The notes under the pieces were generated by a model. It saw only the letters and a list, made by a program, of their open reading frames with translations, was not told the DNA's origin and ran no database searches. From contig CBDANS010000007.1 of NCBI GenBank assembly GCA_965197745.1, positions 928,001 through 992,000 on the forward strand: DNA of 64,000 bases, written 5' to 3'. Position numbers and translations under genes: made by a program. This DNA comes from Opitutales bacterium. Its GTDB lineage: Bacteria > Verrucomicrobiota > Verrucomicrobiia > Opitutales > PNEW01. Shown here one piece after another: positions 1 to 64,000 of the stretch. Position 1 is the stretch's first letter; each line of letters starts with the position of its first letter.

Positions 1-104
1 CATTTTATATAAGTCAAAGGTCGAAGGTCCAAGGGCAAAAGTCGATGTAAAGAATAGCCACATAATTAAATGAGGAATAATGAATGTAGATTGAATAATG
101 GATA

Positions 105-368
105 AACCGCGGATAACGCGGATGGGTACGGATGTTGAATTAGATCAGGTGAAACTCGGTGCTTGATCGCTATGTCATCCATCCAGAAAATACGGGATGG
201 ATTGACATTACGCTTAGCTATTGCTGAGCCATTGAGATTAAGCACCGTGTTTCACCTGTTAGTGGCTCCATGGCATGCTTTTAAAATCTTTGTAAATTCT
301 TATCTCCAACCTAAAACCTTACACGTGCTCTAGCGCTCATCCGCGTACATCAGTGTTATCCGCGGTTC
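105..368. repeat. Nested inverted-repeat element (REP/MITE-like)
   Basis: Outer arms aaccgcggataac..ggatg (~105-133) and catcc..gttatccgcggtt (~338-368). Inner arms caggtgaaactcggtgct (146-163) and agcaccgtgtttcacctg (241-258). Central tgtcatccatcc/ggatggattgaca hairpin. Confidence 0.6.
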
Positions 369-477
369 CGTCTTTCCGCCCTTCCTGTTAATATCTTTCT
401 TTATTTTCTCTGCATCTTGGCGGTTCAATCTTTTATTCCTGAATCTGTAATTTGTTACTCTGATTTGGTATTAGCGA

Positions 478-3354
478 TTATAAATCAATCCGTACTTCTT
501 TTAATTTAGGAGAACCACAACCATAAGGGGAAACGAATGTTGCCTTGTATTGTATCCATCGGGCTTTTTTCGGAAAGCTTCGAATAGTTTCACTGGAATT
601 TTCATAATAAGACTCTTCGCCGTCCGGTCCCATCCAAACTGCACTATTGAGTCCCTTTTCTGTTTCGCTTCCTCGAAGTTGAAATTTTATTTTCAATAGA
701 TCCGTTTCATCGGCATCCCAATGAATTCTGCGAGCTTTCCGTTTTCCCAATTGGTAGGGTGGGGAAAAGTAATTTTCTTCAGGCTTTCTCGTAAAAGCGT
801 TACCATGATCGTAGGGATACATGCCGTGGGGCCCCAACCCGGGTAAACCTGTCGGCTCTGTCGTAAAGAACCCATCCGGGCTATTCCAGTAAATATACGA
901 ATCCACCTGGTGCCCAACATCACTCCGGTGTGCGGCCCACACGATATCGATCCAGCCATCTCTATTGAGATCCATTGGCATCACATCAGCGGAGCCATGT
1001 GCGGAAAAATTAACAGGATTTTCAAAATCAAGTTTATTACCGTCACCCCAGAATAATTGTGCGTCAGAAACACGTGAAGTAGGCGTTCCGTAAGCAGTGA
1101 CCAGGAGATCAAGGTTTCCGTCATTATTTAAATCCGCCACTCCCGTCTTATTGGCGCTGTAAGCACCGAAATATTCCTGGACATTTTCTGGGTCATAACC
1201 ATCGGGACTGCCGAAGAAAACGCGGATCGTGCCTTTATAGCGCAGACGATGACCTTGAATACCAATTATCATATCAAGCCAGCCATCCTTGTTCATATCA
1301 GCAAAATTTATGGTTCCGGAGTCACCAATTCCATAACAAGGGACTTTCCAGGTGTGACTGTTTGAATAACCATTGGTACCGCCCAGATAGATTAAAATAT
1401 AATCACGTTTATCATGTAACGCTATATCAATATACCCATCGTTATTAACATCCCCAATTTTGCTGCGGTATCCAAAGTTTTTTAAGCGATCGATGCGCTC
1501 ATTTGAATACCCACCGGCTGAGCCATAATAAATGATCGACGATTGCTTGGGATCATCCGTCAATCTTACCACCGCGGTTGTCACGAAAAGGTCGAGATAG
1601 CCATCCCTGTTGAAATCGGTGATATCGATATCAAAATGAGTATGCCCGGTGTCGATATCGATAAATTTATCCGGATTTGGGCCTTTGGGGGTGCTAGTGT
1701 AAATACGAATAAACCCTTCAGGGTCATTATATTCGAGATCTTTATCGAACACTAAATCCGGATAACCATCCAGATCCAGATCAGCTACGAGCGATCTATT
1801 TGATTGATCATTATGGAACACCAGTCGATTTCCCACGCCATAGTCTGCATCGGCGTTACCTAAATAAATGTAGGAGGGCACAGAGTAGACATGACCATTC
1901 ATGTAATTATTGAAGATCACTTCCTGTTTACCATCCCCATCGAGGTCGCCAACGGTGTTACCCACCACCCCGATAGTCGAAACCCAGCTGGCCCGTTCAA
2001 TAGAATAACCGTCGGGTCCATTCCAAAGAATCGGTGACTTGATTTCATAATCATTGTCATCATATTGTTTACTGACAATCAGCTCGGGGAGGCTGTCACC
2101 GTCGAGATCAGCTGCGGTCACCCAACGCCCGTTCTTCACCTCTATAAGAGCTTTTACCGTTTCTACATTGTCTCCAGAGCGAATTTCCACGCCCTCAGCC
2201 GTGGCGACAATGAGGTCGAGTATGCCATCCGCATCTACATCGGATACATCGATACGAACAGCTTCGGTGGTAAATGTCGTGCTCAACCCCTTTGCTTTAA
2301 ATATCAGGGGGTTATCACGATTAAATTTCCCCTCATTATTCCAATAGATGCGTACTTCGCCACCGCCACTGAATATAATGTCTTTGCCCCCGTCACTGTT
2401 CAGATCTTCCAGCATGACCTGGCGCGCTCCATGGGTTGGCAGGTAAAAAGGTTTTTCGGTATTTACACCCACATCTGTCCCCCAGAATATTTTCGAATCG
2501 GTGTCTAAATAGCCACGCGCGCCACTTCGATAATTGGCCAATACAATTTCCAGGTAACCATCATTGTTTAAATCGCCTGTCGCAATCCCGGTGGCTCCTG
2601 TAGAAATGATGCCATAACGCGCTCCCTCATCGAGAAAGCTGCGGTCCTCTCCCTGGATATAGACGTGAATAGGCCGGGGTATCGACGGATTGTGGGCATC
2701 TACCCACGCCGAAGGGTAAAGAAGATCGAGACGCCCATCGTGGTTAATATCCATGGCCACAACATCATGAGCCCCAATCGTCGGAAGATCCGTTCGACTT
2801 TCTTCCATTCCGCCAGGACCACTCCAATAAATAAATGAAGGCAGTTCGGAGGTGACGCCGTTATTGGCGTTTACCGTCACTAAGTCGTTATAACCATCTC
2901 CGTCTACATCGATCACCCGGCTCATCCACCCACTGTCCGCTGACATTTCATGCCGTTCCCAATTCTCTCCGGGACTTTTTTCGGAGGTATACGCCCAGGT
3001 TGGACCCCGCTCCACATGATCGTGCGAGTTGGCGAGAATGATGTCGACATAGCCATCATGGTTAACATCGAAATGATTTATTATTTCAATCACCCCTTTG
3101 GCATTCACATAAAGATTGTTACCGGCATTTTCGAAACGGCCTCGGGAAAAATCTTCGAATCCGCCGTGCACCCAGGACTTCTTTCCGATTAGAGAGAGTG
3201 GGTTGGCAATAATGAACAATGCCATTAAAATTCCAAGTGTAACGCGTATAGATTTTAGTCTCTTTGTATTATACATGACCGGTACGATTGCGGATTTGCA
3301 ATTGCCGAATGCGGATTGAAGAAGAGATAGCCACAAGAGATAAAAAAGAGACAA
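478..3354 (-). CDS. Secreted FG-GAP/VCBS repeat protein (true start probably ATG at 3276)
   Basis: Many DxNxDGxxD repeats; hydrophobic signal-like segment after MYNTKRLK; paralog of 13294..16155. Confidence 0.85.
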   Translation of the reverse strand: MSLFYLLWLSLLQSAFGNCKSAIVPVMYNTKRLKSIRVTLGILMALFIIANPLSLIGKKSWVHGGFEDFSRGRFENAGNNLYVNAKGVIEIINHFDVNHDGYVDIILANSHDHVERGPTWAYTSEKSPGENWERHEMSADSGWMSRVIDVDGDGYNDLVTVNANNGVTSELPSFIYWSGPGGMEESRTDLPTIGAHDVVAMDINHDGRLDLLYPSAWVDAHNPSIPRPIHVYIQGEDRSFLDEGARYGIISTGATGIATGDLNNDGYLEIVLANYRSGARGYLDTDSKIFWGTDVGVNTEKPFYLPTHGARQVMLEDLNSDGGKDIIFSGGGEVRIYWNNEGKFNRDNPLIFKAKGLSTTFTTEAVRIDVSDVDADGILDLIVATAEGVEIRSGDNVETVKALIEVKNGRWVTAADLDGDSLPELIVSKQYDDNDYEIKSPILWNGPDGYSIERASWVSTIGVVGNTVGDLDGDGKQEVIFNNYMNGHVYSVPSYIYLGNADADYGVGNRLVFHNDQSNRSLVADLDLDGYPDLVFDKDLEYNDPEGFIRIYTSTPKGPNPDKFIDIDTGHTHFDIDITDFNRDGYLDLFVTTAVVRLTDDPKQSSIIYYGSAGGYSNERIDRLKNFGYRSKIGDVNNDGYIDIALHDKRDYILIYLGGTNGYSNSHTWKVPCYGIGDSGTINFADMNKDGWLDMIIGIQGHRLRYKGTIRVFFGSPDGYDPENVQEYFGAYSANKTGVADLNNDGNLDLLVTAYGTPTSRVSDAQLFWGDGNKLDFENPVNFSAHGSADVMPMDLNRDGWIDIVWAAHRSDVGHQVDSYIYWNSPDGFFTTEPTGLPGLGPHGMYPYDHGNAFTRKPEENYFSPPYQLGKRKARRIHWDADETDLLKIKFQLRGSETEKGLNSAVWMGPDGEESYYENSSETIRSFPKKARWIQYKATFVSPYGCGSPKLKEVRIDL

Positions 3355-3410
3355 GAAGGAAGAGAGGAAGGGTGGATGATTGGATGGACGAAATAATTAT
3401 CATAAAACAA
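3328..3410 (+). repeat. Dispersed intergenic repeat, inverted copy at ~60843..60947
   Basis: agccacaagagat..aaagagacaagaaggaag..ggtggatg..ttggatggacgaa.taattatcataa.acaa matches the reverse complement of 60843..60947. Confidence 0.7.
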
Positions 3411-3646
3411 CAGAGCTTCGTCTTCTTCCAGCTATCTTCTTTTGTCATTGCGTGGAGCAGCGCGGTCGGTTTTCACCTCCCTCGCAATGACAATTTTATA
3501 AAAACTCTTTTTGTGTATCTTGTGCTTTTGGAATATCTAGCTTCGCTCGGTAGTGGCTAACTCTTTCTTGTGCCTTTTGTGCTTTTGTGAGATGTCGTCC
3601 CGCAAAAGCGGGACTCGGTAGTGGCTATTCCTAATCGGCAATGACC

Positions 3647-5872
3647 TCATTCAATCGTCAGTTCTTCAATGGCGATCGTGACCTCTTCGCCATCTTCGTT
3701 GGCGAAGGTGGCATCAATGCTCAGCGTGGGCTGAGGGGTGTTGTCGGACTTGAAGTTGTTCTGGGTGATCAGGGTCTCAAACCCGGTGGTTGTTGAACCA
3801 CTCTCCGCGACGACAACCGCAGCGCTATTCGTCTGCAAGAGGTCGCCACCGGTGATCCGCAACCCGGGGTTGCCCGCAGGTACCGTGAAGGATCCTTCTC
3901 CGAACAGAAGGTGTGGCACCGCGTCCCCATCGGCATCGATGTCACCCACCGTTAAGCGTACCGCGATCGGCACTCCTCGCGCATCCACGCCTACTCTTCC
4001 GGTGCTTCCACTGAACACGGTGTTCGACAGTTGCACCCCACCAAGTCCCGTCGAATTGACTACTTCCACGAGGGTCACGTCCGCTTGAGCGTCATAGACC
4101 TGTCCTTCGGGGAAGAGGGCCTGGTTAAAGGCGTTGATCCTGCCCACGGTGAAGATACTGAAGAAGGTATTGGCGTCCGCACCGTCGATGACCACGCTCG
4201 GCTTGCCCGTCACGTACTCTACGGACTGGTTGTAGCGTGGGGGAATGGCCGGGGGGAGGAAGGTGGCTGGATCCAGGGTTACGGTAAAGGTCCCGTTGCC
4301 TGAAAATTCAACTTGCACAATGTCCTCGTTTTCGTCCATGAAGGAAACGCGGGTGATCTGTCCCGGTTTGGCCTGGAGTTGAACAGACTCTCCGGTGAGT
4401 AAAATCTGGTCGAAGACATTACCGTTGGCATGCTGAATGTTTTCCCCGGCGATATCGCCTGAGCCGTCGAGAACGAGCGGCACGGAGGGCGCTGCCACGG
4501 TTATCACCGCAGTTTCACTGTCATCACTGCCGCTGGCGTTGGTTACCTGTGCCCAGTAGTTCGTGCTCGTGGTGAGTGCACCGGTAGTTAAGGTGCTGCC
4601 GGTGGCGCCGGAGACGGGTGCTGCGGTGTCACCGCTGTTGCCGGTATACCATTGGTAGGTGAGATCATCACCGCTGGCCGCTACGGTCAGGACTACCGCC
4701 GTTCCAGACTGCACCTCCTGGCTCGCGGGCTGGGTCGTGATGGATGGCCCTGTTGCGGGAGGCGGTTCACCCCCACCGCCATCTTCAAAACCGGGGGCCC
4801 CAATAGGGGTAAACCCGAAGTTGTCGATCGCCGTCGAGCTGAACAATGGATTTATAAGAACATCATCGAGTAATAGAATTGTGCCAATACCACCAGGAGC
4901 TCCTAATTCGTTAGCATCAAAAGTAAAGTGTGGAAGTCCAGATCCTGGGAGTATATTTGATCCCAGGTTATTTTCCGTTAAGAGTAAATTATCTTCAGTA
5001 TCATATACCTCAATAGTCCCATCACCTGCGCCGCTGATTGTTCGCACGACGGTTGCCGCAAAAAATTGCACCCGCGCGGCTGGTGTTTCAAAAGTGATCG
5101 TTCCGGTTTTCCCATTCACAACCCTCCAGTGACTGCGAGCTGTGCGGAATTGAAATTGTAAGTCGTCTTCGCTTTCCTGGGATACATCTCCGCCTGAAAA
5201 GGTGGCGGAAAAAGGCGATGTTCCAACCGTAATATCTTCACTGGTAGGTTGGAATTCTGAAAAAAAGGTAAATACCGTGTTATTGGAAGGACCATCAATG
5301 AGTGTGTACCCTACATCGTCGATGGATAATTTTCCGGTAACATTGAAGAACTTAAGTTCGTTCATGCCGTCATTATAGTTGAGATCAGTTAAATCCTGGA
5401 AATCTCCACTGAAGGCGACTATTCTTTGCAGCGGGGGATTGGAATCAGGGTTGATGCTGTTTGGGAAGCCGGTAAAACTTCCCTGCTGACTCAAATTAAA
5501 TACTTCTTGTCCTGTGCCCGATGTTTGACGTTGTCGAACCTCTAACTTACCCCCTCCCGCGTTTTCAGCCACGTAGAATTCGATTTCAGCAATCCCTTTT
5601 CTCGTAAAGATTTTTCCCTCCTGGCCGGGGCCCAGGGTTATTGCTTTCGTTCCTGAATGTAAAAGCGATGGATCCTCCAATGTTTCCACGGTAAACCCGA
5701 TAAATTGAATATCATTGGGTGGATCACCGAGTAAAAAGTCTACCGAACCTTCAGCGTTTTCAAAATCTAAAAAATTTTCCTGGTCTTGCGGAAGAGCTTG
5801 TAGAAGCAGAGGAAAGGACAGTGAAATTAACAATACGGATACAATACCTTTTAAGTGCATTTTGGCCCCCAA
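3647..5872 (-). CDS. Secreted protein with immunoglobulin-like domain
   Basis: Signal peptide; PSITTQPAS..LTVAASG..TYQWY..YWAQVTN Ig motif after a G/P linker. Confidence 0.8.
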   Translation of the reverse strand: MGAKMHLKGIVSVLLISLSFPLLLQALPQDQENFLDFENAEGSVDFLLGDPPNDIQFIGFTVETLEDPSLLHSGTKAITLGPGQEGKIFTRKGIAEIEFYVAENAGGGKLEVRQRQTSGTGQEVFNLSQQGSFTGFPNSINPDSNPPLQRIVAFSGDFQDLTDLNYNDGMNELKFFNVTGKLSIDDVGYTLIDGPSNNTVFTFFSEFQPTSEDITVGTSPFSATFSGGDVSQESEDDLQFQFRTARSHWRVVNGKTGTITFETPAARVQFFAATVVRTISGAGDGTIEVYDTEDNLLLTENNLGSNILPGSGLPHFTFDANELGAPGGIGTILLLDDVLINPLFSSTAIDNFGFTPIGAPGFEDGGGGEPPPATGPSITTQPASQEVQSGTAVVLTVAASGDDLTYQWYTGNSGDTAAPVSGATGSTLTTGALTTSTNYWAQVTNASGSDDSETAVITVAAPSVPLVLDGSGDIAGENIQHANGNVFDQILLTGESVQLQAKPGQITRVSFMDENEDIVQVEFSGNGTFTVTLDPATFLPPAIPPRYNQSVEYVTGKPSVVIDGADANTFFSIFTVGRINAFNQALFPEGQVYDAQADVTLVEVVNSTGLGGVQLSNTVFSGSTGRVGVDARGVPIAVRLTVGDIDADGDAVPHLLFGEGSFTVPAGNPGLRITGGDLLQTNSAAVVVAESGSTTTGFETLITQNNFKSDNTPQPTLSIDATFANEDGEEVTIAIEELTIE

Positions 5873-6046
5873 TTTGATTTAAACTTAAATTCTGATTTAT
5901 AAGACTGCTGTGATTAGACATGTAATTGTTAAATATCCAGTTTTCAACAGTTTAATTAGTTTTCAGTAAATTTATGACTTAAATTCCAAATGTTTGAAAA
6001 TGAGCTATTCGCTTTTATTGACGGTCTCAGGGTTTAATCAATGAAT

Positions 6047-6120
6047 TGAGTCATAAGTGCTTAATTATTAATATAAAGCGTTGTTTAATAATAGGTTGTT
6101 GTGGGGTGAACTTCCAACTA
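6047..6120 (-). other. Degenerate att-like remnant related to the tRNA(CAT) 3' end plus flanking arm
   Basis: cataagtgcttaattattaatataaag resembles 13149-13175; tgaacttccaacta matches tRNA tgaactcccgacca at 11/14. Confidence 0.45.
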
Positions 6121-6181
6121 ACAGTGATGGAAGTGAGGGTTTTTAAAAATGGCTTAAGAGAACAATAAATTTAAAGTAATT

Positions 6182-7297
6182 CTACCACGTTCTTGAATCC
6201 GGTACGTCAATCCAGGTGCACCCGTTGCTGATAGACTCCTGGCTGCACAGGCCAGGCAGGGTCATATCCATGGCTTCATGTATGCCTATGGGGCAGGCAA
6301 TCTTACCCTCTATGGACTCCACAAAATCGATTATCTCAAAATAGTCACCGCCGCCATGGCCTGCTTTGGCAGCTTTTTCCGACCCTTGCTTCCAGTATTC
6401 CGGAAGAAATTCCTCGGCCAAATCATCCAAATTCATCCAGCTGTTCGCGTCAGAGCAGCGCTCCCGAAGCCAGATGCGATTCACTTCACCCTTAGCGCGC
6501 GCGGACTCATAAACTCCTTCTGTCCCCTGTAACTGGTGATTGTTCATCGCGTGCGGCCGGTCGGAAAGCATGTCGACGCGTATCTTTACTAATCCACCGC
6601 TGCGCATCTTGCAGAGCATGAGACAAGAGTCCTGGTTTTCATATTCATCGCCACGGGGATCACGGTAGTGATGGCCCGATCCAGCGCAACAGACAGACTC
6701 GACTCTATCGCCCTGCATCCATTGGAGGATAGGGCCAAGGGAGTGGGTGCCGTAAGTAACACCGTCAATCCCCGTCTGCCACTTTCTTCGCCAGGTTGTT
6801 TTTTCACTCAACTCCTTAAGTTCGTGAATATACTCCCCTTCGGCGTAGTAGGGCGTGCCGAACAAGCCGGCTTTTATCAGTGAACGCACTATTACATTAG
6901 CGCGCGCATAGGTATAGTTTTCAGCCATCATGTAGACGCGCTCAGAGCTTTGACAGGTCTGCGTCAAGAGGCGGCACTCCTCGATCGAAACTCCGGCTGT
7001 CACCTCACAAAGGACATGGAGTCCCTTTTCCAATGCGGCAATACTCTGGGGAACATGAAAATGCATGGGCGAGCCAATGATCACCGCATCGAGCTCAGAC
7101 TCAGTGAGCATTTCTTCATATTGAGAATATTGCTCGGTTGCTCCGAGTCGCTCAGCTGCGGAGGGGAGTTCCTCGGTGTTGATGTCGCACACGGCGTGAA
7201 TACGGACGTTGTCGAGGGAGTCGCAAGCCTGTTTGAAACTTGCCCCTCTACCACAAGCTCCGCTTATGCCAATATTCAATTTTGTCAGTACGCTCAT
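6182..7297 (-). CDS. Gfo/Idh/MocA family oxidoreductase
   Basis: N-terminal Rossmann fold, HVLCEV motif, YMMAENY, GHGGGD. Confidence 0.9.
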   Translation of the reverse strand: MSVLTKLNIGISGACGRGASFKQACDSLDNVRIHAVCDINTEELPSAAERLGATEQYSQYEEMLTESELDAVIIGSPMHFHVPQSIAALEKGLHVLCEVTAGVSIEECRLLTQTCQSSERVYMMAENYTYARANVIVRSLIKAGLFGTPYYAEGEYIHELKELSEKTTWRRKWQTGIDGVTYGTHSLGPILQWMQGDRVESVCCAGSGHHYRDPRGDEYENQDSCLMLCKMRSGGLVKIRVDMLSDRPHAMNNHQLQGTEGVYESARAKGEVNRIWLRERCSDANSWMNLDDLAEEFLPEYWKQGSEKAAKAGHGGGDYFEIIDFVESIEGKIACPIGIHEAMDMTLPGLCSQESISNGCTWIDVPDSRTW

Positions 7298-7385
7298 GTA
7301 ATTATCTCTCTATCGAAGATGAAAATGATACAAGACTGGAATAAGCGGAGTAACTGTAATGAAGAATATCCATCGACGGGTTCCG

Positions 7386-8309
7386 TTATCTATTTTGTAA
7401 GGATTCTAAGACTCGGGCGCGCGCGAACGCCGGTTTCCAACCGTCACCGTGGTCTCCGAGTGCCCAACATCCGGACAAGACGCTGTGAGAAAGACACCAT
7501 TTGGCAATGATCCTTCGATCAACTGCGAGTGCCTCGGCTAACTGGTCGATTCGTCGAGCGAGGAACTGTTTTTGATCTAATTCAGTAGGCTGCCGTGGAG
7601 GTTCGCACACAAATACGGCAGCATCGTACAAAGGGTCGCCGACTACCCCTTTCGGATCAATGGTCAGCCAGGAATCACGTTCAGAACGGAGGATGTTTTG
7701 CGGATGAAAATCGCCGTGGATGAGTGTCTGCTCCTTAAGTGGGTCCAGAATTTCCGCGAACAGGTTTTGCGCGGTATCGATCATGTCGCAGGGAAGGGGA
7801 CCATAGTCTTGTCCGAAATGGGCTTGAACTTTGCTGAATGTACTTTTGACCCAATCGCTCACCAATGTAAAATGGTGATCTGTTGGTGCCGGTGCGCACA
7901 GCTTATGCATAACTGACACCGCGCTGCTTGTGATTTCATCGTCATCGTCGATGTCTGAGAGAAATGTTCCGGGCTGCAGTCGTTCGAGAAGCATCACACC
8001 CAAATCGGTATCCGCAGCAAGCAGTCGGGAGCTGCCATTTCCGTCAAATTCTCGAAGGGCTTCGATCTCGCTTGTCAGTTCTTCGCTCGGCACGCCTGAC
8101 TTCAGCACTACGGGCATCCCCTCTGCTGTCGTAGCCGGTGTTACATAGTTGTAATTCAGCTCCTTAAAGGGTGGTAGAAATTCCAATGACCATTTGTCCG
8201 CGCACGCCGAGATCGTTCCGCTCAGCTGATCGAGCCAGTCCCTGCCAACCTCACCGTGAACATCGATGATATTATCGGCCCACGCCCCGGTTGTGATCAC
8301 TGTCTTCAT
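7386..8309 (-). CDS. Aminoglycoside/hydroxyurea phosphotransferase (APH(6)-like kinase)
   Basis: LLERLQPG, HGDFHPQNIL and IDPKG motifs. Confidence 0.85.
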   Translation of the reverse strand: MKTVITTGAWADNIIDVHGEVGRDWLDQLSGTISACADKWSLEFLPPFKELNYNYVTPATTAEGMPVVLKSGVPSEELTSEIEALREFDGNGSSRLLAADTDLGVMLLERLQPGTFLSDIDDDDEITSSAVSVMHKLCAPAPTDHHFTLVSDWVKSTFSKVQAHFGQDYGPLPCDMIDTAQNLFAEILDPLKEQTLIHGDFHPQNILRSERDSWLTIDPKGVVGDPLYDAAVFVCEPPRQPTELDQKQFLARRIDQLAEALAVDRRIIAKWCLSHSVLSGCWALGDHGDGWKPAFARARVLESLQNR

Positions 8310-8322
8310 TGCTTCCTTAAAA

Positions 8323-9069
8323 TTAAATTATTGCGCTACGCAAATCCAAAGCTAAGTCGATCCGATCCGTGCTCAATTGATCGACTTGCAAATCAAAGGC
8401 TTTTTTCAGCTCAACTTCAGTATTACAGTCAGCCGCGTGTATCATAACTTGGGCGTCACGCAGCTGAGTCACGATCTCTTCTATGACCCTATCTGTCGGC
8501 AAATGGGCGACTGAAAATTCTCCAACTCTGAGAGTCTCTATGGTATTTCTACACCCTTGTGAAACATTATTCAAATTGGGAAAGGTATGTACAAAGAGGC
8601 CGCGACGGGTGTTTGGATCGAACTCTCGCAAACGCATTAAAAGGGGGACATGCGGAGACGTGAATTCCACGCGGGAGAGCAGGTCAGCGTCCTTGACAAT
8701 GGATAGGACCTTCTCGAGAAACTTCATGCTCAGCCCTTTCAGCTCGATCTCATATTCGATCCGTGGTCCAAACTCAGAAAGAACCTCTGACAGTAGTGGT
8801 ATCCTGGTCCCCGCGAATTCCTTCGAAAACCATGACCCTGCATCCAGCATTGAAAGCTCGTCCCAAGTGGCTTCGTGAATCGGCCCATTACCGTTGTTGG
8901 TCCTACCCAATGTGTAATCATGGTGCACCACGATTTCACCATCAGAAGACTCGTGAACGTCCAATTCTATTCGTTCAGCTCCTCGCTCTACCGCGGCTTG
9001 AAAAGACGGCAATGTATTTTCAGGATACTTTTCTCGAAATCCTCTATGGCCTGTAATCCTGGTTTTCAT
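8323..9069 (-). CDS. Glycerophosphodiester phosphodiesterase
   Basis: GHRG..PENT, ELDV, HD..L.RT motifs. Confidence 0.9.
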   Translation of the reverse strand: MKTRITGHRGFREKYPENTLPSFQAAVERGAERIELDVHESSDGEIVVHHDYTLGRTNNGNGPIHEATWDELSMLDAGSWFSKEFAGTRIPLLSEVLSEFGPRIEYEIELKGLSMKFLEKVLSIVKDADLLSRVEFTSPHVPLLMRLREFDPNTRRGLFVHTFPNLNNVSQGCRNTIETLRVGEFSVAHLPTDRVIEEIVTQLRDAQVMIHAADCNTEVELKKAFDLQVDQLSTDRIDLALDLRSAII

Positions 9070-9643
9070 TGTTACTCTTTATTCCTGCTTAATAACCAAG
9101 CATGCCTGCATAATGGACCGTAGTGGAATGATGTCAGGTGGGGCGCTTTGTCAGGCTTTCGTAATTCATAATCCATAATCTAATTATTACCCCATGGGTA
9201 ATCATAAACAATTTAATAATTATAATTGGAAGTAATTGAAAGGGGTCAGGCTCTTTCTGGTTAGCGGACGGCGATCAGAGACAAAGCGTTCCTGTCGGGC
9301 TTTGCCGAGGCAAGTCGTATGGGTTCATCCATTGGGGTACATCATCACCGGTTTGGTATCGTAGTCGGGGAAGGAGCATCGAGCCACGGTTTGCTTGATC
9401 AGACCTCGTATCTCGTACCAGTTATACGGAGACAGGTAAAACCGATTTAACCATACAATAACGAAGGAAAATATTGCCAAATCGTTATTAAAAGCAGAAA
9501 ATTGAACCCGTGAGTTCACAAGGTATTATTTTAAGCAATTATAAATGTTCATATAGCAAATCTCAGTTTGTATTTTTGTGCATCTTGTGGCCCTCTAAGT
9601 CTCGGTTATAAGTTGATGAAGAATCCTATTAACACATATAACA

Positions 9644-10501
9644 ATGATTAAGAAAACTTCCATTCTCTCCGAACCCGAAATCGAACATTTTAAAGTATTC
9701 GGTTTCATCTTACGGCGAAAAGTTTTCACCCCGGATGAAGTTCGATTAATTAATGAAGAGTTCGATAAGGGAAAAGCGTTTGCACTGTATGAGCGCGATG
9801 ACTCAGCATTTAATATCCGAGGGCAAATGAACTGGTCAAATCTGGGACCGGAATCACCTTTTCTCGCCAGTTTGTTTGAAGATGAGCGTATTTGCGGAGT
9901 GGCGGAGCAACTCTTGGGGGATGATGTCATTGGAGTTTCTTCTAACTGCAATGCTTTTGCCGGTGACCGCACCGAGTGGCATCCAGATGATGACAATCCT
10001 AATTATTATGGAGCCAAGTTTCTTATTTATCCTCAGTTTCTTAATGAAAACAGTGGAGCGTTGCGGGTAATTCCCGGATCAAACCATACGGCTTATTCGG
10101 TTGAACTGCATCGCATGGGTCTAGTTGGATCACCTCATTCAGGAGAGAGTTCTTATCTTAGTAAATCAGGGCTCGAGATTAAAGATATCCCCTGTTACGT
10201 GTGCAGAACAGAACCCGGTGATGTGATTATCTTTGACTATAAAATCTGGCATTCCACTTGGGGTGGTTCGAAGGATCGGCGAATGATCAGCTATAATTTT
10301 TCCAAAAATCCCAAGACACCTGAAGAAGAGAAATTGATGAGTGAAATGGTTGAGGTGGATCGTCAGATCAGAGAGAGCTTAAGGTCTCCGGGGCTACAAT
10401 ATTACCCAGAATGGGTTGCCAATCCGGAAGGAAATAAAAGGCGTGAACGCTGGATAAAATGGCTGCGCGAGAAAGGGGCATTCAAGGCACCGCAAAACTG
10501 A
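9644..10501 (+). CDS. Phytanoyl-CoA dioxygenase (PhyH) family protein
   Basis: WHPD, GALRVIPGS, PGDVIIF..WH motifs. Confidence 0.85.
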   Translation: MIKKTSILSEPEIEHFKVFGFILRRKVFTPDEVRLINEEFDKGKAFALYERDDSAFNIRGQMNWSNLGPESPFLASLFEDERICGVAEQLLGDDVIGVSSNCNAFAGDRTEWHPDDDNPNYYGAKFLIYPQFLNENSGALRVIPGSNHTAYSVELHRMGLVGSPHSGESSYLSKSGLEIKDIPCYVCRTEPGDVIIFDYKIWHSTWGGSKDRRMISYNFSKNPKTPEEEKLMSEMVEVDRQIRESLRSPGLQYYPEWVANPEGNKRRERWIKWLREKGAFKAPQN

Positions 10502-10598
10502 CTATTTAAATAGCACAAGCTTCAGTGTCGGAGTTATTCGCGATTAAGCGTTCCCCACAAAAAACTCCTTCTTAATAAATATTTCCTGATATAACTGT

Positions 10599-10740
10599 TG
10601 ATCGGTCCACGTTATTCGTACCACTTTTTAAGTGAGAGAGTTACCAGGTGTTAATGGTTTTAGGATTGAAGTGTATGAGAGATCTTGACGAAGTGAGGGC
10701 GTAGCCCGAACGCGGCCAAGATTTGAAAGTAATCTGACAA
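10599..10740 (-). mobile_element. IS3-family (type A) right-end remnant
   Basis: Near-identical to 37724-37865 and 51814-51955. Confidence 0.8.
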
Positions 10741-10879
10741 TGAGAACCTGGAACATCCAGAGATCTTATATCAACAAAAGATCGCTCCTTCTTCTCGTTA
10801 GATAATTGGCCTTGGATAACTTCATCCTCATAGTCGATTTTTATCTGCTCATTCATTTTTGTATCCAATTATCACTATG

Positions 10880-10997
10880 AGATAGATTAATCGTCTAAAA
10901 ATTCTCGAATCATCGTCATTAACCGCTGCCATTAATTCTGCCACTGACACGCCCAGTGCTTTGCACAGGATAAAGATCGTCTGTAGCTCGGGTCCGA
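10880..10997 (-). pseudogene. C-terminal fragment of an XRE-family HTH regulator
   Basis: Minus strand reads GPELQTIFILCKALGVSVAELMAAV; no N-terminus. Confidence 0.5.
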
Positions 10998-11705
10998 TCA
11001 GCCGGTATTTTTTTTATGCTCTTCGACGAGGGCTTTCACCATAGTCCATTTTTCTCGGGCACTGAGATCGGTACGACGGGCGATAATGCGTCCACCGGTC
11101 TCGAGTTCGCTAGTCACGCTGCAAGCTTCGACTATCTCGGTGTGATACTCGGCGGGAATCAAGTGCACTCCGTTAATATCAGCATGGAGTAGATCGCCGT
11201 GATCCACGGTAACGTCGCTGACGGTGATCGGTTCATTGGCCAGTTTGTAATTTACGGAAGCATGATCACTCATCGTGCCGGATCCATAGACGGTAAAACC
11301 TAGGTGGTTTATCGCTTCGAGGTCACGAATACCCCCATCGGCGACGAGACCGACACAACCACCTGCCTGAAACATCGCGCACATATAATCACCTGTTACG
11401 CACTCATGCGTCATTCGCGAACCCACTGATTTCATAACAATTATGGTTGGCACTTTTGAGGCCCGAATTTTTTCTTCCGCTTGCATTAAACCCTCGAGAT
11501 CTGTCTCAAGGTCCGGCGTGCTGGTATTGACAACTAAGGTCACAGCGACACCTACGATGGGATGGAGAAAGTGAGTCATCAGCTTAACATCTATGCCCAT
11601 GGTACATTTATGGTTGTCCTTGCAACCCAATAATGACAGCGATTCAGCGATAGCTGGCGTGTCATACTCACGTAATTGTTCGATCAACGCCAAGTCGACA
11701 GCCAT
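10998..11705 (-). CDS. RraA/HMG-aldolase family protein
   Basis: DTPAIAESL, GD.M, G.V.DGGIRD, DINGV motifs. Confidence 0.85.
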   Translation of the reverse strand: MAVDLALIEQLREYDTPAIAESLSLLGCKDNHKCTMGIDVKLMTHFLHPIVGVAVTLVVNTSTPDLETDLEGLMQAEEKIRASKVPTIIVMKSVGSRMTHECVTGDYMCAMFQAGGCVGLVADGGIRDLEAINHLGFTVYGSGTMSDHASVNYKLANEPITVSDVTVDHGDLLHADINGVHLIPAEYHTEIVEACSVTSELETGGRIIARRTDLSAREKWTMVKALVEEHKKNTG

Positions 11706-11760
11706 AATTCTAAGTTAATTGGATTTGCTTTAACAGATGTCAAGTACAGCTTTTTGAACC

Positions 11761-12927
11761 CTATGAGTAATTCCCTACAATAAGACTCTCGTTAGGCAGG
11801 TCGATTAATCGACGACTCCCTTTCTCCGTTATTAATATCGGGTCTTCGACGTGATAGCCCTCTCGACCTGGAAAGCCGAGGACAATTTCTACGGCAAAGA
11901 CCATTCCGGGTTCGAGCGGTTCATTCATATGAGGTCCCAGATAAGGAGATTCATGGATTTCCTGCCCGAGACTGTGACCGACCCAATTCATAGGAGTGAC
12001 CTTGTAGTAATCTCCCATTCCCCGGCGATAAATCTCATATAATTCTCGCCCTTCGACCCCAGGTTTCATGGCCTCGATGACTTGTTGATAAGCATCGAAC
12101 ATTGTTGCATAGATCGCCGTTTGCTCAGAAGACGGAGTCCCACATGCGAAAGTTCTGCCCACATCCGATTGGTAACCCTGATAGCAAACACCCATGTCAA
12201 AGCGGATTAGCTCACCGTTATGTACAGCGCAATCAGAAGGCGTAAGATGTTCAATAGCGGTTCTAACACCCGCTCCGCAGACCATGAATCCCAGTGGCGG
12301 TGCTCCCTCGAGCAAAAAGACTTCGTAAGCAACGGCTGCCAACTGCCGCTCGGTCACCCCTTCCTCCACCGCAGCCCACATCGCTTTGTACGCCTTCTCC
12401 ACAATTTGGGATGACCGGGTCAGGCGGTGAATCTCCTCCCCAGTCTTAACCTGTCGGAGGCGATTAAACACGTCGGAGGCTGCGATAAGCTGTGCATCGG
12501 GAAGATGCTTACGGATTAATTCATAGACACTCACAGGAGTATATTTCTCGTCGTAACCAATCCGGCTATTTTGAAATCCCAACTCTGAAATTTTACTCGC
12601 GAGATCGGTTTCGTGGGATCCTTCCCGGATGCTACCAGTGGCAGCATCAACAGATACACCGGCGAACTGACGAAAAGGAACAAGGTCGGTGACACTAGTC
12701 TCTTCTCGAACGGTCTCAAATTCGAAGTATGGCACAATCAGAGCGGGGTGTGCGTCTCGAGTTAAGAGAGCGAAAGTTGTATGTTCACGTTCGAACCGGT
12801 GTTCCATCATCCGGGTCACGCCACTGATATAACTGAAGTTCTCTGGTCGGCACGCGACGAGGATGTCGATGTCGGCTGCATTCAGAATCCGACGCACCCG
12901 GTCGTCGTCATATAATTGCCTTGTCAT
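11761..12927 (-). CDS. M24 family Xaa-Pro peptidase
   Basis: D.G..GYQSDVGRT, GHSLG.EIHE, E, HVED metal ligands. Confidence 0.9.
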   Translation of the reverse strand: MTRQLYDDDRVRRILNAADIDILVACRPENFSYISGVTRMMEHRFEREHTTFALLTRDAHPALIVPYFEFETVREETSVTDLVPFRQFAGVSVDAATGSIREGSHETDLASKISELGFQNSRIGYDEKYTPVSVYELIRKHLPDAQLIAASDVFNRLRQVKTGEEIHRLTRSSQIVEKAYKAMWAAVEEGVTERQLAAVAYEVFLLEGAPPLGFMVCGAGVRTAIEHLTPSDCAVHNGELIRFDMGVCYQGYQSDVGRTFACGTPSSEQTAIYATMFDAYQQVIEAMKPGVEGRELYEIYRRGMGDYYKVTPMNWVGHSLGQEIHESPYLGPHMNEPLEPGMVFAVEIVLGFPGREGYHVEDPILITEKGSRRLIDLPNESLIVGNYS

Positions 12928-13187
12928 ATTTACACTCCTAAATACTTGAGTTCAAAAACCGCAGTGGTGAATCTGATCCATCCCAGAATGGTATAACTTT
13001 GTTTTGATAATCTTTCATTCTTCTTTACCAAACAAAATTAGCTAGCAGGTTAACTGTGCTATACAGATTACACGTGAGCAACTTGGCTAAATTGCCACAA
13101 GAATATTTAAAATAGATTCAACTCAACTTATAGTAGAATAAATTGATCTATAAGTACTTAATTATTAATGTAAAGGGTTGAGAAACA

Positions 13188-13259
13188 TGGTGCCAGGGAG
13201 GAGAGTGTCAGGGCTACTCACTGGCGTTCGTGAAGAACTCCCGACAATCGGCTTATGAG
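13188..13259 (-). other. attR-like 3' fragment of tRNA(CAT) with a 28-nt insertion
   Basis: tggtgccagggaggagagt[28 nt]gaactcccgacaatcggcttatgag versus tRNA 16467-16511. Confidence 0.85.
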
Positions 13260-13293
13260 ATTACAATATTTTGGGGTCACTCCAACCCTTGGA

Positions 13294-16155
13294 TCAGAGG
13301 TCGATCCGAACTTCTTTCAGTCTAGGTGAACCACACCCATAAATCGAAATAAGTGTTGCTTTGTATTGTAACCACTGGGCGTCATTCGGTATTCCCTCAA
13401 TTGTTTTACCGGTGGTTTCATAATAAGAAGCGGTCCCCGTCGGACCCATCCAGACAGCGTCTTCAAGACCTGCTTCCGATTCGCTCCATCGGAGCTGGAA
13501 TTTTATTTTCAGAAGTTCTGTTTCTTCACTGTCCCAATGAATGCGGCGTGCTCTTCGATTCCCCAGCTCAAAGGAAGGGGATACATAGTTCTCTTCGGGC
13601 TTCCGGGTGAAAGCATTTCCCCGATCGAAGCTTGTCATCCCGTGGGGACCGAGTCCGGGGAAACCGGATACTTCATTCTTGTCAAACCCGTTAGGACTAT
13701 TCCAGTAAATCAATGAATCAACCTGGTGTCCAATATCGTTGCGATGACAGGCCAGTGCGATATCTATCCATCCGTCACGATTTAAATCCGCTTGGGTCAC
13801 CGCTCCAGCGGCATATCCGGGAAGATTGACAGGATTGTTAAAATCAATCCTTTTACCATCCCCGTAAAACAACTGTACCGGCGGAGTTCTCGATGTCGGG
13901 TTAGCATAGGCGGTCACAAGGATATCGAGGTTTTCATCGTTATTATAATCCGCGATCCCTGTAAAAACTGCGCTGTATCCAGACATCAATTCCTGAATGT
14001 TATCTTCCTGATATCCTTCAGGGCTTCCAAAATGAATACGCAATGTGTCTTTATGTCGTCTGCGGTGGCCAAGTATGCCGACAATGATATCCAGCCACCC
14101 GTCACTGTTAATATCTGCAACATTTACAGCTGCTGAATCTTCCAGGCCATGACATGGCACTTCCCATTTCCGGTCCTGGGAAAATCCTTTAGCGCTGCCG
14201 AGATATATTCGTATGAAGTTCCGCTTATCATGAAATAGGATATCAATATGGCCGTCGTTATTGACATCTCCCACGGCAGCCAGATCGCCTCTATTGTATA
14301 ATGAATCGGTTCTATTCAGAGAAAATCCGCTTGGTGACCCATAAAATATAGAAGAAGCATTATCCGGGTCATTTTCGCCGAGACTGTAACCAGCCGTAAC
14401 CGCAAGAATATCAAGATAACCATCCCGATTAAAATCGACCGCCTTCAGTTCACCATAGTCAATATCGGTAATTAAATCTATGTATTCATTCAATATCGGC
14501 CCTTTCGCGCCACCGCTGTAAATGCGAAATCCCTCCGGAATCGTAAAAACAATTTCGGGATACCCATCGCTATTCAAATCGGCAACGAAAGATACCGAAC
14601 TATGGATAGTTTGAAATTCGAGTCGATTATTCTCACTGTAATCTGCATTTTTATTACCTAGATACACATAAGAGGGTATACTATGCACATGTCCGTTAAG
14701 AACGTTATTGAAGATCACTTCCGGTTTCCCGTCTCCATCCAGGTCCCCAGCGGTGTTGCCCACGACTCCTATCGTATGCACCCAACTCGTCCGGTCCTCA
14801 GAATACCCGTCCGGTCCATTCCAATAGATAGGTGACTGGATATCGAATTCATTCTCCTTATAGTGCTTACTGATGATCAATTCCGGTAAACTATCCCCAT
14901 CGAGATCAGCTGCGGTTACCCAACGAGAGTTTTTTACTTCAATCAGTGCTTTCATCTTCTCTACGCTGTCTCCCGAACGGATCTGCACTCCGTCTGAGGT
15001 GGCAATAAGCAGGTCCGGGATACCATCATCATCTACATCAGAGATATCAGCGCGAATAACTCGCCTGCTGAATTCTGCAGAGTGACCTTCCGCTTCAATA
15101 ATCACCTGGTTCTCTACATCAATGTTACCTCCTTCATTCCAATATATGCGAACTTGAGCACTACCACAGAACGTCAAGTCGTTGCTCCCGTCCTGGTTCA
15201 GGTCCTCAAGTATAACCTGACGCGCTCCGTAAGTAGGTAAAGTGAAAGGCTCATCGGCATTTACCCCATCCGCTGTTCCCCAGAAGATTTTAGACTCCGT
15301 ATTCAAATCACTTTGACCAGTCCGGTAACTGGCCAAAACGATATCCGCATACTCATCGTTGTTCAGATCTCCTGTGGCGATACCTAAGGCACCTGTCGCG
15401 ATTATCCCATACTGCGCTCCCTCATCTTGAAAGGTGCGGTTTTCTCTTTGTATGTAGACGTGAGCTAATCGTGGTATTGCTGGATTGTGTCCATCTATCC
15501 AGGCGGAGGGGAAGAGTAAGTCGAGTTTTCCGTCATGGTTAATGTCAAGTGGCGCGACATCGAAAGCCCCAATCGTTGGAAGGTCGGTACGGCTCGCTTC
15601 CGGTCCCTCAGGACCTCCCCAATAAATATACGAGTCTAATTCCGAAGAGACTCCGTTCTGGGAGTTCACGGTCACGAGGTCATTATGTCCGTCACCATCC
15701 ACGTCGATAACCCGGCTCATCCATCCGCTATCCGCCGACATCTCGTGTCGTTTCCAATTTTCTCCCGGACCCTGATCGGTTGAATAGGCCCAGGTGGGAC
15801 CGCGTTCTATTCTATCGTGTGAATTTGCAAGGACCAGGTCTATATAACCGTCACTATTCACATCGAGGTTATTAATCATCTCAATAACACCATTGGCATT
15901 CACATAGAGATTGCTCCCCGCATTGTCGAATTGTCCTTTTGAAAAATCCTCAAACCCGTTGTGGACCCAAACCGGTTGCTCTTCCATAGCATCTGTCTCT
16001 TTCTCCTTTTTGCCCATGGAGTATAGGGGACTGCCAATAAGGAACAGCGTTACTAGTGCGTTAAGTGATGTTCGTATAGCATTCAATTTATTATAATAGT
16101 TCATGATTGATACGATTAAATATTTGGTGGATGTCGGGCTTTGCTCTCGGTACAA
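13294..16155 (-). CDS. Secreted FG-GAP/VCBS repeat protein (start probably ATG at 16104)
   Basis: DxNxDG repeats; collinear paralog of 478..3354, including the C-terminal GCGSP.LKEVRIDL. Confidence 0.85.
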   Translation of the reverse strand: MYREQSPTSTKYLIVSIMNYYNKLNAIRTSLNALVTLFLIGSPLYSMGKKEKETDAMEEQPVWVHNGFEDFSKGQFDNAGSNLYVNANGVIEMINNLDVNSDGYIDLVLANSHDRIERGPTWAYSTDQGPGENWKRHEMSADSGWMSRVIDVDGDGHNDLVTVNSQNGVSSELDSYIYWGGPEGPEASRTDLPTIGAFDVAPLDINHDGKLDLLFPSAWIDGHNPAIPRLAHVYIQRENRTFQDEGAQYGIIATGALGIATGDLNNDEYADIVLASYRTGQSDLNTESKIFWGTADGVNADEPFTLPTYGARQVILEDLNQDGSNDLTFCGSAQVRIYWNEGGNIDVENQVIIEAEGHSAEFSRRVIRADISDVDDDGIPDLLIATSDGVQIRSGDSVEKMKALIEVKNSRWVTAADLDGDSLPELIISKHYKENEFDIQSPIYWNGPDGYSEDRTSWVHTIGVVGNTAGDLDGDGKPEVIFNNVLNGHVHSIPSYVYLGNKNADYSENNRLEFQTIHSSVSFVADLNSDGYPEIVFTIPEGFRIYSGGAKGPILNEYIDLITDIDYGELKAVDFNRDGYLDILAVTAGYSLGENDPDNASSIFYGSPSGFSLNRTDSLYNRGDLAAVGDVNNDGHIDILFHDKRNFIRIYLGSAKGFSQDRKWEVPCHGLEDSAAVNVADINSDGWLDIIVGILGHRRRHKDTLRIHFGSPEGYQEDNIQELMSGYSAVFTGIADYNNDENLDILVTAYANPTSRTPPVQLFYGDGKRIDFNNPVNLPGYAAGAVTQADLNRDGWIDIALACHRNDIGHQVDSLIYWNSPNGFDKNEVSGFPGLGPHGMTSFDRGNAFTRKPEENYVSPSFELGNRRARRIHWDSEETELLKIKFQLRWSESEAGLEDAVWMGPTGTASYYETTGKTIEGIPNDAQWLQYKATLISIYGCGSPRLKEVRIDL

Positions 16156-16200
16156 ATTGATGATTGTCGATTGAATTTATCTGGAGGGACGCCTTCACTT

Positions 16201-16291
16201 AGTCAAGATCTCTCATATACATCAATCCCAAAACCCTTACCATCATGCCGGAACTAACACTGACTCTAGTAGAGTAAACGGGAGCAGGTCA
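16201..16291 (+). mobile_element. Fused IS3 remnants (type A subterminal piece + type B right end)
   Basis: agatctctcatatacatcaatc followed by gccggaactaacact..gtaaacgggagcaggtca. Confidence 0.75.
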
Positions 16292-16466
16292 GTTATAATG
16301 GTTTGGAATCTCATGAATGAAAGATGAAGATAAATTTTACAATCGCCTGTTATTACATGCTTGGTCAGGTGAAATATAACTTCTAAAAATGCCATTTATT
16401 CTAGGCCAAAACTAGTCCATTAGGAATTATAGCCTAACGATCAATAATGTAAGTTACTGCTATTCA

Positions 16467-16542
<76 letters not shown>

Positions 16543-16619
16543 ATAGGAGGGGTTAAGATCAAAGCAGCATGACACGTGGAGTCAAGACCGGGAATCAGTG
16601 AAAAGTGAACAGTGTACAG

Positions 16620-16722
16620 CCGCCGTCGTCCCGCATCTGCGCGATTATGGCGTGCCAAGGTGAACAGATTAGCTTCGTCTTCGCTTGCCACGGCGTAGTC
16701 CCGCAATCGCGGGGAGAAGACG
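16620..16722. repeat. Two REP-like palindromic units (ccgtc..acgccgtggcaagc family)
   Basis: Related units at 51411-51443 and 60657-60698. Confidence 0.65.
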
Positions 16723-16795
16723 GGTCTGTATCCCCGTCTTTTAAAGAATATATCAATAACTTAAAACTCTCCTGTCTTATTATTGTCAATAATGC

Positions 16796-18082
16796 TTGCA
16801 AGTAAACCTGATTGAGGCATTGTCTTACTTGATGGAGGCAATTAAAGGAAAACGTAAAAAGTCGAGTCCCCTTAATAGCTGGGAGCACCCGAATAAAAGT
16901 GCTATCACAGTCAGGGAAGTTATCAATAGAACCGCTGGCGATGATTACGGATTTTCCTGCCAGGTTATGATTCCCTCGAAGTTCGCGGGCAAGCGAATAA
17001 GAAGACAGTTCAAGGATAAAGAGGTCGCTTTTGCCTGGGCAAAAGAACAACACGAACAATTACTTCAACACGGGCAGCATCATTATAACCTGACCGGTTA
17101 CCAATCCAAGGATGCTTTCAATGCATTCGAAATACTGGAAGGTTTCGACATTACCCTCTTGCAGGCAGCGGAGTTTGCCAAGCTCCATTTGCATCCCCCG
17201 GCCGGTGATATCTCAGTGTTGGAGTTAACGGCAATATTGATTGAGGAAAAAGAAAAACAGAATCTGCGCTCGCGATCGATAAATGATATCCGCTCCCGGA
17301 TGGGAATCTTCTCAAGAAGCTTTGGGAGACGAGTGGTCAAAGAGATTTCACAGTCGGAAATAGAGGAGTGGCTCAATACCCTTAGCACCCTCTCGGTGAG
17401 AAGCATTATAAACTACCGCTTGTGCTTAAGCTCCTTTTTTAACTATGCCGTCAACCAGGGCTACCGGGTCGATAATCCCGTGAAGAGAATCCCCATGCCT
17501 AAAATAGACTGGAAGCCCCCTGTCATTCTCAAAGTCACTCAAGCGGAAGACTTGGTATTGCATGCGGCAAAGACCGATGAAGAAAAGGGGCTTTTACCTG
17601 TGGTCGCATTAGGACTGTTCGCAGGTTTAAGAAGCACTGAAATCTCGCGGCTTGACTGGTCTGCGATCGATCTGGAACGCAAGTTACTGACGGTTGGACC
17701 GCAGATAGCTAAAAAGCGCCAGTTAAGGGTTGTTGATCTAATGGACAATTGTGTAGCTTGGTTACAGTTATGCTTTAAAAAGACAGGGCGTATTGCACCA
17801 ACCAATTTATTCAAAAGCTTTGCAGAACTTACCAGAGAAGCGGGCTTTCCCAAGTGGAAAGAAAACTACAGCAATGCGATGCGCCACAGCTTCGGCAGCT
17901 ACTATTATGCCTTGACCAGTGATTCAAGCAAGACAGCAGCCATGCTGGGCCATAGATCGAGCGACCAGATGCTTTTTGATCATTACCGGAGTCTTGCTAG
18001 CAGAACAGAGGGGGAAAAATATTTCTCAATCCTCCCTGCAAATGCAGAGCAATCGGTTGTCGCATTTAACCCATTAGATTGA
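16796..18082 (+). CDS. Tyrosine recombinase/integrase
   Basis: AGLRSTEI, K, MRHSFGSYY, LGH, HY catalytic residues; SAM-like core-binding domain. Confidence 0.95.
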   Translation: MQVNLIEALSYLMEAIKGKRKKSSPLNSWEHPNKSAITVREVINRTAGDDYGFSCQVMIPSKFAGKRIRRQFKDKEVAFAWAKEQHEQLLQHGQHHYNLTGYQSKDAFNAFEILEGFDITLLQAAEFAKLHLHPPAGDISVLELTAILIEEKEKQNLRSRSINDIRSRMGIFSRSFGRRVVKEISQSEIEEWLNTLSTLSVRSIINYRLCLSSFFNYAVNQGYRVDNPVKRIPMPKIDWKPPVILKVTQAEDLVLHAAKTDEEKGLLPVVALGLFAGLRSTEISRLDWSAIDLERKLLTVGPQIAKKRQLRVVDLMDNCVAWLQLCFKKTGRIAPTNLFKSFAELTREAGFPKWKENYSNAMRHSFGSYYYALTSDSSKTAAMLGHRSSDQMLFDHYRSLASRTEGEKYFSILPANAEQSVVAFNPLD

Positions 18083-18823
18083 TGGGGTATTGCCATCCGG
18101 GTTCATGATACCCTTAAGCAGCGAATTTAGCTGTAAAACAACTTGATTCCAAACCTTCAACCGCTATCTGTGCCTTTTTTCCATGATTACTTTGGGTGAC
18201 ATCTTCAGCCTCACCAGCGAGGGGGTTGGCCAGATTAACGGTTACCGTAAGTGGGTCAGTTTGAAAAATATTGAGTTTGCACCGCGCCGTTAGTGTGTCA
18301 TAATCTTTCGTCGTGAATGAGAGAGCAAAACATTCCCGCAATGGCAAACAGCTTGCCGAGTGCGTCGTAGTGTTGGATACGGGCGAGCGGGAAATCAGCC
18401 ATAAGGTTGAGCCAGTGCATAAGTTCGGGCAGAAGGTCGAAGCCTCGTGGGCAAGGAAATTTATCATCGCAGTTCGGGGTATAATTGGGTGGATCCTTGC
18501 GGGCGGGAAAACTCACGCACAGGACAGCGCTCATGACAGCTAAGGGACAGGGATAGAAACACCCCAGAGGGTCTGTCGGTGCAGGAAGTGGGGAGAGTCG
18601 CGGGAGATACATTAGCCAGCGTGTTTCCAGTCGCATTTAAAACATGGCGGGGAGAACGATACCGGGTTAATCTCAAATTGCACCTTGCGTTCGCGAAGTT
18701 GTGAGGGCTAACATTATTGCAGATAAACAGGGATCATCTCCAGCAATTGAAGCGCTGGCTACAGTGCCTACTTTAAGTATTGGAGGGATGAGAGCAAAAG
18801 GTTGTCGCATTTAAACCATTAGA
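18046..18823 (+). repeat. 33-bp direct repeat (18046-18078 / 18791-18823) duplicating the integrase 3' end
   Basis: agagcaatcggttgtcgcatttaacccattaga versus agagcaaaaggttgtcgcatttaaaccattaga (30/33). Confidence 0.85.
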
Positions 18824-18835
18824 CCAGTAGCGTAC

Positions 18836-19839
18836 ATGAACCCATCAATCTACAATCCCTGTGAGGACGGCATAGCAGCAAAGGTATGGGAATTACTTCG
18901 ACGCAATAAAGCGTTTCAAGAAAAGACAAGAGAGCTTAAAAGTTTACGTGAGAAAGGGAGGGAAAAGGCGATGTGGAGTCAATCCAGGTTTGTAAATAAA
19001 GAAAATAATTCTTTTGCGAAGATTGCCTGGCACTGGATGCATGTACCAGTGATTATTTCATCTGGGCTTGCAAAAAAATAGTACGACCTGTAAGGATCGG
19101 TCCAATTCTAATAAATGACCAGGTTCAAGCTATCAAAGAATACCGAGAGGATAAGAGAAAAGGTCGTGCCCCATTAAAGATTGATTCAACCTGGCCCGAT
19201 ACCCCGCGAGGATTTCAGAATGCGTACAAGGCGCGTTGGTCGGAGTATACACCGGATACCTACGAGATCGTACCTTCAGGAATTTATGAAAATAAAGATG
19301 AAATACCCCCTGGGACATCAATAGCCCCTGAGCTGCTCTACGGATCCAAGAGGGAGGCAGATGATGATAGAGGCGATGATGCGGTAACGTATTGGAACTT
19401 TACACTAAGTTTTAATCGTTTATTTGCCATCCCTCAGGTCTCTATAAGAGGAAAAAGTTCCCGCAAAAAGATCATTAAATTTATCACCGAAAAACTGGAA
19501 GAAGTCCCACTGGCACCAAAAGTCCAGTTGTTTGGGACAGAGGCGCAGTGGAGATCCTTTCTAACTGTTGAATCCATTCGCGAATCTGATTCTTTATCAC
19601 GAGGGGTTGCGATTGAAAAAGCAATTGTAGAGCTGGGCTATGGCAGAGACCTTGACCCGGTTATTCGAAGAAACCGATACTATTCCCGAATTCAGGGACA
19701 GGTTGATGCGATCGATAACAGCAACGAAGATTTTCCCGATCAAAATGGTTGGATACAGCTCATTTATCCAAAGGTCTATCCACTCACAAAAATAATTAAG
19801 ATAGCTCAAGAAAGACAGGATTCACCTGTTCGCCAATAA
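18836..19839 (+). CDS. Frameshifted ~334-aa protein with a WELLRRN (DUF6499-like) N-terminus; putative element activator
   Basis: 81-aa ORF ends gcA AAA AAA tag; the -1 frame is open 19078-19839 with no ATG/GTG/TTG until 19528. Confidence 0.6.
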
Positions 19840-19884
19840 CATACAGTATACTTTAAAGTTACCGTAGAAGACAATCGAGACATT

Positions 19885-20160
19885 TTGCCCTATTGTATAG
19901 GGCATATGAATACCCCATTGTTAAATTCACTCGATTCAGTTCGTAACGACCCTCCCCTGTTACTGAGGGAGTCAGAGACTGCGGTAATGCTCGGGGTCTC
20001 CATTCGCACAGTACGAAATTACGACAAGCGCGGACTGCTTAAACCGATTCGCATTGGTGGCAGAAAGTTGTACCGCCGTGAGACGCTCTTAGCAACCCTG
20101 CAAAAACTGGAAGATCAGCAGTCAGCAGCCCGCAAACACAGGAAAAGACATGTCCGATAA
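19885..20160 (+). CDS. HTH DNA-binding protein, excisionase-like (start probably 19906)
   Basis: LLRESETAVMLGVSIRTVRNYDKRGLLKPIRIGGRKLYRR is a MerR/HTH_17-type winged helix. Confidence 0.8.
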   Translation: MPYCIGHMNTPLLNSLDSVRNDPPLLLRESETAVMLGVSIRTVRNYDKRGLLKPIRIGGRKLYRRETLLATLQKLEDQQSAARKHRKRHVR

Positions 20161-20734
20161 TCCAGCAGTTAACAAATTAACTTCCCGGCCATTTTACATC
20201 AAGTCGAAGGATGCGATGCAAATCATCACGAATACCATTGGAACTGGTTGGAAAAACCACGCGCTTGCCGTTTATGATGTTCTCAATTGCCTGGCTAATG
20301 ATAAAGGTGATCAACTGAAGCCATTTACTGTACCAGTTGGTTTAATAGCTTATCGTTCTGGTCTTTCCCGAAGAATGATCAGCGATATATTTGGATTGCT
20401 CAAAATGAAAGGGTTGATTGAAATAAAACACCAGAAAGGAAGAGGTAAATTTAATATTTACACAATAAAAATGCCACACACACAGGTGAGGGAAAGAGTA
20501 CTTCCTCAACCGCGTCCCCTTCCTAAAAATTACGATGAGTACATGGATATTTGCGATGCAATGGGTATTGGCGATAGAGCTTCTGACCCATTTTGGGAAC
20601 TACAAGAGAAAAATAACTGGAAGAGAAAAAATTTCCAGACTGGCCAATGGGAGCCGTTACATGACTGGCAAAAGGCATTAAGTAAGTTCATTGAGAAAGT
20701 GGAAAATGATATCGAGAACATAAATCATAATTAA
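20150..20734 (+). CDS. HTH protein, phage/IME replication initiator-like
   Basis: IAYRSGLSRRMI..L...GLI..NIY HTH; C-terminal FW...NW..LHDWQKA motif; overlaps the upstream gene. Confidence 0.55.
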   Translation: MSDNPAVNKLTSRPFYIKSKDAMQIITNTIGTGWKNHALAVYDVLNCLANDKGDQLKPFTVPVGLIAYRSGLSRRMISDIFGLLKMKGLIEIKHQKGRGKFNIYTIKMPHTQVRERVLPQPRPLPKNYDEYMDICDAMGIGDRASDPFWELQEKNNWKRKNFQTGQWEPLHDWQKALSKFIEKVENDIENINHN

Positions 20735-20807
20735 GAATGCGAGAGAGACATTTTTTGACGTGTTCGAGAATTTAGAAATTAACGGGCATTGCGGACAAAT
20801 TCTTTAG

Positions 20808-23303
20808 TATACTATCTTCAGTAAGGAGATATTGTCTAGGGGGTAAAGGGTCTGAGCGCCTTGAGAAAGGGCGGTTGAATCTAAAAGGAGGGAATGTGTT
20901 TCATAATAAAGAATGATCGTTAATTCAGGAACAGATTCACGTGGAGATCGTTTTTATTATTTTACTACCAATTGTAAGCGTTGCTCTTTGTAAATAAATT
21001 TACCGGCCGTTTTAATAAGATGACCCATGCAAAAAAGTGCCATTCCCACGTTTTCGGATGAATTGAGTCATTCAGATCGAGGGACATCCTAACAAAACAT
21101 GCTAGTAAGTTTGTTTGGAGTGGTGGCTGCTTTATACCTCGTGTTGGATAAGCGTGGCTGCGTTTATAGTTATAGCAGTCCTTTTGCTAGAAAAAAACGC
21201 TATTGCGATCTCCACATCATTAGCCTTTTTAAAATGCGATGCCGCAGGGGAAAACGAAAAGTCGCAAAAGCAAAACCACGAAAATGATGCCAAATTCAAG
21301 TTTTGCTAAAGCAAAAATAGTTATATGATCAGCTACAAATAAAGAGGCACATTGTGCTTCTTTTAGTTTAAAACATGCATGTTATTCCTCTTTTCACTCA
21401 TAAAACAGGCACATTATGCTGACATGTAAAAAAACAAGATTATAAGAACATAGATATTAAAGAACATTGGGGTAACCAAAGTTTAAATTTGGTTACCTGT
21501 GAGGTTTTTTTGTTAATACATTTATAAATAAACGAGCAATGAGGACAAATTCTCTTCTCTACTATTTTAGTACGGGGACATTGTCTGAGGGATATCGATT
21601 AGGTTATAAAAATGCGCGTTTTCGTACGTTCGATTGAATGGTTTCAAGGCCGATGAAGATTTTAAAGCTTCGAAACTTAATTTGATTCGCCCGTGAAGGG
21701 GTCTTAGAGCCTCGAGAAGGGACGTTTACATCTTAAGGCAGGAAATGTTTCATAACGGAGGGTGATCGTACCTTTCAGAGCCAATAAAATGCGTTTCTTT
21801 TTAAATCATTGTTGCTGCCATTTCTTACGATCCCCAAGCCCATGTATTTGCCGTGCACCTTCCCGGTCACTCCCTATCTCTTCTTATCTCTTGGGCTGTT
21901 GATTGCTTTACCCCAGCTTCCGGGGAGTGTCTAAGCTTGAACCCTTTTGGATACCATTGACAAATTTTATTAAATCATTGTATATGACTTTCCGCTTTTT
22001 CCAATAGCGCACCATCCCTCATATTTACCAATGAAGAAACACCACCTCTGTCCATTGGTGATTCCGTTAATCTCAATGTGCGTCTTGTCGCCGGTGTTCG
22101 GCGCTGATGAACCTCCGACTTGCACGGAGCACTCCATCGTAGCCAGCGCGGTGCGCACCCCAGGGGACGTAGAGGCGTTCGTTCAATGCCGCCTTACGAG
22201 TATGTCCAAGAAGAGGGCTTCAGTGAGGCCCGGCGGGCCTTTAACGAGGACGAGCGTTGGATAAGCGGCCCGATCTATATCTTCGTCTCCGAAGTAGTCC
22301 CAACCCATGCATCTATATCGTTCGTTTACCCCCCCGACCCTTCCCTCGAAGGGGTGCCGTGGGGAGAACCGATAATCGACGTCTTCGGCAACGACTGGTA
22401 TGCAGAATTTCATCGTATCATGAGCATTGTCGATGAGGGATGGATGTACTACTCCTTCACGAACCCTGAGACGGGCAGGGATGAGCCGAAGGCTACCTAT
22501 CTCAAGAGCATCGACTGGAACGGGACCCCCTCTGCAATCGGCGTGGGAATCTACCGACGCGACATCCCCGGCACGTGCTGGAGTGAAGAAGTCAATGCCA
22601 TGTTGCTCGATAGTGACCCTTCCAACGAGAGGCTCAAGGAGTTTGTCCGCTGCGCCGCGATGGAGCTTGAAATGAAGGGCTACTTCGCGATCAACACATT
22701 GACGAAGGAGCCGCGATGGAAACACGAATCAATCTACTTGTTTGCAATCGATACTTATGGCTATACGCTGTTCAGCGGAGATCCATACAGCCAGTGGTCG
22801 GGGGTATCCGAGTTGAAAGGAACGGTTGAAGAACATGATTTATTGAGCGTTGCAGACGCTTTCGGAGAAAGCTTCCTGTATTACACGAAACGCAATCCGG
22901 CGAGTGCAATGGAGGAGCGCAAGGTGACTTTCGTTAAAAGGATCGTATCCTTTGGACTGCCGATTCTGATCGGGGCGGGCTATTACCTGGATGAGGGTCC
23001 GTAAGGCCGGGCAAAGCTTGCGCGATAACATCGGGAACTCATAAACTCTCCCTGAGAACAATTGAGAGCCCTGTCATAGTGCTGGCTGGTTTACTCTTTG
23101 CGGGGTGAATTTTTTGAAGCATCACCAATGATTTGAATTGCCCGTGAAGGGGTCTGAGAGCCTCGAGAAAGGGTGTTTGCATCTTAAGACATAAATGGTG
23201 TTTCCTAACGAAGAGTGATCGTACATTTTAGAGCCAATTTAAGCAGGGTCTTTTAAATTATTTTTGCTGCTTTAGCGTTGCCCTTTGTAAATATATTTTC
23301 CGG
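20808..23303 (+). repeat. Three degenerate ~140-200 bp direct repeats (~20808-21007, ~21680-21819, ~23131-23303)
   Basis: Shared core aagggg?tct..g.gcct.gagaa.ggg..atct.aa..tgtttc.taa..tgatcgt. Confidence 0.75.
22031..23004 (+). pseudogene. Secreted double Cache-like domain protein, frameshifted near 22190
   Basis: Signal peptide ORF ends VEAFVQC and continues YEYVQE in another frame; two units with YIFV/YLFA, Y.FTNPETG..EPK and G.G.Y motifs. Confidence 0.7.
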
Positions 23304-23614
23304 TGAGTAAATCGATAGTATGACTGTCGGTATATCTTCTGATCGCACCCCCCCCCCCGCCCCCTTGAAACATGATCTACTCCTAAGGGCGCGGTTAAAG
23401 CGATGGCAGGGGAAGGAGACTGCTCAAGACATGCTCTTGTCCTAAGAAGGTGACAACCCTAAATCACGGGTCGTGGTGAGTATGCAACGAGTATATCAAC
23501 CCGGCTTAATCAGAGTGTTATACTGGGGCTTACTCCTTAATTAGCGGCGTTATAAGACCGTTAGGAATTTATAGTATAAATTAAATACGTTGAATATCAA
23601 CCACTTACAAATCA

Positions 23615-23642
23615 ACTGGACATAATAACGATTGTGCGGGTC
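23615..23642 (-). other. dif-like tyrosine recombinase site
   Basis: Minus strand gacccgcacaa-tcgtta-ttatgtccagt: 11-6-11 layout resembling ggtgcgcataa-tgtata-ttatgttaaat. Confidence 0.5.
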
Positions 23643-24345
23643 ACCTTCTAAGACCTCTCCTCAGGGCGGCCCCTTTTTGTCCGCGCACACTGCCGTCAAT
23701 AACGGTCTGCTCAAGCAACCCAGGAACGACAATCACCTTTTTTTAGTGTGTCCACAGGTTGGCCTGCATTGCGGACAACCTGCAATATCCCTTAATCAAT
23801 GGGCTGATCGATAAGAGAGGATCGTTTCGATCCTCCCGCTCCTTTTTTAAGTGTCTCCACAGTTCACCGTTGTACGACGGGAAACAACAGATACAAAAAA
23901 TGACAATATTGACAGCATCAATCTGGCTCAAAAAAAACCACCCCTCCTTGACCATCTCTCAGATCCAGGAAGGTTCTGAAAATAGCGCCGAAACAGTTAC
24001 CCCTCGAAATAAAATTCTGTCATGATAAACTGAAAAGGCAATTGGGAAGAAATTATTTGTCCAGGAACTGTCCAAGCGGTGTGCCGGCTTTCGAACGACG
24101 AACAATAACCAACCAGTGGTCTAATACGAAGATCTCATCTTCGAAATATCCCGATTGATTGCACTGGCCATAGATGCCATCAGCCGCACTACGTTTACCA
24201 GCCCATAGTCGAACAGGAGGAGGTCATCCATTTGGAACAAAAAAATCACGGGAAAGAATCCTCAATGACTATAACGTCAGAAATCTAAGTATTTGAGACT
24301 TCAGCATCGAAAATGATAAAAAAGAAATACCTTGTGATATAATCC

Positions 24346-26817
24346 CTATTCATACCGCAATGTTTCAATCGGGTCAACACGTGCAGCCACTCGCGCTGGT
24401 AACCAGGCTGAAAATAATCCCACGAGTGCTATTAATGCGATTACCGTGCTATAAACAGTCAAATCATTGGGAGACACATCTTCAATAAGACTGGATAAAA
24501 TTCGGGAAAGGGCCAGGGCCAAGAGCAATCCCAAAAATATACCCGCACCTATTTGAATACCGCTCTGTTTAATTACCATAGCAATAATGTTGCGCGGTTC
24601 CGCGCCCATTGCTTTACGGATTCCCATTTCCTGGGTACGTTGATTAACCGAAAAAGACATGACACCATACACGCCAATAGCCGCTAATATAAAAGCAGCG
24701 ATGCCAAAAACAACAAAAAGACCGGGAATGAACTTAGTTCCTCTGGATATTTTATCAATATAACCTTGAACTGTATTAATTTCATAAAGGGGTTGATTGG
24801 GATTTAATTTTTGCAACTCGGTACGCACTGCGGGCAACCAGTTCATGGGATCATCTCCCGTACCCCGTAAAATGAATGTCATATGGCGTGTCGTAATATT
24901 TTGATTAAATACGGTCTCTTGGGCCATGGGGACATAAAATCCTGAGCCATCGTTATTCACTGTATTAAAACCCTCCATCTGTAAATCCGGTGCAACACCG
25001 ACAACCGTTAGCCAAGGCTTCTCACCCGGCCCCTTCGCTTTAAACATTTTACCGATTGGACTCTGATTCGGCCAATACTTTTCCGCAAAAATAGTATTAA
25101 CAATCGCTACCTGCTGAGAATCGGCAATGTCCGTATGATTGAATGCTCTTCCCTCTAAAATAGAGACTCCAAAGACATTGAAGTAGCCATCAGAAATACC
25201 TGCAAATTGAGCACGCGGATAGTCATCATCTGACGCATAACTCACCCCATCAATTATAATAATCCGGGGAACTGCTATCGGTTCATTATGTGAAGAGGTC
25301 AACGCGACTGCCTCAATACCCGGAACAACCCTGAGGTTATTGAGCAATGTATTAAGAAATGAGATTTTATCACTATCTTCAGGATAGTCCGTGTCAAATA
25401 ATGCCGTCCGTGCCTGTAATATAGCTTCCGGGTTATAGGGTAATTCGAACTGGTTTAGCTTATACGACATTTTTAACATCATACCCGAGCCTATAAGGAG
25501 CGCGCAGGACATGGCAATTTGCACAATGACCAAAAACTTACTGAATCGACCCGAACGCAAATTAGAAGAGGTGCGAGTGTTTTCCTTTAATAATTGATTT
25601 ACATCCGTTCTCGATGCCTGAAGCGCGGGGACAAGTCCCGATATTATACCGGTTGCAAAGGTAACACCGATGACAAAAATAAACACCGATCCATCCAGTT
25701 CAAAATTTATCCAGGAGGGAAAATTTCCTCCCTCGAACATGACCAAAAGATAATTCCACAAAAACTCTAAAGATCTATGCGCGATGAGAAAACCACCCAC
25801 CGCACCGATTATCGAAATGATCAGGCTCTCGGTCAGTATTTGTGTGATTAATCTTTTCCTCTTTGCACCTAATGCACTGCGTATAGCGAGCTCCTTGCTG
25901 CGCAGAATAGATCGGGCAAAAAGTAGGTTTGCAACATTAGAACAGGCAATGAGAAGCACCATGAATGCGGCCACGAGCATAGTCGTGAATAATATATTTA
26001 TCTCATTGCCCATAATTCCCTTAATATAAGGCTTAATATCGAGTGAATTATAGCCCTCGTTGCTTTCTGGATATTCCTGTTCCAGACGACTGGCTATGCC
26101 GTTTAGCTCGGTTAATGCTTCTTCAAGTGTAACGTCATCTTTCAACCTTCCAAATACCGTCAATTTACCACTATTCTTTCTTGTCGTTGACGAAAAATCT
26201 TTGAGGCGCGGAATCCAAAGGTCCGCACCAAATGGAAACTTATAATCCTGTGACATCACACCCACAATGTTGTGCGATACATTATTTAAGAGGACAGACC
26301 GACCAATTATATCGACATCTCCATAAAAATCCTTCTGCCAGATTCCATAACTGATGATCGCTACCTTATCAGCACCCGGCAGGTCTTCATCTTTAAAAAA
26401 TCCGCGACCTAAGAGAGGTTTGGCGCGAAGCAATTCTAGAAAATTAGTGGAGATTGAACAACCATTATAACGCCGCGCGTAATCATCACCTTTTATATTT
26501 ATCGTAGAATTGTCGGAACCACTTAAGCCCTCAAAAGTGGTTTGCTGTTCCTGAAAGTCATTGAGGTCATAGGCATTTATAAACAAATCAATGTTAAAAT
26601 CTTGCGAGTTACTTTTAACGTTAGCCCATCTTAAAAGGAAAAGGCGATCCGATTTATCAAAGGGCAGTCCCTTGATAATAAAACCATTTACGATACTGAA
26701 CATAGTTACTACGAGGCCAATGCCGATGGACAAGGCAATTACCGCTATGACCGAAACACCTATATTCTGTCTCAACATCCGCAGTCCAAAAATTATATCC
26801 TGAAGTATGTTTCGCAT
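24346..26817 (-). CDS. ABC transporter permease, MacB/FtsX duplicated (ADOP-like)
   Basis: LLIACSNVANLL, ELAIRSALGA, EMGIRKAMGA, LRYE terminus. Confidence 0.92.
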   Translation of the reverse strand: MRNILQDIIFGLRMLRQNIGVSVIAVIALSIGIGLVVTMFSIVNGFIIKGLPFDKSDRLFLLRWANVKSNSQDFNIDLFINAYDLNDFQEQQTTFEGLSGSDNSTINIKGDDYARRYNGCSISTNFLELLRAKPLLGRGFFKDEDLPGADKVAIISYGIWQKDFYGDVDIIGRSVLLNNVSHNIVGVMSQDYKFPFGADLWIPRLKDFSSTTRKNSGKLTVFGRLKDDVTLEEALTELNGIASRLEQEYPESNEGYNSLDIKPYIKGIMGNEINILFTTMLVAAFMVLLIACSNVANLLFARSILRSKELAIRSALGAKRKRLITQILTESLIISIIGAVGGFLIAHRSLEFLWNYLLVMFEGGNFPSWINFELDGSVFIFVIGVTFATGIISGLVPALQASRTDVNQLLKENTRTSSNLRSGRFSKFLVIVQIAMSCALLIGSGMMLKMSYKLNQFELPYNPEAILQARTALFDTDYPEDSDKISFLNTLLNNLRVVPGIEAVALTSSHNEPIAVPRIIIIDGVSYASDDDYPRAQFAGISDGYFNVFGVSILEGRAFNHTDIADSQQVAIVNTIFAEKYWPNQSPIGKMFKAKGPGEKPWLTVVGVAPDLQMEGFNTVNNDGSGFYVPMAQETVFNQNITTRHMTFILRGTGDDPMNWLPAVRTELQKLNPNQPLYEINTVQGYIDKISRGTKFIPGLFVVFGIAAFILAAIGVYGVMSFSVNQRTQEMGIRKAMGAEPRNIIAMVIKQSGIQIGAGIFLGLLLALALSRILSSLIEDVSPNDLTVYSTVIALIALVGLFSAWLPARVAARVDPIETLRYE

Positions 26818-26848
26818 CTTTCTCTGTGGTTAATTATTTTGGGGTGGA

Positions 26849-28339
26849 CTAAGGTATGTTCACCGCGAATTTCTCCAAGGTGGTGCCAACTTGCTGATCG
26901 TATTCGGCGAGAGATTTATTGTAATCAATAATAGCTTGCAGTTCACGAATCTCAGCCTCTGCCAGATCATCCTGTAACCTTAAGACGATAAAGGTGGTAC
27001 TCGTTCCTGCCTGAAGCTTCTTTTGTTCTGCAGCGAGGCTTTTCTCCGATAAAGCGCGTGCGTCTTTAGCGACCTTGATCCGTTTCCAGTTCGTATTGAT
27101 GCGACCCGCAGCATTATCCAGGTTTATTAATATATCCTGTTTAAATTGCTTTAGTGTGATTTCCTGCTGATTTTTTCTTAAATAAGCCGCTGCTTTCTGT
27201 GATCTTCCGAATCGATTGGGGAAAGGCACATTAAAGTTTATACCCAGCCGATAAGCCTGATTTTCATTTTCCGTTAATCTGTCAAAGCTGCTCTCAAAAC
27301 TATCATCTCGTCCTTGCCAACCATATCCTCCGATAAGGTCTAAATTGGGCAAAGCTTGATGGCTGTTGAGTGTTATTTCGATTTCGCTCGTTTCAAGATA
27401 GAGAACCGCTCGACGATAATCTGGTCTTATCTCTAATGCCTTTTGATAATCCTCTTCTAAATTGATAGTGATTTCCTGAGGTTGATGGGGTGGTAGAATG
27501 GATATTCTTTTCTTCAGCACACCCACTATGCCATCGTATAACAATTGCTTGAGTCGATTCTCCTGATCCAGCATGAAGCGTTCTGCAAGCAAAACGCGCT
27601 CTTCCCTTAATGCTACTTCTGCTTCAGCCTGAACAACATCCAATGGGGCCATTGATCCAATCTCAATCCGTCGAATATTATCCTCTTTTAATTTCAGTGC
27701 TAAGTCACGACTGCGTTTAGCAACGTCCAAATTCTGGGACGCGAAATAGAAATCATTGTAAGCAAATATTGTTCTTGAAATTATGGAAATAACCACGCGC
27801 TTAAACTCCCACTCGGATAACTCTAATCCTTTTTTCGCAATATTAATTCTGGCTTTATTGAAACCGGGTCCGAATCCTCTAAGTATGGGTTGGGTTAAAC
27901 TAAATCCGGCAAAAGTGTAATATTCATCCGTAAAATCATTAAATGTCCCTCTGCGATTATCACTATCAATGCCGATCTCATAGTTCGTTCCCCAGGGAAG
28001 GACTCCATTAAAACCAATTGATAAGGTATCATCCTCCAGAGTGAATGATTCCGGGGCATCGAAATTTAAAGGATCGATCAACTGCGGGTTGTCAGCTTTG
28101 CTGCGCAGATACCTTGAATCAAATGATGGATCGAAAATTCCTTTTTCAGCGGTCAATTCATGGGCTGCAATATCCGGTGAGATTTGCTCAACCTGGATTG
28201 TAAAATTCTTTGCCAGTACGAGTTTAATCGCTTGAGACAAATTCAGCATCTCCGCTTTAGATTCTTCACTTTGAGCCAGATGTGGATATACATAATATGC
28301 AGTTAGGATAAGAGATATGATATATTTTTTAATATTCAT
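26849..28339 (-). CDS. TolC family outer-membrane efflux protein
   Basis: Signal peptide, two OEP repeats (LTQPILRG; AEQKKLQAG). Confidence 0.9.
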   Translation of the reverse strand: MNIKKYIISLILTAYYVYPHLAQSEESKAEMLNLSQAIKLVLAKNFTIQVEQISPDIAAHELTAEKGIFDPSFDSRYLRSKADNPQLIDPLNFDAPESFTLEDDTLSIGFNGVLPWGTNYEIGIDSDNRRGTFNDFTDEYYTFAGFSLTQPILRGFGPGFNKARINIAKKGLELSEWEFKRVVISIISRTIFAYNDFYFASQNLDVAKRSRDLALKLKEDNIRRIEIGSMAPLDVVQAEAEVALREERVLLAERFMLDQENRLKQLLYDGIVGVLKKRISILPPHQPQEITINLEEDYQKALEIRPDYRRAVLYLETSEIEITLNSHQALPNLDLIGGYGWQGRDDSFESSFDRLTENENQAYRLGINFNVPFPNRFGRSQKAAAYLRKNQQEITLKQFKQDILINLDNAAGRINTNWKRIKVAKDARALSEKSLAAEQKKLQAGTSTTFIVLRLQDDLAEAEIRELQAIIDYNKSLAEYDQQVGTTLEKFAVNIP

Positions 28340-28382
28340 GGTAAAGTAAGTGCTAAAATTAAGTGCGGTAAATTAAATTACA

Positions 28383-30860
28383 CTATTCATACCGCAATGC
28401 TTCCATGGGTTCTACGCGTGCCGCTACCCGAGCCGGTATCCAGACTGACAATAATCCGACTAAAACTATTACCCCGATTACTGTTATATAAACTGACAGG
28501 TCATAGGGAGAAAAATTTGAATATATGCTGTGAAGGATTTTAGAAAATGCAATCGCCAGTAATAATCCTATGAATATACCCGCACCAATTTGCCTACTAC
28601 TTTGCTTAATAATCATTGTCAGGATAAGGCGAGGGTCGGCACCCAATGCCTTGCGGATTCCCATCTCCTGTGTGCGCTGATTAACCGAAAACGACATCAC
28701 ACCATACACACCAATAGAAGCGAGAAAGGTGGCTGCGATACCGAAAGCAATAAACAGTCCGGTGAAGAACTTACGCCATCGAGAATAATCATCGATTGCA
28801 CCTTGTACTGTTTTAATGTCATATAAAGGCTGATTAGGATTTAATTTCTGAACCTCGCTACGGATTGTTGGCAACCAGTTCATGGGATCACGACCGGCGC
28901 CTTTTAAAACAAGCGTCATGTAGCGATTGGTTATATTTCTTAAAAAGGTAGTCTTTTGCGTCATCGGGACATAAAAACCCGGGAATCTATCCTGGTCATC
29001 CCAATTAAAACCTTCCATTTGGAGGTCTGGAGCAACACCCACTATCGTCAACCAAGGCATACCTGCAGGATAATATACTTTTAATCGTTTACCTATTGCA
29101 CTTTGTCCCGGCCAATAATGTTCAGCGAAGTCTGTGTTAACGATTGCGACCTGCTGTGAGTCAGTAATGTCGGTATCATAAAACGGCCTTCCTTCTAATA
29201 TTGGTGCATTAAAGACATCGAAGTAATCGGTAGATACACCGGCAAAACAAGTCCACGGATAATCATCCTCTGTTACATAACTTTCACCGTCGACTATGAT
29301 CTTCCTCCAAAAGGCGAATGGCTCACTGTGAGTTGATGTTAACGCAACTACTTCAATCCCTGGAATAGCTTTCAAGTTGCTTAACAGCGATTCAAAAAAC
29401 GAAAGCTTATCACTATCCGTAGGATAATCGTCATCGTATAAAACAGTTCGTGCTTGAAAAATGGATTCAGGGTCGTAGGGCAAGTCAAACGTATTAAGAT
29501 TATTCACCATTTTTAACATTAATCCTGCTCCAACAAGAAGCACACAGCATAAAGCGATCTGTGTAATTACCAGGCACTTGCTGAATCGACCTACACGCAA
29601 ACTGGAGGATGTGCGTGTGTCTTCCTTTAATAATTGATTTACATCGGTCTTTGATGCCTTGATCGCCGGTACTATACCTGATATTACTCCGGTGAGAACC
29701 GTTAGACCGATTATAAATACAAAAACCATCCAATCCATCTCGAAATCAACCCAGGATGGAATAGAATGCCATGTCACTAATAGTGCTTTAAAATATTTCC
29801 ATAAAAAATCCAAAAATAATATCGCTATCAGTATGCCACCCATTGTTCCCATAATCGATATTAACAGACTCTCTGTTAACATTTGAATAATGATACGTTT
29901 TCTTGGAGCACCTATGGCACTTCGAATTGCCAGTTCTTTGCTTCGCAAGGTCGACCTGGCAAGAAGAAGATTAGCGACATTGGAACATGCGATGAGCAAC
30001 ACTAAAAATACGGCTCCCAGCATCGTTATTAATCTATTAACCATCCAATCGCCCATAAACGCTTTAGTGTAAGGTTCAATATCCAGAGTATTTAACCCCT
30101 TATTGCTTTCTGGATAAACCTGTTCCAGGCGAGCAGCTATACCGTTAAATTCTGTTAAGGCTTCGTCAATGGTAACGCCGTCTTTTAATCTGCCAAAAAC
30201 AAACCTGAATTTTCCACTATTTATTCTTGTTTTTAAGGGATAGTCATTCCGATAGGGAATCCACAAATCAGCACTATTCGGGAAATTAAAATCCTGGGGC
30301 ATTACACCAACTATAGTACGAGGTGCTCCATTTAATAGCATTGTCCTGCCAATAATATTAGAATCTCCGTTAAAATCTTTCTGCCAGATCCCGTATCCGA
30401 TAATCACTACAGGATCTGTACCGGGCAGCTCTTCATCCTCAAAAAAACTCCGTCCCAGTAATGGTCTGATCCTAAGCACATCGAGAAAATTAGCAGAGAT
30501 ATAGACCCCAGAACACCGGCGCGCGTAGTCATCCCCTTTAATATTCACGGATTCTTCATGATAGCCACACAACCCTTCAAACGTCGTCTGCTGTTCTCTG
30601 AAGTCAATAAGGTCATGGGTATTTATAAGGATGTCATTCCAATCAAAATTTTGATCACTTGTAGCCCATCTCAAACTGAAAATGCGTTCAGGTTCGTCAA
30701 AGGGAAGGCCTTTAATGAGAAACCCATTTACAATACTGAAAACGGTAGTAACCAGCCCAATGCCAATGGATAAGACAAACACAGCAAGCAAGGTAATCCC
30801 TACATTCTGTTTTAACATGCGCAGTCCGAAGACTATATCCTGAAGGATATTTCGCATCAT
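28383..30860 (-). CDS. ABC transporter permease, MacB/FtsX duplicated (ADOP-like)
   Basis: Paralog of 24346..26817. Confidence 0.92.
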   Translation of the reverse strand: MMRNILQDIVFGLRMLKQNVGITLLAVFVLSIGIGLVTTVFSIVNGFLIKGLPFDEPERIFSLRWATSDQNFDWNDILINTHDLIDFREQQTTFEGLCGYHEESVNIKGDDYARRCSGVYISANFLDVLRIRPLLGRSFFEDEELPGTDPVVIIGYGIWQKDFNGDSNIIGRTMLLNGAPRTIVGVMPQDFNFPNSADLWIPYRNDYPLKTRINSGKFRFVFGRLKDGVTIDEALTEFNGIAARLEQVYPESNKGLNTLDIEPYTKAFMGDWMVNRLITMLGAVFLVLLIACSNVANLLLARSTLRSKELAIRSAIGAPRKRIIIQMLTESLLISIMGTMGGILIAILFLDFLWKYFKALLVTWHSIPSWVDFEMDWMVFVFIIGLTVLTGVISGIVPAIKASKTDVNQLLKEDTRTSSSLRVGRFSKCLVITQIALCCVLLVGAGLMLKMVNNLNTFDLPYDPESIFQARTVLYDDDYPTDSDKLSFFESLLSNLKAIPGIEVVALTSTHSEPFAFWRKIIVDGESYVTEDDYPWTCFAGVSTDYFDVFNAPILEGRPFYDTDITDSQQVAIVNTDFAEHYWPGQSAIGKRLKVYYPAGMPWLTIVGVAPDLQMEGFNWDDQDRFPGFYVPMTQKTTFLRNITNRYMTLVLKGAGRDPMNWLPTIRSEVQKLNPNQPLYDIKTVQGAIDDYSRWRKFFTGLFIAFGIAATFLASIGVYGVMSFSVNQRTQEMGIRKALGADPRLILTMIIKQSSRQIGAGIFIGLLLAIAFSKILHSIYSNFSPYDLSVYITVIGVIVLVGLLSVWIPARVAARVEPMEALRYE

Positions 30861-30878
30861 TTGAGGTAGTGGTTCGTG

Positions 30879-31583
30879 TTAGACCGTTTGTTTAGCGACT
30901 CCGTCTACAACCTTACCGTCAAAAAGGTGAACAACCTTGGATGCATAACTGATGTAATCTTCGTTATGTGTCACCATACATATAGTAGCCCCTTCGTCGT
31001 TTAATCGCTTAAGCAATTCCATTACTGTCTTACCATTACTCGAGTCGAGATTACCGGTCGGCTCATCGGCAAGGAGAATTCGTGGTTCACCGGCAAGGGC
31101 GCGGGCAACAGCAACGCGTTGTTGTTGTCCACCGGATAGTTGACTCGGAACATGTTTACTTCGATGAGACATCTCTACTTTATCCAAGGCATCATTGACG
31201 CGCACTTTTCTATCAGTTGATCGCATCCCGCGGTAAGTCAGGGGAAGTTCTACATTTTCGTATACACTGAGGTCACCGATAAGATTGAAGCTTTGAAATA
31301 TAAACCCGATTTCGCGATTGCGGATTCGAGCTCGTTCGTCCTCCGTGAGGTTGGCAACTGCTTTATCAGCGAGGGTGTAATTACCTTCAGTTGGGGAATC
31401 CAGTAATCCGAGAATGGACAGAAGCGTAGACTTACCGCAACCGGACGGTCCATTGATGGAGACAAACTCACCGGTGTTAATACCTAGATCTATTCCCGAT
31501 AGGGCATGGGTTTCCAGTTCGTCCGTAAAAAACACTTTTGAAATATTATCTAACTGGATTAGGGTATTATTTTTATTATTCAT
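30879..31583 (-). CDS. ABC transporter ATP-binding protein (LolD/MacB type)
   Basis: GPSGCGKS, LSGGQQQR, LADEPTGNLD. Confidence 0.95.
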   Translation of the reverse strand: MNNKNNTLIQLDNISKVFFTDELETHALSGIDLGINTGEFVSINGPSGCGKSTLLSILGLLDSPTEGNYTLADKAVANLTEDERARIRNREIGFIFQSFNLIGDLSVYENVELPLTYRGMRSTDRKVRVNDALDKVEMSHRSKHVPSQLSGGQQQRVAVARALAGEPRILLADEPTGNLDSSNGKTVMELLKRLNDEGATICMVTHNEDYISYASKVVHLFDGKVVDGVAKQTV

Positions 31584-31615
31584 GGCATTTCTTGGGTACT
31601 GGTTTCTTGAGGTAA

Positions 31616-32875
31616 TTAATGAACTTGAATTCGATCGTATTTATCCCATGCAGTGGTGTCGGAGAGAATAATCTTATCCCCGGGAACAAGGCCGTCAACT
31701 ACTTCGATAGTACTTACTGAAGCACGGCCAAACTGAACCCGGGTTCGTTCCGCAATTTCACTGTCCGGTAAAAATTTAAAGATCCCCACAGGAGTATCGG
31801 ACCGCCCGAATACGGGTCGCCCGACATAGATGACATCTTCCAGATTCTCCAATTCAATTCTGCCTTCAACTGTTAAATCGGGCCGTGCTCCCTTGGGAAG
31901 CTCTCCCTTAAGCTGGACATCGACCGCTACCGTATTGTTTTCCACATTGGGATCGACGCGTGTCACCAATCCGTCAACAAAACCGTTGCGGGTATCGATT
32001 TCCGCCACCTGTCCTATCTGAACATCCTTAGCCTGTATTTCAGGAATGCGGATAACGGCTTTAAGTTTCTTCGGATTGGCAACCTGGAAGAGATTCTCTC
32101 CCGCATTTACCTGCATACCCTCTTCCACGGATAAGCGCTGCAACACACCGGAAACAGCAGCTTTTACAATCAAGCCATCTACCTGGCCATTAAATAATTC
32201 ATAAATAGCACGATCCTGTTCAATCTTTGCTCGACGCGTAGCTAATTGTGACTCCAGTGATTCATCTCGAGCGACGACGCGCTGCTTCTCAATTTCCCAG
32301 CGCGTTGCTAATTGCTCTGCACGAAGCATCGATTTCTTTTGCGTGAGTTTTGCAATCAGACCCTCGACATATAATTCATCATTCACTTCTGCTTCTAACT
32401 GCGCTTCCTTGTATTGCGCCTCCAATTGCGCAAGTTCGGATTTCATCTGAAGCAGCTCATTTTCCAGCTGTACTTTATAGCTGATGAAATCGGCCTCGGT
32501 CCCCTTTAATTGTAATTCTGCATTGTTCGCTTCTTGAAGGAGCTCGGGATTACTGAGCTCGATGATTATTGTCTCCGGATCAACCCATACACCAGGTAAT
32601 TCAATTAATCTCTCAACTCTCCCTGAAGTGCGGGAAGTTATCCAACGGATTTCTTCAGGGAGCAATGTGCCCATCCCCCTAACCTGTCTGAGCATCGTCC
32701 CTCGGCTTACCTCGCCAACCCAAACTGACTTGCTATCGACCCTGGGAATAGCGGGGTCCAGCATAAAGGTAAACCCCAAGCCAGCAATAAGAACTACCGC
32801 AACTACAGCAGAGTAAATGATCTGTTTCTTGCGCTTCTTCTTAAGAAGATCGGGACGTTGAATGTCCATGGACAT
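31616..32875 (-). CDS. Efflux periplasmic adaptor (MFP/HlyD family)
   Basis: N-terminal TM, coiled coil, barrel-sandwich motifs; operon context. Confidence 0.9.
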   Translation of the reverse strand: MSMDIQRPDLLKKKRKKQIIYSAVVAVVLIAGLGFTFMLDPAIPRVDSKSVWVGEVSRGTMLRQVRGMGTLLPEEIRWITSRTSGRVERLIELPGVWVDPETIIIELSNPELLQEANNAELQLKGTEADFISYKVQLENELLQMKSELAQLEAQYKEAQLEAEVNDELYVEGLIAKLTQKKSMLRAEQLATRWEIEKQRVVARDESLESQLATRRAKIEQDRAIYELFNGQVDGLIVKAAVSGVLQRLSVEEGMQVNAGENLFQVANPKKLKAVIRIPEIQAKDVQIGQVAEIDTRNGFVDGLVTRVDPNVENNTVAVDVQLKGELPKGARPDLTVEGRIELENLEDVIYVGRPVFGRSDTPVGIFKFLPDSEIAERTRVQFGRASVSTIEVVDGLVPGDKIILSDTTAWDKYDRIQVH

Positions 32876-32896
32876 AGTAAATATTAAATAAAAAAA

Positions 32897-35611
32897 TTAT
32901 TCATCTCGTATTGCCACTAGCGGATCAACACGGGCAGCTACCCGTGCTGGCAACCAAGCTGAAAACAATCCGGCAAATGCAATTAATGCAATTACAGTTA
33001 TATAGACAATTATCTCATTGGGGGAAAAAAATATAAATGCACTGTTTAATACTCGGGATAGTGCTAGTGCGAATAGCAATCCAATAAATAATCCAATGCT
33101 TATTTGAGCACTACTCTGCTTAATTATCATCGCAATTATATTTTGAGGTTCTGCACCCAATGCTTTGCGTATTCCTATTTCATGAGTGCGCTGATTTACT
33201 GAAAACGTCATGACTCCGTATACTCCAATGACAGCGAGGAGAAAAGCTGAGATACCAATTGCAATGAAAATCCAACTGGAAAAATGAATCGCTCGGAATG
33301 TTCTATCGATAGAACCTTGAATGGTTCTAATAGCATAAAGAGGTTGATAAGGATTTAATTTTTGCAGCTCTTCACGTACAGTTGGTAACCAATTCATAGG
33401 ATCGCCACCTATACCTCTTAAAAGGAGAGTCATATGACGTGCGCCTATATTAAAAACAAAAGTGGTCTCCTGAGCCATTGGGACATAAAATCCTGAGCCA
33501 TCGCTAGTAGTATTTAGACCTTCCATTGTTAAATCTGGCGCAACACCGACAACGGTTAACCAAGGTTTCTCTACTGGCCGCTTTACTTTAAATCGTTTAC
33601 CGATAGGACTTTGATTCGGCCAATATTTATTGGCAAATAGAGTGTTAACTATAGCTACCTGTTGCGATTCAGCAGTATCAGCATCACTAAACGACCTTCC
33701 GTCTAATACAGATACTCCCAAAACATCGAAGTAATCGCTGGAAATACCTGCACAATGAACAAGCGGGTAATCATCCTTTGTTACATCCTCTGATGCATAA
33801 CTTACTCCATCAATCGCAATCCACCTGATTAACACCCCTGGGTCAGAAGGGGAAGTAGTAAATGCGACAGCCTCAATTCCTGGGATAGCTTTAAGATTAT
33901 TTTGAAATGTTTTTTGAAATCTGATTTTATCCAAATCATCAGGATAATCGGTGTCGAATAATGAAGTCCTCGCCAGTAATATGTTTTTAGGATTATAGGG
34001 TAAATCGATATCGTTTTGCTCTAACATTGATTTTAATAGCAATCCTGATCCTATTAGGAGGCCACAGGAAATGCTAATTTGTACAATGATTAAAAACTTG
34101 CTGAATCGACTCGAACGTAAACTGGAAGAAGTGCGGGCATTTTCCTTTAGTAATTGATTTACATCAGTATTAGATACTTGAAGCGCTGGCACCATACCCG
34201 AGATAACGACGGTCAGAACAGTTAGACCGATGACAAAGAAAAACACGGCGCCATCCATTTCAAAATTTATCCATGATGGGTATTGAAATCCTTGAATTGT
34301 GACCAAATAGTAATTCCATAAAATATCTAAAGCCCTATTCGCTATAAGAAAGCCACTAACTGCACCTATTATCGCTATTAATAGACTCTCGGTTAGGATT
34401 TGAGTGATGATCCTTTTTCTAGTTGCACCTAATGCACTTTGTAGAGCGAGTTCTTTGCTGCGTAAGATAGATCTGCTATAAAGCAAATTCACTACATTAG
34501 AACAGGCAATGATCAGCACCATAAATCCTAGAAAAAGCATGGTTATTAGTGTTGTAGCCATTCTACTGCCACCACCAATTTCCTTAATATAAGGTTTAAT
34601 CTCGATGGAGTTATACCCCTTATTACTATCAGGATATTCCTTTTCTAAGCGCCTGGCTATTCCATTAAATTCTGTTAATGCTTCGTCAACGGTGACACCG
34701 TCTTTCAACCTACCAAAAACAGCCATCTTATCACTATTTTTTCTTTCTCCTGACGATAGGTTTTTACGATAAGGAAACCAAAGTTCTGCCCTCCGGGGAA
34801 AATTAAATTCCTGGGGCATCACGCCTACTATGGTGTGCGGTACACTGTTTAAAAGCATCGATCGACCAATAATGTCAGAATCACCGCTAAAGTCTTTCTG
34901 CCAGATTCCATAGCTGATAATCACTACATTGTCGGCACCGGGTAGGTCTTCATCTTTTAAAAATCCGCGCCCTAATAGAGGTTTGACGCGTAGCAGATCC
35001 AGGAAATTGGTTGAGATTGAACAACCGTTATAACGACGCGCGTATTCATCACCCTTTATATTTATCGGTTCATTATCGGAGTAACCAAGCCCTTCAAAGG
35101 TCGTCTGTTGTTCCTGAAAATCTTTAAGATCATAGACATTTATCAATAATTCGGATCTGGATTTTTGCACGTGGCTTTTGACATTATTCCATTTCAAATG
35201 AAAAATTCTGTCCGAATCATCGAAAGGTAGACCTCTAATGATAAATCCGTTTACGATACTAAATATGGTAACAATCAGCCCAATGCCAACCGATATTGCA
35301 AACACTACTACTAGACTAAAACCTTTATTCTTCAATAACTGTCGGAAGCCATATCTAATGTCGTACCAAAAATTACTTGCAATACGTACACTCCAAGAGT
35401 CTATACACTCCTCTTTAATTTGACCGACTCCCCCAAATTCTCTTAAGGCGTCGATTCGTGCCTCTTCAGGACTCATGCCAGAGTTTATATTTTCCTCTAT
35501 TTGCATATCCAGATGAGACCGTATTTCATCTTCCAACTCCTGCTGTTTCGAGGCTCCAAATAACAGAGCTTTGAAACGGAAAAAAGCTCTTTTAATAATA
35601 GTCATTAGCAA
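32897..35611 (-). CDS. ABC transporter permease with N-terminal permease-prefix domain (ADOP-like)
   Basis: ELEDEIRSHL..GMSPEEA..A.REFGG prefix followed by a duplicated MacB permease. Confidence 0.92.
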   Translation of the reverse strand: MLMTIIKRAFFRFKALLFGASKQQELEDEIRSHLDMQIEENINSGMSPEEARIDALREFGGVGQIKEECIDSWSVRIASNFWYDIRYGFRQLLKNKGFSLVVVFAISVGIGLIVTIFSIVNGFIIRGLPFDDSDRIFHLKWNNVKSHVQKSRSELLINVYDLKDFQEQQTTFEGLGYSDNEPINIKGDEYARRYNGCSISTNFLDLLRVKPLLGRGFLKDEDLPGADNVVIISYGIWQKDFSGDSDIIGRSMLLNSVPHTIVGVMPQEFNFPRRAELWFPYRKNLSSGERKNSDKMAVFGRLKDGVTVDEALTEFNGIARRLEKEYPDSNKGYNSIEIKPYIKEIGGGSRMATTLITMLFLGFMVLIIACSNVVNLLYSRSILRSKELALQSALGATRKRIITQILTESLLIAIIGAVSGFLIANRALDILWNYYLVTIQGFQYPSWINFEMDGAVFFFVIGLTVLTVVISGMVPALQVSNTDVNQLLKENARTSSSLRSSRFSKFLIIVQISISCGLLIGSGLLLKSMLEQNDIDLPYNPKNILLARTSLFDTDYPDDLDKIRFQKTFQNNLKAIPGIEAVAFTTSPSDPGVLIRWIAIDGVSYASEDVTKDDYPLVHCAGISSDYFDVLGVSVLDGRSFSDADTAESQQVAIVNTLFANKYWPNQSPIGKRFKVKRPVEKPWLTVVGVAPDLTMEGLNTTSDGSGFYVPMAQETTFVFNIGARHMTLLLRGIGGDPMNWLPTVREELQKLNPYQPLYAIRTIQGSIDRTFRAIHFSSWIFIAIGISAFLLAVIGVYGVMTFSVNQRTHEIGIRKALGAEPQNIIAMIIKQSSAQISIGLFIGLLFALALSRVLNSAFIFFSPNEIIVYITVIALIAFAGLFSAWLPARVAARVDPLVAIRDE

Positions 35612-35617
35612 CTTATG

Positions 35618-35950
35618 CTATCCATGTTGCACAATCTGATTGATCGCTCCCGAAAACTGCTTCCAATAGGTTGTTTCTTCTGCAACCTGTTTTATTCCAG
35701 CTGAGGTAAGCGTATAAAATCTAGCTCTTCTTTTTGTCTCTGTGACACCCCATTTAGATTTAACTAATCCTCGTTCCTCAAGTCGATGTAGAGCAGGATA
35801 GAGTGACCCTTGTCGAACGCTGAGAACGTCCTTAGAGATTAGTTCAATCCTCTTTGCAATGCTGTATCCATGCCTGCTTCCAGAGCACAGGATGCGCAGG
35901 ATGATTAGGTCTAAAGTTCCCTGCAGTAATTCAGTTTTATTTGATTCCAT
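35618..35950 (-). CDS. PadR family transcriptional regulator
   Basis: LLQGTLDLIIL, HGY.I, GSLYPALHRLE, RRARFY.LT. Confidence 0.93.
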   Translation of the reverse strand: MESNKTELLQGTLDLIILRILCSGSRHGYSIAKRIELISKDVLSVRQGSLYPALHRLEERGLVKSKWGVTETKRRARFYTLTSAGIKQVAEETTYWKQFSGAINQIVQHG

Positions 35951-35952
35951 TA

Positions 35953-35985
35953 CTATACATAGAATGTCTATATATAGAATGTCAA
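35953..35985 (-). promoter_or_regulatory. padR promoter/operator
   Basis: TTGACA on the minus strand (35985-35980); tandem ctata(c/t)atagaatgtc with internal ATAGA-ATG-TCTAT dyad right at the ATG. Confidence 0.65.
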
Positions 35986-35999
35986 TCTATTTTGCTAAT

Positions 36000-36162
36000 T
36001 GATCGGACCCCTTTTTTCGTAGCAGTTTAAGTGAGAGAATTACCGGGTGTTAATGGTTTTAGGATTGCTGTGTATGAGAGATCTTGGCGAAGTGAGGGCG
36101 TAGCCCGAACGCGGTCAAGATCGGAAAGGAATCTGACATACTCTTGTGGGCTTTTAAAGCCT
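36000..36162 (-). mobile_element. IS3-family (type A) right-end remnant
   Basis: tgatcggacccc.. terminal sequence shared with the full copies. Confidence 0.8.
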
Positions 36163-36168
36163 TTAATA

Positions 36169-36245
36169 GGGAGTTCAACTCTCTTCCATATTACCACTTA
36201 ATAATCAGCATTTTATATTAATATGTAAGTACTTATGAATCAGCT
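36169..36245 (+). other. Inverted att-like remnant: tRNA 3'-end fragment plus arm
   Basis: gggagttcaactctc is identical to the tRNA T-arm, then ..acca; downstream tatattaatatgtaagtacttatg matches the reverse complement of the arm at 13149-13172. Confidence 0.65.
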
Positions 36246-36892
36246 TATCACTTATGTCAAGAGAAACTAAATAGTAGTAAATAGCGTTAAATAGCAAATA
36301 ATGGGGAGCATTGGGGGAGCGAGTGTCGCTAGACCTCGTTGGATGTTATTAACTGTAACAATCGACAACCTCTAGATATTAGTCCTGAATATAATGAAGA
36401 TTCAATTACCAGTATGATTCACCCGTACCCGAGTTCAGGAATTGGCATCTTCTATAACTGTGAGTCAGAATTCTCAGAAGACAATATTCTTGCTTATTGC
36501 TTGTGAGGGCTATTGCACTCAGCACTGTGCCCTTGTCGTCGAATCACACATTGCACTGCCATCGTTCGCCTGACGTGCAATTGGGGTAAGACCTGTTTAT
36601 TGGTACAACGAGTCGTGGCCAAACGGACACCAAGACATGGCTTACGAAATTCATCACAAGCGCCGAGGCAAAGCAATAAAACAGAGTTTCAGATCCCATG
36701 CCCTAATTGGGCTAAAATCATCATACATAACCCTGATTAAGTTTTCAGTGGCTCAGTTCCCGTGATTGCGACCAAACTAATAGCTAGCTGACACTTTATA
36801 CTTCCCCTCAGGATAATCTGTATGTTCAAGTCATAGCTAGTACATCTAAGCTGTACTAGTAACCTCTAAGATCAAGTCGTAGCTAGTACAGT

Positions 36893-37472
36893 TTATTGTT
36901 TGTGCACTTTGCCGATGATAGCAATTGCGATTACGGCGATGGTGACAAGGCCAATGAGAACGTAGGTAAGGGTGTTGGGTTGCTCATCACTTACATGTTG
37001 GTCGGATTCGTCCTCGAAAATGGGTTGAGCTGTCGACTTAGGTTGCAGCTTGCGTTGCTCTGTTGGTTCCAGTTGCGGTGTTGTTTCATTTCCCGTATCT
37101 CTTCAGGAATTCTCTTAATAAACTATCGCCGATCCCTCTTTCTGAACTGTAGCTAAACCCCAACCCACTTAACCGTCCATCATTAAACTCATAAATAACC
37201 ACTTTAATCGGACCGGTACTAATCGACTCCAACAACCCCTTTTTTGGTTCTTCAGGATCGGGGGTATCTTCTTCTCCTGGGTCAGGGAACAAATCTCATG
37301 TTGTTGCATCAGGGCGTGCTTGTATTAATTCCTTCCAGGTCATTCCTATTTCAAGGTTTCGAAAACCTTCAGGCATTATTTGACCATATGCCTCTGTTAA
37401 GAGAAATAAGCCGATAATAGTCACTTGTAACAGCTTCATCACTGGTTTGATTGTTATAGCAGTCCTTTCCAT
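36893..37472 (-). pseudogene. Decayed secreted, membrane-anchored protein
   Basis: Signal peptide (MKLLQVTIIGLFLLTEAYG), internal stop/frameshifts, C-terminal P/E/Q linker + TM (YVLIGLVTIAVIAIAIIGK). Confidence 0.5.
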
Positions 37473-37723
37473 TCAGCGTTCGCAAAGTCATCAAGAATTG
37501 TCAATGCGCCCTTATTGCCGTGTCCAGCTGTGCTTTTGTCATTGACGAGCCGGTTACGAGGCTTATACCAACTGCATTATTTTCCAGATCCATCACTGTT
37601 TCGTTATGCGCACTGTTACCTGATAAATTGGTGACTTCATGAGTTGTTGATAGTCATTCTGCGTCCTCAGCATTCCAATCGATGGTCAGTATTCCAGTCA
37701 AATAAGCATGCCTTGCGGCATCC

Positions 37724-39057
37724 TGATCGGACCCCGTTATTCGTACCAATTTTTAAGAGAGAGAGTTACCGGGTGTTAATGGTTTTAGGATTGATGTATA
37801 GGAGTGATCTTGGCGAAGTGAGGGCGTAGCCCGAACGCGGCCAAGATCTGAAAGGATACTGACCAACTCCAGTGGACTTTTAAAGCCTAAACGCCTATGG
37901 GGATGTTCATTATTGTAGGGATGACGCCATGGTTCGATTACCCTTTGCGCTTCAGCTACGCTGAGCAACACATCAGGGTTCAGACATGAGCGTTTCGCTA
38001 TGTCGTCACTACGTTCCTCGGTACATCGCGTAAGCGGTTGTGAAACGACTCAATGAAACCGTTTGTTATTCTCGCTTTGGCTCGTTGAGGGGTCGCTTCG
38101 CTCGGTAGCCAGGGACTGCCCGAATCGCTATAGATCGCCTTGATGTTTTTGTCGGACAACCACTGCTGCACTTGATGAGCGCTGAACTCACTGCCGTTGT
38201 CACTACGGATATAGCTGGGAGTTCCCTCCTCTTCAATGGCTTCGCTAAGCACAGAGAAGACATCAGTTGAGGGGAGTTGACGAGCGACCCGGATACGCAG
38301 ACATTGACGCGTCTATTCATCGATTAAGGTCATCATCTTTAAGGGACCGCCATGGTCTGTGCGATCATGGACAAAGTCCCAGGACCAAACGTGATTGCGA
38401 CCGATTGCTCTAGTTGGAGGCCCCGTAGAGACCCCTTGACGGGGTCTGCGCTTTTTTGGGGGCTTTACTTGCAGCCCTTCTGAACGGCGTACCGCCTGGA
38501 CAAACTTCCTGCTTGTTGTCCAGTCTTCCTTTACGAGCAAGGCACGGATACGCCGGTAACCGTAGCGGGGATGTTCCCAGAACAAGGTTACAATGCGCTC
38601 GGCCAACCGCTGAACTTTCCTCCTGGCTTGCTTGGGCTGGTAGCGGTACGTTGACCCACTGAGACTGAGATAAGCACAAGCCCTCTCAGCCGTGTCTTTT
38701 ACTCCTCGCTTCTTTTGCTTTGGGCGCACCCTTTTTTTGACCGCGTTTCCTCCCTCACTTGGTTCTTGAGCATTTGATCTGCGCGCTGCTTTTTCAGCTC
38801 GGTGTTTTCTTTTTCCAGCTCTTTAAATCGCTTCGCATCGGCCAGTTCCAAATGGCCATACTTTTTACCCCAGCGATAGAAGGTCTGTTCACTTAGGTTG
38901 TGGCCACCGCAGATTTCCGGCACCGTCTTGCCAGTATCAGTCTGCCGTAATATTACTATGATCTGTTCTGTTGTGTATCTTTTTCTTTTCATTGAGGTTA
39001 TCGGGTTATCCCGATAACCTCTCACTGTTAATGATACCATTTTTTTTGGTCACGCCA
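37724..39057 (-). mobile_element. IS3-family element type A (IS407-like), inactivated
   Basis: orfA MKRKRYTTEQII; orfB fragments WSWDF, SDNGSEF; TG..CA ends; stops and micro-insertions. Confidence 0.9.
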
Positions 39058-39325
39058 CTCGCAAAGCCAATGCACTAATTCGTCCAGATTCTTTAAGGCC
39101 AATTACAATCTTCTTTTGAATCTATTGACATACAACAACCTCTATTTTGGTCCTAACTTTAGAAATCAACAGCTCATCTGCACAACACAATTTGCAAGAT
39201 AGCACTGGATTTATTGAATCACAAGCTCATACATAAGTAGCTTAATACAAGGTATATAGAGGTAATGTATACTCAACCTACAGATACAGACTATCAATAT
39301 ATTCTCAGATTTTTTAAAAAATTTC

Positions 39326-39369
39326 TTGCATTATACTACTATTGTAGTAATATTACTACATGAGTAGTA
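39326..39369 (+). promoter_or_regulatory. BlaI/CopY-type operator pair and likely leaderless promoter
   Basis: TACTAC-N4-GTAGTA at 39334-39349 and 39354-39369; TTGCAT..TAATAT ending 6 nt before the ATG. Confidence 0.75.
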
Positions 39370-39752
39370 AAAAGAAAATTAAATTAACACGCTTGGAAAT
39401 GGAGGTAATGGAACCTCTCTGGAATCTTAAAGAAGCAACCATTAGACAGATTCTAGATGATGTTTCTTTAGATAAAAGGCCGGCATATACAACTGTTCAG
39501 ACGATTATTAATCGGTTGGAGGATAAGGGTGTTGTTGCCCGAGTTAAAAAAATAGGCATTGCGCATATCTATCGACCGCTAATTAGTCAAAAATCAGCGT
39601 TTAGTAATTTAATTGAAGATTTTGTCACCATATTTGGTGGATCATCAAGTCCGATCATGTCGCATCTTGTTGAAACAGGTAGAATCACTTTGAAGGATTT
39701 AAAAGAAATAGAAATTCTTCTAAAGAAAAACAAGAAGAGGAGCAAAAAATGA
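39360..39752 (+). CDS. BlaI/MecI/CopY family repressor
   Basis: LTRLEMEVM..LW, AYTTVQT.I.RL..KG. Confidence 0.93.
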   Translation: MSSKKKIKLTRLEMEVMEPLWNLKEATIRQILDDVSLDKRPAYTTVQTIINRLEDKGVVARVKKIGIAHIYRPLISQKSAFSNLIEDFVTIFGGSSSPIMSHLVETGRITLKDLKEIEILLKKNKKRSKK

Positions 39753-41350
39753 TTAATCCAATATTTATGGACATCTCTTCGCAGTTATTGTTAGTGAGTA
39801 TAGGAAATCACATCTGGCAGGCCACTCTGTTTGGAACATTGATTTTAGGTGTAATGTTTTTACTCAAGAAATCTCCTGCACGAATCAGATTTTATATTGG
39901 ATGGATTGGCCTTATGAAGTTCGCACTTCCATCTGCTCTATTTCTGTTAGTTTTTGGTCGTTTGGATGGGATTATCTCATCATATGATAAGATAATCGGT
40001 GAAGCGATAACCCCTATAAGTATTATACTTACAGAGCCATTATTCCTTTTCGAAAATTCAGCAACTGCTTCATCCACTACAGCATTTTCTATCCTTACAG
40101 TTTTAAATGTTTTAGGTGGAATTTGGGTTTTCATTGCCTTGTTTATCTTTGGTTACTGGCAAATAAGGCTAATAAGATTACAGAGGCAATTAAGTCGTTC
40201 ATCAAATCCATTTCCAGAATTTCTTACCGCTAAGTTAATTGAGATCAAAAATAAGATAGGGTATAAAGGTCTAGTAACGGGGTGGCTTACTGAAAGTAGA
40301 ATAGAACCAGGAGTAATTGGGATTTTTCGCCCCAGGATAATACTTGCTAATGATCTAGTAGATGAACTGACCGAGGAAGAATTAAAAACTATACTCGTCC
40401 ATGAGCTCATTCATATTAAACACAGGGATAACTTCTGGTCCTATTTGCAGATGATTATATTCTGCATTTTCTGGTTTCATCCACTTGTAATATGGCTCTA
40501 TCATCGACTTACACACGAATGCGAGAAAACCTGTGATGAGGAAGTAATTAAATTAACCAATGACAGAGAAGCATACACAACCGGTATATTGAAAGTTTCA
40601 CAATTCACCCTTGGCATACGTATGCCCGGTTTTACTGGAATAACTCAGTCCAAATTGGGATATCGTATTCAATCCATATTAAATATTAAGATACAGAAAG
40701 ATTCAAAAATAATGAACCGATCAATAATTATCATAGTATTAATACTCCTCAGTATTAGTATGTTTACTGGTGGATCCCTTGCTAAAAATGGGGATATAAA
40801 CGAAAATGAAGCTATTATAGAAAAGCTTATTGTAGATCAACCTTATCCCAGTGTTAATGAAGAAGAGAGTATAGTAATCGAAAAAATAAAGCAGTTAATT
40901 GACACAAACGAATATAATCAGGCGCTTGAAATTCTTGAAGAGGCAATAACTGATGATTCAAGCCCAGCATTTTGGCTGATTAAAGGAAGTATACATGCGA
41001 ATGCTAAAGAATTTGAAAATGCTGCTATTGGTTTAGAAAATTTTATAGTTGAATATCCCACATACTTTGAAGCTCAAAAATCTCTTGGGTATGTTTATGC
41101 CACTATGAAGAAATTTGATAAAGCACGTCAGCATTTGTTAAGGGCAATCGAACTCGGAGGTGAAGATGCCAGGTTGTATGGGCTAGTTGGTTATTCTTAC
41201 ACATTAGATGAAGAATGGGTTTTAGCAGAGATGTTTTTCCGTGAAGCTATTAAAAGGGATCCTGCGGAACCATATTGGAAAGATGGTTTAAACTCGGTTA
41301 TAGAAAAGCAAAATAATGTAAGGAGTGTCAGTGTAAAAACATCAGGGTAA
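39749..41350 (+). CDS. M56 (BlaR1-like) metallopeptidase with C-terminal TPR domain
   Basis: HELIH..H.D, FWFHPL, E..CD; TPR-like helices at the C-terminus. Confidence 0.9.
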   Translation: MINPIFMDISSQLLLVSIGNHIWQATLFGTLILGVMFLLKKSPARIRFYIGWIGLMKFALPSALFLLVFGRLDGIISSYDKIIGEAITPISIILTEPLFLFENSATASSTTAFSILTVLNVLGGIWVFIALFIFGYWQIRLIRLQRQLSRSSNPFPEFLTAKLIEIKNKIGYKGLVTGWLTESRIEPGVIGIFRPRIILANDLVDELTEEELKTILVHELIHIKHRDNFWSYLQMIIFCIFWFHPLVIWLYHRLTHECEKTCDEEVIKLTNDREAYTTGILKVSQFTLGIRMPGFTGITQSKLGYRIQSILNIKIQKDSKIMNRSIIIIVLILLSISMFTGGSLAKNGDINENEAIIEKLIVDQPYPSVNEEESIVIEKIKQLIDTNEYNQALEILEEAITDDSSPAFWLIKGSIHANAKEFENAAIGLENFIVEYPTYFEAQKSLGYVYATMKKFDKARQHLLRAIELGGEDARLYGLVGYSYTLDEEWVLAEMFFREAIKRDPAEPYWKDGLNSVIEKQNNVRSVSVKTSG

Positions 41351-41365
41351 TAAATCTATATTTAT

Positions 41366-41718
41366 CTAATTGGGAGAAAAGTCAAAAGAGGGCAGGTTTT
41401 GCATTATAGCACTTTTTATTTTTTGCGAGTATGCTTGCCCTAGCCCCTTTCTAATATTCCTATGGCGACTGAAGAGATTGAGCGACTCGATTATTCCTTT
41501 ATTATTCCCATAGGGCAGAATACCATCTACTATAAGATCAAATTCTTCTTCAGCAAAAGCGTTGATAGAGTTACGCAGTGCCCTTGCAAGTGATTTAATT
41601 TTTTCTGCCTCCTTAGGAGGCCATGGGCTTGGAAGATGGGGAAGTAATTCATCAGCTTCCATATGAAGAAAGGGGCTGTCTGGTGTAGATAGAAGCTTTT
41701 GGAGGGTGATAGTGACGG
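41366..41718 (-). pseudogene. Truncated chloramphenicol-phosphotransferase-like P-loop kinase fragment
   Basis: Frame reads LQKLLSTPDSPFLHMEADELLP..INAFAEEEFDLIVDGIL; 5' end cut by the IS at 41719. Confidence 0.5.
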
Positions 41719-42953
41719 TGGAGTGACCCCCAAAAATCGTACCATTTACAGAGAGAGGTTATCGGGATAAACAGATAACCTCAATGAAAAGAAAAAGATA
41801 CACGACAGAACAGATCATATTAATATTACGGCAGGTTGATACTGGCAAGACGGTGCAGGAAATCTGCCGTGGCAACAACCTAAGCGAACAGACCTTCTAT
41901 CGCTGGGGTAAGAAGTATGACAACTTGGAACTGGCCGATGCGAAGCGATTTAAAGAGCTGGAAAAAGAAAACACCAAACTGAAGAAGCTGCTCGCAGATC
42001 AAATGCTCAAGAATCAGGAGATGGAGGAAACGTTGTCAAAAAAATGGTGAGCCCAAAGCAGAAGAAGCGAGTAGTAAAAGATGCGGCTGAGCGAGGGCTG
42101 TGCTCGCTTTAGAGGGCTTGTACCTATCTCAGCCTCAGTTGGTCAACGTACAGCTACCGGCCCAAGCAGGCCAGTAAGAAAGCTCAGCGGTTGGCCGAGC
42201 GGATTGTAACCCTGTCCTGGGAACATCCCCGTTACGGTTACCGGCACATCCGTGCCTTGCTCGTAAAGGAAGGGTGGGCAACAAGCAGGAAGTTTGTCCA
42301 GGCGGTACGCCGTTCAGAAGGGCTGCAGGTAAAGCCCCCGAAAAAGCGTAGACCCCGTCAAGGGGTCTCTACAGGGCCGCCTACTAAAGCAACCGGTCGC
42401 AATCACGTCTGGTCCTGGGACTTTGTCCATGACCGCACAGACAATGGCGGTCCATTAAAGATGATGACCTTAATCGATGAATATACGCGTCAATGTCTGA
42501 GTATCCGGGTCGCTCGTGAACTCACCTCAACTGATGTCCTCTCTGTGCTTAGCGAGGCCATTGAAGAGGAGGGAGTTCTTAGCTATATCCGTAGTGACAA
42601 TGGCAGTGAATTCATTGCTCATCAGGTGCAGCAGTGGCTGGCCGACAATAAGATCAAGGCAATCTATATCGATCTGGGCAGTCCCTGGCTACCGAGCGAA
42701 GCGACACCTCAACGAGCCAAAGCGAGAATAACAAACGGTTTCATCGAATCGTTTCACAACCGCTTACGCGATGTACCGAGGAACGTAGTGACGACATAGC
42801 GAAGCGCTCATGTTTGAACCCTGATGTGTTGCTCAGCGTGGCTGAAGCGCAAGTGCTAATTGAACAATGGCGTCAGACCTACAACCATGAACATCCCCAC
42901 AGTCGTTTAGGCTTTAAAAGGGAATTATATACCTAAGTTACCAAAATTATAAT

Positions 42954-43100
42954 TTACTTTTTCTTCCGTTTTGATGGATCAGGTCGTTTGCTGGCTGCAA
43001 ATATTGTCTTTGCTACATATTCGGGGGATTCATTTATTACCAATGTCCGAGTTTCAGGACGACCTTGTTTTCTTTCTGGTTTTTTATTTTTCTTAGACAT
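42954..43100 (-). CDS. Small basic hypothetical protein (48 aa)
   Basis: MSKKNKKPERKQGRPETRTLVINESPEYVAKTIFAASKRPDPSKRKKK, translated by hand. Confidence 0.55.
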   Translation of the reverse strand: MSKKNKKPERKQGRPETRTLVINESPEYVAKTIFAASKRPDPSKRKKK

Positions 43101-43106
43101 TAATTC

Positions 43107-43418
43107 TTATTTATTTTTGATCATATCAATGGTAATTTCTCCGGTCTTGGTTTCTGCGAGTTCAACTCTTGTAAGAATATGCTTAAAGAATTTCTCTAAG
43201 GTATCTTCTTTTACTTTTTGGTGAATCATATGAATTGAAAATGTGTCAATTTTGATCTTTTCGCTGATATTAAGCTGTTCATAAAGGTTCATATCCATAA
43301 TTTCTTCAAACGTATCATATGACTTTATGAGGTTATCGAGCAAGAATTCTGCTTTTTTCCTTAGCGAATACTCTATATCTTGGGTATCAATTTTTCCTCT
43401 CTTCTTTTTGAATATCAT
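43107..43418 (-). CDS. Hypothetical passenger protein
   Basis: 103-aa ORF directly after the transposase. Confidence 0.55.
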   Translation of the reverse strand: MIFKKKRGKIDTQDIEYSLRKKAEFLLDNLIKSYDTFEEIMDMNLYEQLNISEKIKIDTFSIHMIHQKVKEDTLEKFFKHILTRVELAETKTGEITIDMIKNK

Positions 43419-43430
43419 TGTATTTCCTAA

Positions 43431-44395
43431 TCAGGCAGCTTTGGAGCCAATGGGTGATGCAATCAAATCTTCGTATTTAAGTTGTTTACCAACCATTCTA
43501 CGTGCAATCGTCGACATTTGTGTGAGCGTATCCTTACTACGAATATTTTGACGCCCGGCAAACTCGTTAATATACCGATGAAGGTGCTTAATACTCATTT
43601 TATGAAAAGTTCCATGATAACCACGTTTAAATAACGCCCAGAATGACTCTATGCCATTCGCGTGTGCCATCCCATTTACAAACTCACCAGTGCTGTGGCA
43701 AACGGATTTATGTTGGAATATATCTGACAATTGAGAATAGGCTTTGTGTTCATCCGAATATACAGTTGATCCCCGCTCTACAGATTGTCTAACAAAACCT
43801 GCTAATACACCATCTCCAGTTAATTTAATTGTACTAGCTACAACTTGCTCTAACCTCTCCTGATCGTTCTTTTACGCCTACTATAGCAAGTTTTACCAAC
43901 AGTGCCATGTCCAGATTTCAATTTCTTTGATCCATGCTTATTGCGTTCTTTTCCACCGACATAAGTTTCGTCTACTTCCACTGCACCACGCAATTTCCTG
44001 TCACCTATGATAAATGCTTCGCGAATACGTTGCATCATATGCCAAGCTGATTTTTGCGTTATTCCCAATTCGCGATGCAGCTTCATACTAGACACTCCCT
44101 TGAGGCTAGTTGTTGCCATATAAATTGCAATCGCCCACTGCTGTAACCCAAGTTTGCTAGACTCCATAACTGCTCCCTTGCGAACGCTAAAAAATTGCCT
44201 GCAATCTTTGCAACGATACCGCATTGATTTATGGGTTGTGTGAACGCACTTATCAGAACCGCAATCTGGGCAAGTTACCCCATCTGGCCATCGTTGCTTT
44301 TCAAAACATGCTTCCGCAGCATCATCATTGGGGAACATTTTAAACAGTTCTATGACTGTCAATCCTTCTCGATGTGATCTTCCTGGTCCTGACAT
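43431..44395 (-). pseudogene. IS1595-family transposase, frameshifted
   Basis: Zn ribbon CPDC..CKDC, VEVDETYVGG, NGIESFWALFKRG; frameshifts at ~43845-43890. Confidence 0.9.
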
Positions 44396-44598
44396 AATTT
44401 TTTACCTTATTTAATTGATTTGACTATGGTAACTATACTACCATTAAATATAATAATGTCAAGAGATTTAGTTAATTTTTTCCTTTTTTAAACAATGATA
44501 ACAACAAACGAAAGCATGAATTAGGTTTCTTGATCATTATTCTCTGAATTGGTGTTGGTTTAATTATTATTCTTTAATAATATGTGAATTAAGTGGGA

Positions 44599-45183
44599 TC
44601 ACACTAGTAGTTTACACCTCTCTAGTGTGATCCCATATTCCTCAACAGAACTCAGGGAACCAGTTGCTTCAAATTCATCTCCACGGTTTAGCCCCTTAAG
44701 ATCACCTTTCCAAGAGCGTTTTTTAAATTCGAAATACACACTGACCTCATCCTCTGTTTCGGCGTAAACCTGAATGCAATCATCCTTGTCATCAACATCT
44801 ATTACTTTGGCGCGCATGGTTAGTCTGGAGCCAATGTGTGGCTGAATAATTGGATAAGCCTGAATCGATGTCAGACCTGAAATCATACCCACCAACTCCT
44901 TGGGCGTTTTTCGTGTCAAAAGATCATCAGTATGTGACTGAACAACTGGGCCTGTTCCCAACTGAACTCGCCCCTCGCCTCCAGGGCTGATGTTTTCAGT
45001 CGATGGTTGGCTAAGATTGTTTAACTTTCCCTCTAGCGTAGCAATCCGTTTCTTATAGTTCCGACCAAATATTAATGTGCCTAGCATACCGGTGAGCCCT
45101 CCAAGTATGAGCGACATGACAATCCAAACCCAACGTGCCATGATGATCTGCAGTAAACCACACAAGAAGTTATCCCAATCCAT
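44599..45183 (-). CDS. Membrane-anchored protein with probable OB-fold
   Basis: N-terminal TM; C-terminal beta-rich L.RGD....G..L..C pattern. Confidence 0.65.
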   Translation of the reverse strand: MDWDNFLCGLLQIIMARWVWIVMSLILGGLTGMLGTLIFGRNYKKRIATLEGKLNNLSQPSTENISPGGEGRVQLGTGPVVQSHTDDLLTRKTPKELVGMISGLTSIQAYPIIQPHIGSRLTMRAKVIDVDDKDDCIQVYAETEDEVSVYFEFKKRSWKGDLKGLNRGDEFEATGSLSSVEEYGITLERCKLLV

Positions 45184-45617
45184 CCTATCCGATTATGCAC
45201 CGTAACATAAATCGTCAAGATTTTTGGTAACTTTGGTATATAATTCCCCTTTAAAAGCCCACTAGAGTTTGTCAGATTCCTTTCAGATCCTGGCCGCGTT
45301 CGGGCTACGCCCTCACTCGCCAGGATCTCTCCTATACATCAATCCTAAAACCATTAACACCCGGTAACTCTCTCACTTAATAATTGGTACTAAAAACGGG
45401 GTTCGATCACGAAGCAATTTGATGATCTCCATGAAGGGGCTAATTATGACTTAGAAGTAGATTCAACCTCAACTAATGCATCTGAAAATGTTAATTTAAT
45501 TAAGACATTTTTGATGCTTAAAGATCCTGGTCTGAAAAACCACAATAATAATATCAGCAAAGAAGACATCTGAGGTCAGAGTCTGATTTATGCTATAATG
45601 AAAATTACTATAAAATA

Positions 45618-46103
45618 TTAGGCTTTTTCAATTCTTGCTTGTTTCTTTCTAAAGAAGTTTGGGTTGATTACAAATTCGTACTTCAGCCCATCGGGGTCAC
45701 AAAAGAATGTAGCATAATAACCTTCGTTGTATTCAGTGCATTCACAAGGTGGATCGGTAATTTTACATAATCCTTTTTCTTCCAATGGAACCAGAACTGT
45801 TGAGTAAAACCGATCAACATCCTCTTGGGTGGCTGCACAAAATGCAATATGATGATGATGCCCAACTGCCCAACGAATATATTCGACAGAAGACTGCTCC
45901 TTTTGGGTTTGGGTTATGCTGAATTCATGGGGCGTATTAAGATCCCATCTTTTGTAATCTTGAAATGGATAGTCTCCCTCAAAAACGCTGTCGGTCAGCT
46001 CATAGCCTAAATATTCAAACATCGGACGGTAAAATTGCGATGAACGCTTCACATCCGAGACGACGATGCTTTGGTGATGTAAGAGTCCTCGGTGTGTATT
46101 CAT
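45618..46103 (-). CDS. VOC/glyoxalase family protein
   Basis: HHQSI.VSD..RS..FY, HHIAF, YYATFFCDPDGLKYE. Confidence 0.9.
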   Translation of the reverse strand: MNTHRGLLHHQSIVVSDVKRSSQFYRPMFEYLGYELTDSVFEGDYPFQDYKRWDLNTPHEFSITQTQKEQSSVEYIRWAVGHHHHIAFCAATQEDVDRFYSTVLVPLEEKGLCKITDPPCECTEYNEGYYATFFCDPDGLKYEFVINPNFFRKKQARIEKA

Positions 46104-46346
46104 TTTGGGTGTTCCTTTTTTGTAATTAATTGGGCAAATATGTTAGATCGAATTTGCAAATGTTAAACTAACGAGAGAGATACTGCATAAGTTCATCTTA
46201 CGAGAACTGTGTTATGAGGTAGATTGCAAGGATGAATGTTGTATTTAAAGGTTATATTTCTAAAGAAAAACTGAATCAGATGTTTGAAATAGCGGTTGCA
46301 GGGGAACTAGACGTTATTGAAATAAGCGAAGAATTAACAAAAGTCC

Positions 46347-46383
46347 TTGACACTAACTATATAAATATTTATATAGTTGTTCC
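46347..46383 (+). promoter_or_regulatory. Promoter with a perfect 24-bp palindromic operator
   Basis: TTGACA 46347; aactatataaatatttatatagtt 46355-46378; ATG 46384 with no Shine-Dalgarno. Confidence 0.75.
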
Positions 46384-46956
46384 ATGAGTCTTGATTACAT
46401 CTTGCTCGGGATGCTAAGCAAACCGGCTAGCGGCTACGACCTCAAGATCGAGTTCAACCAAGTAGCTCGCAATTTCTGGTCGGCTGAACTGAGTCAGATC
46501 TATCCTGCTCTGAAACGCTTAGAAGCCAAGGGACTGCTTGAATGTGCGGTTGAGCCCTCAGCAAAGGGACCGGATCGGAAGGTCTATCGGCGAACGAAGA
46601 TAGGTTGCACCGAACTCGTTAAGTGGCTGGAAGCTGGACCAGTTATGGGAACGCAACGCTTCGCCTACGTCGCACAGCTCGCTTTCTTTGCTGAGTTGGG
46701 CGACTTGGAGCGAACGCTCGACTTCATCCTTGAGCTACGCTCTCAGTTCGTCAGCTTTCTGGCAATGCTCGAAGCAACCGAAGCCGAGATCTCGTTAGCT
46801 GAAGAGGACCTACCTGACGAAACGTTTCATGATTACCTGTGCCTTCGGATGGGCGTGACTTCGATCCACGCCCACATCGCATGGTGTGATGAATCGGTCG
46901 ATCGCATTTGCGAACGACAGCGAAACTTAGGTTCTAAGAAGACGACTCATGATTGA
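46384..46956 (+). CDS. PadR family regulator (long, AphA-like)
   Basis: SGYDL, SQIYPALKRLE, RKVY..T..G. Confidence 0.9.
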   Translation: MSLDYILLGMLSKPASGYDLKIEFNQVARNFWSAELSQIYPALKRLEAKGLLECAVEPSAKGPDRKVYRRTKIGCTELVKWLEAGPVMGTQRFAYVAQLAFFAELGDLERTLDFILELRSQFVSFLAMLEATEAEISLAEEDLPDETFHDYLCLRMGVTSIHAHIAWCDESVDRICERQRNLGSKKTTHD

Positions 46957-47077
46957 TCTCGTTCATCAAGGACTGTGCTGGACTCATATCTTAATTGGGT
47001 GCGTTTGCCTGATTGCTTCTTGAGCGCCTATCGAAGTCACGCCAATCATTGTCGTTAGACTAAAAACTTTTTAAAAT

Positions 47078-48328
47078 ATGATAGAAAAAATACGAATAAC
47101 TTTTGGGGCTCTGATTTTGGTTTTAACATTAGTCATACCACTACTAGCTAAGCAGGAAAACTCCAGATCTAGACAAATTAAAGAGGCACTTGAGCACGCG
47201 CGTCTTGACCTCATTGAGATTCGTCGTGACATTCACCAACATCCCGAGGTCTCAGGAAAGGAGGAGCGCACATCGCGTCTAGTATCTGAGCGATTGAGAA
47301 CTCTTGGATTAGAGGTGGAGACTGGCGTCGGCGGTCATGGTGTAATCGGCGTTCTTAAAGGGAACAAGCCTGGAACTGTTGTTGCTTATAGGGCCGACAT
47401 GGATGCTGTTTATAGCGAAGCTCTCGATCCCGTACCCTTCCGTTCTAAGATATCAGGTGTCCGACATATTTGCGGCCACGACATTCACACCACTGTAGCT
47501 TTGGGTGTTGTGGAAGCTCTGGTAGCGGTTCAAGATGATCTCCCAGGTACAGTGAAATTTATTTTTCAACCTTCAGAGGAGAATTGGATGGGGGCCTTAG
47601 CTATGATGCGTGATGGGGTACTTGAAAATCCCACTCCAACCGCTATCTTCGCAGTCCACTGTTTTCCAGGGGAGGTTGGACAGATCGGAGTTGTGGATGG
47701 TATGGTTCTTCCAGGGGCTGATCAAATAGTCTTAACGGTCAGTGGAAAGGGGGACACCGAACACGCGGCTCAGACTTATGCAGACATCATTTCAAGCCTG
47801 AGTACCATTGGACCTCTAGGAAGCAGCGGTCCGTCAGACTGGGAAAGATTCATATATGCGCGTGCACACGTCAAAATGGACCCTTCAAATTCGAGCCAAT
47901 GGATTGTGAGAGGATTCGTGAAAGCTTCTAGTGAAGAGGCCTACGCGTCGGCGAAAAGTACGTTCAATAGTCAACTTTCAGATCTCACATTATCGGATAT
48001 CCACTACAAACTTGACTATCAAGATCGGTTATATCCCGACTTGATTAACGACTCCTATCTAGTAAAATCTTCACTAGACCCGATTCGTATTGCTATCGGA
48101 GATGACGGACTGATTCTTGTACCCGTAGCGGTCCCTTATTTTGGTGAGGACTTCGTTTACTACCAACAAAAAATCCCCGGAGTCATGTACTGGTTGGGTG
48201 TTTCCAATTCCGAGAAAGGATTCGTGGGAATGCCGCACAGCCCTGGATTTGTAGCCGATGATGAGTCCGTCATAGTGGGGGCGCGTGCAATGTCGGCAGT
48301 TTTATTGGACTATCTGGAGAACCACTGA
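47078..48328 (+). CDS. M20 family amidohydrolase
   Basis: HPE.SG.E, RADMDA, HICGHD.H, FQPSEE, GEDF. Confidence 0.92.
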   Translation: MIEKIRITFGALILVLTLVIPLLAKQENSRSRQIKEALEHARLDLIEIRRDIHQHPEVSGKEERTSRLVSERLRTLGLEVETGVGGHGVIGVLKGNKPGTVVAYRADMDAVYSEALDPVPFRSKISGVRHICGHDIHTTVALGVVEALVAVQDDLPGTVKFIFQPSEENWMGALAMMRDGVLENPTPTAIFAVHCFPGEVGQIGVVDGMVLPGADQIVLTVSGKGDTEHAAQTYADIISSLSTIGPLGSSGPSDWERFIYARAHVKMDPSNSSQWIVRGFVKASSEEAYASAKSTFNSQLSDLTLSDIHYKLDYQDRLYPDLINDSYLVKSSLDPIRIAIGDDGLILVPVAVPYFGEDFVYYQQKIPGVMYWLGVSNSEKGFVGMPHSPGFVADDESVIVGARAMSAVLLDYLENH

Positions 48329-49615
48329 CCTGTCCCCGTAAAACTGGACCAGGAAAGATTTAGTCTGGCGTGGGTGGAAAACCTAATAAAAATAGGAGAA
48401 AGAACGATCCATGAAAAGCAAAGGTTCACGAGGCACAGCCGAGAAGGCCTGACAAACGATATAATAAAGAACAAATCATCTATGGCCTAAGGCAGGTAGA
48501 AGGCGGACGAAGGATTGCCGAAGTGTGCCGAGAGTTAGGGGTGAGCGAACAGACCTACCATCGATGGAAGAGTAAATACGCGGGCATGGGAATGAGCGAA
48601 TTAAGACGGCTGAAGCAACTCGACGAAGAGAACGCTAGTTTAAAGAAGCTGGTGGCTGATCTGAGCCTGGACAAGCACATGCTGCAGGAAGTTATCTCAA
48701 AAAAGTTATAAAGCCAGTGGGCAAGAAGGCGATTGCTGAGTGGTTAGTGGAAGCTTATGCAGTGAGCAAACGCCGGGCGTGCAGGCTGATGCAGTTGTAT
48801 TGGTCGAGTTATAACTATCAGCCGGTGATGAGGGACGAACGCGCGCTGATTGTGCGCATACGAGACCTCGCCGCCGCGCGTGTGCGCTACGGGTATAGGC
48901 GAATCACGGTGTTATTAAAGCGGGAGGGCTGGTTAAAGCGGGAGGGCTGGTCGGTAGGAAAGAAACGCGTCTATCGGATCTACAAGGCTGAAGGGCTGGA
49001 AGTGCGCACGAAGAAACGTAAGAAGCGTGCCGCGCAAAGGCGGGTCTCACTGCCCGCGGCTTCAGCTGCCCAGGAACGCTGGTCGATGGACTTTATGAGC
49101 GATCGGCTGGTCAACGGCCGCCCTTTCCGCATTCTCACCGTTGTCGATCAGTATACCCGAGCTTGCCCACTGCTTCTGGCCGATACGTCCATCGGTGGTC
49201 ATAAAGTCACTGCAGCACTTACGAAAGCCGCTGAACGAATCGGTCTTCCCGAAACCATTACCGTCGATAATGGTCCTGAGTTTGCCGGCAAAGTAATGGA
49301 TCAGTGGGCTTATGGCCATGGCATCGAGCTGGATTTTATCCGGCCAGGTAAACCCGTAGAAAATGGCTATATTGAGAGCTTCAATGGACGCTTACGAGAT
49401 GAACTTCTTAACACGGAGATATTTTGTACGCTCGCTGAAGTGAAAGAAAAACTTGAAACCTGGCGGCTTGATTATAATACTCAAAGACCACACAGCTCTC
49501 TGGGCTATCGGCCTCCGGCCGAATACGCCCAAAGAGCCATATCTAAGCAAATTAAAACCCATACCACCCTGCCGGATCTAACACTAGCACTGGTACAGTA
49601 AACGGGAGCAGGTCA
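48326..49615 (+). mobile_element. IS3-family element type B (IS407-like)
   Basis: tgacctgtccccg / cgggagcaggtca ends; orfA (disrupted by a 29-nt insert) and orfB with [23 protein letters not shown]. Confidence 0.92.
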
Positions 49616-49732
49616 CCCGGTAACTCTCTCACTTAATAATTGGTACGAAATACGGGGTCCAATCATAACATTCCGGAGTATGTGAGCTTTTTTAGTCGTA
49701 CTCGTTTGTTAGACTAAATTGACGGCAAGCTT

Positions 49733-50989
49733 TTGGTGAACGATACTCAAGTACAATCACATTCTATAAAAGGATTTTTTGTCCTTTTTTCTGGTCAATC
49801 TATCTCATTGCTAGGTAGCCAAATCGTTCAATTTGCCTTAGTCTGGTGGTTAGTTCAGGAAACACATTCAGCGACAGTATTAAGCATAGCTGCTATTTTC
49901 GGATTTTTGCCACAAGTAGTCCTTGGACCCATTATTGGTACTTTAGTCGACCGTTGGAATCGTAAACAGGTAATGTTGCTGTCGGACAGCATTATTGCTT
50001 TAGCGACCTTATTATTGGCATGGATCTTCACTATTGGGTCGGTTCAAATCTGGATGGTATACCTCATCATGTTTATTCGCGCATTAGGCGAAGGGTTCCA
50101 AAAACCAGCCATGATGGCATCAATCCCCCTCATGATTCCAGATAAATATCTTTCAAATATTCATGGGGTAAGACAGGCATTTTATGGTGGGCTTCAAATA
50201 ATCTCTGCACCACTTGCTGCCCTTTTGTTGGGTCTTATGCCAACAGTAGCCATTCTTCTAATTGATGTAATAACAGCTCTCTTCGCAATTACTCCCCTGT
50301 TATTTATTATTATTCCACAACCTAATAAAAATCAGGATAGATCGGGAATAGGTAACATACAGTCAGTTTGGGCTGATTTGATCGCTGGTTTTAAGTACGT
50401 GCGGAGCTTGGTGGGACTATTCATACTCGTCGCGTTTATGTCTTTGATTGGTGTGTTGCTAATGCCCCCTTGGATTCTTCTTCCATTATTAGTGACCATT
50501 CATTTTGGTGGAGATGTAATAGACTTGGGTTGGATATTATCAGCGACTGGGATTGGTGAAGTCATCGGTGGGATCACACTTAGTTTATGGGGTGGCTTTA
50601 AAAAACGAATTATTACCGTTATGATTGGTTTAATTGGTATAGGACTTAGCTTAATTATTGTAAGCGTACTACCACCTGCTTATTTTTTAATTGCAGTAAT
50701 GTCCATGTTCCTAGGTGGTTTTATGTCTTCTATAATTAACGGTTCTCAGGTAGCAATTATACAAACTTGTTCCACTCCAGAAATGCAAGGTCGAGTTTGG
50801 ACTATAACGGGGAGTATGATGAACTGTACAACCCCGCTGGGACTTTTGATCGCGGGACCAGTCGCAGACTTAATGGGAATTAAATTCTGGTATATAGTGG
50901 GAGGGATAGGCAGCGTTATTATCGGAATAACCCTTATGCTTATTCCAGCAGTCGTTCACATTGAAGAGGGTAGAGCTAAAGTATCATGA
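49733..50989 (+). CDS. MFS transporter (MefA/DHA3-like efflux)
   Basis: GQSISLLGS, G.LVDRWNRK, QGRV; about 12 TMs. Confidence 0.9.
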   Translation: MVNDTQVQSHSIKGFFVLFSGQSISLLGSQIVQFALVWWLVQETHSATVLSIAAIFGFLPQVVLGPIIGTLVDRWNRKQVMLLSDSIIALATLLLAWIFTIGSVQIWMVYLIMFIRALGEGFQKPAMMASIPLMIPDKYLSNIHGVRQAFYGGLQIISAPLAALLLGLMPTVAILLIDVITALFAITPLLFIIIPQPNKNQDRSGIGNIQSVWADLIAGFKYVRSLVGLFILVAFMSLIGVLLMPPWILLPLLVTIHFGGDVIDLGWILSATGIGEVIGGITLSLWGGFKKRIITVMIGLIGIGLSLIIVSVLPPAYFLIAVMSMFLGGFMSSIINGSQVAIIQTCSTPEMQGRVWTITGSMMNCTTPLGLLIAGPVADLMGIKFWYIVGGIGSVIIGITLMLIPAVVHIEEGRAKVS

Positions 50990-51063
50990 GTTTTTCAATT
51001 AGTCAAAAAGAGTTGGAAGGGGTCAGGCTTTGTATGCTGGTTTTATACTATATTGCCGGAATA

Positions 51064-51370
51064 TGACCTGCTCCCGTTTACTGTAGCAGAGCCAGTGTTA
51101 GATCCGGCAGGGTGGTAAGAGTTTTCATTTTCTTCTGCCAACGAACAAAACTACCTCGGTATAAGAAGTTCATCGCGTAAACGTCCATTGAAAATATCGA
51201 TATAACCATTTTCTGCGGGTTTACCTAGCCGGATAAAATCCAACTCAATGCTGTGGACATAAGCCACAGCATCGAGTACTTTACCTGCAAATTCAGGCTC
51301 ATTATCGACGGTCATGGTTGGGGCAAGATAGAATTCTTCCGAAGCTTTCTAAAGTGCGGCCGTAACCGCG
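51064..51370 (-). mobile_element. IS3 type B 3' remnant
   Basis: tgacctgctcccgtttac end plus decayed orfB. Confidence 0.8.
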
Positions 51371-51514
51371 TTCCACTATAATTGTATTATCAAGAGGGAT
51401 AGACGCAGACCCGTCTTCGTCTCTCGATTACGCCGTGGCAAGCGAGGATTGGTAATAATCTATACTCAGTACTCGCTTAATTGAGGACACGATTAAGAGT
51501 TTCTGATATCTGGC

Positions 51515-51813
51515 TTACGGTTTTGAAGCTTCGACTTCAAGTCTGAGCATGCCAAGATGGGTCATGCCGTCATCGTCTGGAGGGTGGCGATGGAGATACT
51601 CGTCAATAGCCTGTTGAAGAAACTTGTCGCGCTCACTTTCGGGAACTCGCTGTGTGTAGGGCAACCATGTTGTCCGCACCCAACTTTTGAACCCAGGGAT
51701 GTCATGGACCATGTCTTTCGGAATCAATTCAACGCGCTTTACAGCGAAACCAACTTCGGACAGCCAGAGATGATAATCAGCAGGATCATAGAAATTATAG
51801 GGAAAAGTGAAGT
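51515..51813 (-). pseudogene. C-terminal fragment of a SAM methyltransferase (Tam-like)
   Basis: FPYNFY..W.RTTWLPYTQRVP..RLEVEA; cut by the IS at 51814. Confidence 0.65.
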
Positions 51814-53242
51814 TGATTGGACCCCGTTTTTCGTACCAATTATTAAGTGAGAGAGTTCCCGGGTATTAATGGTTTTAGGATTGATGTATATGAGAGATCT
51901 TGGCGAAGTGAGGGCGTAGCCCGAACGCGGCCAAGATCTGAAAGGAATCTGACAAACTCTTGTGGGCTTTTAAAGCCTAAACGACTATGAGGATGTTCAT
52001 GGTTGTAGGTCTGACGGCATTGTTCGATTACCACGTGCGCTTCAGCCACGCTGAGCAACACATCAGTGTTCAAACATGAGCGCTTCGCTATGTCGTCACT
52101 ACGTTCCTCGGTACATCGGGTAAGCGGTTGTGAAACGGTTCGATGAGACCGTTTATTATTCTCGCTATCGCTCGTTGAGGTGTCTCGCTTCGCTCGGTAG
52201 CCAGGGACTGCCCGGGTCGATATAGATCGTCTTGATGCTTTTGTCGGACAACCACTGCTGCACTTGATGAGCGATAAATGGCTTCGCATGTCGTCGCTTT
52301 GCTCCTCGGAACACTGCCATTGTCACTACGAATATAGTGGGGGGATTCCCTCTTCATCGACGGCTTCGCAGAGAACCGAGAGGACCTCGGTTGAGGTGAG
52401 CTGTCGAGCGACCCGAAGGCGCAAACATTTTCGCGTATATGTCTTCGCTTCGCTTGAGTGTAGTCGCTTTCAGATCCTCGGTACATCGATTAGGGTCATG
52501 ATTTTCAGTGAACCTCCATTATCGCTACGATCATGGATAAAGTCCCAGGACCAGACGTGATTGCGATCGGTTGCTTTAGTGGGAAGCCCAGTAGAGACCC
52601 CTTGACGGTGCCTACGCTTTTTCGGTAGCTTTACCTGCAGTCCTTCTGATCGTCGTACTGCCTGGACAAACTTCCTGCTAGTTGTCCAACCTTCCTTTAA
52701 AAGCAGGGCACGGATGCGCCGATAACCGTAACGGGAATATTCCCAGGATAAGGTCACAATCTGCTCGGCCAACCGTAGAGCTTTCCTGCTGACCTGCTTG
52801 GGCCGGTAGCTGTAGGTTGACCAACTGAGGCTGAGATAGGAACAAGCCCTCCAAAACGAGCACAGCCCCTTCTCAGCCACCTCTTTTACGGCTCGCTTCT
52901 TCTGCTTTGGCTCACCCCTTTTTTGACAGTGTTTCCTCCAATACCTGATTCTTGATCATTTGCTCAGCGAGCAGGTTTTTTAGCTCGGTATTTTCTTTTC
53001 CCAGTTCTTTAAATCACTTCGCATCGGCCAACTCCAAGTTGCCATACTTATTACCCCAGCGATAAAAGCTCTGCACGCTTAGGTTGTTCCCACCGCAGAC
53101 TTCTTGTACCGTCTTATCTGTATCGGCTTGACGCAGTATTGCGATGATCTGTTCTGTTTGTATCTTTTTCTTTGCATTGAGGTTATCTATTTATCCCCAT
53201 AACCTCTCTCGGTATATGATACCATTTTTAGTGGTCACGCCA
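51814..53242 (-). mobile_element. IS3-family element type A, inactivated by four micro-insertions and point changes
   Basis: Collinear with the 41719 copy. Confidence 0.9.
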
Positions 53243-53684
53243 AGGGGAAGTGAAAGTGGTATGAACAGCAATGTTTGTAAAATCATGGTAATCCTTGAAA
53301 AAGGTTGCGTAATGTATTCCCGGCTTGGCACATGTGATACACAACGACAACGTATAGTAAACCCGGACAATTGATTGATTTCAATATGACTCTAGACTCT
53401 ACAGCACACTTGGGCAATAAAGGAGCCCATGTCCAGTAGAAAGCTGAAGGAAACCTCCAAGCAATCCTTGACATGATGGTTCGACGTCGTGATAGGTGTC
53501 TGTACAGCAGGTTTATAGCAAGCCCGGCAATACAACCTAAAACACCTCGTTATCGCGGATAAAGCCGGGTCAGACAGCATTGTCAGGGTCCAGTTGTGAT
53601 TAAACTTGCCTCTACTGGGCGCATAAATTCATTGTTTCCAACACAAAGGTCACTTAATCGATATTATTAAATCCACACTTAAAT

Positions 53685-53852
53685 TCTTGCCCGTTTCCTG
53701 GCTGAAGATCACCAAAAAAAGTATGATTCCTGCCCATGTCAGGAAATTAGAGGAAAATATAAATTATTATTGTGCCGTTATTTAAGTATAACTAATTGTT
53801 AACAAGCAGTTTATTATAAGGCATTATTGAGTCCCGTTCATAGTCGGTTTCA
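53685..53852 (+). repeat. att-like direct repeat, second copy at ~60395..60582
   Basis: caggaaattagaggaaaatataaattattattgt..ttataaggcattattgagtcccgttcatagtcggtt is present in both. Confidence 0.85.
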
Positions 53853-54172
53853 TCGAGTCGTTTCACAACCGATTACGCGATGTACCGAGGAACGTAGTGA
53901 CGACATAGCGAAGCGCTCATGTTTGAATCGTGAAGTGTTGCTCAGCGTAGCTGAAGCGCAAGTGGTAATCGAACAATGCTGTCAGAACTATAACCATGAA
54001 CATCCCCACAGTCGTTTAGGCTTTAAAAGCCCACAAGAGTTTATCAGATTCCTTTCCGATTTTGGCTGCGTTCGGGCTACGCCCTCATTGCATCCAAAAC
54101 TTGACTTCCTCTACCAACTTAAACCTCTCCAGACTAACTCTCCCGGTGGACCAGTTTGTGTAACCCGACCAC
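53848..54172 (+). mobile_element. IS3 type A-related 3' fragment with a variant right end
   Basis: FIESFHNRLRD..LNREVLLSVAEA; ends gtggaccagtttgtgtaacccgacca. Confidence 0.75.
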
Positions 54173-54333
54173 GACGAATACTTACCTTCGAAACATTTTA
54201 ACTTAACTGGAGATGGCTATTTTAAACATCAAAATTGAAGGTCAACGAGTAGGGTCGTAATACGCCTTTCGTCGGATTTTGGATTGCAGTAAATGTAACG
54301 TGAGATACCTCTACGCGTAAAAAGCGTTCAGAA

Positions 54334-54690
54334 GTGAGATGGAGAACTAAATTCGTCCGATCAAGTAATGCCGATGTGCCAAATCGTCCCGGTATTTATG
54401 TGATCGGCCATATCGATGACACGAATGGATTACCAATCCGTAACCACTTTGTGTATGTTGGAATCACTAAAAATCTGAAGAGGAGGTTGAGAGAGCATTC
54501 ACATCTTACAGAAACGAATCCAAAACTCGCTATGTATTTAAGCCAAAATAGAACGAAATCAAGATTTTGGTTTACGACAGAAATACCTAATAAAGAATTG
54601 GCTGGATTAGAATCTGAACTTATCAGAACACTCAGACCTATCTACAACTCACAGAAGAAGAGAATTCACAAATCAGGAGGGAACAAATGA
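54334..54690 (+). CDS. GIY-YIG nuclease family protein
   Basis: PGIYVI..YVGITKNLKRRL..H..E.ELI...P.YN. Confidence 0.9.
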   Translation: MRWRTKFVRSSNADVPNRPGIYVIGHIDDTNGLPIRNHFVYVGITKNLKRRLREHSHLTETNPKLAMYLSQNRTKSRFWFTTEIPNKELAGLESELIRTLRPIYNSQKKRIHKSGGNK

Positions 54691-55264
54691 AAGACCTAAA
54701 TGAACAACTGATAAATGACGTAACAGAACAAGAAGAACGGAAGAGTCAAGCGTTGAATCTGCTTTTGAACGAATACCGGGAGAAGAAGGGGCATCTGATC
54801 GGATTAACTTCTCAAATGGGCTTAACTCGTTCATACGTCACGAGCAGTTCGCTTGAATGGATAGGAGAACATCTTAGATTTGCAAACCAACTCCCTATAT
54901 TCAATGAAAAGATAGATAAAAAAACTGGGAAGATTATAATCGATCGTGAAACACTAACTCTAATTCAACAACGTGAACTTGATTGGAGACGTCAGTATCC
55001 TATGACGCTTTATTTAGCCAAAAGAAAACAACACAAATTTCCACCAATGTTAGTTGTGTCATGGCAACCTTGGGTAGGTAATCCAAATGCAAATGAGTGG
55101 AGTAACGACAAAGCTTTGAAGGATAGTATTAACGCTCAAGGATTAGATAATGAATCTTACTATGTTGATATCGAAATTACCGATACTGATCAACTCTACG
55201 TAATCGACGGTCAACACCGACTCATGGCAATACAGGGACTAAGCAATCTTTTAAATAAAGGTAA
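54687..55264 (+). pseudogene. DGQHR-domain (DndB/ParB-like) protein truncated by IS
   Basis: QR.LD, FPP, VIDGQHRL motifs; IS begins at 55265. Confidence 0.85.
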
Positions 55265-56525
55265 TGGTTGGACCCCGCGTTTTAGTCCACTTTCAATGAG
55301 ACAATCTCCGTGATTGTGGTTTCATCAGTAAAGGTACCGGCTCCGGTCGTCCTCCGGACTCCCTCCGCCGGAACCTTGGGTCTGTAATTTTCTTGGCATA
55401 TTGCGCCGGAGTTAGCAAGCCCAAGGAGCGATGGGGACGAATCTTATTATAATATTCCAGCCAGTCTCCTATCACCACGGGGGATTCAGTGAGGGTGTAG
55501 AGCAGCTCGCGATCAAGGCATTGCGCTCGTAAACGACTGTTGAAGCTTTCGATATATCCATTCTGCCAGGGACAGCCAGGATCGATGTAAATCGTTTCGA
55601 TCTGGTTCTCGCGCAACCAGCGCTGTATAGCTTGCGCGATAAATTCTGGACCATTGTCAGAACGAATAAACAGGGGTGCGCCATGCCGGGAAATCATTCG
55701 CTGCAACAGAACCAGTACCTCGGCTGCTTTGATCGCGCGGTCAGCATGAAGAACGTGGCACTCCCGCGTATAGTCATCGATGATGCTGAAAACACGCAGT
55801 TTGCCGCCACGCTGGGTGTAGTCCGAAACGAAATCCCACGCCCACACGTGGTTCTTGTGTTTGGCCTCTTGAGGCAAACCCGTGGACAGGCCGCGGCGGC
55901 GCTTTCGAGGTTTGGGCGGCGGTACTTGCAGTCCCTCTTCGCGGCGTAGGCGCTGCACCTGTTTCTTGTTTACCCGGTAGCCCATTTCACCCAGCATTTG
56001 ATTGATTTTTTTGTAGCCAAGAGTCGGGTGCTTCCGCGACAGGCGAACGATCGCAGTCTCCAGCAACTGCTTCTTATCAGGCACAGGCTTGGAGCGGTAG
56101 CGCAGGGTCGAGCGGTTGAATCCCAGCCATCGGCATATGGCCCGCCCGGAACACGACAAAGCTCGCTGAACTTTTTCGGCGACGCCACGCTGTCGCTCCG
56201 GGCTCAGATGTTTTTTTCCAAGGCTAGCTCCAGGGCCTTTATATTCAGAAGCTGGTCAGCGAGCAGTTTTTTAAGTTCAGTGTTCTCTTTCCCCAGCTCC
56301 TTCAACCTTCGTGCCGCCATACTTGCTCCTCCACCGGTAGTAAGTCTGCCGGCTGATGTTGCGCCGGCGGCAGACCTCATCGGTCGTCAGCCCGGCGGCC
56401 TCCGATTCTCGCAGTATACGAATGATATTTTCGGTCGTGTCTCGCGTTTGCTTCATGATCATTTTCCTTCCTTTTGTTGGAAAATCGTCTCAGTAGCAAT
56501 GGACCAGTTTATTGGGACCCAACCA
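55265..56525 (-). mobile_element. IS3-family element type C
   Basis: tggttggacccc / gggacccaacca ends; orfB 55293..56159 with DDE; orfA frameshifted. Confidence 0.9.
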
Positions 56526-56539
56526 CTCCAAGTTTTAAT

Positions 56540-56725
56540 GCAAAGTACTCGATCAGTGGGCTTATGGCCACGGCATCGAGCTGGATTTTATCCGGCCAGG
56601 CAGACTCGTAGAAAATGGCTATATTGAGAGATTCAATGGGGACGCTTGGCGGCTTGATTATAATACTCAAAGACCACCCTGCCGGAACTAACACTGGCTC
56701 TGGTACAGTAATCGGGAGCAGGTCA
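56540..56725 (+). mobile_element. IS3 type B internally deleted 3' remnant
   Basis: Matches 60000-60328 with deletions; ends gggagcaggtca. Confidence 0.8.
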
Positions 56726-56789
56726 TGTTGGGTATATGGATCAAAACTATGATCTAAGAACAGATAAAAATCCGTCATAAATAAAGTAA

Positions 56790-57379
56790 TTAAGCTTCAA
56801 TATCATATAACGAATCAGATAAGCGGAATAGTAAAGAAAAGTCACAAGATTGACTCGTTGCTTATTATAGTATCTTTAGCTGGTAAGTATTACGATGATA
56901 AATCTGATGTAGATTTGATTGCTTATTGTAATAGGTTACCAATGTTAAAAGAAATCCGAGATTTGTTTAAAGATGATTCAATTCAAAAAACTTTAATCCC
57001 TTATAATGGATTTCAAATCCACTTAACTAACTTTGAAATTAAAGCCAGCATCATATTTTTAAATGTATCTTTTATTGAAAAATTAGTAAGAAAATATCCA
57101 AACATTAATTTCGGCGAATATAGAGAGTTGTGTGATAAATTAATTAACTCAAAGGTTCTTTTTGATAAAAAACATCTAATTTCTCCATATAAAAATCAGG
57201 TTAAGAAAATTCCAGACACTCTATAGAAAAGGATAATAGAGATGAATTACTATAATTTAAGATATTATTTCATTAAGGGTGAGATCCGATTAGACGGTGA
57301 AAGAGGAAACTGGATTATGGTAAATCAGAGAATTCATCAAAGTGTAGAGAAGCTACTAACATTAATATATCTGTTGAAT
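56790..57379 (+). pseudogene. Nucleotidyltransferase-domain protein, decayed
   Basis: SLAG...DDKSDVDL motif; internal stop at 57224; cut by IS at 57380. Confidence 0.6.
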
Positions 57380-58257
57380 TGGAGTGACCCCAAAAAATCG
57401 TATCATTTACAGTGAGAGGTTATCCGGATAAACGGATAACCAAAATGAAAAGAAAAAGATACACAACAGAACAGATCATAGCAATACTCCGGCAAGCCGA
57501 TACCGGTAAAACGGTATCGGAAATCTGCCGTAGCAACAACGTAAGTGAACAGACCTTCTATCGCTGGGGTAATAAGTATGGCAATTTAGAACTGGCCGAT
57601 GCGAAGCGATTTAAAGAGCTGGAAAAAAAATTCACAAGCCTAAGCGAGAAAACCTGCCATACCGAGCTAAAGAAGCTGCTCGCTGATCAAATGCTCAAGA
57701 ATCAGGTGATGGAGGAAACGCTGTCAAAAAAATGGTGAGCCCAAAGCAAAATAAAGGAGTAGTAAAAGACGCGGCTGAAGGGGAGCTGTGCCCGTTGCGG
57801 GGGGGCTTATGCTTATCTCAGCCTGAGTTGGTCAATGTCCAGTTACCGGCCCAAGCTTTCCATTAGGAAAGCTCAGGGATTGTCCGACAAAAAGATCAAG
57901 GCGATATATATCGATCCGGGCAGCCCTTGGCAAAACGGTTTCATTGAGTCGTTTTACAACCGCTTACCCGATGTACCGAGGAACGTAGTGACGACATAGC
58001 GAAGCGCTCATGTTTGAACCCTGATGTGTTGCTCAGCGTGGCTGAAGCGCAAGGGGTAATCGAACAATGGCATCAGACCTACAATAATAAACATCCCCAT
58101 AGTCCTTTAGGCTTTAAAAGCCAACTGGAGTTTGTCAGATTACATTCAGATCTTGGCCACGCTTCGCATAGATCTCTCAAATACAACAATGCTGAAACCA
58201 TTAACGCCCGGTAACTCTCTCACTTAAAAAATTGGTACGAAAACCGGGGTCCGATCA
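57380..58257 (+). mobile_element. IS3 type A, internally deleted
   Basis: Both ends and orfA present; most of orfB missing. Confidence 0.88.
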
Positions 58258-58260
58258 ATT

Positions 58261-59097
58261 GTGTCACAGGAATATTGGAATAATTACGCTCCAACTGAAG
58301 CGCTTCGGAATTGTGAGAATCCAGAAGACTACATTTACTATCTTTTAGTTTCTCAAACTCTCACGTCATTTCTGTCTAGTGTCGACTCTGTCCTTGACGT
58401 CGGTGGAGGTCCAGGCAGGTTCAGCCTGGATATCGCACCACATGTTAAAACAGTAGAACACATTGACTTTTCTCAGAAGATGCTCGACTTAGCGGTCAAA
58501 AAAGCCCGTAAGCTAGTAATTAAAAATATCAACTTCAAAAAAGTAGATGCAAAAGACTTATCTCAATATTCCGACCAACAGTTTGATAAAGTTATTTCTA
58601 TAAATACTCCAATTTCCTTCTCAGGACATGATTGGAAATTAGCTCTAACTGAAATGTGCAGGGTTGCATCAAAAGCTGTTTTATTTACAGTATCAAATTT
58701 CATTTCAGCCTTCCCACGGTTGCTTGAAGTTTCACTAGAAAAGGACATTGGATGGGACACCCTAGCAACTGAGTTATTTAACAATCATTTATTTGACAGA
58801 GAAAGAGGAAAGACTGTAGGTATCGATTTTCCATCGGTTCAATCGTTTCTCCCTGGAGAGATAGAACGAGAATTTTGGGATCTTGGTTTTCAGGTAAGGG
58901 ATGTCCGAGGGTTAGCCATTCTATGTCGAATGATGAATCCTGAGCATTTAAAGACCATTATTAGTGATAAAAAACGGCTATCTTCTTTTCTCGAATATGA
59001 ATCTATTCTCGCGACAGCGTATGGAAAGTGGGCACCATCACGTGAAATTATGTTTATTGCTGAAAGAAAAGTTATAGGAAGTGACCTGTCCCCGTAA
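58261..59097 (+). CDS. Class I SAM-dependent methyltransferase (both ends abut IS termini)
   Basis: VLDVGGGPGRF, D.S..ML, FD.V motifs. Confidence 0.85.
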   Translation: MSQEYWNNYAPTEALRNCENPEDYIYYLLVSQTLTSFLSSVDSVLDVGGGPGRFSLDIAPHVKTVEHIDFSQKMLDLAVKKARKLVIKNINFKKVDAKDLSQYSDQQFDKVISINTPISFSGHDWKLALTEMCRVASKAVLFTVSNFISAFPRLLEVSLEKDIGWDTLATELFNNHLFDRERGKTVGIDFPSVQSFLPGEIEREFWDLGFQVRDVRGLAILCRMMNPEHLKTIISDKKRLSSFLEYESILATAYGKWAPSREIMFIAERKVIGSDLSP

Positions 59098-60328
59098 AAC
59101 TGGACCAGCGAAGATTTAGTCTGGCATGGGTGAAAAAGCTAATAAAAAATAGGAGAAAGAACCACCCATGAAAAGCAAAGGAAAACGCTATAATAAAGAA
59201 CAAATCATCAATGGCCTAAGGCAGGTTGAAGGCGGTCGAAGGATTGCCGAAGTGTGTCGAGAGTTAGGCGTGAGCGAACAGACCTACCACAGTTGGAAGG
59301 GTAAATACGCGGGCATGGGAATCAGCGAATTAAGACGGCTGAAGCAACTCGACGAAGAGAACGCCAGTTTGAAGAAGCTGGTCGCTGATCTGAGCCTGGA
59401 CAAGCATATGCGGCAGGAAGTTATCACATAAAAGTTGTAAAGCCTGTGCGCAAGAAGGCGATTGCTGAGTGGTTAGTGGAAGCTTATGAGGTGAGCAAAC
59501 GCCGGGCGTGCAGGCTGATGCAGTTGTGTTGGTCGAGTTATAACTACCAGCCTGTGAAGAATGGACGAGTTGCGCGCTGATCGTGCGCATACGAGACCTC
59601 GCCGCCGCGCGGGTGCGCTACGGGTATAGGCGAATCACGGTGTTATTAAAGCGGGAAGGCTGGACGGTAGGAAAGAAACGCGTTTATCGTATCTACAAGG
59701 CCGAAGGGCTGGAAGTGCGCACGAAGAAACGAAAGAAGCGTGCCGCGCAAAGGCGGGTCTCACTGCCCGCGGCTTCAGCAGCCCAGGAGCGCTGGTCGAT
59801 GGACTTTATGAGCGATCGGCTGACCAACGGCCGCCCCTTCCGCATTCTCACCGTTGTCGATCAATACACTCGAGCTTGCCCACTGCTTCTGGTCGATACG
59901 TCCATCGGTGGGCGCAAAGTCGCTGCCGCACTTATGAAAGCCGCCGCAGGAATCGGTCTTCCCCAAACCATTACCGTCGATAATGGGCCCGAGTTTGCCG
60001 GCAAAGTACTCGATGAGTGGGCTTATGGCCACGGCATCAAGCTGGATTTTATCCGCCCAGGCAAACCCGTAGAGAATGGTTATATTGAGAGCTTCAATGG
60101 ACGCTTACGCGATGAACTTCTTAACACCGAGCTATTTTGTACGCTGGTGCAAGCGAAAGAAAAACTTGATGCCTGGCGGCTTGATTATAATACTCAAAGA
60201 CCACACCGTTCTCTGGGCTATCGGCCTCCGGCCGAATACGCCCACAGAGCCATGTCTAAGCAAATTAAAACCCATACCACCCTGCCGGAACTAACACTGG
60301 CTCTGGTACAGTAATCGGGTGCAGGTCA
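59082..60328 (+). mobile_element. IS3-family element type B, second copy
   Basis: Same ends and ORFs as 48326..49615. Confidence 0.92.
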
Positions 60329-60380
60329 TTATCCCGATAACCTCTCTCTTTAAATGATACAATTTTTTGGGGTCACTCAA
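60329..60380 (-). mobile_element. IS3 type A left-end remnant
   Basis: Reverse complement of t.gagtgaccccaaaaa..atcatt..agagaggttatcgggataa. Confidence 0.75.
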
Positions 60381-60956
60381 TTAAATCCACCCAAAAATTC
60401 TTGGCCGATTCCTGGCCGAATATCAGCAAAAAAATATGATTCTTGCCCTTTCCTGCCAAACATTTAGAGGCAAGGACAGGAAATTAGAGGAAAATATAAA
60501 TTATTATTGTATCGTTATTTAAGTGTAACTATTTGTTATTAAGTAGCTTATAAGGCATTATTGAGTCCCGTTCATAGTCGGTTCTGTCTCATCGTCTACG
60601 TTTAAGATAGCCACTTTTGAGCCCTGCGACAGCGGGGCGACATCTTCCAAAGGCACCCGTCGTCGTCCCATTAAATTGGGACTATGCCGTGGCGAAGCAA
60701 AATTCACATAAAAGCATTTTGAGTATAAATTTTTATTCTAATTATCTACCTATTGCATAATCGTACTACTAAGCGGGCGCGACGAAGCACGTCCCTCCAG
60801 ATAAATAAAAATGGAGGGCCACGCGTTGTCGTGGCCGATTGGATTGTATTATGATAATTAATTCGTCCATCCAATCTTCCAATCTTCCCTTCTTCCATCC
60901 ACCCTTCCTTCTTGTCTCTTTTGTATCTCTTGTGCATCTTGTGGCTGTATCTTAAC

Positions 60957-60986
60957 ATGAATACGTTAGTCATAGGTGGTGCGGGA
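60957..60986 (+). repeat. Exact 30-bp duplicate of the galE 5' end
   Basis: atgaatacgttagtcataggtggtgcggga at 60957 and 61195. Confidence 0.95.
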
Positions 60987-61194
60987 AGTGTTTAGGCCAT
61001 TACTTAAATTATAGGTATGATGATGATAAATAATCTTCGTCTTCGTCTGCCTCCTCGTCTTCGTCTTTGGTTGATAATTTAGGAATAATGAAAAAATATA
61101 TCAAAATTATATTATCCAATTTAAGTAATAAATGGTTATGAGGAAATAGGGGACGAAGACGAGGACGCAGACGAAGACGAAGCTAAATAATTTA

Positions 61195-62184
61195 ATGAAT
61201 ACGTTAGTCATAGGTGGTGCGGGATATATCGGGTCTCACTGTGTGCGGCAATTGGTCGCAGCTGGTCATCGCACCGTAGTGCTAGATAATTTTATTACCG
61301 GGCATCGCAAGGCGCTCGATTCTTCTCTCGCTCTCTATGAAGGTGATCTGGGCGATGAAAAACTTGTGGGTGATGTTTTGGATAAGGAGAAAATTGAAAT
61401 TGTCATGCACTTCGCGGCGCATGCCTTTGTCGGAGAATCGGTGGAAAAACCGCTGAAGTATTATGAAAATAATGTAGTTAAACCGATCCGTCTCATACGG
61501 ACGATGCTCGATCGTGGGGTCACAAAATTTGTTTTCTCTTCAACTTGCGCTATTTTCGGTGCAGCGGAGAAACTACCGATTACCGAAGATGCACCCCAAA
61601 ATCCGATCAACCCCTATGGACAGACAAAACTCGATATGGAAAATATTCTTCGCGCATCCGCCCATGCCTATGGTTTGAGTTTTGCTGCTTTTCGCTATTT
61701 CAATGCCGCAGGCGCGGCTAAAGACGGGTCAATTGGAGAAGATGTTGACCCGGCAACCCGACTCACGCCGATCGCCATCGCCGTGGCGATGGGAAAAAGG
61801 AAACATCTCGATATTTTTGGCACGGATTATCCCACCCCCGATGGCACGTGCCTGCGTGATTACGTGCATGTCGATGATCTCTCTCGAGCGCATATTGCGG
61901 TTTTCGATAAACTCGATAGAGCGGGTGCTGCTTATTTCTACAATCTGGGAACGGGCACTCCGTGCTCGGTGCGCGAGGTGATTCAGGCAACAGAAAAAAT
62001 AACCGGGTTGAAAATCCCTACGCAAGAGGTCAAGCGTCGACCGGGCGATCCCCCTGTATTGTACGCGGATTCAAGTAAAGCGCAAAAAGAGTTGGGATGG
62101 AAGATCGAGTACTCGACTATCGAGTCCATTATTGAAACCGCCTGGAAATGGCATCAGAGCCATCCGGTAGGGTTTGAAAAATAA
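61195..62184 (+). CDS. galE: UDP-glucose 4-epimerase
   Basis: GGAGYIGSH, HFAA..VGES, YGQTK, RYFN, RDYVHV.DL. Confidence 0.95.
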   Translation: MNTLVIGGAGYIGSHCVRQLVAAGHRTVVLDNFITGHRKALDSSLALYEGDLGDEKLVGDVLDKEKIEIVMHFAAHAFVGESVEKPLKYYENNVVKPIRLIRTMLDRGVTKFVFSSTCAIFGAAEKLPITEDAPQNPINPYGQTKLDMENILRASAHAYGLSFAAFRYFNAAGAAKDGSIGEDVDPATRLTPIAIAVAMGKRKHLDIFGTDYPTPDGTCLRDYVHVDDLSRAHIAVFDKLDRAGAAYFYNLGTGTPCSVREVIQATEKITGLKIPTQEVKRRPGDPPVLYADSSKAQKELGWKIEYSTIESIIETAWKWHQSHPVGFEK

Positions 62185-62203
62185 AGCCGGAGGCTTTATT
62201 TTT
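62178..62203. terminator. Hairpin terminator between convergent genes
   Basis: aaaataaagcc-gga-ggctttatttt. Confidence 0.6.
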
Positions 62204-62212
62204 CAGTGTTAC

Positions 62213-62310
62213 GTTTTAGGTGTTAGGTTTTAAGCGAAGAGCTTACCTCCAAAATTAAAACCTTCGACCTTTGACTCTTTACCTAAAACCTAAAACTTAA
62301 CACCTAACAC
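62213..62310. repeat. Inverted heptamer tandem repeats
   Basis: gttttag/gtgttag versus ctaaaac/ctaacac arrays; a related tcgaagg/tcaaagg array lies at 11-47. Confidence 0.65.
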
Positions 62311-62327
62311 AAAAAATTTTAAATTCT

Positions 62328-63902
62328 TTAAAATTTTAATGAGAACTGCTCGATACGTTTGCGGAGGGTGGAGCGGGTAATACCGAGAATAGCGGCGGCT
62401 TTGACTTGATTCCCCCCGGTTTCCTTTAAAGCACGTTGAATCATTTCGCGTTCGATCTCATGAAGGATATCTTTATTCGTCATCTCTCTTACTTCGTGGT
62501 ATAATCGGTCCATTACATTTCCTTGAATGGTATCATCGGTTGCCTTGCTCTCTGCCTGGCGTGTGGTTGAAGGTGATTGATCTGCATTGGCAGGTTCGGG
62601 TTTTTTTCCCTCATGTATGAAGGGTGGATTCGAACCTATGAGCTCCGTCTCTTTTACATCCTTTTCAACAGTGCCATTAATATTCTCTTCAGTTTCGGTA
62701 GTGAGCCCTCCCTTGTCGAGTATCTCCTGGGGAAGGTTTTTGACGAGAATGACGTCACCCCGCGCGACGACAGCGCTGCGGTGAATGACATTTTCCAACT
62801 CTCTCACATTTCCCGGCCAATCATATTTCATCAACACATTCAATGCTTCGGACGATACTTGCTTAACACTCAGTTTTTCTTCCTTCGCCAGTTCCTGAAG
62901 GATAAAATCAACAAGATGAGGGATATCGCTTTTACGTTCCTGTAGCGGGGGTAACTTCAGGCGGACAACATTCAGACGGTAGTATAAGTCTTCCCTGAAA
63001 AGATTCTCCTCAACCATTTTCTCGATATCTTTATTCGTAGCAGCAATCAATCGGACACCGACTTTGATCGTTTCACTGCCACCGACCCGCTGTAGTTCTC
63101 CGTCTTGTAATACACGAAGAATCTTCGTCTGTGTGGATAATGACATGTCTCCAATCTCGTCGAGAAAGATGGTGCCTTGATCACTCAATTCAAATCTACC
63201 GATACGCTGCTGGGTAGCACCGGTGAAGGCACCTTTTTCGTGTCCGAAGAGTTCACTTTCGATAAGGTTCTCGGGAATAGCTGCGCAGTTAACGGCGACA
63301 AAGGGACAATTAGCACGATGACTGTGCTGGTAAATACAATGTGCAACGAGTTCTTTGCCCGTTCCGCTTTCCCCGGTGATCATCACGGTTACATCACTGG
63401 TCGAAACTTGACCGATAACTTTGAAAACTTCATGCATGGCACGAGATGAGCCGACAATGCCTTCCTGGTAATCATTAATATTGAGCAGGGGTGTATACGC
63501 AGAATCGGCTTTTTCAAGATCCTCATAAGCCTTGAGCGCGTTTACCGTAAGATTGAGGACACGCTTAGTGTCAAAAGGCTTTACGATATAATCATATGCG
63601 CCAAACTTCATGGCTTCGATAGCAGTTTGGGTAGTACTGAAAGCGGTCATTAAGATGACCATGATGTTAGGGTTAATATTCCGAAGGTGCTGTAAAGTTT
63701 CCAGACCGCTAATACCTTCCATCCGGTTATCGAGAAAAATAACTGCGGGTGTTTCCTTTTCTGCTACATCGATACCTTCTCTGCCGCTTGCCGCACAGAG
63801 GACCTGGTAATTGCTCGCGGACAGCACACGCTGCAGGGAGTACCGGACCTCGGCGTCATCATCAATGACAAGAACTGACCGATCGCTACTATTTGAAACC
63901 AT
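62328..63902 (-). CDS. Sigma-54-dependent response regulator (NtrC/AtoC family)
   Basis: REC domain, [20 protein letters not shown], Fis HTH. Confidence 0.95.
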
Positions 63903-64000
63903 TATATTTAATATTGTGTAAACGGATAAAATTATCAGATTACCCGGTAATTGATCAAAATGATAATTAAGGATTAAGCAAGTTGCTTGCTTTTTTAAAT

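Follow-up and report, generated by a model that had tools for sequence, protein, structure and literature searches.

The SDRs of Nostoc punctiforme and its relatives are reportedly 21–27 nt in length and share a secondary structure that shows compensatory changes; they are said to lie within heptamer repeats and mini-transposons and to be nested. One of them, SDR5, inserts into HIP1 and separates its third base from its fourth (PMC4390886), and amongst HIP1-rich cyanobacteria SDRs were reported not to be found outside the Nostocaceae (PMC5861425). REPs are stem-loop repeats of 20–40 nt present in high copy that have short tails and, adjoining the stem, a conserved tag; they are mostly extragenic and sometimes sit inside other palindromes or genes (PMC3733652). 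By definition, the foot of the hairpin is immediately preceded on its 5′ side by the tetranucleotide GTAG (PMC3479197, PMC3733652), and GTAG REPs have been reported in Opitutus terrae (PMC3733652). The substrate of the E. coli enzyme TnpA-REP is single-stranded DNA, cleaved at C|T, after which any 3′-OH could resolve the covalent link (PMC3479197). Elements of the IS200/IS605 family (IS608 type) use a hairpin-dependent, single-strand-specific Y1 chemistry and generate no target duplication (PMC3479197). Intragenic REPs and Rickettsia palindromic elements (RPEs) are small palindromic repeats located within coding sequences (PMC3733652).

We have analysed a 64-kb stretch of DNA (the window) from an uncultured Opitutales bacterium (Verrucomicrobiota), the genome of which holds a few hundred repeats of 23–45 bases in insertion sequences (IS), small palindromic repeats and intergenic DNA. 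These inserts form a genome-wide family.

Structure and copy number of the units

Each unit is built from a head, T(A/T)CCGA, a G...C-closed stem-loop, the sequence GACAT and a variable tail with C as its last base; the genomic base that comes next is A. The interiors of the stem-loops fall into three size classes (7, 11 and 18 nt). Core units measure 23, 27 and 34 nt and those borne by IS are longer, at 32–45 nt. A strict pattern for this layout matched 42 times in the source genome and not once in a reversed-pattern control, which upholds the family of very small inserts claimed in an earlier note on this DNA. The nine inserts described there are all present, at the positions and on the strands given; a canonical unit of 27 nt that lies in a tract of AATC-type short repeats (16126..16152, − strand) was absent from its list. 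A relaxed pattern found 121 copies, with interiors of 7 nt in 31, 11 nt in 40 and 18 nt in 22, and the composite types borne by IS occur in 69, 30, 11 and 13 copies.

The family extends beyond this genome. Strict matches number 66 and 84 in two genomes of the same family (G001, a single contig, and G002, respectively) and are present in 14 of 401 Opitutales genomes, the 18 specified bases of the pattern recurring in at least ten Opitutales genera. Another genome, G385, has nine copies of the unit. A pattern of the form TTCAC...CCTG(A/C)C showed no enrichment (28 matches versus 23 in the control), so that the support for a TTCAC subfamily amounts to only about four filled/empty events.

A stem is present in 96 of 478 loose matches, against nine of 217 in the reversed control. 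The triloops of these 96 hairpin-filtered copies are mostly GNA (GAA in 25, GCA in 19 and GTA in six) and are closed by C–G. Mini-hairpins had been recognized previously, and the 7-nt interiors are GCGNAGC, with a stem as short as 2 bp (GCGCAGC 17, GCGTAGC two and GCGAAGC one of 31). Both GCGNAGC and d(GNA) loops are known as DNA-specific stable mini-hairpins (PMC13037366, PMC3201870). Stems of canonical units show compensatory changes; the mean number of outer pairs in the 18-nt class (3.81) exceeds the maximum amongst 500 shuffles (3.48), and pairing in the 11-nt class is of borderline strength. When standard energy rules for DNA are applied, only the 34-nt class outperforms shuffled sequences, with z = −5.5 for the unit with a 7-bp stem at 3587..3620 (− strand, in a TAGCCAC...AAAAGCAC motif) and z = −2.9 for that at 60615..60648 (+ strand, in a TAGCCAC...AAAGGCAC motif), which has a degenerate TTTTGAG head. 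The same rules predict a fold no better than shuffles for the TTCAC units and the IS-borne units of 32–43 nt.

Filled and empty sites

Target duplication was absent from every filled/empty site checked, as the earlier note had maintained. The first base of a unit is always T and is preceded by C in 63 of 96 copies and by G in 23; nothing else is conserved in the left flank. An A follows the tail in 76 of the 96; a 45-nt type-3 unit in the IS-A copy at 51814–53243 (52155..52199, − strand) has T as its last base.

It had also been proposed that each insert replaces one A at an AA step. This is so at some sites, where AA becomes [insert]+A, but it is not a general rule, since the target is AG or CG at others. 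Four sites are polymorphic amongst the 34 full copies of IS-A, and the filled copies all read [unit]+A. At the position of a 43-nt type-3 unit in orfB (42690..42732, + strand) 24 copies are empty (ctggc-A-aaacgg) and ten filled; at that of a 43-nt type-2 unit in orfB (52441..52483, − strand) six are empty (gatg-A-atatac) and 28 filled. A 32-nt type-1 unit (52280..52311, − strand) splits the SDNGSEF codons of orfB, and here both empty copies read agtg-AG-ttca, correcting the agtg-A-att given previously; AG has become [insert]+A. The same replacement is seen at IS-A column 1183, and a third IS shows AG or CG becoming [insert]+A. For a 36-nt type-4 unit in IS-A (42774..42809, + strand) the empty copies (n = 26) read gatg-AG-tgttt in 25 cases and gatg-ga-tattt in one. 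Another type-4 unit of 36 nt lies in the IS-A copy at 51814–53243 (52078..52113, − strand), and pattern matching places three more at 37988..38023 (− strand, in a degenerate IS-A copy), 53883..53918 (+ strand) and 57974..58009 (+ strand).

Units of TTCAC type are found in IS-A, in IS-B and in a tRNA fragment. One of 28 nt in an IS-A fragment (57631..57658, + strand) has 37 empty partners (...gaaa-A-ataccgag). One of 29 nt near the start of IS-B orfA (48425..48453, + strand) corresponds to an empty aaagg-A-aaacg near 59168; some empty IS-B copies have C where others show A. The third, of 28 nt (13207..13234, − strand), occupies the T-loop position in a 3′ fragment of a tRNA-Met gene, not a working tRNA (about 13190–13250, − strand; gggagttc[28 nt]actctcc), for which the intact tRNA-Met at 16467..16541 (− strand; ...GGGAGTTCAACTCTCC...) provides the empty reference. 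Logan contigs of runs X1, X2 and X5, from three studies, bridge positions 12574–13503 with no differences, confirming that this insert is not an assembly artefact.

Sites of two other kinds complete the comparison. Amongst TAGCCAC motifs, one of which holds the 23-nt unit TACCGAGCGAAGC...ATTCC (3530..3552, − strand, in a TAGCCAC...AAAAGCAC motif), 19 are empty and 17 filled, and 15 of the 17 are one A shorter. Within the CATTGCGAGG palindrome, AA in an arm is turned into [insert]+AT and no base is lost on balance, as seen in 25 of the 28 filled arms and in one clean paralogue pair.

Relation to described systems

The units resemble the REP/REPIN and RAYT systems in being short high-copy stem-loops with a tag beside the stem, the canonical ones being short imperfect palindromes of 20–40 nt as in the definition of a REP. 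Their 5′ joint, C|T in 63 of 96 copies, recalls the cutting by TnpA-REP, and element-rich genomes contain a RAYT-like gene. REPs and the Nostoc SDRs are earlier descriptions of elements of broadly this sort. GTAG is not found directly 5′ of the hairpin foot, where the tag is (C)TACCGA. A GTA(G) can be read solely on the other strand, three bases from the stem on the 3′ side, and its G belongs to the flank outside the insert (present in 63 of 96 copies). The 10-nt conserved tail and the stems of down to 2 bp are further differences from REPs. Filled/empty joints with loss of target bases are not described for REPs in the parts of the literature available to us, the O. terrae family having been compared by description only. 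In the available part of the published C|T rule, the 3′ joint of the units (C before A, two target bases lost) likewise has no counterpart (PMC3479197).

Like the SDRs, the units are very small, dispersed and precisely inserted within other repeats. The fold with compensatory stem changes attributed to SDRs is present, core units measure 23, 27 and 34 nt, and units occur in heptamer-like tracts and a palindromic mini-repeat. Compared by description only, the two differ in phylum, the host here being one of the Opitutales and SDRs being reportedly confined to the Nostocaceae amongst HIP1-rich cyanobacteria; the source genome is not HIP1-rich (100 copies versus about 136 expected).

Insertion of IS608-type elements takes place 3′ of a tetra- or pentanucleotide of fixed sequence, and the target keeps all of its bases. 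The units are like them in lacking a target duplication, but code for nothing, have one hairpin rather than two ends and cost about two target bases; since C or G at −1 is all that their left flanks have in common, we rejected membership of IS200/IS605. A MITE was also rejected, as T(A/T)CCGA at one end and ...CTTCC at the other do not form inverted repeats and the checked sites have no duplication. RPEs and intragenic REPs are reported to extend their host proteins in frame and to leave them open. The units in IS-A orfB, in contrast, bring a stop (unit 1) or a frameshift (unit 2). Transposase genes are the only ones affected; of the canonical copies that were placed, not one is located deep within a reading frame other than those of IS.

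Candidate mechanism and enzyme

Our best explanation is that the units are non-coding, non-autonomous REP/SDR-like repeats that a Y1 (HUH) enzyme mobilizes in single-stranded form, a candidate reading that we judge to be evenly balanced between right and wrong. The layout, joints, distribution and carriers of the units are observed directly, whereas we infer the enzyme, the single-stranded intermediate and the following order of cuts. A Y1 HUH tyrosine enzyme of RAYT type would nick single-stranded DNA at C|T and remain attached to the unit through its 5′ T, which would then be joined to the free 3′-OH of another single strand, usually after C or G. Closure of the 3′ side would cost the target about two nucleotides, so that [unit]+A would stand in place of AA, AG or CG, without any duplication of the target. 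Most copies would not be separate insertions; units would have ridden along as IS-A, the CATTGCGAGG palindrome and the short-repeat tracts multiplied, probably with extra spread by gene conversion between carrier copies. Within IS-A, the reading frame of the transposase is destroyed by the units.

No such enzyme is encoded within the window, in line with its earlier placement outside. A RAYT-like Y1 gene is present in the source genome (G000), in G001 and G002 and also in G015 and G040; it scores 63 bits against NF047646, the best of all NCBIfam models and below the NCBIfam cut-off of 80 bits. This is the only Y1 gene of the source genome, where it is frameshifted. The earlier note had advised a search for a RAYT/Y1 gene flanked by the unit motifs; no unit lies within about 1.5–2.5 kb of it in G000, G001 (three loci) or G002, so these genomes show no REPtron arrangement. 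In G040 a unit comes within about 80 nt of three of about 17 copies of the gene, though inside a separate 197-nt insertion. A Y1_Tnp match occurs in all six unit-holding genomes amongst 61 relatives, although such matches are common regardless (30 of 61). The earlier idea of a single-stranded, HUH-based system draws support from the C|T joint, the GNA loops, the lack of a reverse transcriptase match and the RAYT-like gene; the frameshift in G000 counts against it, as does G385, where nine units coexist with no match to the RAYT-like protein at E ≤ 1e-10.

Alternative explanations

A few old insertions might account for the family if the units are now mostly immobile and their carriers have transposed and exchanged sequence by gene conversion, the altered joint bases then being linked polymorphisms carried by conversion. 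All of the contexts found are themselves repeats, the carriers comprising IS3-type elements, the CATTGCGAGG palindrome, heptamer arrays (heptamer-like tracts of AATC(C/G)G and AACCCTG), TAGCCAC...GCAC motifs and the tRNA-Met 3′ fragment. Each carrier site has its own subtype of unit tail, so the number of genuine de novo insertions may be small. The AT that adjoins the unit in filled palindrome arms also stands at that position in four of 70 empty arms, and Logan contigs of public runs from three studies showed no empty allele. IS-A clades are mosaic, differing by about 4% in the 3′ third and by 14–20% in the rest, so conversion between clades does happen; yet unit 1 is identical (0/43 differences) between clades with flanks that differ at 8/60 and 14/60 positions, and a conversion tract would need to be barely longer than the unit. 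An account of this kind also requires non-homologous entry into each of about 14 or more unrelated, independent contexts, including the transposase SDNGSEF motif and the tRNA fragment, and has to accommodate the 18 specified bases that recur across genera. The frameshift in the sole Y1 gene of the source genome speaks for it. We consider it unlikely, though well short of negligible.

Movement by reverse transcription, with imprecise target-primed synthesis causing the small target losses, we regard as improbable. Some target-primed retroelements usually leave small target deletions without duplication, an RNA intermediate has reportedly been suggested for the Nostoc SDRs, and the intergenic copies are likely to be transcribed. 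A search for a reverse transcriptase gene, as the earlier note had advised, gave no match to RVT_1 (PF00078) in G000, G001 or G002, the last two with 66 and 84 copies, although divergent reverse transcriptases may escape the Pfam model; we did not assign the units to RT-dependent retroelements. Moreover, their C–G-closed GNA triloops and 7-nt GCGNAGC hairpins are stable in DNA, unlike the usual RNA tetraloops.

In each of the 34 full IS-A copies orfB contains one or more units, and clades of 15 and nine near-identical copies have the same two units in every copy. Removal of the units from the message, or their being skipped by the ribosome, would account for the multiplication of these 24 interrupted copies, and dN/dS between the clades is 0.09–0.15 in orfA and all three orfB segments; selection of this kind can, however, predate the arrival of the units, given that these are identical while the flanks have diverged. 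We think such processing very improbable, as unit 1 brings an in-frame TGA (seen at 52441..52483 in the clade representative), unit 2 shifts the frame by +1, its excision with or without the A leaves g-ttc or gA-ttc rather than gAG-ttc and so does not restore the SDNGSEF frame, a matching pair of take-off and landing codons was not seen, and the canonical copies that were placed are missing from the depths of non-IS reading frames.

We return to the candidate reading of REP/SDR-like repeats moved as single-stranded DNA. On this reading the family is a very small, REP/SDR-like type of mobile DNA, and in this genome its insertion joints are directly legible.

Occurrence of the inserts

The window (C7:928001-992000) belongs to a 4.45 Mb genome in seven contigs, with 45% G+C, which encodes a sigma-54 activator. 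The host is an uncultured member of the Opitutales (Verrucomicrobiota), and the nearest records to one window protein come from Opitutales and Opitutaceae MAGs (best identity 75%). All nine inserts named in the earlier note are present where it placed them, and we located seven further unit copies in the window that its list lacked. One of the nine, at 13207-13234, had been assigned to a tRNA T-loop; the insert is real, and its host is a copy of the 3' fragment of the tRNA-Met gene (16467-16541) rather than a working tRNA. Independent sequence data agree with the insert, since contigs from three separate studies span 12574-13503 without any difference, and we therefore regard it as real DNA. 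Contigs from four public sequencing runs of the same strain (X1, X2, X5 and X6) show no indel at unit sites; read-contig joints near 3450-3690, which have short sides (20-33) and lie within repeats, were left out. A search of the window against Rfam at the gathering threshold returned tRNA only.

The strict pattern TACCGAG-N5-20-CGACATCTTCC occurs 42 times in the genome compared with no occurrence of its reversed control. The family of very small inserted repeats is real and beyond chance. Among 401 Opitutales genomes the strict pattern was found in 14, representing ten of 133 genera, and the reversed control matched once. High counts (42, 66 and 84) are confined to the family to which the window belongs. 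A phylum-level sample of 151 genomes included 124 from outside the order, one of which had a single match.

Several other features of the window deserve mention. Contigs of X1, X2 and X5 link position 6078 to 16478, skipping 10 399 bases and placing 24 other letters between. The right edge of this joint is the 3' end of the tRNA-Met gene, beside an integrase gene (16796-18082), and the copy of the tRNA 3' fragment (about 13190-13250) lies inside the interval. The interval may be an island that only some cells or strains carry; the evidence from the joint is weak because of its short side (27). At 7386-8309 an APH(6)/hydroxyurea-kinase-like phosphotransferase gene (PF04655, E = 5e-41) has ordinary metabolic genes as its neighbours and no adjacent mobile element. 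The region 24346-35611 carries three consecutive genes for MacB-like duplicated FtsX permeases (823-904 residues), together with genes for an ABC ATPase, an HlyD-type adaptor and an outer-membrane factor.

Structure of the unit

The core unit is made up of four parts, namely a head T(A/T)CCGA, a stem-loop closed by G...C, the sequence GACAT and a tail that is most commonly CTTCC, after which a genomic A follows. With its most frequent flanking bases, C and A, the canonical unit reads C-TACCGA-hairpin-GACATCTTCC-A. A relaxed pattern identified 121 copies, with interiors of 7 nt (n = 31), 11 nt (n = 40) and 18 nt (n = 22). The 7-nt interiors are of the type GCGNAGC, with GCGCAGC in 17 of the 31, GCGTAGC in two and GCGAAGC in one. 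A stem is present in 96 of 478 loose matches compared with nine of 217 for the reversed control, and the loops of these 96 are mainly GAA (25), GCA (19) and GTA (6). The GCGNAGC interiors and GNA loops correspond to the mini-hairpins and d(GNA) triloops known from DNA (PMC13037366, PMC3201870).

Compensatory changes in the stem exceed all 500 shuffles in the 18-nt class and are borderline in the 11-nt class. Under standard DNA energy rules the fold is significant for the 34-nt units only (z = -5.5 and -2.9), with no significant fold in the TTCAC units or in the 32-43 nt units borne by insertion sequences. Longer subtypes (69, 30, 11 and 13 copies), carried within IS elements, retain the head and hairpin and differ in the tail. 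The TTCAC subfamily (13207-13234, 48425-48453 and 57631-57658) is supported by its filled/empty events, about four in number; the regular expression TTCAC...CCTG(A/C)C is not enriched, with 28 matches against 23 for the control.

Carriers

Every unit context is itself a repeat: IS elements, palindrome arms, short-repeat tracts, TAGCCAC motifs or the tRNA fragment. Comparison of the genome with itself gave 394 gap positions (15-80 nt), which merged into 309 groups located mostly within insertion sequences, and units occur in three IS3-type elements. The main carrier of canonical units is a palindromic mini-repeat that starts tgtCATTGCGAGG, continues ...gacgcggcAATCCAGG and is found genome-wide, in the window near 3480-3530. 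Its arms are single or form inverted pairs; 28 are filled and 70 are of the empty type. A loose expression for the palindrome start has 169 hits, which include many non-members. A possible strand bias of units along the chromosome of G001, a genome of the same family, was judged by eye only and set aside, since orientation follows the carrier arms.

TAGCCAC...AA(A/G)GCAC motifs are filled in 17 cases and empty in 19. In full the intergenic motif is (a/g)aTAGCCAC-A(A/T)-AA(A/G)GCACAA(A/G)A, present in the window at 3553-3586 and 60608-60660 and often taking the form of short tandem GCAC-type repeats upstream of genes. Units also occupy short-repeat tracts of the AATC(C/G)G and AACCCTG types. 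A test of period-7 phase in the repeat tracts with strict thresholds found nothing, and a looser listing was mixed, some tracts lacking one A, some a C and one showing AAT changed to ATT.

Copies outside IS genes are intergenic. Stop-to-stop frames of at least 200 codons contain 12 of 84 filtered copies; four canonical copies placed in such frames lie 40-110 nt from the upstream stop, and one non-canonical match, 995 nt inside a frame, looks like chance. A comparison of G001 with G002, also of this family, yielded no orthologous empty sites; the genes are syntenic (85-95% identity) and the intergenic DNA is too rearranged for alignment. In one such pair of regions (G001:C1:1980000-1999999 and G002:C2:1421804-1438346, from the same genus) genes that are 85-95% identical are separated by intergenic DNA that defies alignment, being a patchwork of several further families of short repeats such as GTGTCCCTTCGACTTCGCTCAGG... 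and GTGAACA tracts.

Joints between unit and target

A first automatic junction caller returned 241 events, with A or T replaced in 47, CT or AG in 47 and nothing in 22. Real joints were mixed with alignment artefacts and this result was set aside. The joints in the insertion sequence IS-A were instead read from a curated multiple alignment of 34 full copies, which has four polymorphic sites. At column 812 the empty form gatg-A-atatac receives a 43-nt unit (28 copies filled, six empty), and at column 1096 a 43-nt unit is likewise found at ctggc-A-aaacgg (ten filled, 24 empty). At column 985 the empty agtg-AG-ttca corresponds to 32 nt plus A in filled copies (32 filled, two empty), and at column 1183 gatg-AG-tgttt corresponds to 36 nt plus A (eight filled, 26 empty). 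Indels of 20-23 nt at columns 416, 707 and 1370 were rejected as family members, as were a 23-nt GCAT-flanked block in another IS and blocks at C4:139121 and similar places, all being in every copy but one or flanked by 3-5 nt of microhomology (e.g. GCAT...GCAT). These blocks look like ordinary single-copy deletions.

Other carriers extend the pattern. In a third IS, cttac-AG (or CG)-tttttttt becomes 24 nt plus A, and empty copies of IS-B read aaagg-A-aaacg or aaagg-C-aaacg. Palindrome arms show AA converted to a unit plus AT in 25 of 28 cases, and the paralogous pair C6:1103754 and C7:1497255 displays the same change in otherwise near-identical DNA. Filled TAGCCAC motifs are one A shorter than empty ones in 15 of 17 cases; for motifs with AT at the empty site, a fit requires that two bases be exchanged for the unit and an A. 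Of 96 units, 63 are preceded by C and 23 by G, and in 76 an A stands directly after the tail. In its broadest form the rule is that a unit begins with T, has C or G before it and always A behind it, and that the unit plus A takes the place of about two target bases. The loss of one A at an AA step, as first proposed, is true where the target was AA and is a special case of this rule, AG and CG targets also being seen. The accompanying claim that there is no target duplication holds at every site examined.

Units in IS-A

IS-A is an IS3-family element of about 1.35-1.43 kb (e.g. C7:1329363 and C5:57887; the window copy is at 51814-53243). None of the 34 full copies has an intact orfB. The empty orfB encodes ...S D N G S E F..., with codons ggc agt gAG ttc, and a 32-nt unit (unit 2) in place of the AG shifts the frame; removal of unit 2, with or without its A, restored no frame. 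A 43-nt unit (unit 1) is in frame (+42), yet adds a TGA.

Two clades, of 15 and nine near-identical copies, all carry units 1 and 2. Between the clades orfA and three segments of orfB have dS values of 0.13-0.90 and dN/dS of 0.09-0.15. Unit 1 displays no difference in 43 positions and its flanks eight and 14 differences in 60; unit 2 has none in 32 and borders on the 3' third, where divergence is low. Since the units are identical while the flanks differ, they are either younger than the split of the clades or have been copied between them. The clades are mosaics, with about 4% divergence in the 3' third compared with 14-20% elsewhere, so conversion does occur. The 24 copies whose transposase gene is broken may have arisen with trans-acting help from a copy that has since been lost, may have been filled once the burst was over, or may reflect conversion.

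A candidate enzyme

Matches to Y1_Tnp (PF01797) were found in 30 of 61 relatives, including all six holders of the pattern among these. The candidate is a RAYT-like protein of about 330 residues, which among NCBIfam models scores best with that for REP-associated tyrosine transposases, reaching 63 bits where the cut-off is 80. The gene is intact in G001. The sole Y1 gene of the studied genome (G000), at C6:162763-163745, has one frameshift between residues 150 and 152, judged against the G001 protein, to which it is 93-95% identical; it may be a pseudogene or reflect an assembly error. The earlier note suggested a search for RAYT/Y1 or RT genes flanked by unit motifs; the candidate gene has no flanking units in G000, G001 or G002. 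In the relative G040 a unit lies close to a few of the RAYT-like copies, where it forms part of a distinct insertion of 197 nt. The candidate gene was not found in G385, which has nine units, or in G063. A reverse transcriptase search (RVT_1) of G000, G001 and G002 gave no match, which, like the Y1_Tnp matches, the NCBIfam match and the intact gene in G001, speaks for a Y1 enzyme; the frameshift, the missing flanking units, the situation in G040 and the two genomes in which the gene was not found speak against one.

The G040 genome, from the Opitutales, has 46 Y1_Tnp matches, with clusters on contig C1 near 1.35-1.41 and 2.65-2.80 Mb that contain many RAYT-like genes of 300-410 codons and 95-99% identity. 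These many near-identical clustered copies argue that the gene family has been amplified in G040.

Relation to known systems and significance

REPs are described as stem-loops of 20-40 nt with GTAG 5' of the hairpin foot and ties to RAYT genes; they have been found in Opitutus terrae, sometimes inside genes and other palindromes (PMC3733652). The enzyme TnpA-REP requires the GTAG; its cleavage site is C|T, and strand transfer could then be completed by any 3'-OH (PMC3479197). Our units share with REPs their size, hairpin, single-strand logic and C|T 5' joint, but have neither the GTAG arrangement nor a REPtron. The SDR elements of Nostoc insert precisely into other repeats (PMC4390886, PMC5861425). 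They appear closest to the units in behaviour, a likeness judged from papers that cite the SDR work. The studied genome is not rich in HIP1, with 100 copies against about 136 expected; on this ground, together with the sigma-54 activator and the Opitutales relatives, a cyanobacterial origin was rejected.

The units are best read as a REP/SDR-like element that a putative Y1 enzyme moves as single-stranded DNA and whose carriers account for most of its amplification, a full mechanism in which we have moderate confidence. A bolder proposal, which we consider improbable, is a 'cut-and-replace' mode of HUH single-strand transposition that has not been described before. Here a module of at most 45 nt would be nicked at C|T and joined to a target 3'-OH, and closure of its 3' side would consume two nucleotides of the target; the variable tail of each subtype would help to choose the target, and transposase genes would be selectively disabled. 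If so, choice of target by the tail would account for an identical 43-nt unit that occupies one and the same codon position in two clades of IS-A with flanks that differ by 13-23%, and the micro-elements would act as parasites of a parasite or as a brake, tamed by the host, on insertion sequences.

The entry of REP-like repeats into new places has so far mostly been deduced from biochemistry. To our knowledge few natural REP sites are available in both filled and empty form, since intergenic DNA of unique sequence is where most REPs are found. The units studied here reside inside multi-copy carriers, and a single genome therefore provides dozens of empty references, making the joints legible base by base. 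Under the REP/SDR-like reading the pattern of the joints defines a specific substrate and product with which a RAYT-like enzyme could be tested. With these units, tiny mobile repeats resembling SDRs are seen beyond the cyanobacteria as well, and the units show that such repeats can inactivate insertion sequences.
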